Part shown: positions 1-34,729 of the stretch, piece by piece
Layout: every line of letters begins with the position of its first letter
How positions within the stretch are numbered: position 1 is the first letter of the stretch
Origin: Coprothermobacterota bacterium
Lineage (GTDB): Bacteria > Caldisericota > JANLFM01
Direction: 5' to 3'
Assembly: GCA_026389425.1 (NCBI GenBank)
Contig: JAPLHW010000149.1
Coordinates: forward strand, 1-34,729
Length of the DNA stretch: 34,729 nucleotides
Position numbers and translations under genes: made by a program
The notes under the pieces: model-generated
Told to the model about the DNA's origin: nothing
Databases searched by the model: none
Seen by the model: the letters and a program-made list of their open reading frames with translations, nothing else

Positions 1-641
1 TGTCCCGTTTCAATGTCGATGAGCATCACCGGCCCCAGGGCATCCGCTACCTCGACAGCATCCATCCCCCCATCGATCCCTGCCCTGACCCACTCCAGGG
101 TGTTGAGGTGAAAGGTAGGCGAGAGCTTGACGATGATCGGCACCGAAACGGCTTGGCGAACGGCCTTGACAGTCTCGTAGAGCGGTTTGGGATCGTTGAT
201 CTCGGGGGGGGGAAGCTTCATCCCGGGGAATTGCGCCTCCAGATTCTCAGCCAGGTGCGGACAGTGGGTAGGCAGCTCGATGATGTCGGCACCGGCCGCG
301 ACCGCCTCCTGCGCCAACTGAGCCGTCTCCTCGGGAGTGGTCCCAGCCAGATTGGCGATCAGAGGGACGCCTGCCGCCTTGATCTTGGGGAATTCCTCCA
401 TGAACCATTGCTCGCTGGAGAGAACCGCTCCCATCATGCAATTGAGGAAGCCGTTGCGGATGGTGGCGTAACAAGGATGAGGGTCGGGGAGAGCCCAGCG
501 GGTGATGGTCTTGGTGGTGATAGCGGCCGGCCCGAAGCCCGCGATCTGGCAGATGGTGTCCCCATTTCGGCCGTGCTCTCCTGCTGAAACAAGCAGGGGG
601 TTCTTCAAGGTGAGACTCTTGAATTGAACTGACAAGTCCAT
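1..641 (-). CDS. Dihydroorotate dehydrogenase / dihydropyrimidine dehydrogenase PreA-like FMN TIM-barrel protein (runs off the left edge)
   Basis: Not in the ORF track; translated by hand. ATG at 641 after SD GAAGGAGG. Reads MDLSVQFKSLTLKNPLLVSAG...ITTKT...GFLNCMMG...PLIANLAG...IIELPTHCPH...VPIIVKLSP...ADALGPVMLIDIETG, the class 1 DHODH/PreA motif order, open to base 1. Confidence 0.85.
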   Translation of the reverse strand, partial: MDLSVQFKSLTLKNPLLVSAGEHGRNGDTICQIAGFGPAAITTKTITRWALPDPHPCYATIRNGFLNCMMGAVLSSEQWFMEEFPKIKAAGVPLIANLAGTTPEETAQLAQEAVAAGADIIELPTHCPHLAENLEAQFPGMKLPPPEINDPKPLYETVKAVRQAVSVPIIVKLSPTFHLNTLEWVRAGIDGGMDAVEVADALGPVMLIDIETG

Positions 642-680
642 GACGTGCCTCCTTCTCGAAAGAGGATTGCCTTTTTTCAT

Positions 681-728
681 TTCCACCTTATGTAAATCAT
701 TTGCAAAATACCCTTCCGTCAGGTGGAT
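681..728. promoter_or_regulatory. Two candidate IclR-type operator boxes (TTCCAC-CTT-ATGTAA at 681-695; TTCCGT-CAG-GTGGAT at 714-728)
   Basis: Imperfect 15-bp dyads of type TTCCRY-N3-RYGGAA in a divergent promoter region; a near-copy lies at 14010-14024. Confidence 0.4.
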
Positions 729-817
729 GTCAAGGTTATTATCCTCTTAAAAGCGATGAGTAGGGTGCTTCCCACAAAAGTTTTTTTCATCATCCAAATG
801 GATTGCACAGATTGACC

Positions 818-846
818 ATTTCACAACTTTGCCGATCTCCTATAAT
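818..846 (+). promoter_or_regulatory. Putative sigma70 promoter for the first lipoprotein gene
   Basis: Perfect TATAAT at 841-846 in AT-rich intergenic DNA; the -35 region (TTTCAC/TTCACA near 819-825) is weak. Confidence 0.45.
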
Positions 847-969
847 AGGGAAAACGCGAGCCAATTTTTCTACCGGAAAGGAGGTATGGCGAGAAGAAGG
901 ACACGCGTGAGAAGGATAGAGTAGCTTCGGCAAGTGTCAAAATTGGTCGAATCCCAAGGAGGAATACAT

Positions 970-2103
970 TTGAACTGGAAAAAAACGTTGGTTCTTCTGA
1001 TCTCCGGCATCCTGTTGCTCACTGCCGTAGGCTGTGCGCAGCCGAGCACCCCGACTCCGACTCCCACTCCCAGCCCGACACAGACATCATCGCCCTCCCC
1101 CTCACCGACACCTACCATACCGCCCACCCCCAGCAACGTGCGCCTGGGCGTCTTCATCCCTGGCCGCCTGGGAGATAGTCCGGATTACGACAAGCTGGCG
1201 GACACTGCCTTGCGCACGGCGATGCGCGATAAGCGCCTCACCGTCACTGTTTTCGAGGCCGGCTTCGACCAATCCAAGTGGACCGAACAACTGACCTCGA
1301 TGGCCGCCTCCGGCAACTACGATGTCATTTACACCTCCAACGAGTCGATGGGCCCGATGGTGGCTGCGGTGGCCAAGCAGATTCCCAATGTCAAGTTCAT
1401 CGTCAACGACTCCTGGGTGATGGGTAACGACCGCATCTACTGCTCTTTCACCAATAGGTACCAGCAGTCCTACCTCTACGGTTACATGATGGCTTTGGTC
1501 TCTACCAGCACGCTTCCCGGCGTCAACCCGGAGAAGAAGATCGGCTTCATCTACGGACAGCACTACACCACCATGGACGATCTGATCATCCCCGGCATCG
1601 AGGCCGGGGCGAAGGCCGTCGATCCGGCCTTCGAAGTGAAGACGGTGATGTTGGGCAACTGGTTTGACGCAACCAAGGCGGAATCCCTGACCAACGCGCT
1701 CATCGACGAGGGCGTCGATGTGATGGGGTCGGTCTGCGGCAGCGGTCTGGCCGGCGTCATCAACGCCTGCAAGACGAAGAACATATATATGGCGACCTAC
1801 GACTCGGCTAACTTCGACAAGGCTCCGGGAGTGATCGTCGGCTCGGTGGAGTCGCAGATCGGCGACATGGTGACCAATGACCTGGACGAGCTGTTGGCGG
1901 GAACCGTCAAATGGGGTATCTCGGAGGTCTTCGGTGCGGAGAGAGGCTACGTCTCCTCCCCGCTCAAAGCCCCGGCATGGATGGCCGTGCCGGAGTCGAC
2001 CCGGCTGCAGTACGAGGCTGAATACAACAAAGTGATCAGCGGCAGCAAAGCTTTACCAATCCCCCAGGCGGTCTTGGACAAGATCAACGCTGCGGCGAAT
2101 TAG
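970..2103 (+). CDS. rfuA: BMP-family ABC substrate-binding lipoprotein, RfuA (riboflavin-binding)-like, paralog 1
   Basis: TTG start after GGAGGA. Lipobox AVGC and a Pro/Thr linker. Motifs VFIPG..GDSPDY, EAGFDQSKW, GQHY..M, GAKAVDPAFE, GNWFDA and APGVIVGS match my recollection of Treponema RfuA (TP0298). Confidence 0.8.
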   Translation: MNWKKTLVLLISGILLLTAVGCAQPSTPTPTPTPSPTQTSSPSPSPTPTIPPTPSNVRLGVFIPGRLGDSPDYDKLADTALRTAMRDKRLTVTVFEAGFDQSKWTEQLTSMAASGNYDVIYTSNESMGPMVAAVAKQIPNVKFIVNDSWVMGNDRIYCSFTNRYQQSYLYGYMMALVSTSTLPGVNPEKKIGFIYGQHYTTMDDLIIPGIEAGAKAVDPAFEVKTVMLGNWFDATKAESLTNALIDEGVDVMGSVCGSGLAGVINACKTKNIYMATYDSANFDKAPGVIVGSVESQIGDMVTNDLDELLAGTVKWGISEVFGAERGYVSSPLKAPAWMAVPESTRLQYEAEYNKVISGSKALPIPQAVLDKINAAAN

Positions 2104-2138
2104 ATTACTGGAAGCAAACCTTTGTAGAATCGCCTCTT

Positions 2139-2172
2139 CGTTCGGCTTGGGCTTGTTGCCCCAAGCCGAACG
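2139..2172 (+). terminator. 13-bp stem hairpin after the lipoprotein gene (terminator or mRNA stabilizer)
   Basis: CGTTCGGCTTGGG / CCCAAGCCGAACG perfect inverted repeat followed by GGTTTCT. Confidence 0.6.
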
Positions 2173-2215
2173 GGTTTCTGGGGATGCGATGGCTGCAAGG
2201 ATACGAGGAGGGAAC

Positions 2216-3055
2216 ATGAGGACGAGTATCAACACATGGGTTTTTGGTTTCGATCACCCCATCGAGGACGCTGTGCGGCGCATTGCCGGGTATGGTTTTC
2301 AGGGTGTTGAGGTCCCCTTTCGCGATACAGAGATGAGGTGGACGGGATCTCAGAAGAAACATCTGCTGGAGTCGACCCGGGGATCCGGGTTGCAGGTGGC
2401 GACCCTGTTAGTGGCGTTGGGAATGCTTCCCCCGGAAAATGGGCGCAATCTATCCAGCAGCGATTCGACTCTCCGTCGTCAGGCCGTGGAGTTTTGTCTG
2501 CGAGGCCTTGACTTGGCCTGCGAGTTGGATGCTGACCGGGTCGTCCTCAACGTGGGTAAGCTGGAAGAGGGGCAGGGCGAGGAGGACGCTTGTGCTTTTG
2601 CCGTCGACTCGATTCGCTCCTTATTGGACCGGGCGCCGGAGGGGAGGTGGAAGGCAGTGCTGGAAAACTTCCCGGACCGCTGGATCGGACCTGCTGCGAA
2701 GATGCGGGCGTTGATCGAGAGGGTGGCGAGCCCGCGCTTTGGTGGTCTGCTGGACACAGGTCACCAGAACGTCCTGAAGGAGCCCTTCCGAGATGCGCTG
2801 CGTGAGGTTGGAGCCGCTCTATTCCATCTCCACTTGAACAACAATTCGGGTGATCAGGACTCGCATCACCCGCCGAGCGATGGAACTCTCTCCCGAATGG
2901 ACTTCCTTGACAATTTTCGGGCTCTTCGGCAGGCGGGATACGACGGCTGGTATTCCTTTGAGGTCTTCGGCGCTGATCGCGGGCGTGACCCTGACCTTGT
3001 CTGCCGCGACTGCACTGATTTGATCGCCTTCTTCAATCTGGAGGGAGGTCTCTAG
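2216..3055 (+). CDS. Sugar phosphate isomerase/epimerase (xylose-isomerase-like TIM barrel, ketose 3-epimerase-like)
   Basis: ATG at 2216 after GAGGAGGG. GFQGVE plus metal-ligand motifs LEN, LDTGH, HLHL and FEVF. Confidence 0.85.
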   Translation: MRTSINTWVFGFDHPIEDAVRRIAGYGFQGVEVPFRDTEMRWTGSQKKHLLESTRGSGLQVATLLVALGMLPPENGRNLSSSDSTLRRQAVEFCLRGLDLACELDADRVVLNVGKLEEGQGEEDACAFAVDSIRSLLDRAPEGRWKAVLENFPDRWIGPAAKMRALIERVASPRFGGLLDTGHQNVLKEPFRDALREVGAALFHLHLNNNSGDQDSHHPPSDGTLSRMDFLDNFRALRQAGYDGWYSFEVFGADRGRDPDLVCRDCTDLIAFFNLEGGL

Positions 3056-3056
3056 G

Positions 3057-3088
3057 AAAAATGAACGGGCTGCTGATGCAGCCCGTTC
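3057..3088. terminator. Rho-independent terminator between convergent genes
   Basis: GAACGGGCTGC-TGAT-GCAGCCCGTTC 11-bp stem preceded by an A-run, which is a U-tract on the minus strand. Confidence 0.7.
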
Positions 3089-3141
3089 GGTGGGATGGCA
3101 AGGATGCCGTCTCTAGGAAGGACGGTGTTTGGCCAACCAGA

Positions 3142-3921
3142 TTAATCTCCGATGGTGCGATCCTGCGCTACCTTGCCAATCGCCGTGCGAGCTGCCCCAG
3201 TCAGGAAAAAGGAATCGGTCCCTAGGGCAAGAAACTGGAAACCTTCCTGGATGCGCCGGTTGCATTCTTCCGGTGTGGCTACATGGAACCCGGCTGGGAC
3301 TCCGTACTTCTTCCCGGCGGCGATAATTGTGGCTACCGCCTCCTGGTAGCGAGGGTCGGGATTCTCTCCGAGTACCACGGGGACACCCATCGAAGCCGCC
3401 AGGTCGCCGGGACCGATGAAGTAAGCGTCGATCCCTTCGACGGAGAGGATCTCATCGATGTGGTGGACCGCCTCAATGTGCTCGATCTGTACGATCACCA
3501 GGATTTCCTCATTGGCATGCGCTTTGTAGTCTTTTCCGGCATAGAGATCAACGCGGCCATAGCCGGAGCTGCGGTTGCCAAGTGGCGGATAACGGCAGGC
3601 CTGAACCACCTGAAGCGCTTCCTGGCGGCTGTTAACCATTGGGACAACGATCCCGTAGGCCCCCGCATCGAGCGTTCGCTTGATCAGAGCCGGGTCATTC
3701 CAGGCCACGCGGGCCATCGGCACGGCATCTGTGGCGCAGATCGAGACGAAGCAGGACTGCAGCGTCTCCATGTCGATCGGGCTGTGTTCGGCGTCAACTA
3801 CCAGGAAATCGAAACCAAGGTGGCCCATGGTCTCAGCGCAAATCGGGCTGCAAAGCGAGAGCCAACTGCCAACAGCCGCTTTCTTCTCGCGGAAGAGCTG
3901 TTTCACTTTATTGGGTTTCAT
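3142..3921 (-). CDS. HpcH/HpaI-family class II pyruvate aldolase (GarL/RhmA-like)
   Basis: GFDFLVVDAEHS, LDAGAYGIVVPMV, RYPPLGNR, QIE and FIGPGDL signature motifs. Confidence 0.92.
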   Translation of the reverse strand: MKPNKVKQLFREKKAAVGSWLSLCSPICAETMGHLGFDFLVVDAEHSPIDMETLQSCFVSICATDAVPMARVAWNDPALIKRTLDAGAYGIVVPMVNSRQEALQVVQACRYPPLGNRSSGYGRVDLYAGKDYKAHANEEILVIVQIEHIEAVHHIDEILSVEGIDAYFIGPGDLAASMGVPVVLGENPDPRYQEAVATIIAAGKKYGVPAGFHVATPEECNRRIQEGFQFLALGTDSFFLTGAARTAIGKVAQDRTIGD

Positions 3922-3939
3922 CGCGGATTCCTTTCCAAT

Positions 3940-5010
3940 TTACAGGTCGTACGGGACGCCGAGCTGCTGACCGATCTCCCGCAGGCTGGCGCTCACTTTC
4001 TCGTGCAATGGGATCCCTTCCGTCCTCCGGGCGCGTTCAGTAGCGGCTTCCATCTCGCCGGCCAGGAAGATGTTGGCCACGCCTTCCACCTTCGGCAGCG
4101 CGTGATAGGCTTGAATCAGTTCATCCATCTTGGCTTTGAAGGTATCCACCGGGAGGAATCCATCAATGCGGATGGCGCCGAAGAAATGGTCACACTTGTT
4201 CCCAGCGGCTCCAGGCTCGACCGTTTGCAGTAAACCGGCCACGGAACCAGAAAGGATGTTGCAAAGGATCTCCACCGCCACAGCCAGGGCGAATCCCTTA
4301 TAGACACCCAACTCCGGCGTCCCGCCGAGAGGGAGGAGGCCACCGCCGCCGGCGAAGACAGCTCTGGGATCGGTTGTAATCCCTCCCTGGTTGTCGACTG
4401 CCCAACCGGCTGGCAAGGGAAGGCCCTTGCGCATTGCCTCCGATACCTTGCCTCCAGCTACGACTGAGGTTGCCATGTCGAGGACGAAGGCGGATTCCAC
4501 GCCTGCCGGGACGGCTAGGCTGATGGGATTGGTCCCCACGCCGCGGGCTTTGCTCCCGGGCGGGAAGACGATCGGTCCAGTGGAAGACATCGCCAGCCCG
4601 ATCATATCGTGAGGTAGGGCCATCATCGCGTAGTAGGCGGAAGCACCGAAGTGGGTGCTGTTACGAACTGCCACCAGGCCCACACCGACTTTCCCGGCAC
4701 GCTCGATGGCTTCGGACATAGCGCGATGCCCGACGACGAAACCGATTCCATTATCGCCGTCGATGATCGCTGTGGCGGGAGCCTGGCTAGAAATCGTGAT
4801 GTTGGGATGGATGTTGATGAATCCTTTTTGGATGCGTTGCACGTAGAATTGAGCGAGATGCGCGACACCGTGAGACTCCACGCCTCTCAGGTCGGCAGAG
4901 ACGATTGCATCGGCGGCAATGGCGGCATCCTGGGGGGTGACCCCCAATTTTTCCAGGATGCGGGTGGTAAAACCAATCAGTTGGCCTGAATCAACTCTTT
5001 CTTGCTCCAT
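3940..5010 (-). CDS. Ldh_2-family (type 2 malate/L-lactate, ureidoglycolate, sulfolactate dehydrogenase-like) oxidoreductase
   Basis: ADLRGVESHG, DGDNG.G, RNSTHFGA, GTNPI, LDMATS, PLGG....YKG motifs. ATG at 5010 after AGAAAGGA. Confidence 0.92.
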   Translation of the reverse strand: MEQERVDSGQLIGFTTRILEKLGVTPQDAAIAADAIVSADLRGVESHGVAHLAQFYVQRIQKGFINIHPNITISSQAPATAIIDGDNGIGFVVGHRAMSEAIERAGKVGVGLVAVRNSTHFGASAYYAMMALPHDMIGLAMSSTGPIVFPPGSKARGVGTNPISLAVPAGVESAFVLDMATSVVAGGKVSEAMRKGLPLPAGWAVDNQGGITTDPRAVFAGGGGLLPLGGTPELGVYKGFALAVAVEILCNILSGSVAGLLQTVEPGAAGNKCDHFFGAIRIDGFLPVDTFKAKMDELIQAYHALPKVEGVANIFLAGEMEAATERARRTEGIPLHEKVSASLREIGQQLGVPYDL

Positions 5011-5293
5011 GATCCTATCCTTTCTATTGCTTGTCCCTAGAACTTGCGTCAAAGTCTTGCTGAGATTGGTTTCCTCGTGTACTCTTGATTGCTTCGCGCG
5101 CGAGGGTTAGAAGGGAGCCGCAAGACGGCCGCTGGATTGGATGGTCACTGGAAATAGTGGAGGTGCAAGATACGGCGTGAACACAAGCCGAGATCTCGAG
5201 GTGAGACGCCCTGCCCTTTTGCGAAGACTTAGGGTGGATCTCGAGATTCTACCTTTCCGGTGCCAAGCCATAGGGCCGCACTTTCCCTTTCTA

Positions 5294-5323
5294 TTGACAA
5301 AAGTCAATTTCTCTCAGCATAAT
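5294..5323 (+). promoter_or_regulatory. Putative sigma70 promoter of the transporter/sugar operon
   Basis: TTGACA (5294-5299), 18-nt spacer, CATAAT (5318-5323). The -35 sits inside the palindrome ATTGAC-AAAA-GTCAAT. Confidence 0.6.
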
Positions 5324-5503
5324 TTGGATGTGGAATCATGTCAATGAAGTCCATTTTCGATAGGGCACAGGCGTTTTATGAAAAGCCGTTTCCAAAGAGA
5401 AGCAGATCCTCCCTGCCGAAGGAGGTGAAGAGGCGCGGGATCGTTTGGACCTCGAAGGTACCCCGTCAGAGAAGGTTGATTTAGCAAACTAGGAGGCATT
5501 CGT

Positions 5504-6643
5504 ATGAAATTAAGCAGAGCAATTGTAGTTCTCATAACGGTGGCCGTATTGTTTTCGGCTATCGGTTGCGCCAGCAGCACGCCTACTCCAACACTTACAC
5601 CAACACCCACTTCAACTCCCAGCCCGACCCCCTCCCCGACCGCGACGACTCCCCCTCCACCAACCAGCATACGCCTTGGGGTTTTTATCCCTGGCCGTCT
5701 GGGGGATAGCCCTCCCTATGATGCGCTGGCCAACGGTGCGCAGAAAGCCGCCCTGCGTGACAAGCGCTTGACGGTGGAGGTTTTCGAGGCCGGCTTCGAT
5801 CAGTCCAAGTGGCAGGAACAGCTCACATCTTTCGCTGCTTCCGGTAAATATGACGTGATCTATGCTTCCAACGAAGCTCTCGGCCCGCTGGTGGTCAAAA
5901 CAGCCGCGACTGTGCCGAACGTGAAATTCCTGGTTAACGATTCCTATGTGACCGGCAACGACCGCATTTTCACCGCATTCTTCAACAAGTATCAGCAAGG
6001 TTACCTCTACGGTTACATGATGGCCCTCGTCTCCACCAGCACGCTGCCCGGCGCCAACCCGGACAAGAAGCTCGGCCTTATCTACGGCCAGCATTACACG
6101 ATGATGGATGACCTGATTATCCCCGGCATCGAGGCCGGTGCGAAGGCCGTCGACCCAGCCTTTGAGTTGAAGACGGCGATGCTGGGCAACTGGTACGACG
6201 CCAAGAAGGCTGAATCCCTGGCGAGCAGCCTGATCGATGAAGGCGTCGACTGTCTTGGCGCCATCGCCGGAAGCGGCAATGCCGGCGTCGTCAACGCAGC
6301 CAAAACCCGCGGGGTTTACATGGTTTGGTTCGATGTGGCCGGCTTCGACAAGGCGCCCGGGACCGTCATCGGCACCGTCGGAAGTTCCAACGAAGACCTG
6401 GTGACCCTCGAGTTGAAGAACCTGCTGGATGGGACTATCACCTGGGGCAAACCGCTCATTGTCGGCGCGGAGCAAGGATACATTTCCGTCCCGCTCCTTG
6501 CGCCCGGCTATGTCAACTACATGCCAGCCGACGCACAGAAGAAGTTCGCAGAAGTGTACAACAAAGTCGTCTCTGGCACATTACCTCTCCCCGTTCCGCA
6601 GGCCATCCTGGATAAGCTCGACAAGGCCGCCAAAGGGAGCTAG
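5504..6643 (+). CDS. rfuA: BMP-family ABC substrate-binding lipoprotein, RfuA-like, paralog 2
   Basis: SD AGGAGG, lipobox AIGC, PT linker. Motifs VFIPG..GDSPPY, ALVS.S...ANPDKKLGLI.GQHY..M, GNWYDA and WFD..G...APG as in recalled RfuA. Confidence 0.85.
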   Translation: MKLSRAIVVLITVAVLFSAIGCASSTPTPTLTPTPTSTPSPTPSPTATTPPPPTSIRLGVFIPGRLGDSPPYDALANGAQKAALRDKRLTVEVFEAGFDQSKWQEQLTSFAASGKYDVIYASNEALGPLVVKTAATVPNVKFLVNDSYVTGNDRIFTAFFNKYQQGYLYGYMMALVSTSTLPGANPDKKLGLIYGQHYTMMDDLIIPGIEAGAKAVDPAFELKTAMLGNWYDAKKAESLASSLIDEGVDCLGAIAGSGNAGVVNAAKTRGVYMVWFDVAGFDKAPGTVIGTVGSSNEDLVTLELKNLLDGTITWGKPLIVGAEQGYISVPLLAPGYVNYMPADAQKKFAEVYNKVVSGTLPLPVPQAILDKLDKAAKGS

Positions 6644-6705
6644 GGCTTACACGGAGCCCGTCTTTGGAGCAGACAGCCTGCGGCAGCATGTCCTGATACG
6701 AGATA

Positions 6706-6741
6706 AAATGGCCTGGTCGGGAGAACCCGACCAGGCCATTT
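6706..6741 (+). terminator. 16-bp stem hairpin between the binding-protein and ATPase genes
   Basis: AAATGGCCTGGTCGGG-AGAA-CCCGACCAGGCCATTT; the usual position for a differential mRNA-stability or attenuating hairpin in ABC operons. Confidence 0.65.
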
Positions 6742-6781
6742 CTACCAACGACAAAGCGAAACCGCTGCAAAGAAGGAACCG

Positions 6782-8380
6782 ATGGAATCGACGACACAGG
6801 CAGACAAAACTTCTATCCCGAATATCCTAGTGGAGATGCTCGGGATCTCCAAGGTCTACCCGGACAACAATGTCACTGCGAACAGCAATGTGCACTTCAA
6901 CTTGCAGAGGGGGGAGATCCACGCCCTGGTGGGGGAGAACGGCGCCGGTAAGACGACGCTGATGAAGATCCTCTGCGGCCTGGAACGAGCCGACCAGGGT
7001 ACTATCAAGGTCGGTGGCCGGCCTGTGCACATCCGCTCTGCCCGCGACGCCGACCGGCTAGGGATCGGCATGGTTCACCAGCGCTTCTGCCTGGTGGAAA
7101 ATTTCTCGGTAGCAGACAACATCGTGCTCGGTAAAGAACCCCTGCGAGGAGGGATTTTCTACGATCGAGCGAAGGCCAAGCAAACGGTCAAAGTGCTTTC
7201 CGAGGACTACGGCTTCGAGATGGACCCCAACGCCCTGGTAGGGACCCTTACCGTCGGCCAGAAGCAGCGGGTGGAGATCCTGAAGGTGTTGTATCGGGGT
7301 TCCACCATCCTTGTCCTGGATGAACCCACATCGCTCCTGACCGAACAGGAGATCAAGGTTTTTTTCCGGGTCCTGCGCCAGTTGAAAACGATGGGGTACA
7401 CCATCGTCATCATCACCCACAAGCTGGAAGAGGTCGGCCAGATCTCCGATCGCGTCACCGTTATGCGTGAGGGCCAAGTGGTGGACAGCCGGCCTTCCGC
7501 CAACCTGGACAAGGCCACCTTGGCCCGCCTAATGGTGGGCAAGGAAGTGTTGCTGCAGGTGGAAAAGCCGGCCAAAAACCCAGGCCTTCCCGTGCTCGAA
7601 ATCCGCGACCTGAGCCTGATCGATCCTACCTGCCCACGCCCTCTGCTGGCCGGGATCAACCTGCGGGTGAGGGCAGGAGAGGTGTTGGGTATTGCCGGGG
7701 TGGCTGGGAACGGACTCGGCGAGCTGGAAGATGTTCTCACAGGGATGAACAGTCGTGGCCGCCCTAGCGGGCAGGTGTTGATCGAGGGCTTGGAGGTCCT
7801 CGGACACTCTCCCGCCCGCCTACGGCGGATGGGCCTCGCCTATGTGCCGGCTGACCGCCTGCAACGCGGCAGCAGCTTGGCGCTGTCTCTTTCTGACAAC
7901 CTGATTGTGGTCAATCACCACGTTTTCCTCCGCTTCGGGATCTTGCGAAACCATTCTATCTCCAAGTTCTCCAACGATCTGATTCAGCGCTTCGGCATCA
8001 AGGGGAATATGAGCGCTCCGATCGGCACCCTCTCCGGTGGAAACATCCAGAAGGCGGTGCTTTCACGCGAGCTCTCCCGTCGACCCAAGTTGCTGATCAT
8101 CTCCGAACCGACCTGGGGCCTGGACGTCGCTTGTTCCGAGTTCGTCTATCAGGAGATCATAGAGATGCGCGGCGAAGAGACGGCTATCCTCTTGATTTCC
8201 TCCAACCTGGACGAAGTGTTGGCCCTCTCCGATCAAGTAGCGGTGATGTACAAGGGAGAGGTAGTTGCCCTCTTTCCGAACGTGGGCTTGGACCGCGAGT
8301 CCTTGGGCGGCTACATGCTGGGCTTGCACCGGCAGGAGGTCAAGGAGAAGAGCGGCTGCTGGGAAGAGAGAGCCCACTGA
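6782..8380 (+). CDS. rfuB: ABC transporter ATP-binding protein with two fused NBDs (CUT2, nucleoside/RfuB type)
   Basis: Walker A GENGAGKT, GIGMVHQ, LVLDEPT, ITHKL; second half LSGGNIQK and EPTWGLD. Confidence 0.9.
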   Translation: MESTTQADKTSIPNILVEMLGISKVYPDNNVTANSNVHFNLQRGEIHALVGENGAGKTTLMKILCGLERADQGTIKVGGRPVHIRSARDADRLGIGMVHQRFCLVENFSVADNIVLGKEPLRGGIFYDRAKAKQTVKVLSEDYGFEMDPNALVGTLTVGQKQRVEILKVLYRGSTILVLDEPTSLLTEQEIKVFFRVLRQLKTMGYTIVIITHKLEEVGQISDRVTVMREGQVVDSRPSANLDKATLARLMVGKEVLLQVEKPAKNPGLPVLEIRDLSLIDPTCPRPLLAGINLRVRAGEVLGIAGVAGNGLGELEDVLTGMNSRGRPSGQVLIEGLEVLGHSPARLRRMGLAYVPADRLQRGSSLALSLSDNLIVVNHHVFLRFGILRNHSISKFSNDLIQRFGIKGNMSAPIGTLSGGNIQKAVLSRELSRRPKLLIISEPTWGLDVACSEFVYQEIIEMRGEETAILLISSNLDEVLALSDQVAVMYKGEVVALFPNVGLDRESLGGYMLGLHRQEVKEKSGCWEERAH

Positions 8381-8385
8381 TAGCC

Positions 8386-9426
8386 TTGGACAGCCGAGCC
8401 AAGAGCAGCCTGGCCTCTTTCCTGGGGATTGTGCTCTCCATCCTGGTGGCGTTCATCATCGCTATCATCCTCATCTTCTCTTTCTCCAAAGATCCCGGCA
8501 AGACGCTTTACTGGTATTTCTTCGGGCCCTTCACCAATCCCTTTGTCTTCGGCAATATGCTGGAATCAGCCATCCCCTTGCTCTTCACCGGGCTGGGCAT
8601 GGCCGTAGCTTTCAAGAGCGGGGTGACCAACCTGGGCGGTGAAGGGCAGATCTTTGCCGGAGCGATCATGGCTGTCATCCTGGGGATTCTCCTTCCCAAC
8701 CTCCCTGGTGGGGTGGGGATCGCCACCCTACTTTTAGGCGGAGCCATCGTGGGCTCTCTGATGGCTGGCCTCTCCGGCTTCCTGCGTATGGCCTGGGGCG
8801 TTTCCGATCTTCTCACTACCTACTTGATCTCCACCGGGATGGTCTATGTCATCAATTATTTGATCCTTGGTCCCTTGCGCGATCCCGCCCAGATCACCAT
8901 CCAATCCCTCTCCATTCCGGCCGCCTACATGCTCCCCCGGCTTCTGCCGCCTTCCTATCTGCATTCCGGCCTCCTGCTGGGATTGGCGGCGGCGGTCTTC
9001 ATCTGGTTTCTGATCTACCGCACGCACCTTGGCTATGAGCTGCGCGTGGCCGGCTCGAACAGACAGTTCGGCCGCTACGGTGGGATCGAAGTGCGCCAAT
9101 ACCTGGTCCTGCCGATGCTCATCTCCGGCGCCCTGATCGGCTTGGGGGGCGCGGTCCAGGTGGTCGGCCGCTACGGCTCCTGCTTCTCCGATCTCACCGC
9201 CGGCCTAGGCTGGAACGGCATCGCCGTGGCTCTCATCGCTCGCTCCAACCCGCTCGGGGTGATCCCGGCAGCACTCTTTTACGCGTACCTGGACGCGGGC
9301 GCCAAGAGCGCTATGATCAATTCCGACATCACTTATGAGATCGCTTCCATTATCAGTGCCGTGATTTTTTATCTGGTTACCGCCGAAGCGGCAGTGGCCT
9401 TCATCCGCAGGAGGCTTGGCAAATGA
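8386..9426 (+). CDS. rfuC: ABC transporter permease (BPD_transp_2, RfuC-like)
   Basis: Hydrophobic helices, NLGGEGQ, GYELRVAGSN, GWNGIAVALIA. Start uncertain (8356 CTG, 8377 CTG or 8386 TTG). Confidence 0.85.
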   Translation: MDSRAKSSLASFLGIVLSILVAFIIAIILIFSFSKDPGKTLYWYFFGPFTNPFVFGNMLESAIPLLFTGLGMAVAFKSGVTNLGGEGQIFAGAIMAVILGILLPNLPGGVGIATLLLGGAIVGSLMAGLSGFLRMAWGVSDLLTTYLISTGMVYVINYLILGPLRDPAQITIQSLSIPAAYMLPRLLPPSYLHSGLLLGLAAAVFIWFLIYRTHLGYELRVAGSNRQFGRYGGIEVRQYLVLPMLISGALIGLGGAVQVVGRYGSCFSDLTAGLGWNGIAVALIARSNPLGVIPAALFYAYLDAGAKSAMINSDITYEIASIISAVIFYLVTAEAAVAFIRRRLGK

Positions 9427-10436
9427 ACGGATCCTACATTCCAGCGATTGCCCAGACCCTCACTATCATGACTCCCTTGCTGCTGGCAGCCACCGGTGGC
9501 CTCTTCTCCGCCCTGGCCGGCGTCTTGAACATCGCCTTGGAAGGGTTGATGCTCTGCTCAGCCTTCTTCTCGGTGGTCTTTACCGTGGCCAGCGGAAACC
9601 TTTTTGTGGGTATTCTCGGAGGAATCCTGGCCACTCTGCTCTTGACCGCCCTTTTCGCCTTCATCTCCCTCGGCTTGCGAGCCAATATCTTCATTTCCGG
9701 CTTGGCCACTAATTTGTTGGCTGCCGGCCTCTCCATCGTGCTCTCCTATGCCATCTATGGACAGACTGGATCCGTCAGCTTCCCCGATATGCCCCGACTG
9801 AATCCAATTGTCGTGCCGGGAATCTCGGACATCCCCATCCTGGGCGACATCTTCTCCGGGCAGAACATCCTAGTCTACATTTCCTGGATCATCCTCATCA
9901 TCGCCTCGGTAGTGATTTATCACACCCCCTTCGGCATGCGCTTGCGGGCGGTGGGGCACGACATGGAGGCAGCCCGTTCGGTTGGGATCAACCCCAAGCT
10001 GATTCAGTTCATTGCCATCCTCATCTCCGGCTTCACTTGCGCTCTCGCCGGGGCGATGTTGACCCTAACCTTGGGAGCTTTTGTCCCCAACGTGACCTCC
10101 GGCCGTGGCTGGATCGCCCTGGTGATCATCTACTTGGGCAACCGGACGCCAGTGGGGGTTCTGATCGGATCGATTATCTTCGGTTTGGTTGAGTACCTCA
10201 GCAACTTCCTGCAAGCCGTCTCCAACCTTCCCTCAGGGTTGCTCCTGGCTATGCCCTTCTTCGTTACTGTGCTCGCCTTGGTGCTTTACTCCATCCTCGA
10301 ACAACAACTGCACCATCGCCGGCGCACGGCATCTGCGAACCCTTCCTGCAACCTTCCACCGGAGGATAGCGGTCCAAAGTCTCCCGCATCTGCCATCGAG
10401 GGAAGCGAAGCGAGAGCGAGCGAAAGTGGAGGGTGA
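9423..10436 (+). CDS. rfuD: ABC transporter permease (RfuD-like)
   Basis: TPLLLAATGG, NIALEGLM, TPFGMRLRAVG, GRGWIAL; ATGA overlap with the upstream permease. Confidence 0.88.
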   Translation: MNGSYIPAIAQTLTIMTPLLLAATGGLFSALAGVLNIALEGLMLCSAFFSVVFTVASGNLFVGILGGILATLLLTALFAFISLGLRANIFISGLATNLLAAGLSIVLSYAIYGQTGSVSFPDMPRLNPIVVPGISDIPILGDIFSGQNILVYISWIILIIASVVIYHTPFGMRLRAVGHDMEAARSVGINPKLIQFIAILISGFTCALAGAMLTLTLGAFVPNVTSGRGWIALVIIYLGNRTPVGVLIGSIIFGLVEYLSNFLQAVSNLPSGLLLAMPFFVTVLALVLYSILEQQLHHRRRTASANPSCNLPPEDSGPKSPASAIEGSEARASESGG

Positions 10437-10444
10437 TAACTTGC

Positions 10445-10472
10445 ATAGGGGCGACGCATGTGTCGCCCCTGC
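10445..10472. repeat. GTAG-family REP-like palindrome
   Basis: ATAGGGGCGACGCATGTGTCGCCCCTGC; aligns without gaps to the palindrome at 14117-14144. Confidence 0.65.
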
Positions 10473-10475
10473 TAT

Positions 10476-10530
10476 CTTGCGGCAACTTGACAACCCGCGG
10501 CAGCAGCTCTATAGCCCGCGGCAGCGCGTT
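10476..10530 (+). repeat. Degenerate ~18-bp GCGGCAGC-core tandem repeat (3 units)
   Basis: cttgcggcaacttgacaa / cccgcggcagcagctctatag / cccgcggcagcgcgtt; same family as 13077 and 23882. Confidence 0.6.
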
Positions 10531-10552
10531 CTGTGGTAAATAGGAGGATCCG

Positions 10553-11575
10553 ATGAAGCAATTGCAGCTTTTCGCTCCCCGCGACCTGCGCTTGGTCGAG
10601 GCCGAGTGTTCCGCTCCGGCCAAAGGTGAGGCATTGGTGCGGATCGAGTCCTGCGGCATCTGTACACTGGAGCAGCGCCTCTTCTCTGGGGCAATGAAGA
10701 TCTACTATCCGATTGTTCCCGGACATGAGGCCGCCGGCGTGGTTGAGGAGGTGGGTGCGGATTCGATCACTGCCTTGCAGCCGGGGGAGACCGTCTCCCT
10801 CGACCTCGTCTATCGCTGTGGCGAGTGCTATTGGTGCCGCAACGGGCAAAGCAACCACTGCGCCAATCGCTTCGCCGAAGGAGTCAACCCCCTGGGAGGT
10901 TTCTCCCAGTACATCGTGGTGGGTACTCGGCAATGTTTCCAGCTTCCCGCTGAGATCCCTCCCCGCGAAGCCTGTTTCGCCGAACCGCTGGCCTGTTGTA
11001 TTCACTCCCTGCGGAAAGCGAGCCTGAAGGTGGGAGAGGACCTATTGGTGGTCGGAGCGGGACCGATGGGCCTCTTGCACGCCCTGGCAGGCAGCAAGAT
11101 GGGTGCGCGCGTCTTCGTCGCTGATCCGCTCCAAGAGCGCCGTTCGTTAGCGCAAAGACTAGGGGCGGATCTCACCCTGGATCCTGCGGTCCCGCTGAAA
11201 GAGCAATTGTTGGCAGAGACCGGCGGTCGTGGCGTTGATGTCGCTGTTGTCACCGCACCGGTGAGTGAGGTCCTGCGCGAGGCAGCGATGGCAGTACGCA
11301 AGGGCGGCCGGGTCACCGCTTACTCGGCGTATAGCGACACCTTCGACCTGCCGGTGGACGCCAATTACTTGCACCGCTCCGAGGTCTCCGTCTTCGGGGT
11401 GGAAGGACGCACCGAGCGAGACTTCCAGGTCGCGGTCAAGTTGATCGGCACGCACCAGGTGGATGTCTCCCCGTTGATCAGCGCGGAATACAGGCTGGAA
11501 GAGTTCAACCAGGCTATGGAGATGGCCGGTAAGCCGGACCAAATCCGCGTCCTTTTCAATCTGAAGGAGGACTGA
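10553..11575 (+). CDS. Zn-dependent medium-chain (polyol/sorbitol-type) dehydrogenase
   Basis: CGIC, GHE, structural Zn site CGECYWC-x7-C, and the Rossmann motif GAGPMG. Confidence 0.92.
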   Translation: MKQLQLFAPRDLRLVEAECSAPAKGEALVRIESCGICTLEQRLFSGAMKIYYPIVPGHEAAGVVEEVGADSITALQPGETVSLDLVYRCGECYWCRNGQSNHCANRFAEGVNPLGGFSQYIVVGTRQCFQLPAEIPPREACFAEPLACCIHSLRKASLKVGEDLLVVGAGPMGLLHALAGSKMGARVFVADPLQERRSLAQRLGADLTLDPAVPLKEQLLAETGGRGVDVAVVTAPVSEVLREAAMAVRKGGRVTAYSAYSDTFDLPVDANYLHRSEVSVFGVEGRTERDFQVAVKLIGTHQVDVSPLISAEYRLEEFNQAMEMAGKPDQIRVLFNLKED

Positions 11576-11581
11576 GGGGGC

Positions 11582-13072
11582 TTGGCGAATCAACTCATTT
11601 GGGCTTTCGATATCGGTACCACCAGCCTGAAGGCGGTAGCTTTCAGGCCTGACGGATCGGCCGTAGCTCGTGCCCAAGCTGGTTATACCCTTACTTTCCT
11701 GCCTGGAGACCGCATCGAGACGAATCCTTCCTCCTGGGAACGAGCCTTCCGTCATTGCGCCGCGCAACTGCGGACGGTCCCCGCTGCCGCTAAGCCTGAA
11801 GCGATCGTCGTCGGAGGTCAGGGACCCACCCTGGTCCCTCTGGGGAAGAACGGAAAAGCTGTCGACCAGGCCATCTCCTGGATGGATCGCCGGGCCACGG
11901 ATCAGTCGCTGGAGATACGTGAGCGCACCGGTCTGATCGTAGACAGTTCCTTCTATATGCCCAAAGCTCTCTGGTACAGCCGACACGGATTCGCCAGGGG
12001 GCGTGTCCGATGGTATACCTCCTGCCCAGACTATATCGTCGGGCGGCTCACCGGGCAACTGGTGACCGGCCTCCCTGCGCCCGGCTTCCAGGCGCTGGTT
12101 TGGCAGCGCCAGGCCATGGAGGCTTTCGGTCTGGCGGAGGCGTGGCCGCCCTTTGTCCCCTGCGGCCAGGTGGTCGGACCGGTCAGTAAACGAGGAGAAG
12201 CCTGGAGCCAGGTGAGTCAGGGGATACCAGTGGTGGTGGGTCCTCCCGACTTCGTTGAGTCCTGGCTGGGCACGGCCACTGTCAAGCCGGGGCGAGCAGT
12301 GGACCGGGGCGGCACCAGCCAAGGCATCAATCTCTGCACTGACCAACCCGTGCGCGACACTCGCCTACTGACCTTACCTCACATCGTTCCCACCCTTTGG
12401 AACTTGTCCGGCATCATCTCTACTTCAGGCAAGGCCTTGGAGTGGGTTCGCTCGCTGGTCGGGTGGGAGCGGGTACCCTACCAGGAGGTATTCCGGCGGG
12501 CGATGGCAGTCCCTCCGGGGGCGGAGGGTTTGCTCTTCCTCCCCTACCTGGCCGGGGAGCGAGCCCCTCTCTGGCGGGCTGATGCGCGTGCTCTCTTTTT
12601 TGGACTGCACTTGCGCCATACCCCCGCCCATCTCGTCCGAGCCGTCCTGGAAGGGGTGGGTTACGCTATGCGCCACGTTTTGGGCTGTATTCAAGAACAC
12701 GGACTGGAAGTCATCCAGTTTCGTTGTACCGGCCGCCAGGCCACGAGTATCGACTGGACCCGGATCAAAGCCTCAATTACCGGTATTCCCTGTCTTCTCC
12801 CTGGCGAGGTGGAGGCCGAACCGCTGGGGGGAGCTATCCTTGGGGCGGTGACCTTGGGTTGGTATGCGGATCTGGTCAGCGCCGCGGAGGCGATGGTGTG
12901 CATCTCCCAGGAGATATTCCCGGAGACTTCTTGGGAGACGCTTTATCGGGAAGGGTTCCTTCTCTACCGCTCCTTGGCTGAGGATTCGCTCGGTCATTTC
13001 TCGGCTCTTACGAAGTATCGCCAGGAAAGCAATAATGCTCCTCCGGGAGATGTGGTTGCTTACGGCAGCTAG
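11582..13072 (+). CDS. FGGY-family carbohydrate kinase (xylulokinase-like)
   Basis: DIGTTSLK, ISWMDRRA, FLPYLAGERAP, RAVLEGV, LGGAILG. Confidence 0.92.
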   Translation: MANQLIWAFDIGTTSLKAVAFRPDGSAVARAQAGYTLTFLPGDRIETNPSSWERAFRHCAAQLRTVPAAAKPEAIVVGGQGPTLVPLGKNGKAVDQAISWMDRRATDQSLEIRERTGLIVDSSFYMPKALWYSRHGFARGRVRWYTSCPDYIVGRLTGQLVTGLPAPGFQALVWQRQAMEAFGLAEAWPPFVPCGQVVGPVSKRGEAWSQVSQGIPVVVGPPDFVESWLGTATVKPGRAVDRGGTSQGINLCTDQPVRDTRLLTLPHIVPTLWNLSGIISTSGKALEWVRSLVGWERVPYQEVFRRAMAVPPGAEGLLFLPYLAGERAPLWRADARALFFGLHLRHTPAHLVRAVLEGVGYAMRHVLGCIQEHGLEVIQFRCTGRQATSIDWTRIKASITGIPCLLPGEVEAEPLGGAILGAVTLGWYADLVSAAEAMVCISQEIFPETSWETLYREGFLLYRSLAEDSLGHFSALTKYRQESNNAPPGDVVAYGS

Positions 13073-13076
13073 AAAG

Positions 13077-13127
13077 GCTGCGGCAGCATGATAGCCCCCG
13101 GCAACTTGACAGCTCGCGGCAGCGTGT
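13077..13127 (+). repeat. 18-bp GCGGCAGC-core tandem repeat (3 units)
   Basis: gctgcggcagcatgatag / cccccggcaacttgacag / ctcgcggcagcgtgt. Confidence 0.65.
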
Positions 13128-13149
13128 CCAAGAAAGGTGATTCCAACCC

Positions 13150-13971
13150 ATGAACACGGGAAAACGCATTCGCTTGAAACAGATTCTGCGAAAAGACGGT
13201 CGCACGGTGATCGTTGCCCTCGACCACGGAGGCATCGCCGGGAGCATGCCCGGCATCGAAGACCCCGCCTTGGCGATCCGCGCTTGCCGTCAGGGAGGAG
13301 CTGACTGTGTCTTGACCACACGTGGCTTTGCCAGCCTCTCTGAGAATGAGTGGGACCGCAGCCTCAGTTTGATGATGCGGCTGACCGGAGGCTTCACCGT
13401 CCTGGGCGGAAAGTTCGAAGAGGAGCTGATCACCTCGGTGGAAGCAGCCATCGCCCTGGGCGCTTCCTCGGTGATCGCCACCGTGAAGTTCGGTCACCCC
13501 CGAGAGAGTGAGTTCATCCGCAATGCTTCGCTGGTGGCTGACGCCTGCGAGCGTTGGGGAATTCCCCTAACCATCGAGGCGATGGCTCAGGGAACGCTCT
13601 ACGGCAAACCCCTTTCTGGCAAAGCCGACCCCGCTGGAATCGTTTTGGCCGCACGGATGGCTCAGGAGCTTGGGGCCGACCTGATCAAGACCTATTACAC
13701 AGGGACACCGGAAAGCTTCGCCGCGGTGACAGCCGGCTGCCCGGTGCCGGTGGTGATCCTGGGCGGCGAAAAGAGCGAGGACGACGCGGCACTCTTCCGT
13801 AGCGTGCGTGATTCCATCGCTGCCGGCGGAGCCGGTATCGCCATCGGTCGTAACATTTGGCAAGGTGGTCGTACCCAAACGATGACCGAGGCGATGGTCG
13901 GTGTAGTGCACCAGGGCTGGACGGTGGAACAGGCGTTAGCCCATCTGGGAGAATCCGCGGGATCTCGGTGA
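13150..13971 (+). CDS. Class I (DhnA/archaeal-type FBP aldolase / LsrF family) aldolase
   Basis: VALDHG, ELGADLIKTYY (Schiff-base Lys), VILGG, GRNIWQ. Confidence 0.92.
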   Translation: MNTGKRIRLKQILRKDGRTVIVALDHGGIAGSMPGIEDPALAIRACRQGGADCVLTTRGFASLSENEWDRSLSLMMRLTGGFTVLGGKFEEELITSVEAAIALGASSVIATVKFGHPRESEFIRNASLVADACERWGIPLTIEAMAQGTLYGKPLSGKADPAGIVLAARMAQELGADLIKTYYTGTPESFAAVTAGCPVPVVILGGEKSEDDAALFRSVRDSIAAGGAGIAIGRNIWQGGRTQTMTEAMVGVVHQGWTVEQALAHLGESAGSR

Positions 13972-14009
13972 CCGGGAGGGCACGATTTTTTCGGCGACCA
14001 TTCCGCTAA

Positions 14010-14043
14010 TTTCACCTTACGTAATTGAATTTTGGATTATAAT
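14010..14043 (+). promoter_or_regulatory. Internal promoter (TATAAT at 14038-14043) with a candidate operator TTTCACCTTACGTAA over the -35 region
   Basis: AT-rich patch; 13/15 identity to the box at 681-695. Confidence 0.5.
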
Positions 14044-14112
14044 AACTAGGGCAACCCGCCCTGTCTCGCCATGCACCTTCAGTGGCAGGTCGAGGTGGAC
14101 CTACAGTCAACG

Positions 14113-14148
14113 GCCAGTAGGAGCAAGGCATGCCTTGCTCCTACTGGC
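14113..14148. repeat. Perfect 36-bp palindrome, GTAG-family REP-like
   Basis: GCCAGTAGGAGCAAGGCA|TGCCTTGCTCCTACTGGC. Confidence 0.8.
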
Positions 14149-14175
14149 GAGCACATTTGAATAGGAGGAAGTAAT

Positions 14176-15183
14176 ATGCAGAACCTGAAGGGACGAGATT
14201 GCATCAGCATCGACGGTTTTTCCGTGGAAGAGATCGAGTTCATCATCGATGTCGGCCGGCAATTGAAAAGGGAGCTGAAGATGGGGCGTTACAATCCTTT
14301 GCTTCTGGGAAAAAGCCTGGCGGCGATCTTCGAGACACCCTCCACCCGGACCAGCATCTCCTTCGAGACCGGCGTACAGCAGATGGGCGGGCACATGCTC
14401 TGGCTGGATCCCCACCGACTGTGGGTGGGCGAGGCCCAGGAGGAAGACTGGCATGACACCATCAAGACCATCGCCCGCTACTGCGACGGCATCGCCTACC
14501 GCTCCATCGGCCAGGCGCGCCAGCTCTCCGCTGCCGAGTTCGCCGATATCCCGGTGATCAACGCCTCCAGCCCGGTGGAGCACCCCTGTCAGTCTTTCGC
14601 CGATGTGCAGACGATGATGGAAAAGAAGGGAGACCTTCGCAAGGCCAAGGTCGCTTTCTGCTGGGGCTACCGAACCGCCAACCCCCCGGCCGGCTTGACC
14701 AACTCCACCATGCTGATGGCTGGGAAGCTTGGATTCGAACTGGCTATCGCTTGCCCGGAAGGGTTCGATCCGGACATGGATGTCTACCGACGAGCCCAAG
14801 AATGCGCAGCCCTTTCCGGCGGTAAGATCTCTTTGGTCCGTTCCTATGAGGAAGCGGTCCAGGACGCTGACTTTATCAACGTCTATTCCTGGGTGTCCCC
14901 GGAGATGTTCGCCAAGGGCCTGGAGACCCATTTCCAGGGCGACGCTGCCTTCCAGGCGCGCAAGGCCGCACTCCTTGAAGAATGGTGCGTAACAGCGAAA
15001 GTCGTGGGGATGGCCAGGAAAGATTGTATGGTCATGCACTGCATGCCCATCTCGCGCAACACCGAGGTGACCGACGAGGTTCTCAACAGCCCCGCCAGCA
15101 TCATTTTCGATCAGGCCGAGAACCGCTTGCATGTGCAGAAAGCGATCATGGCCTTGACCATGGGCACCACGGTCAATTTCTAG
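14176..15183 (+). CDS. Carbamoyltransferase of the OTCase/ATCase superfamily, non-canonical (ArgF'/YgeW-like)
   Basis: Carbamoyl-phosphate motifs STRT, HPCQ, HCMP and QAENRLH are present. The ornithine-binding DxxxSMG is replaced by YSWVSPE. Confidence 0.88.
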   Translation: MQNLKGRDCISIDGFSVEEIEFIIDVGRQLKRELKMGRYNPLLLGKSLAAIFETPSTRTSISFETGVQQMGGHMLWLDPHRLWVGEAQEEDWHDTIKTIARYCDGIAYRSIGQARQLSAAEFADIPVINASSPVEHPCQSFADVQTMMEKKGDLRKAKVAFCWGYRTANPPAGLTNSTMLMAGKLGFELAIACPEGFDPDMDVYRRAQECAALSGGKISLVRSYEEAVQDADFINVYSWVSPEMFAKGLETHFQGDAAFQARKAALLEEWCVTAKVVGMARKDCMVMHCMPISRNTEVTDEVLNSPASIIFDQAENRLHVQKAIMALTMGTTVNF

Positions 15184-15193
15184 GCGAGCACGC

Positions 15194-16039
15194 ATGGTCA
15201 GGTACATCACTCCTCACAGCTTGAACGAGGCCTTACAAATCCTTGATCAGGAGGAGCATTGCCTCCCCCTGGCCGGGGGAACTGACTTGACCTTGCTGGT
15301 GCGGGATCGAACGGTGCAAGTGGAGTGCTTGCTGGACATCAGCAAGCTGCCTGAGCTGGTCGGTGTTCATCAGGAGGGCGGAGAGATCCGGATCGGCCCC
15401 TCTACGACGTTGGCTGATGTCGCCTCATCGCCCCAGTTGCCCACTGCTCTGCGCACTGGTGCGGGTTGGATTGGTTCCCCGCAAATCCGTGCCTTGGGGA
15501 CGATCGGGGGGAATATCTGCAACGCTTCCCCCTGCGGTGACACCCTCAGCCCGCTCCTCGTCCTGGGCGGCCGCTTCCGACTGCGCAGTGCAGGCGGAGA
15601 GCGCGAGGTGCCTGCCGAAGCTTTCTTCCTCGGGCCCAAGAGAACCATTCTCACCCGGGGTGAGCTGCTGGTGGGGATTCATCTCCCCCGAGAGGACGAC
15701 CGGCGTTCAACTTTCCGGAAAATCGGCGGTCGTGGCGCCCAAACCATCGCCCAGGTCAACCTGGCCATCTCCGCTTGCTGGAGGGAGGGGATCCTCAGAC
15801 AACCCCGCCTGGCGGTCGGTTCAGCCGCCCCAACCCCGATCCGCATCCCCGCTGTGGAGCGGATCCTTGATGGACAGAGCCTTGGTGACGAGGTAATCGC
15901 TGAAGCTGCTGAGCGAACGGCAGCGGAGATCCGACCCATCTGTGACCAACGGGCTTCCGATCGGTATCGCCGCTGGGTCGTCCGGGCTCTTTTCCGCGAT
16001 GCCTTGTCATCCCTCACAGAGCAGGAGGTGTATGGATGA
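15194..16039 (+). CDS. Xanthine dehydrogenase-family FAD-binding subunit (XdhB/CoxM-like)
   Basis: LAGGTDL, GSPQIR..GTIGGNICNASPCGD, PICDQRAS..YR. Confidence 0.92.
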   Translation: MVRYITPHSLNEALQILDQEEHCLPLAGGTDLTLLVRDRTVQVECLLDISKLPELVGVHQEGGEIRIGPSTTLADVASSPQLPTALRTGAGWIGSPQIRALGTIGGNICNASPCGDTLSPLLVLGGRFRLRSAGGEREVPAEAFFLGPKRTILTRGELLVGIHLPREDDRRSTFRKIGGRGAQTIAQVNLAISACWREGILRQPRLAVGSAAPTPIRIPAVERILDGQSLGDEVIAEAAERTAAEIRPICDQRASDRYRRWVVRALFRDALSSLTEQEVYG

Positions 16040-16557
16040 GCGAGATCAACACCCGCGGCAGCACGTCAGGGGGGACAGATTTCAAATCTGTCCCCATAGC
16101 ATTCCGCTTGAACGGTCGCCCTGTTTCTGCCTGTATCGACGGCGGCTTGCGCGCCCTCGACCTCTTGCGCGAGGGATTCGGACTAACCGGGGTGAAAGAA
16201 GGATGTGGGCGCGGTGAGTGCGGCGCCTGCACAATCCTCCTCGATGGTCGTCCGGTCAATGCTTGTCTGTTATTGGCAGCTAAATTGGAAGGCTGCGAGG
16301 TGTTGACCATCGAAGGCATGGCTTCTCCAGACGGGACACTTCATCCCTTGCAGGCCGCTTTCCTCAAGGCGGGCGCGGTGCAATGCGGATTCTGCACCCC
16401 GGGAATGGTTCTGGCCGCCAAGAGCCTGCTCGACGCTAGGCCAAACCCCAACGAGGAAGAGATCGCCCGTGCCTTGAGCGGCAACTTCTGTCGATGCACC
16501 GGCTATACCAAGATCATCAAGGCGGTGCACTTAGCCGCCGAGGAGATGAGGCGATGA
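16036..16557 (+). CDS. Xanthine dehydrogenase-family [2Fe-2S] subunit (CoxS-like)
   Basis: GCGRGECGACT, QCGFCTPG, GNFCRCTGY. Confidence 0.95.
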   Translation: MSEINTRGSTSGGTDFKSVPIAFRLNGRPVSACIDGGLRALDLLREGFGLTGVKEGCGRGECGACTILLDGRPVNACLLLAAKLEGCEVLTIEGMASPDGTLHPLQAAFLKAGAVQCGFCTPGMVLAAKSLLDARPNPNEEEIARALSGNFCRCTGYTKIIKAVHLAAEEMRR

Positions 16558-18833
16558 CCGCCCCCTTCCGTACCATCGGTCAACCCGTCAGCAAGATCGA
16601 CGGAGTCGAGCTGGTCACCGGACGGGCACGCTATACGGCCGACCTGCAGTTTCCCGGCACATTGCAAGCGGTGGCCCGTCGCGCCGGGTTCGCGGCTGGC
16701 TTGCTCCATCGTCTGGATGTGGAGGAAGCCCGCCGGTCCCCCGGGGTAGTATTGGTTCTCACCCCTGCGGATCTGCCCGGCCCTAATCTGATCGGTATCC
16801 TACCCCCCTTCGACCAGCCCCTATTGGCCGGCCCGGAGATACGCCACGAAGGCGATTCCTTGGCTCTGGTCGTGGCGGAGACCCAAGATCAGGCCGAGGC
16901 AGCCGCTTCCCTCATCGTAGCCGAGATCGAGCCTTTTCCTCCGCTCCTCGATCCCGAGGAAGCCATGCGCCCGGAGGCGCGCAAGATTCATCCCAACGGC
17001 AACCTGACCTTTGCCAAACAGCTCCTGAAGGGAGATGTCGAGGCTGGTTTCTCCCTAGCCGAAGTGATCGTAGAGGACACCTACCGTACCAGCGTCCAGG
17101 ATCATGCCTACCTGGAGCCGGAAGCCGTGCTAGCCGTGCCGGAGAGCGACGGACGCTTAACGGTGTACGCCTCGTGCCAGTCACCCTTCCACTTGCGAGG
17201 CCACATTGCCGCCAACACCGGCCTCCCCGCCTCTCGTGTGAAAGTCGTGCAGCCCTTCGTCGGCGGATCCTTCGGAGGCAAGGATGATGCCGTTACCGAG
17301 ATGGGCTCGCTGGCAGGTGCGGCGGCCCTTAAGCTGGGTCGCCCGGTACGCATCGTTCACTCCCGCAGAGACTCTTTCCTGGGCTCGCATGCCCGTCATG
17401 CCGCCATCATTCATCTCAAGACCGGCGCTCTGCGCGACGGCACGATCGTCGCCCGCCAGGCCGAGATCCTTCTTGACGGAGGGGCGTACGCCTCGGAGAG
17501 TCCCTTCGTGGTCATGAAAGCGTTAATCCACGTGGCAGGCCCTTATAAGATCCCCCATCTTCGGGTGGACTGCCGCGCCGTTTACACTAACAAACGTCAG
17601 GCTGGAGCGATGCGCGGTTTCGGCGTACCACAAGTCACTTTTGCCTCGGAATCCCAGATCGATGCTCTAGCTCGCGAGCTGAGCTTCGACCCTTGGGAGC
17701 TTCGCCGTCGCAACGCCTTGACGGTGGGCGAAGCCAATGCCACCGGTCAGGTTTTCCAGGAGTCGGTGGGATTGATCCAGACTCTGGAGCTGGTGAAGGT
17801 GGAAGGGGAGTGGCCGGCCTGCTGGGAAAAGGCCCATGCTGGCAGCAACCCTCGCTTCAAGCGAGGTGTCGGACTGGCCGCCATGATGCAGGGAATCTCC
17901 AACGGGGCGGAAGGAGTCGATGTGGTCGGCGCTTCCGTCCAAGTCAGCCAAGACGGTAGCGTCCTGGTCGGGTTGGGCCTGACCGAGTTGGGTCAGGGCA
18001 GCCGAACGGCCATGGCCCAGATTGCCGCTGAGATCTTGGGCGTTCGACTGGAGAAGATCAGCGTCCGGCAAGTGGATACCGATACTGTCCATGATTCCGG
18101 CCCGACCGTGGCCTCCCGCACCACCACAGTGGGGGGGAAAGCAGTCTGGATGGCCGCCCAAGCTGTGCGCACATCACTGTTGGAGATGGCTGGGCTGATG
18201 TTTAAAGCTCCTGCTGAGGCGATTGAGTTGGGGGAAGACCTCGCTTACCTGCGGGAAAACCAAGAAGCCCAGATTCCGCTTGCCCAGGTCGCTACAGCCG
18301 CTTACTGGACTGGCTTTCCTTTGATGAACCTAGCTTTCTCCCGCGCCCCCGACGCGCAGTACGATCACGAGACTCACCAGGGCCAGATCTACATCGCCTA
18401 TAACTATGGCGCTCACCTGATGGAGGTGGAAGTGGACACCTGGACTGGAAAGGTTCGCGTGCTTAGGCACCTTGCCAGCCACGATGTGGGCAAGGTGATC
18501 AACCCCCTGGGAGTAGAAGGCCAAGTGGAGGGAGCTGCCTTGATGGGATTGGGTTTCGCCCACTTGGAGGAAGTCCTTCAGGAGAACGGGAAGGTTCGCA
18601 ATGCCAACTTCGCTGATTACCAGATCCCGTCCTTTGCAGAGCGACTTCCCACCCGATTCCTTGCGGTGGAAGAAGCGACCCCCAATGGCCCCTTCGGCGC
18701 CAAAGGGATCGGTGAACCTCCCCTGGCTGGAACAGCCGCAGCCTTCGCCAACGCGGTCTCGGACGCTTTGGGAATCTCTTTCACGCGTTTGCCCATCACC
18801 CCCCAGCGGATCCTGGAGGCCCTGGAGGGATAA
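16554..18833 (+). CDS. Xanthine dehydrogenase-family molybdopterin-binding subunit
   Basis: ATG at 16554 (ATGA overlap). HAYLE, GGSFGGK, AMRGFG, ELGQG, ASRTT, GQVEG, GAKGIGEPP. Confidence 0.95.
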   Translation: MTAPFRTIGQPVSKIDGVELVTGRARYTADLQFPGTLQAVARRAGFAAGLLHRLDVEEARRSPGVVLVLTPADLPGPNLIGILPPFDQPLLAGPEIRHEGDSLALVVAETQDQAEAAASLIVAEIEPFPPLLDPEEAMRPEARKIHPNGNLTFAKQLLKGDVEAGFSLAEVIVEDTYRTSVQDHAYLEPEAVLAVPESDGRLTVYASCQSPFHLRGHIAANTGLPASRVKVVQPFVGGSFGGKDDAVTEMGSLAGAAALKLGRPVRIVHSRRDSFLGSHARHAAIIHLKTGALRDGTIVARQAEILLDGGAYASESPFVVMKALIHVAGPYKIPHLRVDCRAVYTNKRQAGAMRGFGVPQVTFASESQIDALARELSFDPWELRRRNALTVGEANATGQVFQESVGLIQTLELVKVEGEWPACWEKAHAGSNPRFKRGVGLAAMMQGISNGAEGVDVVGASVQVSQDGSVLVGLGLTELGQGSRTAMAQIAAEILGVRLEKISVRQVDTDTVHDSGPTVASRTTTVGGKAVWMAAQAVRTSLLEMAGLMFKAPAEAIELGEDLAYLRENQEAQIPLAQVATAAYWTGFPLMNLAFSRAPDAQYDHETHQGQIYIAYNYGAHLMEVEVDTWTGKVRVLRHLASHDVGKVINPLGVEGQVEGAALMGLGFAHLEEVLQENGKVRNANFADYQIPSFAERLPTRFLAVEEATPNGPFGAKGIGEPPLAGTAAAFANAVSDALGISFTRLPITPQRILEALEG

Positions 18834-18843
18834 TTGTTCTCAA

Positions 18844-18875
18844 AGGACTTGCTGCCGCAGGCTGGATTGTTCCAA
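18844..18875 (-). repeat. Single GCGGCAGC-core element, an inverted near-copy of 6664-6694
   Basis: The reverse complement ttggaacaatccagcctgcggcagcaagtcct compares with ttggagcagacagcctgcggcagcatgtcct at 6664. Confidence 0.55.
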
Positions 18876-19027
18876 GGTTCCTCCAGCGGAGATCCGAAGA
18901 AAAGCTTCAAGGAGATCGATTCAGAAGAAGGCGGAGCGCAGCGGGCAAGAAGCCTGCGATGGCTTGGGGACAGATTAGACCTCTGGTCAATCCGGAAATC
19001 TGTCACCCTGATAGAAAGGAGATGAAG

Positions 19028-20419
19028 ATGATTGATCTATTGATACGAGGCGGACTCGTCCTCACGCTTGAGCCAAACACCTTGCAAGGACCGGTCTATG
19101 CCGATGGTGCGGTCGCTGTAGAGGGCAATCGCATCGTCGCCGTGGGTCCTACGGCGGAGGTGGAGGCTGCTTTTCCTGATGCCCGTGAGGTGATCGATGC
19201 GCGGGGACGGATCGTCATGCCCGGTTTTGTCTGCACCCACACCCACATGCCGTACGTGCTGGGGCACAATATGCCGGTGGACTTCAGCCAGTTACATTCC
19301 TTCTGGGACATGCTGCAGAAGATGGGATGGAAGTGGTTGGAGGATCTCACTACTGCCCAAGGGGTGTACGCGGCCACCCGCTACGCTGCCGCCAAGATGT
19401 TGAAGAGCGGCACTACCACTGTGTGCGAGCTGGTGGAGGCGCCTATCGCCTTGGGTAGATCACCATCCCCTCTGCAATGCTCCGCCCAGGCTGTCGAGGA
19501 GATCGGCATCCGTGCCCAGATTGGTTTTGAAGTCACCGAGCGGGTCCTCGGCGTGCCTGTTCTGGAGCGGTTGGAGCGGGCCAACGCAGAGAAGGGCTTC
19601 ACCGAGAACCTGGCTTTCCTGGAGAAGCACCCGCCGAGGAACGGCAGTCGCGTGGAAGGGCGCCTGGGAGTGCACACCGCTTTCACCAACTCGTACCAGA
19701 CCCTGCGTCAGGCGCGTGAGGTGGCCGACACCTACGACTGCGGCATTGAGATCCATGTCGCCGAGATCCCCCGTGTCTTCCTGGTGGAGAAATTCGGTAA
19801 ATCCGCACCGGAAGTGCTGGAAGAGACCGGCTTACTGGGGCCGGATGTGATCGCCGCCCACTGCATCGACCTGACCGACGGAGATTTGGAGATCCTTCGC
19901 CGCAACGGGGTGAACGTTGCCCACACGCCGATGAGCAACTCCCTCGGCGGCAATGGCGTGGCCCGCATCCCACACATGCTGGAACTGGGGATCAACGTTA
20001 CCTTGGGCCACGATTGCTTCTTCACCCTGGATTATTCCCAATACTTCCGTTACATGTATCTGTTACACAAGGCCCACAATGCCAACCCGATGTTGATCCC
20101 TCCTTTTCAGGCGCTGGATATCGCCACCGGGAACGGCGCGCGCGCGATGGGCCTGGATGATGAGATCGGCAGCCTGAAGGTCGGCAAGAAGGCCGATCTG
20201 ATCGTGATCCGACCGGATTCGCCCACCCCGACCACGCCTGAGTCGGTCATTTCCTTTTTCACCATGACCTTCGAGGGGCGGCAGGTCGAGCATGTCATCG
20301 TGGACGGCCGGGTGGTGGTGAAGAGCGGCCGCTTGACCACCGCCGACGAGGATGAGGTTCATGCGGCTTGTCTGGAGGAAGCGAAGATCCTCTGGCGTAA
20401 AAACGGTATTTTGATATAG
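19028..20419 (+). CDS. Metal-dependent amidohydrolase (SsnA/AtzA/nucleobase deaminase-like)
   Basis: MPGFVCTHTH, GTTT, HVAE, AAHC, LGHD, GSLKVGKKADL; SD AAAGGAG. Confidence 0.92.
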   Translation: MIDLLIRGGLVLTLEPNTLQGPVYADGAVAVEGNRIVAVGPTAEVEAAFPDAREVIDARGRIVMPGFVCTHTHMPYVLGHNMPVDFSQLHSFWDMLQKMGWKWLEDLTTAQGVYAATRYAAAKMLKSGTTTVCELVEAPIALGRSPSPLQCSAQAVEEIGIRAQIGFEVTERVLGVPVLERLERANAEKGFTENLAFLEKHPPRNGSRVEGRLGVHTAFTNSYQTLRQAREVADTYDCGIEIHVAEIPRVFLVEKFGKSAPEVLEETGLLGPDVIAAHCIDLTDGDLEILRRNGVNVAHTPMSNSLGGNGVARIPHMLELGINVTLGHDCFFTLDYSQYFRYMYLLHKAHNANPMLIPPFQALDIATGNGARAMGLDDEIGSLKVGKKADLIVIRPDSPTPTTPESVISFFTMTFEGRQVEHVIVDGRVVVKSGRLTTADEDEVHAACLEEAKILWRKNGILI

Positions 20420-20477
20420 ACTATCCCATTATCGCCGGGGTCTCTCGGGATCCCCGGCAAAGAAAGCAGGGAACGAA

Positions 20478-21284
20478 GTGAATATGGAACAAAGCAAAGA
20501 AGAGAATGTGAAAGAGGGAAGCGGACGGAAAGTGAATACTATCCAGTCAGTGGACAGGGCTCTGCGTATCCTGGAAGTGATCGCCGGGGCAGGCCGTGAC
20601 CTCGGCCTGGTGGAGGTCAGCAGGTTGGTCGAGCTGGATCCAAGCACCACCTACCGCTTGCTCAAAACACTGGAAGCCCACCAATACGTCAAGCAAGTAC
20701 AGAAGAAGGACAAGTACTCGCTCGGTTTCAAGGCGTTCGAAATCGGCAACGCCATCCCACTTTTGACTCATCTACGCGGCGCTTGCAAGGGTCCGCTAGA
20801 GGCCTTGCGCGACCGCACCGGGGAGACTGCTAATCTGGCTGTCCGGGATGGGCAGGAAGCCCTTTACGTCGAACAGATCTCCGCCCAACAATACACCCTG
20901 CGGGTCAGCTCCGAGGTCGGCCGGCGCGTGCCGTTGCACTCGACGGCGGTCGGAAAAGTCGTTCTCGCCTCTTTCAGCCAGGCAGAGCTGAGCGCTTACC
21001 TGAAGCGCCCCCTTACCCCCTTCACCGCCAAGACCATCACCAGCGCAGACAAATTGCGCGAGCATTTGGAAGAGACCCGCAGGCGCAACTGGGCTCTGGA
21101 CGACGAGGAGTTTGAATTCGGGGCGCGTTGCATCGCCACCCCGGTGAAGAATGCGGCAAATCAGTTCATCGCCGCGGTAAGCATCTCCGGTCCCTCCGTG
21201 CGCATTGGAGAGGACCGCATCACCTTCTTCCTGCCTCTGCTGATGCAGACCGCCACGCTGATCTCCAACTCCCTGAATTACTGA
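20478..21284 (+). CDS. IclR-family transcriptional regulator
   Basis: IQSVDRALRIL helix-turn-helix, STTYRLLKTL, TGETANL, PLHSTAVGK, DDEE..GARCIA, AAVSISGP. Confidence 0.95.
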   Translation: MNMEQSKEENVKEGSGRKVNTIQSVDRALRILEVIAGAGRDLGLVEVSRLVELDPSTTYRLLKTLEAHQYVKQVQKKDKYSLGFKAFEIGNAIPLLTHLRGACKGPLEALRDRTGETANLAVRDGQEALYVEQISAQQYTLRVSSEVGRRVPLHSTAVGKVVLASFSQAELSAYLKRPLTPFTAKTITSADKLREHLEETRRRNWALDDEEFEFGARCIATPVKNAANQFIAAVSISGPSVRIGEDRITFFLPLLMQTATLISNSLNY

Positions 21285-21441
21285 GGCGGAGTGTCCTCCT
21301 GAGCGAAAGCCCCGCGAGCAGCCTTCTCTTTCAACTCGCGCAGGAGGGTATCAGAAGCGATCCAACGTGCTGGCTTGCTGGGAAGCCGAGCCATCTCCTG
21401 AGCAAAGGCGTGGGGCAGATGCTGTCGTTGATAGGAGAGAA

Positions 21442-21527
21442 CAATGAGCTAGTGGATAGTGGACAAGAGATAGTGAACAGACGGATGAACTATCCACTAT
21501 TCACCATACACTATCCACTGCTCGCGA
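21442..21527 (+). repeat. 86-bp heptamer-built hairpin element, copy 1
   Basis: AGTGGAT-like heptads, a short loop, then ACTATCC-like heptads; inverted near-identical copy at 23986-24072. Confidence 0.85.
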
Positions 21528-21569
21528 GAACCAATCCGTTTACTATTAGGGCTTCCAGTTAATTATGAC

Positions 21570-22511
21570 TCAAAACACCTCAAGCGGTCGGCGCTCCTCC
21601 GGTTTGGGGAGGGTGACTACTATATGCACGGCTCTCGGCACCAGGCGCAAGTGAACCGGGGTCTCCCCCAGTTCCTCCCCGTCAGCTTGCACCGGCAGAG
21701 GCGGATCGGCCTCCACCCGAACCTCGTAGTAGGCCTTGCGCTGTGCCAAGTGACGGTCGATGCGCTGCCAACCGAGGAGCACGTTGGAGGTCAACAGCAG
21801 GTATTCAATCAGGTTCTTGGAGAAGATACTGAAGACCTCAAGGCGACCGTCATCGAGGCGGGCTTGGGGGTCCAGTCGTAACAATGGTCCACCGATGGCT
21901 GTGCTGTTGGCGACGATCACATCGGAGGCAGAGAACCGTGATTCCTGGCCGTCGATGGTCACTCGAAAGGCGGCGTGCGGAGGGAAAAGAGCCTTGCTGA
22001 CAGCCGTCCAGACATAAGCAGCCGTCCCGAAAAGGCGCTTCTCACGCTGAGAGGTGTCACGGACCACCGAGGCGTTGAGACCCACCCCTAGGTTGAGGAA
22101 GAAATAGCGGCTGTTCACCTGCATGGCGTCAATGGAACGAGTGGTATGCGGCCCGAGTGGCAGCTTGATGGCTCGCTCCCCCTCCAGCGGGATTCCCAGG
22201 TCGCGTGCCAGGACATTGCCGGTACCGCAGGGGAGGATGACCAAAGGTGCCTCCATCCCCACCAACCCTCCGGCCACGCCGGCCACCGTACCATCCCCGC
22301 CGGCCGCGCAAAAAAGATCGTAAGGTTTTAAGCCTCCAGCTGGATCAGCTGCTTTTCGCACCAAGTAGGAGAGGTCTTCACCTGGATGGACGCAATGAAC
22401 CCGAGCTTCCCAGCCGGCTTGAATTAGACGTTCCCGGAACCCCTCCCCCAAGGTCAGGGCAGAGCCGTTGCCCGCCTCCGGGTTGAGCACGAGGAAAGCC
22501 TGGCGCCCCAT
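21570..22511 (-). CDS. Diacylglycerol kinase-family lipid kinase (YegS/BmrU-like)
   Basis: LNPEAG, AAGGDGT, LPCGTGN, DDGRLE, QADGE. Confidence 0.92.
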   Translation of the reverse strand: MGRQAFLVLNPEAGNGSALTLGEGFRERLIQAGWEARVHCVHPGEDLSYLVRKAADPAGGLKPYDLFCAAGGDGTVAGVAGGLVGMEAPLVILPCGTGNVLARDLGIPLEGERAIKLPLGPHTTRSIDAMQVNSRYFFLNLGVGLNASVVRDTSQREKRLFGTAAYVWTAVSKALFPPHAAFRVTIDGQESRFSASDVIVANSTAIGGPLLRLDPQARLDDGRLEVFSIFSKNLIEYLLLTSNVLLGWQRIDRHLAQRKAYYEVRVEADPPLPVQADGEELGETPVHLRLVPRAVHIVVTLPKPEERRPLEVF

Positions 22512-22514
22512 TGG

Positions 22515-22709
22515 TCAGCGGCAGTGGAGGCGGCAGAATCGTTCGATAGATCGGTCGTAAGTGCGTTCCACCGCGACGGGAAAGTAGCAAGCCGGCAACT
22601 CCCCCAGAGAGCGGTGAAAGATAAGGCACTGGCAGCAGAGCCCCTTGCGCGGGCAGGGCTCATAGGTGCAGTTACAGCCCTGTTTATTACTTTCTTGCCG
22701 GCATACCAT
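22515..22709 (-). CDS. Small Cys-rich protein (DUF6485-like)
   Basis: [18 protein letters not shown]....ELPACYF...ERTYDRS pattern; tightly packed between its neighbours. Confidence 0.75.
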
Positions 22710-22717
22710 CGGCAGTC

Positions 22718-23722
22718 CTAAGAGAGGATCCCCGCTGCGAAGAGCCCCAATACGATCGCGGCGATGATCAACAAGGCATCCAATCGGGCCAGCCAGAGGT
22801 GAAACGGGCGCAAGGTTTTCTTTCGGGCTGCGTCTCGAAGCCCGAGCCAGCGCAGCCCGAGCCAGAGCACGGCGAGGGTGAAGAGGATGGCGGCGAGACC
22901 CACCCAGGTGTGGGGTACGCGCAAATGGATCCCGTTGGAAAGCTGAACATTAAGGATGCCCAGGATCAAGCCAATGATCAGCACTCCTCCTCCGGCCAGG
23001 CCGAAAGTGCGGTGGCGCGTGAACCAACCTTTCCCTTTCCCCCCGAAGATCTGGGCGACGGCGAGGAGCGCTAAAAGGAAACCGATCGCCATAAGGATGG
23101 CGTGATACGGCCAGAGTACGGGGGCAGTCCGCTCACTGGATGTTCCTCCGGCCATTGCCAGGGTGCCTGAACCGCGTACCAGGTGAACGTTTCCCCAGTT
23201 ATCGTTGGCGCCATAAGCCCAGATCACGGGGAGGTTTCCCTCGGCTGGAATCACTGCATCGTAGCGGTCCCCGGTGGAGAGCTTGCGCGAGAACTCCAGG
23301 GTAGTCCATACCAGTGGCCGGCTTCCGGTTTTGGTCAGGAGGTCATCGCTCCCCCCCAGGTCAGTATCGGCGGGATGGTTACTCCCTGTTTCCGCCAGCG
23401 AGTAGGCGTCGAGGATGGTAACTGCTCCCTCCCTCGTCACCCAGCCAATGACCATATCCGCGTCTTTCATCTTCACAGTCGGCGAAAAGCCGATGGCCAC
23501 CCAGCCGGCAGATCTCACCACTAGAGCCATGTTTAGGGTGTCACCCTCGATCTCCCAGTAAACGCGAAAGTCACCTCCCGCGAAAGCCGTTTCATGAGTG
23601 TATTCCCCCGGCTGCTGAACCCCGTCGGCGGTGATTGCCAGAGCCGGTATCGCTCCGCCGCCAACGGCGAGGAGCAGGGTAAGGCAGAGGAGAATGAGAA
23701 ACCTGTTACCTGTTCGGTGCAC
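22718..23722 (-). CDS. Exported DOMON domain fused to a four-helix cytochrome b561-like domain
   Basis: GTG start after AGGAGG and a signal peptide. DOMON motifs [31 protein letters not shown]. Four TM helices each carry a His (YHA, RHR, PHT, FHL). Confidence 0.85.
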
Positions 23723-23881
23723 GCGTTTCCTCCTGGGCTGGTATGGGGAAGAGGGGGATGAGCCTTCTATCCGGTATTCTCGCAGCAATTGTGTTTTCCG
23801 ACATTGTAGCGCGAAGGGACCCTTCCCTCACAGGTGCGAGATGTCTCTTGCGGTTCAGTTCACCTTCTTTGCCAGTAACGC

Positions 23882-23989
23882 GCTGCTGCGGGCTATCATG
23901 CTGCCTCGGACTATCATGCTGCCTCGGACTATCGTGCTGCCTCGGACTATCGTGCTGCCTCGGACTATCGTGCTGCCTCGGGCTATCAC
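23882..23989. repeat. 18-bp tandem repeat x6 (GCTGCCTCGGACTATCRT)
   Basis: Six contiguous units without spacers in intergenic DNA. Confidence 0.95.
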
Positions 23990-24072
23990 GAGCAGTGGAT
24001 AGTGTATGGTGAATAGTGGATAGTTCATCCGTTCTGTTCACTATCCCCTGTCCACTACCCACTAGCTCATTG
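23986..24072 (-). repeat. Heptamer hairpin element, copy 2 (inverted relative to 21442-21527)
   Basis: The reverse complement differs from copy 1 by about four substitutions and one indel. Confidence 0.85.
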
Positions 24073-24166
24073 CTGCTCGTCCATCGCGGCATCACCCGTA
24101 CCTCGGCCTGGCACCTTCGACTTGAGAAAGAGGGGCGGCAGCCGGAGAAACAAGGGGGAGGTCGGC

Positions 24167-26734
24167 TCATGGATTAGCCCAGACTAACTCCAACCCCCCA
24201 GTGAGGGCTTTTAACCAGAAACCGAGCTTGTTCGGGAAAATGTCGCCGGTCCCCAGCGAAACATAGGCGGAGCTGTTCCAGGCCAGAGGCGCTGAGGCCA
24301 ACAAGCCTCGGCTCAGCGCTTCATCCAGGGTCATCGTCTCGCCGCCGTCGCGCAGGATCACGCAATTCCAGGCCACATCATTGGTGAAGGGATTGCCCAG
24401 TAGGTTCCAACCGTTCCCCAACGCAGTCGAATAGCCGGGAGCGGCCAGTGGCGCCCCGGACAAAAACAAGGTATTGGAGGCCGACTTCAGCCAGTAGGCG
24501 GCGCCGGGTTGCAGCACCAACTGGGAGCGCCCCAGGTAGCAGGCGTGCAGGGCGTCCCAGCCGAAGATCAGCCAACCAGGAGGAAGCGCCCGCTCGGCTT
24601 GCGCGGGGAATAACCGCAGCGGCACCGTGAGGAGGTTCCATCCCGGTGTCAGCAGATATCCCAAAGTGGTCTGGTAGGTTAATCCCCAGCAATCGTTGCA
24701 CAAGTGGGATTGAAGCTCGCCGCTAGCTTGAGGAGAGGGATTGAACCCGCCGAAGATCAGGCATTGATCAAGGGAGGAATCATAAACCATGGCCATCCCG
24801 ATCTCAGTGGGGGGCGCTGCAGTGGTGGCGAGCTGCTCCCATCGATTCGTGGCCGGATCGTAGCTCCAGGTGTCGTTGCAGAGGGTCCACTCCTCTTTCT
24901 TCTCATCCGGATGCTGTCCACCGAACAGCACTAGCTTTCCCCGGGTGGAATCCCAAGCCATGGCGAAGGCCGCACGTGTGCTGGGATGCTCTCCGATTGG
25001 ATGCAGCCGGGTCCACTGTCGGAGAGAGAAGTCGAACGACCAAAGGTCGCTCATGCCGGAGTTGGCGGCTTCGGGGTTCGATCCGCCGAACAGCAGAACC
25101 TTCTTTTCCTGATCGTCCCAGACCATCTTGTGCCAGATGCGGGGAGTAGGTCCAGTGGGGAGATTGAGCTCTGTCCAAGCCTGAGTAGAGGGTTCGAAGA
25201 GCCAGGTATCGCCGAATACATGGTGCTTGTCGTGTCCGCCGAAGAGGAGTAGTTCACCCGTCTCCAGATTGGTGGCTATGGCGGCGGACATGCGGGCCAG
25301 AGGAGGATTCTGGGCCGGTATTTGCGCCCAGACGCCGCTGGGGGACAAGGTCCAGAGGTCGTTTTGATAGGGCAGAGCGCCCCCGAAGACGATGGCGGCA
25401 TCCCAAAACGAAGAGTAGAGGAAGCAGGCGCCCTGGCGGGCGCTAGGCCCTGAATCCGTTTCCGGCAGAACCGACCAGTTGTTGCCCCGGACGTTATAGA
25501 TACAGGTTTCCCCGCTGTTCTGTTCCAAGAGGCCGTCGTAGGTGGGAAACCCGCCTCCGAAGACCAAGAAGCGGCCGCGCTGGACATCGTAGGCGCCATC
25601 GATCCAAGAGCGGGCGCTGGGTGGATCGCCTTCGTCAAGGCGGCGCCAAACGAGGAGGGACTCGTCGCAGGCCCATGTCTCATTGGAGTTTCCCCACCCT
25701 TTGGCCTCATCGAGGACGCCGCCAAAGAGCACGAACCGCCCCCCCCGTCGGTCGCAGGCCAATCCGGCAAAAAAGGAAACGCTGGGCGACCCTTCGGTGG
25801 GAAGGAGGGTCCACTGGCAGCCGGTGAAATCGAAGAGGTACGTCTGGTGGAAGACATCGGTAGTGGCCAAGTCTCGACCGCCATAGAGGACGACCTTCCC
25901 CGCTGCCGGTAAGGTAGACATGACATGACCGGCACGGGGCGCAGGCGCCTGGAAGGGTGAGACCTCTGCCCAGACATTGGTGGAGGGATCGTAGATCCAA
26001 GTATCGCCCAAGGAAACCTGTCCCGTGAATCCGCCGAAGAGGAGGACCTTGCCGCTCTGCGGATCGAAGCTCATGGCGGAATAGACTCTGGCTGGAGGGG
26101 GATTGATGGGATCCAACTGGGTCCATTCACCGATGGTGGGATTAAAGGACCAGGTGTCGTTCAGCGTTTGATAGTCCCAGTGCTCCGCTGAATCACGGCC
26201 CCCGAAGAGGATCACCCGATCCCCCGCCCAAACCATCGAGTGCCCGCCCCTCGCCGCAGGCCACGCCTGGGGAGACAAGGCGCGCCAGCTTTTCCCGGGG
26301 AGGTCCAACAGACAGGTGTCATCGAGGACCGCCCCCGCTGAGGAAACCCCTCCGAAGATGAGCGCCGTTTGGCTGTCGCCCAGGAAGACCAGCGGGCACT
26401 CCAAGCGCGGGGAGGGCGGATTGTCCGCCGTCAGCGGTTCCCACGCGGATACCCCGGGAGCCAAGGTCCAAAGGTCATTGAGGTCATAAGGTTTCATGCT
26501 ACTCCCGCCGAACACCACTATTCGCCCGGATACCGGATCGGTGTCCATCCCGAAATTGCTCCGCGGGTCCATCAGCGATCCGCTGCGCAGGCTCCAGGAA
26601 GGCACGATACCGCTCGCCCGCACCACTTCAGGGGAGGAAGTCGACACCGCAAGAGTCGAGAGGGGGGAGGCTAACAGCAGACAGAGCACCAGAAAGAGCG
26701 AACTGCTGGATTGAATTACAGAACGAGCCATCAT
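24167..26734 (-). CDS. Secreted Kelch-repeat beta-propeller protein with a C-terminal GWNL-repeat domain
   Basis: Signal peptide; about 12 repeats of P.PR...M.yD...llFGG...DTW.yd...W; two GWNL motifs in the C-terminus. Confidence 0.88.
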   Translation of the reverse strand: MMARSVIQSSSSLFLVLCLLLASPLSTLAVSTSSPEVVRASGIVPSWSLRSGSLMDPRSNFGMDTDPVSGRIVVFGGSSMKPYDLNDLWTLAPGVSAWEPLTADNPPSPRLECPLVFLGDSQTALIFGGVSSAGAVLDDTCLLDLPGKSWRALSPQAWPAARGGHSMVWAGDRVILFGGRDSAEHWDYQTLNDTWSFNPTIGEWTQLDPINPPPARVYSAMSFDPQSGKVLLFGGFTGQVSLGDTWIYDPSTNVWAEVSPFQAPAPRAGHVMSTLPAAGKVVLYGGRDLATTDVFHQTYLFDFTGCQWTLLPTEGSPSVSFFAGLACDRRGGRFVLFGGVLDEAKGWGNSNETWACDESLLVWRRLDEGDPPSARSWIDGAYDVQRGRFLVFGGGFPTYDGLLEQNSGETCIYNVRGNNWSVLPETDSGPSARQGACFLYSSFWDAAIVFGGALPYQNDLWTLSPSGVWAQIPAQNPPLARMSAAIATNLETGELLLFGGHDKHHVFGDTWLFEPSTQAWTELNLPTGPTPRIWHKMVWDDQEKKVLLFGGSNPEAANSGMSDLWSFDFSLRQWTRLHPIGEHPSTRAAFAMAWDSTRGKLVLFGGQHPDEKKEEWTLCNDTWSYDPATNRWEQLATTAAPPTEIGMAMVYDSSLDQCLIFGGFNPSPQASGELQSHLCNDCWGLTYQTTLGYLLTPGWNLLTVPLRLFPAQAERALPPGWLIFGWDALHACYLGRSQLVLQPGAAYWLKSASNTLFLSGAPLAAPGYSTALGNGWNLLGNPFTNDVAWNCVILRDGGETMTLDEALSRGLLASAPLAWNSSAYVSLGTGDIFPNKLGFWLKALTGGLELVWANP

Positions 26735-26946
26735 CTCACCAACCTTTCTCTACTTTTTCAGATTGTCGATAAATCATGATAACACGCTATCGAAAGCCAA
26801 TGAGCCCAACCTACGAGGTTACGCTGTCGTCAACCCGTTCACTTCACTGCCTCGTGCTCTTGCCGCTCTCCTGTAGTAATTGGGGAAACCACTCGGCAAG
26901 ACCCCCGGAGAGATGTCAAATCTGGGTTGAGCACGTATGATAAAAC

Positions 26947-27789
26947 ATGATGATCCTATATAGCCTGCGGCCTGAACAACAAGAGAGAATGAGCGTCTTC
27001 ACCAGCCGGGCCTTCATGACTACTTCAACGGTAGTGATCACTCTAAACCTGGTCCTGGTGGTAGACCCTGCCTACTTTCCGGACGAGATCGCCGAGATCC
27101 GCCAATTCGTCGAATCACATCTGGAGGAGCACCAGCTTTACCTCCTTTTCACCCACTCCGATTGGGATCACATTGCTGGATTCCCGCTTTTCCCGGAGGC
27201 GGTCATAGTGGCATCCCAGGCTTTCCTCGACAACCCCGACCGGACACAACAGATTGATCTGCTGCGCGACTTCGATGCCCACAATCAGATTCTGCGCCCC
27301 TATCCTCTCGCCTATCCGTCGGTTGGGATGGCCATTCGAGAGGAACGGGAGGAGCTTTCCCTGGGGGGCAATCGGCTAATCCTCTTTCAAGCCAAGGGAC
27401 ATACGGAGGATGGCCTCTTTGCCCTGCTCGACCCGCCCGGCCTTTTTCTGGCCGGCGATTACCTCTCGGATATCGAGATTCCCTATGTCTTCCATTCCAG
27501 CGCAGCTTACGAACGGACCATGCTCTTGGCGTCAGCCATTCTCGAGGAATTCCCCGTCCGCCTGCTGGTGCCGGGACATGGTCATCCCACCACCGACGTC
27601 GGCGAGATGAAGAGAAGGGTGGAAAGCTCGCTTCGCTATCTGCGTTCACTGCGAGAAGGGGTGCGGCGGGCGGATGAGGAGGCAATTGAGCGCGTCCTGT
27701 CCGAGACGGGCTTCGGTTCGGACTTCGAGACAGCCCACCGTGAAAACGCCCAGCGAATTGAGCAGGAGTTGCGCAGTGAAGCCCCCTGA
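26947..27789 (+). CDS. MBL-fold metallo-hydrolase
   Basis: THSDWDH, GHTED, AGDYLSD, VPGHG. Confidence 0.88.
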   Translation: MMILYSLRPEQQERMSVFTSRAFMTTSTVVITLNLVLVVDPAYFPDEIAEIRQFVESHLEEHQLYLLFTHSDWDHIAGFPLFPEAVIVASQAFLDNPDRTQQIDLLRDFDAHNQILRPYPLAYPSVGMAIREEREELSLGGNRLILFQAKGHTEDGLFALLDPPGLFLAGDYLSDIEIPYVFHSSAAYERTMLLASAILEEFPVRLLVPGHGHPTTDVGEMKRRVESSLRYLRSLREGVRRADEEAIERVLSETGFGSDFETAHRENAQRIEQELRSEAP

Positions 27790-28226
27790 AATCGAGGTGC
27801 TTCCAGCAACGTGGAGTTCCCGGTGAATCGCCGTTCTTGCGATTCATTGAGGTGTATTCGCCGAACGCTGGGGTGATCTGGAGGGCTTGTTTGGGTAGCA
27901 AGGCGCCTATTCAGTGTGTTGGATTCGTCGAAGTCGGACACGCATCTCAGGCTCAGCGCATCATGCGAGACACGATTCACAGACAGGGCTTACCGGTGGG
28001 CAGGTTGCCGAGCAAACCTTTCCCTGGATCCGCTCCCTTTCACCTGGAAGCTTGCAAGGCCTGATCGAGCGGTTGTCAATTGTTGTCTGGATCGGCGGAA
28101 TCGTGCCATCCGAGTTGAACCTCAGGCGCTTCCGGACTATGATCTGCGTCAATGCGATCGTTATAGACCTCCGGTCGACCCGGGGAGAGTTCGCCGGATG
28201 TGACCCGTTCATAAGGAGGAAGTAGC

Positions 28227-28733
28227 GTGTTGGAGACGGATCTGGAAGTATTTATTGCTAGAGCTTGTGAACTCGGGGCCGTGGAAGCGAAGTTGATCCT
28301 GGCCACAAGCGTGGTCACAGCGTCCTGGGTGAGGATGAAGTGCCGGTTTGGATGTGGAAGCTATAACACAAGCCATTGCTGTCCTCCCAATACACCTACT
28401 CATCGGGAGACGCAGGAGATTCTCAATTGCTACCACCGCGCCCTGCTCATCCGATGTGCAAATGACGAGATTCCCACCATGATCGTTACCAGGTTGGAAC
28501 GGGAGATCTTCTTGGCCGGCTATTATAAGGCGCTCGGGCTTGGAGCTGGACCTTGTAATCTTTGCGAGAAATGCAATCCCACAAGATGCCTGCACCCGAA
28601 GGAGACTCGTCCTTCCATGGAGTCTTGCGGCATTGATGTCTTTGCGACGGTTCGTGCCAACGGGTACCCGATCGATGTTCTCGTGGATCGCTCCTGCGGC
28701 GAGAACAGCTACGGCCTTGTCTTGATCGATTAA
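28227..28733 (+). CDS. DUF2284-like predicted metal-binding protein
   Basis: SD AAGGAGG; KCRFGC..Y....CCPP, GPCNLCEKC, RPSMESCGIDV. Confidence 0.85.
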   Translation: MLETDLEVFIARACELGAVEAKLILATSVVTASWVRMKCRFGCGSYNTSHCCPPNTPTHRETQEILNCYHRALLIRCANDEIPTMIVTRLEREIFLAGYYKALGLGAGPCNLCEKCNPTRCLHPKETRPSMESCGIDVFATVRANGYPIDVLVDRSCGENSYGLVLID

Positions 28734-28747
28734 TTCAACGGCTTATT

Positions 28748-29833
28748 TCAATCCGCTTGGCCATTCTTGTCTTTCCAGTCGCTTGCCAATTGCGCCAGTG
28801 ACCAGGCGGCCTGTTCAGAGAGGACCGGATCGGGGTGGCCCAGGAAGGGGCGGATGCTCTCCTCAATGGCCGATTCGGCGCTATTTCCAGCCGCCACCAG
28901 GCAATTGCGCAAAAAGCGCGGGAAAGGGAGACGTCCGAGGGTGTGACCAGTGAAAGCGGCTTGGAAATGGGACTCATCCATAGCCAAAGAGGAGGGGATG
29001 GAGAGCTTCCAACCGGGTCCGGGCGGCATGTCGCCACTGTGAAAGGGCATAGGTGGAGCTTCCTGGTTGAAAGGGCAGACTTCCTGGCAGACGTCGCAGC
29101 CGACCAGTCTGTGTCCCAACGCCGGCTGCGCCCAATCGGAGAAAGGGCCTGGCTGGTGCAAGGTGAGGGTGTCCAGGCAGCGCTCGGCGCGAAGACGGAA
29201 GAAGGGGGCGACGGGGTGGATCGTACCGCTCTCGTTTTCCTCCAGGGCTCCAGTGGGACAAGCTTCCAAGCAGAGCCTGCAATCACCGCAACGGCGGGCT
29301 GGGGCACACTCGAGCTGCCCCTGCGAGCACCCCCTCGAGCGAAGTGAAGGGCCTGACCCAGAGGTTTCATCAGCCTCCAGCTCTTCCCCCAAGAGCAGCT
29401 CACCGAGGAGTAGACGCGATCCCCAGGTCGGGTGAAAGAGCAATGTGTTCCTCCCGCGCCATCCCAACCCGCTTCGCCATGCCCAGGCTTTCTCCTGCAG
29501 GGGTCCCTCCACCAGGATCTTTACCCGCAGGCCGGGGAGTTGTTCGCGCAAAGCCTTGGCAATGCAATGTAACCTTTCCTTCAATGTCCCATACCAATCA
29601 TAAGCGGCGAAGGCAGCGATCCTTCCTTCCAGCAAGCCAGGTGGTGCCGCGGGAGCCGGGTAAGGGAGGGCGAAAGAAACTACAGTACGAGCCCAAGGAA
29701 ACCGTTGTCGGGGGTCGATCCAATCCCCTGGTTCGTCTTCTTCCTCCATCACTGCTCGAATCGGGACCCAGGCGACAGCCAACCCTTTCTTTGCAGCACC
29801 CTCGAGGAGGAGCGCCGGCAGCGGGGAGGTCAT
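28748..29833 (-). CDS. queG: Epoxyqueuosine reductase QueG
   Basis: EKAWAWRSGLGW.GRN, GS.LLLGE, CGDCRLCLEACP, GCDVCQEVCPFN, RN..VA.GN and a HEAT-like tail; ATG at 29833 after GGAGG. Confidence 0.85.
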   Translation of the reverse strand: MTSPLPALLLEGAAKKGLAVAWVPIRAVMEEEDEPGDWIDPRQRFPWARTVVSFALPYPAPAAPPGLLEGRIAAFAAYDWYGTLKERLHCIAKALREQLPGLRVKILVEGPLQEKAWAWRSGLGWRGRNTLLFHPTWGSRLLLGELLLGEELEADETSGSGPSLRSRGCSQGQLECAPARRCGDCRLCLEACPTGALEENESGTIHPVAPFFRLRAERCLDTLTLHQPGPFSDWAQPALGHRLVGCDVCQEVCPFNQEAPPMPFHSGDMPPGPGWKLSIPSSLAMDESHFQAAFTGHTLGRLPFPRFLRNCLVAAGNSAESAIEESIRPFLGHPDPVLSEQAAWSLAQLASDWKDKNGQAD

Positions 29834-29849
29834 GGGCGACACCTCCAGG

Positions 29850-30656
29850 CTAATGCTGGCAGCGAGGGCAGAAGTAAGCTCCTCGCCCCTCCAGCTCGAA
29901 GCGGATGATTTTTCCAGGACAGCGCGGACAGGGCTGTCCACCTTTGCCGTGTACGCGGAGGTAAGAGCGAACCTCTCCGCGGATTCCCGCACTCATTCCC
30001 TGGATCGATTGAGCTGTTGCCCAGCGCAGGGTATCGGGAATGCACTTGGCCAAGAGGTCCCGCTCCTGGGCGTTAAGGTCGCGACTCTTGCGGGTGGGGA
30101 GGAGGCGAGCACAAAAAAGGATCTCGTCAGAAAACGCATTTCCAATCCCGTTGACCAGTCGCTGTTCCATCAGCACGAATTTCACCGTGCCGGGGTAGGA
30201 CTGCAGCATTTTCTGCAGATACGATGAAGTAAAAGCCGCTTCCAGCGGATCCGGTCCCAGTGAGCGCAGTTCGGCGTAGTTCTGGAGACCTCCCGGGGGG
30301 AGGTAGGTTAAGCGCATCCAGCCAGCACGGTCAAGGAAACGCAGCTCTTGATCCCCTTTGAAACGAAGGGCTGCCACGGTGGATTTCTCCGGGGCTTGTG
30401 AGGAGGAAACCCAGTCCATCTCCCCGTGCAGCATCAGGTGAATCGACAAAGTTGCACCACCTGCCAACAGGAAAAGAGTGAACTTACCTTGACGTTGTAC
30501 TTCGCCTACCACCTCCCCCACCAGGCCGGCAACGAATTCCTCACTGGTCGGAAAGACCCGTTTGGGGCGGAACACCTGAACTGCTTCGATGCAGTTCCCC
30601 TTAACTTTCGGGATCAAGTTGTGGAGGATCGCCTCCAAATCTGGAAGTTCGGGCAT
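29850..30656 (-). CDS. mutM: Fpg/Nei-family DNA glycosylase (MutM)
   Basis: N-terminal PELP, RQGK, LGPDPL, H2TH motif GIGNAFSDEIL, and C-terminal zinc finger CPRC...CPRCQ. Confidence 0.9.
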   Translation of the reverse strand: MPELPDLEAILHNLIPKVKGNCIEAVQVFRPKRVFPTSEEFVAGLVGEVVGEVQRQGKFTLFLLAGGATLSIHLMLHGEMDWVSSSQAPEKSTVAALRFKGDQELRFLDRAGWMRLTYLPPGGLQNYAELRSLGPDPLEAAFTSSYLQKMLQSYPGTVKFVLMEQRLVNGIGNAFSDEILFCARLLPTRKSRDLNAQERDLLAKCIPDTLRWATAQSIQGMSAGIRGEVRSYLRVHGKGGQPCPRCPGKIIRFELEGRGAYFCPRCQH

Positions 30657-30668
30657 CTCCCGCGTTCC

Positions 30669-31967
30669 TTAGAAGAGGCTGATTTGAGCAGACACCCGAA
30701 GCCTCTCCTCGTGTCGTTCGCGCGGGATGAGGATCTGTCCGGAGCGTCCGTCATAACCCGGCACCAGTTGAATTCCGCCGCTGCGTACTTTGGCGATAGC
30801 CTGCACCACAGCCGGGCTGGTGACTTTCTCCAGGTAGGAGAGGGGGATGTCCAAGAGTACGTTCAGTTCATTGCCGAAAGCCTGCACAAGCCGTAACACC
30901 TCGTTTTCCACCAGGGAGGCCACGGACTGTAAGTGCAGGGCTTGGGAGAGGATCTCCCGCAACGGCATCAGATGGGTGAAGGGGATGGCACCCGGTGGGG
31001 TCTCCTGCGCAGGACGGTCGGCCAGCTCTTCCACCCGTTGCAGCACACCCACCGAGAGGGGGCGCTCACAGACCGGACAAACATCAGTAGGGGCAGTACC
31101 TTCACGGCTGACCGCAGGCGGTTGTTCAGCTCCCAAGCTGGACTGGCTTCGTTGCGGGGGAAGAGAGACGCGGCAACCGCGGTGGCCATTGTAATGGTAT
31201 TTGCTTACTTGGGGATAGTACTCCAGTGTGTACAGCAACCTCTGCGGGTCTCGGCTGTAGAGGGTGTCGCGGAGTTCACCGAAGGAGAGGGGGGCATTGA
31301 AGATCGTTGCCTCACGCCCCAAAGAACGGGGGTCGCGGGCATCCGAGCTGGAGAGGAGGGTCTTCCCCTGCAAATTACTCAGGCGCCAAGCCATCGGAGG
31401 GTCGGAAGCCAATCCAGTCTCCAGGATGGGAACCTCGACTGCGTCTTCACCGAAACATTCCTCCAGCGAGTTGAAACCGGCCTGCGCGCTAAGCAGCGAA
31501 TTGAGCGGGTTCCAGATGTGGGCAGGAACCAAGAAGGTTTCCGGAGAGAGATCCTTTAGCAGCTTCAGCAGGTCACGCGCGGCAATGGAGAGGATCGGCA
31601 CCCCGTCCAGGGAGAGCGAGCCGTAACGGCGTAAACGCTGGCGTATACGCAGCGCTACTTCCAGGCTGGGTGCGAAAATCAGGTTGTGCATCTTCCGTCC
31701 CCGCCCCTTTTGGCTGAAGAAGCTAGAGACTTCCGCAGTGAGCACGAAGAGGGTTCCCTTATACTCGTAGAGCCCCTCTAATGCCGCTGGTCGCAGCATC
31801 TCCTTCAGCTCGAGGAACCAGGCGGGATGGGTGAAATCGCCGGTACCAAGGAGAGATAGCCCTTTCAGCTTGGCGAAGTGGGCCATCTGGTCCAGGGTCA
31901 TCTCCGCGCTGGCGCCGCGCGTGTAGCGGGAATGGACGTGAAAATCGCAGGCGAATCGGGTTCCCAT
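30669..31967 (-). CDS. PHP-domain endonuclease Q-like (TIGR00375-type) protein
   Basis: DFHVHSRY, KGL.LLGTGDFTHP.W, PAHIW.P, ETGL.SDP.M.WR, LGREAT, KYH..GHR.C, CPVC, GV..RVEELADR, PGYDG. Start could lie up to 69 nt upstream. Confidence 0.88.
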   Translation of the reverse strand: MGTRFACDFHVHSRYTRGASAEMTLDQMAHFAKLKGLSLLGTGDFTHPAWFLELKEMLRPAALEGLYEYKGTLFVLTAEVSSFFSQKGRGRKMHNLIFAPSLEVALRIRQRLRRYGSLSLDGVPILSIAARDLLKLLKDLSPETFLVPAHIWNPLNSLLSAQAGFNSLEECFGEDAVEVPILETGLASDPPMAWRLSNLQGKTLLSSSDARDPRSLGREATIFNAPLSFGELRDTLYSRDPQRLLYTLEYYPQVSKYHYNGHRGCRVSLPPQRSQSSLGAEQPPAVSREGTAPTDVCPVCERPLSVGVLQRVEELADRPAQETPPGAIPFTHLMPLREILSQALHLQSVASLVENEVLRLVQAFGNELNVLLDIPLSYLEKVTSPAVVQAIAKVRSGGIQLVPGYDGRSGQILIPRERHEERLRVSAQISLF

Positions 31968-32048
31968 ACGTTGATACTCCGAGCCAAAGTGTAGCATGAA
32001 TGAAGGAGCCGGTTGAGGTTCGCCGACAAAGAGCACAGCCCTGCTTTC

Positions 32049-32077
32049 TTGAAGGGAAGGGGGCTGTCGTTTATAAT
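32049..32077 (+). promoter_or_regulatory. Sigma70 promoter of the tRNA gene
   Basis: TTGAAG-17 nt-TATAAT followed by a GC-rich discriminator, just upstream of the tRNA. Confidence 0.75.
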
Positions 32078-32093
32078 GAGCGCGCTTTCCAGC

Positions 32094-32185
32094 GGAGAGG
32101 TGGCTGAGTCGGCTGAAGGCACCCGCCTGGAAAGCGGGTAGGCGTTTACCGCGCCTCGCGGGTTCGAATCCCGCCCTCTCCGCCA
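32094..32185 (+). tRNA. tRNA-Ser (anticodon GGA)
   Basis: Acceptor stem GGAGAGG/CCTCTCC, anticodon arm CCCGC-CT-GGA-AA-GCGGG, long variable arm, GGTTCGAATCC T-loop, encoded GCCA end. Confidence 0.97.
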
Positions 32186-32284
32186 GTCGAACGATTTAGG
32201 GTGCTCGCTTCATTCCTGCTAATCACAGAGGAGAGATCAGGTTGGCGCTCTACCTCGACGGTTTCCTCGTTTCCTTCCCGCCGT

Positions 32285-32800
32285 CTACTCCGGAAGCGGC
32301 TTTCTCCTTTCTAGCCAGGCTTGTAATTGGCGCAAATGAGCCTGGTTGTGCTCGTAAGCATTGCTGGCGATGACCGCCCACGGTTGCCAATCGGGGGGCA
32401 TCCCCTGGAAACGGCTAGGGTCGAAGAGGTCTTCCTCCGGTAGGGATTCCAAGAAGCCCAGGAGTTGATTGAAGGTTCCTCTCGCCTCTTCGCGGGTCTT
32501 TTCTAATGAACGCTCCCGGTTCTCCAGCCTGGGACCGCCGCACCCCAGTGCGGCATCGGAGGACAGGCACACTTTCTCGATTCACACCCGACGATTTGGC
32601 CCAGGTATGTTTGGCGTCTGGAGGACGCCGACCATCTCCCGCTGGTACCAGCTAAGGTGGGCGATGAGATCCTTCACCATCCAGTTTCCCCCGCTGGCCA
32701 CTCCCGCCACCTCCATCTCTTCAAGCGGGATTTCGGCCAACGCCGACTCCCATCGTTGGTGCTCTTCTCTTACCAGATCCAGAAAATCCGCTTTGGTCAA
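32285..32800 (-). pseudogene. DinB-superfamily (ClbS/DfsB-like) four-helix protein interrupted by an in-frame TGA at 32582-32584
   Basis: TTG start after GAGGAGGG. The N-half (W.VKDLIAHL.W) and C-half (NAYEH..AH) are in the same frame, separated by one TGA. Confidence 0.7.
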
Positions 32801-32870
32801 GGCGCCCTCCTCTGTCTTCGATATTGGCACGACACTACGCGATAACTGCCAAGGATGAATCCCAACTTGG

Positions 32871-34226
32871 TTAGCGCCGTTCATGTGACTTTTCAGGAGG
32901 TGAGGAAGCGGGGGCGATAGTGGAGGCGGCCAACGGCAGCGAACAGTGCGCCTTCCGGCCCAGTGGAGGTGGCACGGTCAGGGTGAAGGGGCGAAGAACC
33001 AGCAGCGAGGCGACCAAGGCAATCGCTTGAATGGCCGCGCCCGTCCAGAAGGAGAGGGTGGGATAGATGTCGTAGGAGAATCCCGCCCAGAGCGGACCGA
33101 CCGTGCGCCCCAGGGATTGAAAGGAGTTGCCCAACCCAAGAGCGGTTCCCTGCCCGGTGGTAGCACGCTTGGAGATGAGGGTGTTGACGGTGGGACCCAG
33201 CAAGGTGCTGCCGATGATGTAGATGCCGGTGGAGGCGAAGAGCCCCCACAGGCTGGGCATCACAGCCATGCCAATGAAGCCTACGACACTGATGGCCAGA
33301 CCGGTCTGCATCAGTCGCTCCTCCCCGAATCGCCGGACCAGGGGAGCAAAAAGGATCCCTTGCTGGATCACCGAGAGGATGCCGATCACTCCCATCCAGA
33401 TTCCCAACTGAGAGGGCCCGATGGCGTATCGGTCCTGAGCGTACAACCCCAGCACGCTCTCCATGTTAGACATGGCGAAAGCCACCAGGAATGCCATGAC
33501 GAAAAGGAATGCGGTGGGACCCCTGCGCACAGCTTGCCACAGTTGGCTGAACTGGCTGGCCTGGCGCCCTCTGACCTTCTCTCTGGCACTCGTCGCCAAT
33601 GACTCGGGAAGCACGAAGATGATGAAGGGGATCAGTAACAGAGCTAAGAAGGCGCTGAAGAAGAAGGGGATGGAAAGATTGATGGCAGCTCCGCTGGAAG
33701 CGTCCGTCGTCACTTGCATCAAGCCAGCCAACCAGGCTGGTAGGATTGGGTTCCATTTGGTCAAGACTCCTCCCAGAAAGGGGCCGAAGATCATTCCCAC
33801 CCCCATGGCAGCACCCATCAAGCCCATCCCCCCGGAGCGTCTCTCTAGGCTGGTGGTGTCGGCTACATAAGCGGTGGCGGTGGGCAATGTGGCCGAGGAT
33901 AGGATCCCGGCGACGGTACGGGCAGCTATGAAGACCCAGATATTCGGGGAGATAGCCTGCATGATGAAGGCGATGGAATACCCGGCAATGCCGATCAGCA
34001 AGACCGGCTTACGCCCGATACGATCCGAGAGGCGCCCCCAGAAAGGAGCAAAGAGGAATTGCATGAGGGAGTAGACAGCCATCATCAGCCCCAATTGGCT
34101 GCCGCTGGCCCCGAAATGGGTGATGAAAGAGGGCATCAGCGGCATCACGATGCCGAAGCCCAGCATGACGATGACCAACACGAAGAGCAGGATGGAGATG
34201 GCGACGGAGGGTGATTTGCTGGTCAT
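32871..34226 (-). CDS. MFS transporter, DHA1/TetA-like
   Basis: Motif A WGRLSDRIGRKPVL, AYVAD.T, G...GP.LGG; about 12 TM segments. Confidence 0.92.
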   Translation of the reverse strand: MTSKSPSVAISILLFVLVIVMLGFGIVMPLMPSFITHFGASGSQLGLMMAVYSLMQFLFAPFWGRLSDRIGRKPVLLIGIAGYSIAFIMQAISPNIWVFIAARTVAGILSSATLPTATAYVADTTSLERRSGGMGLMGAAMGVGMIFGPFLGGVLTKWNPILPAWLAGLMQVTTDASSGAAINLSIPFFFSAFLALLLIPFIIFVLPESLATSAREKVRGRQASQFSQLWQAVRRGPTAFLFVMAFLVAFAMSNMESVLGLYAQDRYAIGPSQLGIWMGVIGILSVIQQGILFAPLVRRFGEERLMQTGLAISVVGFIGMAVMPSLWGLFASTGIYIIGSTLLGPTVNTLISKRATTGQGTALGLGNSFQSLGRTVGPLWAGFSYDIYPTLSFWTGAAIQAIALVASLLVLRPFTLTVPPPLGRKAHCSLPLAASTIAPASSPPEKSHERR

Positions 34227-34411
34227 GATAGATCCCTTCCATCAGTTTTCTGATACGAATCAAAATCTTGCCTGGGTAGAGATTGGGTTTGTCGCACCAG
34301 GTTGCGAAGAGCAGAGGCACTTTCGGCCAGTTCCTGGAGGGAGAGGCTGGCCATTAACATAGGCGAGATGTTAATCATAGTTAATTGAATCCGTCAAGGG
34401 TCCTGGGTGGA

Positions 34412-34729
34412 TCAGGGAAGCCGGCGCAACTGGGGAACACCCAGCACAATGGCCAGCGCTACCAGCAATGCCATGCCGGCTCCAATGGCCACCGTCAACG
34501 GTTCGCCGATACGATCGGCTGCTGTCCCCGCCAAAAGACTGCCGATGGGTCCCATGCCAAAGAAGAGGAAGCTATAGATGCCCATCACCCGGCCTCTCAT
34601 CTGGTCAGCAGCCAGGGTTTGCACCAGGGCGTTGGCTAGGTTCATCACCAGGATTTGGGCTAACCCCACCAAGAGCAGGGCGAGGAGAGAGAGGGGGGTC
34701 CAGCGCATGAAAGTGAAGAGCAGGATCAT
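34412..34729 (-). CDS. MFS transporter C-terminal part (DHA3/MFS_3-like), truncated by the right edge
   Basis: NALVQ...DQMRGRVMGIY...GPIGSLLAG..ADRIG. Confidence 0.85.
   Translation of the reverse strand: MILLFTFMRWTPLSLLALLLVGLAQILVMNLANALVQTLAADQMRGRVMGIYSFLFFGMGPIGSLLAGTAADRIGEPLTVAIGAGMALLVALAIVLGVPQLRRLP

Follow-up and report, generated by a model that had tools for sequence, protein, structure and literature searches.

The window (the whole stretch of DNA analysed, 34,729 nucleotides) belongs to contig JAPLHW010000149.1 of a member of the Coprothermobacterota, an anaerobic freshwater bacterium. Its 31 open reading frames (ORFs) were scanned with Pfam and NCBIfam, which gave two Bmp substrate-binding proteins (SBPs), an ABC ATPase, two permeases, a Zn-dependent alcohol dehydrogenase (Zn-ADH), an FGGY kinase, a DeoC/LacD class I aldolase, a carbamoyltransferase, three subunits of the xanthine dehydrogenase (XDH) type, an amidohydrolase and an IclR regulator, distributed as follows:

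3-686, minus strand: DHO_dh (PreA/PydA/UacX-like) reductase (PF01180), N-terminal 228 aa, cut by the contig start
934-2103, plus strand: SBP1, RfuA-like BMP lipoprotein (Bmp, 152.6 bits)
2147-3055, plus strand: xylose-isomerase-like TIM barrel (PF01261), insert
3142-3921, minus strand: HpcH/HpaI-type aldolase (PF03328), insert
3940-5052, minus strand: Ldh_2 family dehydrogenase (PF02615, 380 bits), insert
5504-6643, plus strand: SBP2, RfuA-like BMP lipoprotein (Bmp, 168.9 bits)
6782-8380, plus strand: RfuB-like ABC ATPase with two ABC domains (PF00005, two stretches)
8131-9426, plus strand: RfuC-like permease (PF02653)
9423-10436, plus strand: RfuD-like permease (PF02653)
10553-11575, plus strand: Zn-dependent polyol-type alcohol dehydrogenase (ADH_N, ADH_zinc_N)
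11582-13072, plus strand: FGGY-family kinase (FGGY_N, FGGY_C)
13150-13971, plus strand: DHAP-type class I (Schiff-base) aldolase, DeoC/LacD family (PRK07226, 244.8 bits, cut-off 241)
14176-15183, plus strand: carbamoyltransferase of a distinct clade (TIGR00658, 265 bits, cut-off 280.85)
15194-18833, plus strand: XDH-family molybdenum hydroxylase, three subunits by Pfam (FAD 15194-16039, 2Fe-2S 16036-16557, Mo 16494-18833)
18959-20419, plus strand: amidohydrolase, deaminase/chlorohydrolase, SsnA-like (SsnA models 244-245 bits, cut-offs 444-455)
20478-21284, plus strand: IclR-family regulator (HTH_IclR, IclR_C)

Below, Part A denotes SBP1 (934-2103) together with 5504-13971, and Part B denotes 14176-20419 together with the PreA-like reductase (686..3) and HyuAB on a neighbouring contig. 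The sequence-only reading had reported no FMN riboswitch, nucleosidase, ribokinase or oxygenase in the window, and the scans agree: nucleoside hydrolase, nucleoside phosphorylase, ribokinase and oxygenase are found in none of the 31 ORFs, and an Rfam scan of the whole window returned a tRNA as its sole match, with no FMN riboswitch. Neither a gene for cleavage of the N10-C1' bond nor a decarboxylase is evident within the window.

The island genes lie on the same strand with short gaps, and no terminator-like site is present in the plus-strand intergenic gaps, all of which agrees with the co-transcription of transporter and catabolic genes proposed earlier; most island genes are matched in part, at 99% identity or more, by contigs from RNA libraries (DNA carry-over being possible), but the only junction that these contigs bridge is that of the Zn-ADH and FGGY genes. 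The ORF listed from 8131 overlaps the end of the ATPase gene, and the real start of the RfuC-like permease is probably near 8377. The genes at 2147-5052 constitute an insert that close relatives lack, being absent between both SBPs in loci L001, L002, L004 and L017; its HpcH/HpaI-type aldolase reaches 191-197 bits with the GarL/HpaI models, under their cut-offs, and has a strong hairpin (3063-3088) beyond the 3' end of its gene, and its Ldh_2 gene scores 274 bits against a sulfolactate dehydrogenase model with a cut-off of 500. A promoter-like site (5294-5323) precedes SBP2. At the other end of the array the IclR gene, whose product would be the likely regulator, is conserved in L006, L016, L017 and L018.

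Binding proteins with a riboflavin signature

In both SBPs the signal peptide ends in AVGC or AIGC and is followed by a linker rich in Pro, Thr and Ser (by inspection), and the two proteins are 59% identical. The sequence-only reading had ascribed five motif blocks to both lipoproteins. In the translations DSPxY, EAGxxQxxW and GAxAVDPAFE are indeed common to the two, whereas ANxxKKxGxIxGQxYxxM and GNWYD are exact in SBP2 only, SBP1 having VN...GQHYTTM and GNWFD. The assignment of these blocks to the RfuA type stands: among solved proteins SBP2 matches 4iil best (T. pallidum TP0298/RfuA; 212 bits, E 1.3e-61; about 37% identity by a hand count of the alignment mid-line), with PnrA/TmpC (2fqw) at 70.9 bits, and SBP1 gives 185.7 bits with 4iil versus 49 bits with 2fqw. 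For both proteins 4iil is far ahead of every other solved BMP protein. Furthermore, passages of Deka et al. (PMC3573665) name Y27, N82, Y157 and W189 as predictive of riboflavin binding, and the equivalents of these residues and of S24, all riboflavin contacts, are kept in SBP1, in SBP2 and in 23/23 SBPs of related loci, the residue after N82 being Glu in the island-type SBPs, not Pro. The evidence from scores and residues thus supports an importer of the RfuABCD type whose binding proteins bear the riboflavin signature known from the literature.

Proteins of the BMP family are usually annotated as nucleoside binders, and with enzymes of XDH and deaminase type nearby the locus could be read as ordinary nucleoside uptake (PnrA/NupN-type) coupled to purine salvage or catabolism. 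This reading is very improbable: the lipoproteins do not group with nucleoside binders of the PnrA type, their scores against RfuA are 3-4 times those against PnrA, and both proteins carry RfuA residues that differ in PnrA; moreover, a nucleoside hydrolase, phosphorylase or ribokinase is encoded neither among the 31 ORFs scanned nor in the related loci that were searched with the genes of the window.

A proposed side-chain trio linked to Rfu-type importers

Directly downstream of the importer lie the genes for the Zn-ADH, the FGGY kinase and the aldolase. The closest models of the Zn-ADH are IolM, threonine dehydrogenase and idonate 5-dehydrogenase, each under cut-off; the kinase reaches 197 bits with the XylB model, also under cut-off; and the best PDB match of the aldolase is MJ0400 (2qjg, 179 bits), followed by the FBP aldolase of T. 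tenax and LsrF. MJ0400 and the archaeal FBP aldolases, to which the island aldolase is closest, split ketose 1-phosphates to dihydroxyacetone phosphate (DHAP).

The array is conserved in 4/93 genomes of the phylum, all from one family. Orthologues of the aldolase (47-68% identity) are also found in 16 of 301 sampled genomes of one order of Spirochaetota, plus genome G467, and in 14 of these 17 loci the genes for Zn-ADH, FGGY kinase and aldolase directly adjoin Rfu-type genes, in three gene orders; since the other three loci end at contig ends, the linkage holds in 14/14 informative loci. The kinases of these Spirochaetota clusters are 37-43% identical to that of the island and the ATPases 45-67%; twelve more distant aldolases (36-39% identity) lack this placement. 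Among the 12 SBPs visible in the Spirochaetota loci, 11 have all four discriminating residues and 10 have S24 too. There is therefore strong evidence that the trio is linked to Rfu-type importers independently in the window's family and in Spirochaetota, and the earlier proposal of a polyol-chain module tied to the importer is supported.

Gene families, conserved residues and recurrent linkage are what is observed; from them we infer the ligand and every reaction of the following route. The importer, with its two lipoproteins, would bring in riboflavin or a compound very similar to it; the FGGY kinase would phosphorylate the 5'-hydroxyl and the Zn-ADH would oxidize the 4'-hydroxyl to a ketone, in either order, creating an end similar to a ketose 1-phosphate; and the DHAP-type class I aldolase would then cleave C2'-C3' in a retro-aldol reaction, releasing DHAP to glycolysis and leaving a formylmethyl-flavin. 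If so, the sugar-like tail of vitamin B2 would be cut off for energy next to a B2-type importer. Riboflavin import and side-chain cleavage is a reasonably probable function for Part A.

The sequence-only reading knew of no gene set for an anaerobic route, which is now outdated: according to passages of a 2026 report (PMC13492142), the riboflavin-induced fin neighbourhood of Clostridium scindens encodes a Zn-ADH, a class I aldolase and a RibF-like kinase, a set that is proposed to liberate a triose. The trio of the island mirrors the enzyme set given there, although its kinase is of the FGGY type in place of the RibF-like one, and the 120 best of 620 aldolase homologues include no Lachnospiraceae protein. 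In three Spirochaetota loci a putative MFS transporter gene and an AFOR-like gene downstream of the aldolase recall the permeases and aldehyde dehydrogenase of fin.

A different ligand could be imagined, that is, some other ribityl or polyol heterocycle present in anoxic habitats (6,7-dimethyl-8-ribityllumazine, 5-amino-6-ribitylaminouracil, the deazaflavin FO of methanogen F420, or analogues of the roseoflavin type), riboflavin being a side substrate. The Glu in place of Pro after N82 and the modest identity to TP0298 would be compatible with it, the paralogous pair of SBPs suggests two related ligands, and the fully substituted isoalloxazine might be a poorer match for an XDH-type hydroxylase, a deaminase and a PreA-like reductase than lumazines or uracil derivatives would be. 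However, the SBPs that accompany this trio in Spirochaetota belong to the orthodox RfuA type with N-P, being 43-60% identical to the RfuA-like protein of genome G003 (289 bits to 4iil), and often they are all that an auxotroph has as a candidate for riboflavin import; nothing points directly to any of the alternative ligands, and this explanation is improbable.

Riboflavin supply of the carrier genomes

DMRL (lumazine) synthase was found in 0/10 tested carrier genomes (controls 14/14 positive), and the importer would therefore have to carry riboflavin. In the window's own genus, in genomes 74-89% complete, the search revealed neither a further riboflavin importer nor an FMN riboswitch, so the island importer would also have to serve the vitamin supply. 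The flavokinase domain PF01687 is present in 0/9 carriers (bacterial controls 10/10) and the CTP-dependent kinase PF01982 in 1/9 (G002), leaving 8/9 with no known riboflavin kinase. An FAD_syn domain occurs in 8/9 carriers, and in the four frames inspected it is followed by no more than about 60-70 residues, with no PTAN motif.

These observations, together with the SBP next to the trio being the sole RfuA-like one in 4/5 Spirochaetota genomes examined, could also be accommodated by an auxotroph's vitamin importer, with the FGGY protein acting as a non-orthologous riboflavin kinase for cofactor FMN, the dehydrogenase and aldolase trimming surplus or damaged flavin or using a free ketose phosphate, and flavin not being degraded for energy. 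A kinase alone would be enough for the cofactor, yet the Zn-ADH and the DHAP-type aldolase are conserved with it throughout the informative loci; neither of the known kinases nor the trio is present in G003, so that some other solution must exist; and G002 keeps the island despite a separate operon for vitamin supply, with an FMN riboswitch, a RibU-like protein and a riboflavin kinase. A mere vitamin importer is thus an unlikely explanation, if somewhat less so than a different ligand.

The proposed ring module and the composite reading

As the reductase is truncated at the contig end, the island runs past base 1. A full-length homologue (L002:6815-7990(-)), which reaches 172 bits against PreA, has in addition two 4Fe-4S motifs, and on contig G000:C210 the tail of the reductase is found together with another paralogue of it, HyuA and the beginning of HyuB, such that Part B beyond the window includes PreA-like reductases and an ATP-dependent hydantoinase (HyuAB). 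The carbamoyltransferase, 72-97% identical over 55 metagenome loci, is not an ornithine carbamoyltransferase (OTC), its TIGR00658 score being under cut-off and its active-site motifs differing from those of the P. furiosus OTC (STRTS for STRTR, HCMP for HCLP, and a longer loop replacing SMG). The molybdenum hydroxylase scores 548 bits with PucD and 530 with XdhA (cut-offs about 780) and, compared with bovine XO, shows E802D, R880K, F1009N and T1010G, keeping F914 and E1261, so that xanthine-binding residues of XDH are missing. In the PDB the amidohydrolase is most similar to atrazine chlorohydrolase (149 bits), 3hpa and an MTA/SAH deaminase, and these matches, like the SsnA models, fit the deaminase/chlorohydrolase group, and an identity as hydantoinase or dihydropyrimidinase was rejected.

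Part B may hydroxylate and/or reduce the ring of an N-heterocycle and then open it hydrolytically, after which the ureido group would be phosphorolysed to carbamoyl phosphate, from which carbamate kinase, encoded elsewhere in the genome (G000:C276), would yield ATP. In the simplest view it would act on the pyrimidine portion of the flavin, either as imported or after trimming of the side chain, and the reaction types correspond to those of the aerobic lumichrome pathway as outlined in parts of PMC12746152 (a ring-opening hydrolase, a urea-removing hydrolase, a deaminase and xanthine oxidase). We likewise infer this link to flavin, and action of Part B on a flavin-derived ring is tentative, the odds lying somewhat against it. 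The window can be read as containing a composite accessory catabolic island of Parts A and B as described above, in a host apparently unable to make riboflavin, with a probability of roughly 0.45.

A less likely view, and a doubtful one overall, is that two unrelated pathways are juxtaposed, Part A serving the flavin side chain and Part B the fermentation of a small ureide that resembles purines, hydantoins or creatinine and enters by another route, through hydroxylation or reduction, ring opening, and release of carbamoyl phosphate with glycine or sarcosine. Part B is separable and far more widespread, Part A accompanying its carbamoyltransferase clade in 3/55 loci, being missing from G003 and most type II-IV loci, where Part B stands with RfuA-like SBPs; conversely, the ring module is absent within about 9 kb on either side of the 14 Spirochaetota trio loci. 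Hence, of the two modules first proposed for flavin, the polyol trio is tied to Rfu importers but the cyclic-ureide part has weak support. In L029/L030 Part B ends with an NCS2 xanthine/uracil-family permease, and in G216 it is accompanied by an ABC system with a family-5 (peptide-type) SBP and an M20 peptidase, Rfu genes being absent nearby in both cases. Function by function it resembles the reductive uric-acid pathway, for which sections of a preprint (bioRxiv 10.1101/2025.05.19.654654) list an XDH homologue, the PF01180 reductase UacX, SsnA, a hydantoinase and the carbamoyltransferase YgeW. Genes for glycine/sarcosine/betaine reductase, or for a corrinoid protein with MtmB/MttB-like methyltransferases, are inserted just after the carbamoyltransferase in 7-10 loci each, and they fit a product like glycine or sarcosine, which purines, hydantoins or creatinine can give and the flavin ring not in any obvious way; an anaerobic route from N-methylhydantoin via N-carbamoylsarcosine to sarcosine and sarcosine reductase is known (PMC4417704, PMC5364220). 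These contexts suggest a purine-, hydantoin- or creatinine-like ureide as the substrate of Part B.

Against the juxtaposition, GrdB was not found in G000-G004 (the control of that search being uninformative), the enzymes of Part B all fall under the equivalog cut-offs of SsnA, YgeW, XdhD, XdhA and OTC, the hydroxylase has D/K/N/G at the four XDH positions given above, and Rfu is the only importer inside the window's array. Moreover, Part B lies beside RfuA-like proteins in 9/55 metagenome loci, a proportion that rises to 8/16 for loci of at least 13 kb and to 4/5 for those that reach the reductase gene at the far end, and SBPs with the riboflavin signature adjoin it in three architectures, that of the window and two others, including G003.

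Overall Reading

The genes of the island can be brought together in one proposal, to which we give a probability of about one in four. The Rfu importer (an ABC importer of the riboflavin type), the FGGY kinase, the Zn-dependent alcohol dehydrogenase (Zn-ADH) and the DHAP-type class I aldolase would make up a riboflavin side-chain lyase pathway that is independent of oxygen and widespread among environmental anaerobes; the FGGY enzyme would be a new riboflavin 5′-kinase, also supplying FMN where every known riboflavin kinase is missing; and in the window this pathway would be joined to a gene set which, as the first of its kind, opens the flavin pyrimidine ring without oxygen, the ureido carbon passing to carbamoyl phosphate and from there to ATP.

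The turnover of vitamin B2 in anoxic habitats and in guts is almost unmapped, and the sole anaerobic lead so far is a riboflavin-induced gene neighbourhood of Lachnospiraceae, published in 2026, none of whose enzymes has so far been assigned. The locus and its relatives add a further gene set, distinct from that one although its proposed chemistry is the same in principle, and physically tied to a riboflavin-type importer in two phyla, and three small soluble enzymes and two binding proteins are now open to direct testing. If it is true that the ring module acts on flavin, this would be the first oxygen-free route for the pyrimidine ring of isoalloxazine, and a new class of carbamoyltransferase substrate. 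The origin of FMN becomes a separate, testable question, as most genomes carrying these clusters are without lumazine synthase and a known riboflavin kinase.

Gene Content and Extent of the Island

The window is the entire contig C103, one of the 278 contigs of a metagenome-assembled genome of 2.06 Mb whose completeness is 86.6%, and its gene order was established from Pfam and NCBIfam scans of 31 ORFs.

Genes of the island within the window (Pfam/NCBIfam)
686..3, minus strand: DHO_dh/PreA-like reductase, N-terminal part
934–2103, plus strand: SBP1, BMP lipoprotein (Bmp, PF02608, 152.6 bits)
2147–3055, plus strand: xylose-isomerase-like TIM barrel
3142–3921, minus strand: HpcH-type aldolase
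3940–5052, minus strand: Ldh_2 dehydrogenase
5504–6643, plus strand: SBP2, BMP lipoprotein (Bmp, PF02608, 168.9 bits)
6782–8380, plus strand: two-domain ABC ATPase (ABC_tran twice)
about 8377–9426, plus strand: permease 1 (BPD_transp_2)
9423–10436, plus strand: permease 2 (BPD_transp_2)
10553–11575, plus strand: Zn-ADH
11582–13072, plus strand: FGGY kinase
13150–13971, plus strand: DeoC/LacD class I aldolase
14176–15183, plus strand: carbamoyltransferase
15194–18833, plus strand: FAD, 2Fe-2S and Mo subunits of the XDH family
18959–20419, plus strand: amidohydrolase
20478–21284, plus strand: IclR

The island extends past the edge of the window. In a close relative (locus L002) additional genes lie divergently upstream of SBP1, namely a full reductase (DHO_dh with two 4Fe-4S motifs, PreA-like), HyuA, HyuB, an octopine-dehydrogenase-like gene and an ADP-forming acyl-CoA synthetase, and in the window's own genome (G000) another contig, C210, carries the tail of the window's reductase, a second reductase paralogue, HyuA (97% identical) and the start of HyuB. 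The three-gene insert at 2147–5052, between the two SBP genes, is missing in four related loci (L001, L002, L004, L017); a strong two-way hairpin at 3063–3088 and divergent promoter-like sites at 5294–5344 were noted with it. A pattern scan placed the strongest promoter-like site at 5294–5323, ahead of SBP2, and gave no terminator-like site in the plus-strand gaps from 6643 to 21284. The Rfam scan of the whole window returned a tRNA alone, which bears out the sequence-only reading that the window holds no FMN riboswitch.

The island is accessory: among 93 genomes of the phylum, 4 yielded orthologues of its aldolase, and these belong to a single family (3 of 8 other family members). The public labels of the genomes corresponding to L002 and L004 (G001, G002) are Coprothermobacterota/Caldisericota; contrary to these phylum labels, their kinship assigns them to the genus and to the family of the window, and the gene order kept in them is therefore not cross-phylum evidence. 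Outside the island the window encodes a lipid kinase, a DOMON/cytochrome b561 protein, a Kelch-repeat protein, Fpg, an MFS transporter and others, and no connection of these remaining genes to the island was seen. At 22718–26734 (minus strand) the DOMON and cytochrome b561 membrane protein lies beside the 855-aa Kelch-repeat protein, and both are kept downstream of the island in L017.

The Binding Proteins and the Riboflavin Signature

The five sequence blocks earlier noticed in the lipoproteins are real in the translations, two of them being exact only in SBP2, and they do mark RfuA: the top solved homologue of both proteins is PDB 4iil, TP0298 of Treponema pallidum with riboflavin bound. The other possible kinship, with the nucleoside-binding BMP proteins, was judged from scores and alignments to solved structures, and both proteins are far closer to RfuA 4iil (SBP2, 212 bits, E 1.3e-61; SBP1, 185.7 bits) than to PnrA/TmpC 2fqw (70.9 and 49 bits, respectively). 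A word-indexed protein search with SBP2 gave 54 relatives at 35–100% identity, none of them from Treponema.

According to Deka et al. (2013; PMC3573665), Y27, N82, Y157 and W189 are the residues that split riboflavin binders from PnrA-like proteins, and S24 makes the sole direct polar contact to the flavin ring. In the alignments these contact residues map to DSPpY, SNe, GQhY and GNW, and all five are kept in SBP1 and SBP2, as they are in each of the 23 SBPs compared from related loci. Riboflavin binding by SBP1 and SBP2 is predicted from this signature.

The importer resembles RfuABCD of T. pallidum in its BMP-fold lipoprotein with the five contact residues, and in its operon layout, where a two-domain ABC ATPase and a pair of BPD_transp_2 permeases come after the SBP (6782–10436). 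It differs in having two tandem or paralogous SBPs with long Pro/Thr linkers, which carry Glu where TP0298 has Pro83, SBP2 being about 37% identical to TP0298 over 311 residues (a hand count on the alignment mid-line), and in its context, since the importer of the window stands in one array with catabolic enzymes and an IclR gene, whereas that of Treponema is a stand-alone vitamin operon.

A Proposed Side-Chain Module Linked to the Importer

The module for the ribityl chain, linked to Rfu, is the best supported part of the reading, and the support is strong. It comes mainly from Spirochaetota, in which close homologues of the aldolase occur in 2 of 401 sampled genomes and, within one order, in 16 of 301. 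When about 9 kb on either side of all 17 spirochaetal aldolase loci were compared with the gene set of the window, Zn-ADH, FGGY kinase and aldolase directly adjoined an RfuA-like SBP, an ABC ATPase and two permeases in 14, a count that includes two loci at contig ends (L129, L131) in which the permeases alone are visible; the other three (L138, L139, L140) reach contig ends on the relevant side. Three arrangements are found, with the importer before the trio, the trio before the importer, or the two divergent. Among the 12 spirochaetal SBPs visible, 11 keep the four discriminating residues (the exception has Phe for W189) and 10 keep S24 too. Carbamoyltransferase, XDH and HyuAB occur in none of the 17 loci within the stretch seen, and 12 more distant aldolases (36–39% identity) have neither FGGY nor SBP adjacent. 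Of the earlier proposal that a polyol module and a cyclic-ureide module both act on flavin, the first half is well supported, as a ribityl-chain module tied to Rfu importers, whereas for the second, the action of the ring module on flavin, the odds fall short of even.

The aldolase is nearest to MJ0400 and the archaeal class I FBP aldolases, with LsrF next. Enzymes of this type act on a ketose 1-phosphate through a Schiff base, and DHAP is released. By analogy, the ribityl chain would be phosphorylated at 5′, oxidized at 4′ and then cleaved between C2′ and C3′ in a retro-aldol step, giving DHAP and formylmethylflavin.

Other roles for these genes were considered and dropped: (i) a simple locus for ribitol or xylitol utilization, as there is no transporter for free polyols and the linkage is always to Rfu; (ii) an lsr-like locus for AI-2, as LsrK (83 bits) and LsrF (162 bits) both fall below their cut-offs and LsrB and LsrG are absent; (iii) and finally, a pseudouridine or nucleoside locus, as no glycosidase or kinase of such systems is present.

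In three of the spirochaetal loci (L129, L130, L131) the aldolase is followed by an MFS transporter and an AFOR-like gene. The MFS identity of this 383-aa ORF comes from an Atlas lead only, and a PDB search with it gave no match. The AFOR-like gene is 47–55% identical to that of the ring-module array described below, and is the sole gene common to loci holding the side-chain module only and loci holding the ring module only.

Comparison With the fin Genes

Anaerobic cleavage of the riboflavin side chain is already in print, in the paper on the fin genes, a riboflavin-induced neighbourhood of Clostridium scindens (Quiles Perez et al.; PMC13492142). Of these, FinB is a kinase of the RibF type, FinC a class I aldolase and FinD a Zn-ADH; together they are proposed to free a triose and leave hydroxyethylflavin or lumichrome, and the long form of the neighbourhood includes Grd-like genes proposed to cut the two-carbon stump from N10 (PMC13492142). 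When the island is compared with fin of C. scindens and Faecalicatena fissicatena (PMC13492142), the two systems share, by enzyme class, a kinase, a class I aldolase and a Zn-ADH in a riboflavin-auxotrophic anaerobe, with release of a triose proposed, and some relatives of the window add an aldehyde-oxidizing enzyme and a permease, as fin does. They differ in that the kinase of the window is FGGY and not of the RibF type of FinB, its importer is an Rfu-type ABC system and not RibU, the Grd-like FinHI are missing from it, and a ring module is appended.

The chemistry of the trio would follow the same logic as that proposed for the fin genes, by analogy. Among the best 120 of 620 aldolase homologues there is no Lachnospiraceae name, and the likeness to FinC and FinD is known at the level of broad enzyme class. 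Within the literature searched, formylmethyl- or hydroxyethylflavin is linked with an aldolase by the fin paper alone (PMC13492142), and no publication joining riboflavin, carbamoyltransferase, xanthine dehydrogenase and the BMP family was found. New against that literature are the gene set itself, its linkage to Rfu importers and the joining of a ureide module to it.

Vitamin Supply and the Origin of FMN

Lumazine synthase (DMRL synthase, PF00885) was detected in 0 of 10 carrier genomes and in 14 of 14 controls. The SBP beside the trio is the sole RfuA-like one in four of five Spirochaetota genomes, and the window's genome has no such SBPs besides the two of the island, the next BMP paralogue being 30% identical. 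In an auxotroph with no other recognizable riboflavin importer, this importer must therefore carry riboflavin; in other words, it also serves vitamin supply, which weakens a purely catabolic reading. Genome G002 shows that the two roles are separable, as in addition to the island it has a separate locus (L093, G002:C22:309320-312435) with an FMN riboswitch (118 bits), then a RibU-like ECF S component and an archaeal-type CTP-dependent riboflavin kinase. A RibU-like protein and an FMN riboswitch were not found in G000 (86.6% complete), G001 (about 89%), G004 (about 80%) or G003.

The flavokinase domain PF01687 is present in 0 of 9 carrier genomes and in 10 of 10 bacterial controls, and the CTP-dependent kinase PF01982 in G002 only, so that eight of the nine (G000, G001, G003, G498, G661, G652, G525, G467) have neither. 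An FAD_syn domain was detected in eight of these nine genomes, G661 being the exception. Four RibF-like frames were read (L144–L147), and these continue for only about 60–70 residues after FAD_syn, without the PTAN motif. Since the known riboflavin kinases are absent in most carriers, the FGGY enzyme encoded in the Rfu clusters is a candidate for this role, by analogy with FinB, the RibF homologue of fin. A counter-example is G003, which is without the trio yet also without both known kinases.

The Ring Module: Enzymes, Array and Distribution

Judged by model scores, no enzyme of the ring module belongs to a named family. The carbamoyltransferase reaches 265 bits with TIGR00658 (OTC; cut-off 280.85) and lies far below the YgeW models (TIGR03316/NF005538, 67.6/71.3 bits; cut-offs 500/453); compared with P. 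furiosus OTC it has STRTS and HCMP, and YSWVSP with an insertion replaces DVWASMG, so that the SMG loop is changed and lengthened. The Mo subunit scores best with 4-hydroxybenzoyl-CoA reductase (347 bits), nicotinate dehydrogenase (302) and bovine XO (286), and is below the cut-offs of PucD (548 against 783.65) and XdhA (530 against 780). It has Asp, Lys, Asn and Gly at the positions of bovine Glu802, Arg880, Phe1009 and Thr1010, the substrate residues of XDH, and it keeps the catalytic Glu1261 and Phe914. The amidohydrolase is equally far from SsnA (TIGR03314/NF005540, 244.8/243.9 bits; cut-offs 455.5/444), chlorohydrolases and purine/pterin deaminases. The Hydantoinase_A and Hydantoinase_B subunits lie on L002 and G000:C210, outside the window, and belong to the ATP-dependent hydantoinase/oxoprolinase family, their nearest model being caprolactamase (745/413 bits, cut-off 1000). 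Elsewhere in the window's genome (G000:C276:17808-20938) two more carbamoyltransferase genes, 27% and 35% identical to that of the island, lie directly before a carbamate kinase gene; the second of them contains one in-frame TAA.

When metagenomes were scanned with an alignment built from four carbamoyltransferases, 71 loci were obtained, 55 of them at 60% identity or more; most of the 55 are fragments, the median length being 6.7 kb. The module is a conserved array: HyuA, HyuB, octopine-dehydrogenase-like gene, carbamoyltransferase, a variable insert, AFOR-like gene, three XDH subunits, amidohydrolase and reductase. Among the 55 loci the octopine-dehydrogenase-like gene lies ahead of the transferase in 38 and the AFOR-like gene behind it in 28, and HyuB is seen in 27, HyuA in 25, the XDH FAD subunit in 19, the amidohydrolase in 9 and the reductase in 5. 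In some loci an indolepyruvate-type 2-oxoacid:ferredoxin oxidoreductase and an ADP-forming acyl-CoA synthetase lie upstream.

The variable insert takes three forms: (i) nothing; (ii) a corrinoid protein, uninterrupted MtmB-like and MttB-like methyltransferases and an ornithine-cyclodeaminase-like gene (5–10 loci per gene); (iii) GrdB, GrdE, thioredoxin reductase and GrdC/D-like genes (6–7 loci). Glycine/sarcosine/betaine reductase or corrinoid-methyltransferase genes fill the slot after the transferase in L031, L033, L035, L042, L051, L052, L059 and L067, and in L044, L045–L049 and L053. A GRDB family search gave no match in G000–G004, but it also matched 0 of 14 controls, which makes it uninformative.

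RfuA-like SBPs are found in 9 of the 55 loci, and in 8 of the 16 that are at least 13 kb long. The SBP comes directly after the reductase in L025, L026, L058 and genome G003 (where it gives 289 bits with 4iil), and lies with an ABC ATPase divergently upstream of HyuA in L045, L046, L049 and L053. Five loci extend as far as the reductase; in four an RfuA-like SBP is its neighbour, whereas the fifth (L029) has an NCS2 permease of the xanthine/uracil family with a GntR regulator, and lacks the AFOR-like gene. In Spirochaetota the module recurs in a second genome (G216; 2 of 401 sampled), where the array includes an M20 peptidase and a family-5 SBP ABC system stands alongside.

What the Ring Module Could Act On

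A small purine- or hydantoin-like ureide, ending in a glycine-type amine, is suggested as the substrate by the reductase and methyltransferase inserts, by the NCS2 permease and by the M20 peptidase, and two known routes offer precedents. The reductive uric-acid pathway uses XdhD, UacX (PF01180), SsnA, HyuA and YgeW with carbamate kinase (bioRxiv 10.1101/2025.05.19.654654). Its reaction types (XdhD-YgfM, YgfK/UacX, SsnA, HyuA, YgeW/UacY, YgeY, YgeX; 2,8-dioxopurine) match those of the ring module by function, with a Mo hydroxylase, a PF01180/Fe-S reductase, an SsnA-like amidohydrolase, a hydantoinase, and a carbamoyltransferase whose product would go to carbamate kinase. The module differs from it in that all its enzymes are below the cut-offs, its hydantoinase is the ATP-dependent, caprolactamase-like HyuA/HyuB, YgeX is missing, an octopine-dehydrogenase-like gene is present, and the transporters are mostly RfuA-like. 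In the second route, creatinine fermentation by Clostridium sp. FS41 and Tissierella creatinophila, N-methylhydantoin passes anaerobically through N-carbamoylsarcosine to sarcosine and sarcosine reductase (PMC4417704, PMC5364220). It shares with the module a deaminase-type amidohydrolase, hydantoinase subunits, a decarbamoylating step and, in some loci, sarcosine or glycine reductase genes, but it has an N-carbamoylsarcosine amidohydrolase where the module has a transferase, and needs neither Mo hydroxylase nor PreA-like reductase.

Against such a ureide, the module is repeatedly found beside SBPs with the riboflavin signature, the xanthine-binding residues are missing from its hydroxylase, Grd-like genes also occur in the long fin neighbourhood, and the reaction types of the module are those of the aerobic lumichrome pathway on the flavin pyrimidine ring. 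That pathway in Nocardioides simplex (PMC12746152) comprises ring opening by LumH, urea removal by LumI, deamination by LumM and the xanthine oxidase LumJ, and in the lost route of Pseudomonas RF the pyrimidine ring (C-ring) is attacked first, with the ribityl chain still on. The likeness to these routes (LumH/I/M/KL/J and RF) is one of reaction type only: pyrimidine opening, removal of the ureido carbon, deamination and a hydroxylation of the xanthine-oxidase type. The aerobic routes depend on a P450 and on dioxygenases, and urea is set free, whereas the window has no oxygenases and the carbamoyltransferase would keep the ureido group as carbamoyl phosphate. Given these points, action on the flavin ring is retained as the simplest, albeit tentative, reading for this window, in which the ring module follows the side-chain module on one strand and with one IclR gene.

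Expression and Habitat

Between 0.82 and 0.93 of sampled words from 5400–15300 occur in runs labelled freshwater sediment metagenome and in those of a second study, and the source of the window may be among them; in four lake-water metatranscriptome runs of one study the fraction is 0.16–0.24. Contigs from these RNA libraries, 150–470 nt long and mostly at least 99% identical, fall on SBP2, the ATPase, both permeases, Zn-ADH, the carbamoyltransferase, the XDH subunits, the start of the amidohydrolase and IclR, and two of them bridge the junction of Zn-ADH and FGGY. RNA-library contigs alone were used, which are blind to levels, strands and transcript ends and say nothing of the parts they leave uncovered. 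The pattern is compatible with expression in situ, and carry-over of DNA would be an alternative.

Two joints of high depth appear in the RNA contigs: one, 10470/13093, skips 2622 bases in all four runs, and the other, 16098/18981, skips 2882 bases in two. With sides of 24–25 letters, both are probably chimeric or derived from other organisms. The bin 15974–16640 has a very high summed depth in the RNA-library contigs.

Follow-up and report, generated by a model that had tools for sequence, protein, structure and literature searches.

The three adjacent genes at 10553-13971 of the window—the whole 34,729-nucleotide stretch of DNA analysed here—probably belong to a catabolic (or overflow) module, in which imported riboflavin would be 5′-phosphorylated, 4′-oxidised, and cleaved to dihydroxyacetone phosphate (DHAP) and formylmethylflavin. 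This assignment of substrate, step order, products, and direction is deduced from gene content, homology, conserved synteny, and the ligand and catalytic residues. The cluster looks like a variant of the fin locus ("flavin induced neighbourhood") of gut Lachnospiraceae and, as such, like a new version of a recently proposed pathway. The fin locus was described in Clostridium scindens, Faecalicatena fissicatena, and Muricomes intestini (PMC13492142, J Bacteriol 2026). According to that report, it is induced in C. scindens by 17.5 μM riboflavin, and its authors, independently of the present reading, hypothesise that finBCD release a triose, leaving formylmethyl- or hydroxyethylflavin.

Gene arrangement and the RfuA-type importer

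The trio consists of a Zn alcohol dehydrogenase (10553-11575, 340 aa; Pfam ADH_N and ADH_zinc_N), an FGGY kinase (11582-13072, 496 aa; Pfam FGGY_N and FGGY_C), and a DhnA-type class I aldolase (13150-13971, 273 aa; DeoC/LacD family, Pfam DeoC, PF01791), all on the + strand. As the sequence-only reading had stated, it directly follows the permeases—the gap to permease 2 is 116 bases—and an ABC importer, likewise on the + strand, lies upstream. The importer features two RfuA-like substrate-binding lipoproteins (paralogue 1, 934-2103, Pfam Bmp/PnrA-like, 152.6 bits; paralogue 2, 5504-6643, Pfam Bmp, 168.9 bits), an ATPase in the RfuB-like position (6782-8380; two Pfam ABC_tran stretches), and the BPD_transp_2 permeases 1 (8131-9426) and 2 (9423-10436; 115.7 bits). 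The longest frame of permease 1 overlaps the ATPase gene, which ends at 8380; the Pfam domain occupies residues 142-416 of this frame, and the true start probably lies downstream of 8131. A sigma-70-like promoter match (5294-5323, + strand; TTGACA-18-CATAAT, 11/12 positions as judged by consensus match only) precedes paralogue 2, and no intergenic terminator-like site was found on the + strand between 5504 and 13971. No FMN riboswitch was found in the window or in seven spirochaete loci; the regulators at these loci are MerR or IclR, which fits induction rather than vitamin-starvation control. The arrangement of the window is far beyond chance, since the gene set is repeated in three relatives from its own family and in 43 Spirochaetia genomes.

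Both binding proteins proved to be of the RfuA type, as had been read from the sequence. Paralogue 2 matches the RfuA protein TpN38(b) of Treponema pallidum (PDB 4IIL) with 212 bits and PnrA with 70.9 bits; the corresponding values for paralogue 1, which carries the lipobox AVGC, are 185.7 and 49 bits. The riboflavin contacts and discriminators of 4IIL—S24, Y27, N82, Y157, and W189 (Deka 2013; PMC3573665)—are kept in both paralogues and are invariant in 27/27 cluster-linked binding proteins examined (two from the window, two from the relative G003, and 23 from spirochaetes). The remaining importer subunits resemble those of the spirochaete clusters with identities of 46-52% (ATPase), 42-47% (permease 1), and 50-58% (permease 2). 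Riboflavin is, hence, the predicted ligand.

The two binding-protein genes are split by a three-gene insertion: a xylose-isomerase-like TIM barrel (2147 or 2216-3055, + strand), an HpcH aldolase (3142-3921, − strand), and an Ldh_2 protein (3940-5052, − strand). The first of these had been taken for a ketose-3-epimerase of the pathway. The gene is real, but its matches to IolO (61 bits) and psicose 3-epimerase (42 bits) are far under the cut-offs of 300. The insertion occurs only in the genome of the window and is absent from G003 and G006, where the binding-protein genes stand in tandem, and from 43/43 Spirochaetia loci; the putative epimerase was, therefore, removed from the system.

The same chemistry could act on another ribityl- or polyol-substituted heterocycle such as the deazaflavin FO of methanogens, 6,7-dimethyl-8-ribityllumazine, or a roseoflavin-type analogue, with riboflavin as a side substrate at best. 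As its structure shows, RfuA encloses the ribityl tail and leaves the dimethylbenzene edge open to solvent (PMC3573665), so changes at this edge could be tolerated, and the two paralogues of the window are only 64% identical, which could mean two ligands. In addition, genes of N-heterocycle metabolism (XDH, SsnA-like amidohydrolase, and PreA-like) lie beside the window cluster and sporadically in spirochaetes. The possibly associated SsnA/TRZ-ATZ-type amidohydrolase (18959-20419, + strand) persists downstream of the trio in G003 and occurs in only 2/43 Spirochaetia loci; it shares 65% identity with a gene of locus L007 located two upstream of the binding-protein gene, with a PreA-like gene between. 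The PreA-like gene of the window, also possibly associated, is a fragment (3-686, − strand; Pfam DHO_dh) divergent from paralogue 1; its full-length homologue in L007 comprises DHO_dh and two 4Fe-4S domains, and such a gene adjoins the binding-protein gene in 5/43 Spirochaetia loci and in G006. A different heterocycle is nevertheless unlikely given the invariance of the five riboflavin-contact residues, and riboflavin itself induces the locus of the homologous fin pair (PMC13492142), whose neighbours include flavokinase homologues.

Recurrence of the trio and genomic context

Of the 401 Spirochaetia genomes sampled, 43 carry an orthologue of the trio aldolase; at these loci, the kinase is adjacent in 39, the dehydrogenase in 35, and RfuA-type transporter genes in 27. 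Among the 27 adjacent transporters, 18 are encoded upstream on the same strand, seven downstream, and two divergently. Within the window's own family, the gene order is repeated in G003, G004, and G006. Adjacency in three arrangements, together with the kept RfuA residues, supports a functional tie between the trio and a riboflavin-type importer. Contig ends cut 14/43 loci, and only two (L117 and L118) lack the transporter despite at least 6 kb on both flanks; this pair counts against side-chain cleavage of riboflavin. The cluster-linked binding protein is the sole close RfuA-type copy in 5/5 spirochaete genomes checked (next matches 26-30% identical), so the importer may simply be a housekeeping vitamin importer.

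L117 and L118 would suit an ordinary route for a free polyol or pentulose, in which a polyol would be oxidised to a ketose, phosphorylated, and cleaved to DHAP and glycolaldehyde or a similar aldehyde; the importer would either adjoin without sharing a substrate, or ribitol would be freed from riboflavin by a putative hydrolase. The best family matches of the enzymes are indeed polyol/threonine dehydrogenases and xylulokinase/gluconokinase, yet all three enzymes fall far under every curated sugar-enzyme cut-off. RibF-like genes stand beside the fin-type pair in 28/67 loci. One locus (L072) lies beside sugar-type ABC permeases, and a near-clonal, widespread fin-type group (L078-like; aldolase-ADH-SorC) has no RibF-like flavokinase gene within 10 kb, so the dehydrogenase-aldolase pair may serve other substrates in some lineages. 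For the trio itself, RfuA-type adjacency is kept through three gene arrangements and two phyla, and among the importer and permease types looked for, only RfuA-type ABC and MFS transporters—the latter after the aldolase in 26/43 Spirochaetia loci—were seen beside it. The cluster holds no conserved candidate for a riboflavin hydrolase, and neither ribitol nor ribose replaced riboflavin in growth of C. scindens in the experiments reported in PMC13492142. A free polyol or pentulose as the substrate is, thus, quite unlikely.

RibH turned up in none of the nine genomes from the order of the window and in 1/5 cluster-bearing spirochaetes, and the organisms bearing the cluster look like riboflavin auxotrophs. 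Such apparent auxotrophy speaks against cleavage of the vitamin. The flavokinase domain PF01687 was likewise found in 0/9 genomes of the order and is absent from 37/43 cluster-bearing Spirochaetia, none of the four genomes from the window's genus has the archaeal-type kinase PF01982, and RibF of G000 and of one spirochaete genome consists of FAD_syn only. These gaps could mean that the FGGY kinase is the riboflavin kinase of the cell and that the module serves chiefly to provide or balance FMN instead of feeding carbon, with the dehydrogenase and aldolase draining surplus or damaged (reduced) flavin or rebuilding FMN from formylmethylflavin and DHAP. An overflow role is also raised by the fin authors (PMC13492142). 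However, PF01687 is also absent in 334/358 sampled Spirochaetia without the cluster, which makes the gap a general one, and in those genomes this kinase does not fill it; G003 carries both PF01982 and the cluster, and 6/43 cluster bearers possess the flavokinase domain. The reverse direction would, moreover, require external formylmethylflavin, of whose supply there is no sign. FMN supply as the main role is, hence, very unlikely.

The three enzymes and the proposed cleavage

The motifs CGICTLE and GPPDFVESW, singled out in the sequence-only reading as divergent substrate-site motifs, were located at dehydrogenase residues 34-40 and kinase residues 220-228 and turned out to be clade signatures among the orthologues: CGICTLEQRL[YFW] is present in 36/36 dehydrogenase orthologues, and the core GPDF in the commonest kinase variants. 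The dehydrogenase keeps the catalytic Cys/His-Glu, the four structural-Zn Cys, and GAGPMG, and an Asp suggests NAD preference. It passes no NCBIfam model (best match IolM, 172 bits against a cut-off of 450). It is a FinD-like, Zn-dependent medium-chain dehydrogenase of the CxICTLExR subfamily, whose motif is common to four phyla, and a putative 4′-dehydrogenase of the phosphorylated ribityl chain. The kinase matches XylB best among NCBIfam models (197 bits against a cut-off of 380) and the uncharacterised FGGY kinase 3ifr best in the PDB (130 bits); it is proposed as a putative ribityl 5′-kinase in place of the RibF-like FinB. To our knowledge, no FGGY kinase or Zn alcohol dehydrogenase accepts substrates that bear a bulky, N-linked aromatic moiety, which speaks against the cleavage reading.

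The aldolase passes NCBIfam PRK07226 with 244.8 bits (cut-off 241) and matches MJ0400 with 179 bits in the PDB. Its Schiff-base Lys (K180), D25, and the phosphate loops GG and GRN are intact, and Met145 stands where FBP aldolases have their catalytic Tyr, presumably Tyr146 of the Thermoproteus tenax enzyme. This position is Tyr in 69/69 generic DhnA/ADHS-like enzymes, Met or Ile in 16/16 FGGY-type aldolases, and Leu in 18/18 fin-type aldolases; since the tree is unrooted, a common origin of the latter two is not proven. In the alignment, the Tyr is also missing in the thiolase LsrF, an observation that counts against the cleavage reading. The enzyme is a FinC-like, DhnA-type class I aldolase with DHAP and formylmethylflavin as predicted products.

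An LsrK/LsrF-like route, with a small diketone or keto-polyol being phosphorylated and the "aldolase" acting as a CoA-dependent thiolase that yields DHAP and acyl-CoA, would accommodate the missing Tyr, the LsrF match (105 bits alone and 159 when the profile of the clade is used), and the weak match of the kinase to autoinducer-2 kinase (83 bits), but is extremely unlikely: LsrF (162 vs 297) and LsrK (83 vs 528) fall far under the curated cut-offs, MJ0400-type aldolases match better, the binding protein is Bmp/RfuA-type and not LsrB-type, no LsrG-like gene was seen among the frames scanned (small frames not exhaustively), and a Zn dehydrogenase is not known to belong to lsr.

In the favoured cleavage of the riboflavin side chain, the RfuABCD-type ABC importer with its two RfuA-like lipoproteins would take up riboflavin, and the FGGY kinase would phosphorylate the terminal 5′-hydroxyl, most simply giving FMN. 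The NAD-type Zn dehydrogenase would then oxidise the 4′-hydroxyl to a ketone, creating a ketose-1-phosphate-like end. Class I DHAP aldolases split ketose-1-phosphates between C3 and C4; in a 4′-keto-5′-phospho-ribityl chain, this cut would correspond to C3′-C2′. Lys180 would form a Schiff base at the ketone, and breakage of the C2′-C3′ bond would release DHAP and 10-formylmethylflavin. The flavin product could be reduced to hydroxyethylflavin and may exit the cell, for which the spirochaete MFS gene after the aldolase is a candidate. Of the route read earlier from the sequence, the conversion of the ribityl chain to formylmethylflavin and DHAP is backed by the importer linkage and the fin homology, but neither the epimerase nor the order of oxidation, epimerisation, phosphorylation, and cleavage is favoured. 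Kinase, dehydrogenase, aldolase is the more likely order because the fin kinase is a flavokinase homologue, which should make FMN first. The yield would be poor—one DHAP for the ATP of ABC import and one kinase ATP—and this speaks against the cleavage reading.

Comparison with known systems

MJ0400 (ADH synthase/FBP aldolase, PDB 2QJG) and the T. tenax FBP aldolase (PDB 1OJX, 1W8S) belong to the archaeal-type class IA aldolases and share the PF01791 fold with the window aldolase, in which the phosphate-binding GG and GRN loops, the Asp, and the Lys of the Schiff base are all retained. The window enzyme differs by its Met in place of the Tyr that is invariant among the generic relatives and by the lack of aromatic-amino-acid or glycolytic neighbours.

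The LsrK/LsrF pair of Escherichia coli autoinducer-2 processing likewise consists of an FGGY kinase followed by a DhnA-family Schiff-base enzyme releasing DHAP. However, the window cluster features a Zn dehydrogenase and lsr the isomerase LsrG, the binding-protein families differ, and nothing points to CoA dependence.

Aerobic catabolism by RcaE of Microbacterium maritypicum and Devosia riboflavina also targets the ribityl chain of riboflavin but has no enzyme families in common with the window cluster; RcaE is described as a flavin monooxygenase that depends on oxygen and yields the entire C5 chain plus lumichrome (PMC13492142).

RfuABCD of T. pallidum, T. denticola, and Borrelia (PMC3573665; PDB 4IIL) resembles the window importer in its Bmp/PnrA-fold lipoprotein, which has the five contact residues in common, and in a single operon that encodes two BPD_transp_2 permeases and one ATPase with two domains. 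The window importer differs in sharing its operon with three catabolic-type enzymes, and the window family in having two tandem binding proteins with N-E, not N-P, at the strained Asn.

The closest resemblance is to fin. The reference used here is locus L155, a metagenome contig recognised as fin-type by its architecture and not the C. scindens genes themselves: its order (aldolase, Zn-ADH, SorC regulator, permease, RibF-like kinase, ALDH, GrdB, Gly_reductase) matches the long fin layout given in PMC13492142, and its aldolase is identical to a protein that NCBI names from M. intestini. The window dehydrogenase and aldolase are 38% (E 2e-80) and 33% (E 1e-51) identical to their L155 counterparts. 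Both systems combine a CxICTLExR Zn dehydrogenase with a DhnA-type aldolase that has lost the catalytic Tyr, adjoin a kinase gene, have a permease available for the product, and share the proposed logic of phosphorylating, oxidising, and cleaving off a triose. However, the kinase is FGGY in the window-type cluster and RibF-like in fin, the regulator is IclR or MerR instead of SorC, and ALDH or glycine-reductase-like genes are absent within ~10 kb of the window-type cluster. The RfuABCD importer is physically linked to the window-type cluster; the ribU importers of C. scindens are reported as repressed, not induced, at high riboflavin (PMC13492142). The hosts differ as well: Spirochaetia and a small uncultured phylum for the window-type cluster, Lachnospiraceae for fin.

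Gene run and riboflavin-type importer

The co-directional run 5504-13971 starts with a binding lipoprotein of the Bmp/PnrA family (5504-6643) and continues with a two-domain ABC ATPase (6782-8380), two BPD_transp_2 permeases that end at 10436, a Zn medium-chain dehydrogenase (10553-11575), an FGGY kinase (11582-13072), and a class I aldolase of the DeoC/LacD family (13150-13971). A strong promoter-like site lies upstream of 5504, and the intergenic gaps between 5504 and 13971 carry no terminator-like site on the same strand. A second binding-protein paralogue, 64% identical to the first, is encoded upstream of the run (934-2103). The coordinates, family calls, and quoted motifs of the sequence-only reading all proved correct on re-examination.

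The two binding proteins score 212 and 186 bits against RfuA, the riboflavin-binding lipoprotein of Treponema pallidum (4iil), and 71 and 49 bits against the purine-nucleoside binder PnrA (2fqw). This large difference places the importer with the riboflavin type. According to Deka et al., Y27, N82, Y157, and W189 predict riboflavin binding, and S24 is described as the sole direct polar contact to the riboflavin ring in RfuA (PMC3573665). All five residues are kept in both binding proteins of the window, as judged by HMMER alignments in which the 4iil chain index equals the residue number of the paper plus 22, and none of the five varies among all 27 aligned binding proteins that are linked to the cluster. 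The make-up of an RfuABCD-type operon—one ATPase and two permeases—is present at 6782-10436. By these sequence features, the importer of the window is of the riboflavin type. In five of five spirochaete genomes examined, the binding protein of the cluster is the only close RfuA-type copy, and the cluster importer may simply be the vitamin importer, a point that counts against a catabolic reading.

The two binding-protein genes stand in tandem in G003 and G006, two relatives of the window's own family that carry the cluster, and are parted in the window by a three-gene insertion (2147-5052). The insertion contains a xylose-isomerase-like TIM barrel (2147-3055, forward strand) and, on the reverse strand, an HpcH/HpaI aldolase and an Ldh_2-family dehydrogenase, whose best match, L-sulfolactate dehydrogenase, scores 274 bits where the cut-off is 500. 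None of the three genes occurs in any of 43 spirochaete loci. The TIM barrel had been proposed as a 3'-epimerase of the pathway; its membership is rejected because the insertion is absent from G003, G006, and all 43 of these loci. Epimerization is also unnecessary in principle. The 2',3'-diol of the D-ribityl chain is erythro, like that of tagatose bisphosphate, that of fructose bisphosphate being threo; hence, a flavin-cleaving aldolase would need erythro specificity, and this is the specificity of LacD, a class I aldolase of the same Pfam family as the aldolase of the window. The insertion resembles a separate small module for keto acids or sugar acids.

Distribution and neighborhood of the cluster

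The lineage of the window is uncultured and poorly sampled, with nine species genomes in the order and 93 in the phylum; an orthologue of the aldolase occurs in four of the 93, all in one family. Orthologues among public proteins, at 58-67% identity, come mostly from Spirochaetes assemblies. Across species genomes, ten spirochaete loci show 57-64% identity, after which the values drop abruptly to 46% or less. Of 401 Spirochaetia genomes sampled across the class, 43—about one in ten—carry the orthologue, and approximately 9.5 kb per side was fetched for all 43 loci, 14 of which run into contig ends. The kinase is adjacent in 39 of the 43 and the dehydrogenase in 35, the full trio of dehydrogenase, kinase, and aldolase being present in 35. 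Transporter genes of the RfuA type are adjacent in 27 of the 43 loci, and only two loci (L117 and L118) lack them despite at least 6 kb of sequence on both sides. In 18 loci, the transporter is encoded upstream and in the same direction; in seven it follows the aldolase, and in two it is divergent; with three arrangements in existence, the adjacency has outlived rearrangement.

In the spirochaete loci, the dehydrogenase is often preceded by a gene for a MerR regulator (19 of 43), and one for an MFS transporter follows the aldolase in 26 of 43. No FMN riboswitch was found in the window or in the seven spirochaete loci searched, and control through such an element is rejected for these loci.

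In the family of the window, the trio is followed by an ornithine-carbamoyltransferase-like (OTC-like) gene, a three-subunit molybdoenzyme of the xanthine dehydrogenase type, an SsnA/TRZ-ATZ-type amidohydrolase, and an IclR regulator (14176-21284 in the window), a block that is kept in G003 and in a further cluster-bearing relative, G004. At the start of the window, a PreA-like gene (3-686, reverse strand) is divergent from the first binding-protein gene. Beside the 43 spirochaete clusters, the PreA-like gene recurs five times, the OTC-like gene four times, the amidohydrolase twice (the spirochaete protein is 65% identical to that of the window), and the xanthine dehydrogenase once. These neighbors could degrade the pyrimidine ring of the flavin, or they could belong to an unrelated purine pathway. 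Farther downstream, at 22718-26734 on the reverse strand, a DOMON and cytochrome b561 membrane protein (22718-23788) adjoins an 855-residue Kelch-repeat β-propeller protein (24167-26734), a pair that is unusual for a small bacterial genome.

Enzymes of the trio and their counterparts in Clostridia

None of the trio reaches the curated NCBIfam cut-off for a characterized sugar or polyol enzyme: the top match of the dehydrogenase is IolM (172 bits, cut-off 450), and that of the kinase is XylB (197 bits, cut-off 380). The aldolase scores just above the cut-off of the broad PRK07226 "ADH synthase" subfamily model (244.8 compared with 241). The nearest solved structures are archaeal threonine dehydrogenases for the dehydrogenase (148 bits), an uncharacterized FGGY kinase for the kinase (130 bits), and MJ0400 for the aldolase (179 bits; LsrF, 105 bits). 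As judged by these scores, the trio enzymes are not ordinary sugar enzymes.

The dehydrogenase keeps its catalytic Zn ligands (C37, H58-E59, and E144), the Cys residues of the structural Zn site (C89/C92/C95/C103), the Rossmann motif GAGPMG, and an NAD-type Asp; the stretch CGICTLEQRL, which stands where a GICGSD-type stretch is usual, is present in 36 of 36 orthologues. The kinase features the domains FGGY_N and FGGY_C, the sequence DIGTT at residues 10-14, which we take to be its N-terminal DxGT motif, and an Asp within GPPDF, which we take to be the catalytic one. In the aldolase, the Schiff-base K180 and the DHAP phosphate-binding loops (GG 205-206 and GRN 233-235) are kept. Its Met145 occupies the position that we assign to the catalytic Tyr146 of Thermoproteus tenax FBP aldolase; Tyr is found in that enzyme and in MJ0400. 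The position carries Tyr, with Met two residues earlier, in 69 of 69 generic DhnA/ADH-synthase-like sequences, Met or Ile in 16 of 16 aldolases of the FGGY type, and Leu in 18 of 18 aldolases of the type described below for Clostridia, the last two groups sharing a Glu two residues earlier. The catalytic Tyr is also missing from the thiolase LsrF, which counts against a flavin-cleavage reading. An autoinducer-2 system of the LsrK/LsrF/LsrG kind is unlikely, with 162 bits against 297 for the LsrF model, 83 bits against 528 for the LsrK model, and a binding protein that is Bmp-type and not LsrB-type.

Anaerobic riboflavin degradation by Clostridium scindens was described by Quiles Perez et al., who report that high riboflavin induces one neighborhood, fin (flavin induced neighborhood) (PMC13492142). 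Formation of lumichrome or hydroxyethylflavin by the strain is taken here as a further hallmark of fin. The genes comprise finB (RibF-like kinase), finC (class I aldolase), finD (Zn alcohol dehydrogenase), and finE (sugar-binding regulator), together with permeases, an ALDH, and glycine-reductase-like genes, and Muricomes intestini is listed as a carrier of the long form (PMC13492142). The comparison was made with the metagenome contig L155, which stands in for the C. scindens genes and whose aldolase is identical to a protein named by NCBI from M. intestini. The gene order of L155 is OYE, aldolase, Zn-ADH, SorC, permease, flavokinase-type RibF, ALDH, GrdB, and glycine-reductase component B.

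The aldolase of the window is 33% identical to the FinC-type aldolase of L155 (E 1e-51), and in both enzymes Glu143 is present and the catalytic Tyr gives way to a hydrophobic residue. The dehydrogenase is 38% identical to the FinD-type enzyme (E 2e-80), and C-x-I-C-T-L-E-x-R is invariant among the dehydrogenases compared, which come from the window, one spirochaete, one Actinomycetota locus, and Clostridia loci. Clostridia loci with the order aldolase, Zn-ADH, and SorC regulator were found; of 67 fin-type loci, 59 have an adjacent dehydrogenase and 28 a RibF-like gene, and about 20 of those lacking the latter are near-copies of one lineage. In unrooted trees with no outgroup, the FGGY-type, fin-type, and generic aldolases each lie behind a well-supported branch and meet at one node. 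This topology is no proof that the FGGY and fin types are sisters, and the common residue changes are relied on instead.

Three side observations touch on this comparison. A very abundant gut-metagenome lineage (L072, L078, L173-L190, and similar loci), one protein cluster of which has 1306 member sequences, carries the aldolase, a CxICTLE-type Zn-ADH, and SorC, with no RibF-like gene within 10 kb; the L072 set adjoins sugar-type ABC permeases. In an Actinomycetota assembly (L016:8915-10774), a CxICTLE-type dehydrogenase (41% identical) directly precedes an aldolase (46% identical), which the tree places on the side of the dehydrogenase-coupled enzymes; CRISPR-Cas genes and no kinase or Rfu genes lie near this pair, which may represent a third context. 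In spirochaetes, a selenocysteine locus (SelB, SelA, tRNA-Sec) directly follows the MFS gene, in opposite orientation (for example, L014:11930-15192 and L013:13978-14065), with SelB in 16 and SelA in 13 of the 43 loci. This adjacency may be plain lineage synteny, but it is curious in view of the GrdB-type selenoprotein at the end of the long fin form.

Putative chemistry and relation to the fin neighborhood

In the simplest chemistry common to both cluster types, the kinase would phosphorylate the 5'-hydroxyl of riboflavin, the dehydrogenase would oxidize the 4' position, and the aldolase would break the bond between 3' and 2' in a retro-aldol reaction that yields DHAP and formylmethylflavin. 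Given the flavokinase homologue of fin, both types probably share FMN as an intermediate, and by this analogy the steps probably run in the order kinase, dehydrogenase, aldolase. The order proposed from the sequence—oxidation, epimerization, phosphorylation, cleavage—is not favored, as the fin flavokinase homologue points to FMN first. Further considerations count against a catabolic role. A single DHAP is gained at a cost of no less than the ATP of import and one kinase ATP. In addition, RibH was found in none of the nine genomes of the window's order and in one of five spirochaetes, and the hosts of the cluster look like riboflavin auxotrophs. The same puzzle is met by the authors of fin, who suggest an overflow of reduced flavins (PMC13492142).

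A known riboflavin kinase is not detectable in much of the window's order or in the sampled Spirochaetia. The flavokinase domain PF01687 is found in none of the nine genomes of the order, nowhere in the 87%-complete genome that holds the window (G000), and in none of the five cluster-bearing spirochaetes first checked. All nine genomes of the order have a FAD_syn gene. The RibF of G000 (contig C16, L091:1362-2114), a FAD_syn protein of 250 residues encoded beside truB, has no match to flavokinase even when E is relaxed to 1; truB-adjacent RibF proteins are FAD_syn only, with 250-274 residues and a C-terminal tail of approximately 90-100 residues to which no domain is assigned. The archaeal-type CTP-dependent riboflavin kinase is present in four of the nine genomes of the order, in none of the four of the window's genus, and in none of five spirochaetes checked.

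It is possible, if rather doubtful, that the FGGY kinase acts as a riboflavin 5'-kinase, converts the imported vitamin directly to FMN, and represents a third, unrelated kind of flavokinase. It would then be one of the main FMN sources where no flavokinase is recognizable, and the dehydrogenase–aldolase pair would break down FMN that is in surplus or reduced, with DHAP and formylmethylflavin as products. The fin pair is served by a true flavokinase homologue; hence, the shared intermediate should be FMN, and the FGGY enzyme would have to make it. The phylogenetic profile gives this idea no specific support. PF01687 is present in 30 of the 401 sampled Spirochaetia and absent from 371; it is present in six of the 43 cluster bearers and absent from 334 of the 358 genomes lacking the cluster, so that the gap is general across Spirochaetia and not specifically filled by the FGGY gene. 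What keeps the idea alive is solely its analogy with fin. If true, the lineages relying on the FGGY kinase for FMN would include the window's genus and most cluster-bearing spirochaetes.

Breakdown of vitamin B2 in the absence of oxygen has reportedly been observed for more than 50 years, as hydroxyethylflavin and formylmethylflavin in gut contents and urine, and we know of no enzyme for it. In a literature search that reached only a minority of subscription journals, only one 2026 paper and its preprint tie an aldolase to anaerobic riboflavin breakdown, and within the same range neither an FGGY kinase nor an Rfu importer is mentioned in this connection. The candidate genes of the 2026 paper, named for a small number of gut Lachnospiraceae, are based solely on expression data (PMC13492142). 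The present cluster links the pair to flavins by a separate route, namely physical joining to a riboflavin-type importer in two further phyla. It predicts a new substrate class for FGGY kinases, would extend vitamin destruction by riboflavin auxotrophs past the gut, and offers a minimal system of one binding protein and three soluble enzymes that is open to direct in vitro work. Producers of side-chain-shortened flavins are also of interest for host immunity, as such flavins are reported to be bound by the immune receptor MR1 (PMC12650265).

Compared with fin, the cluster of the window differs in its kinase and its regulator: the RibF-like kinase FinB is missing, with the FGGY kinase in its place, and the SorC-type regulator FinE is missing, the window having an IclR regulator (20478-21284) and the spirochaetes MerR. 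Two independent links thus connect one homologous dehydrogenase–aldolase pair with riboflavin: the pair occurs in Clostridia next to a flavokinase homologue and under riboflavin induction, and in Spirochaetia and the window's family with a riboflavin-type importer and an FGGY kinase. For fin, the proposal is that FinBCD release a triose and hydroxyethylflavin remains (PMC13492142). The FGGY-type cluster is rated as a variant of this recently proposed, still unproven kind of pathway.
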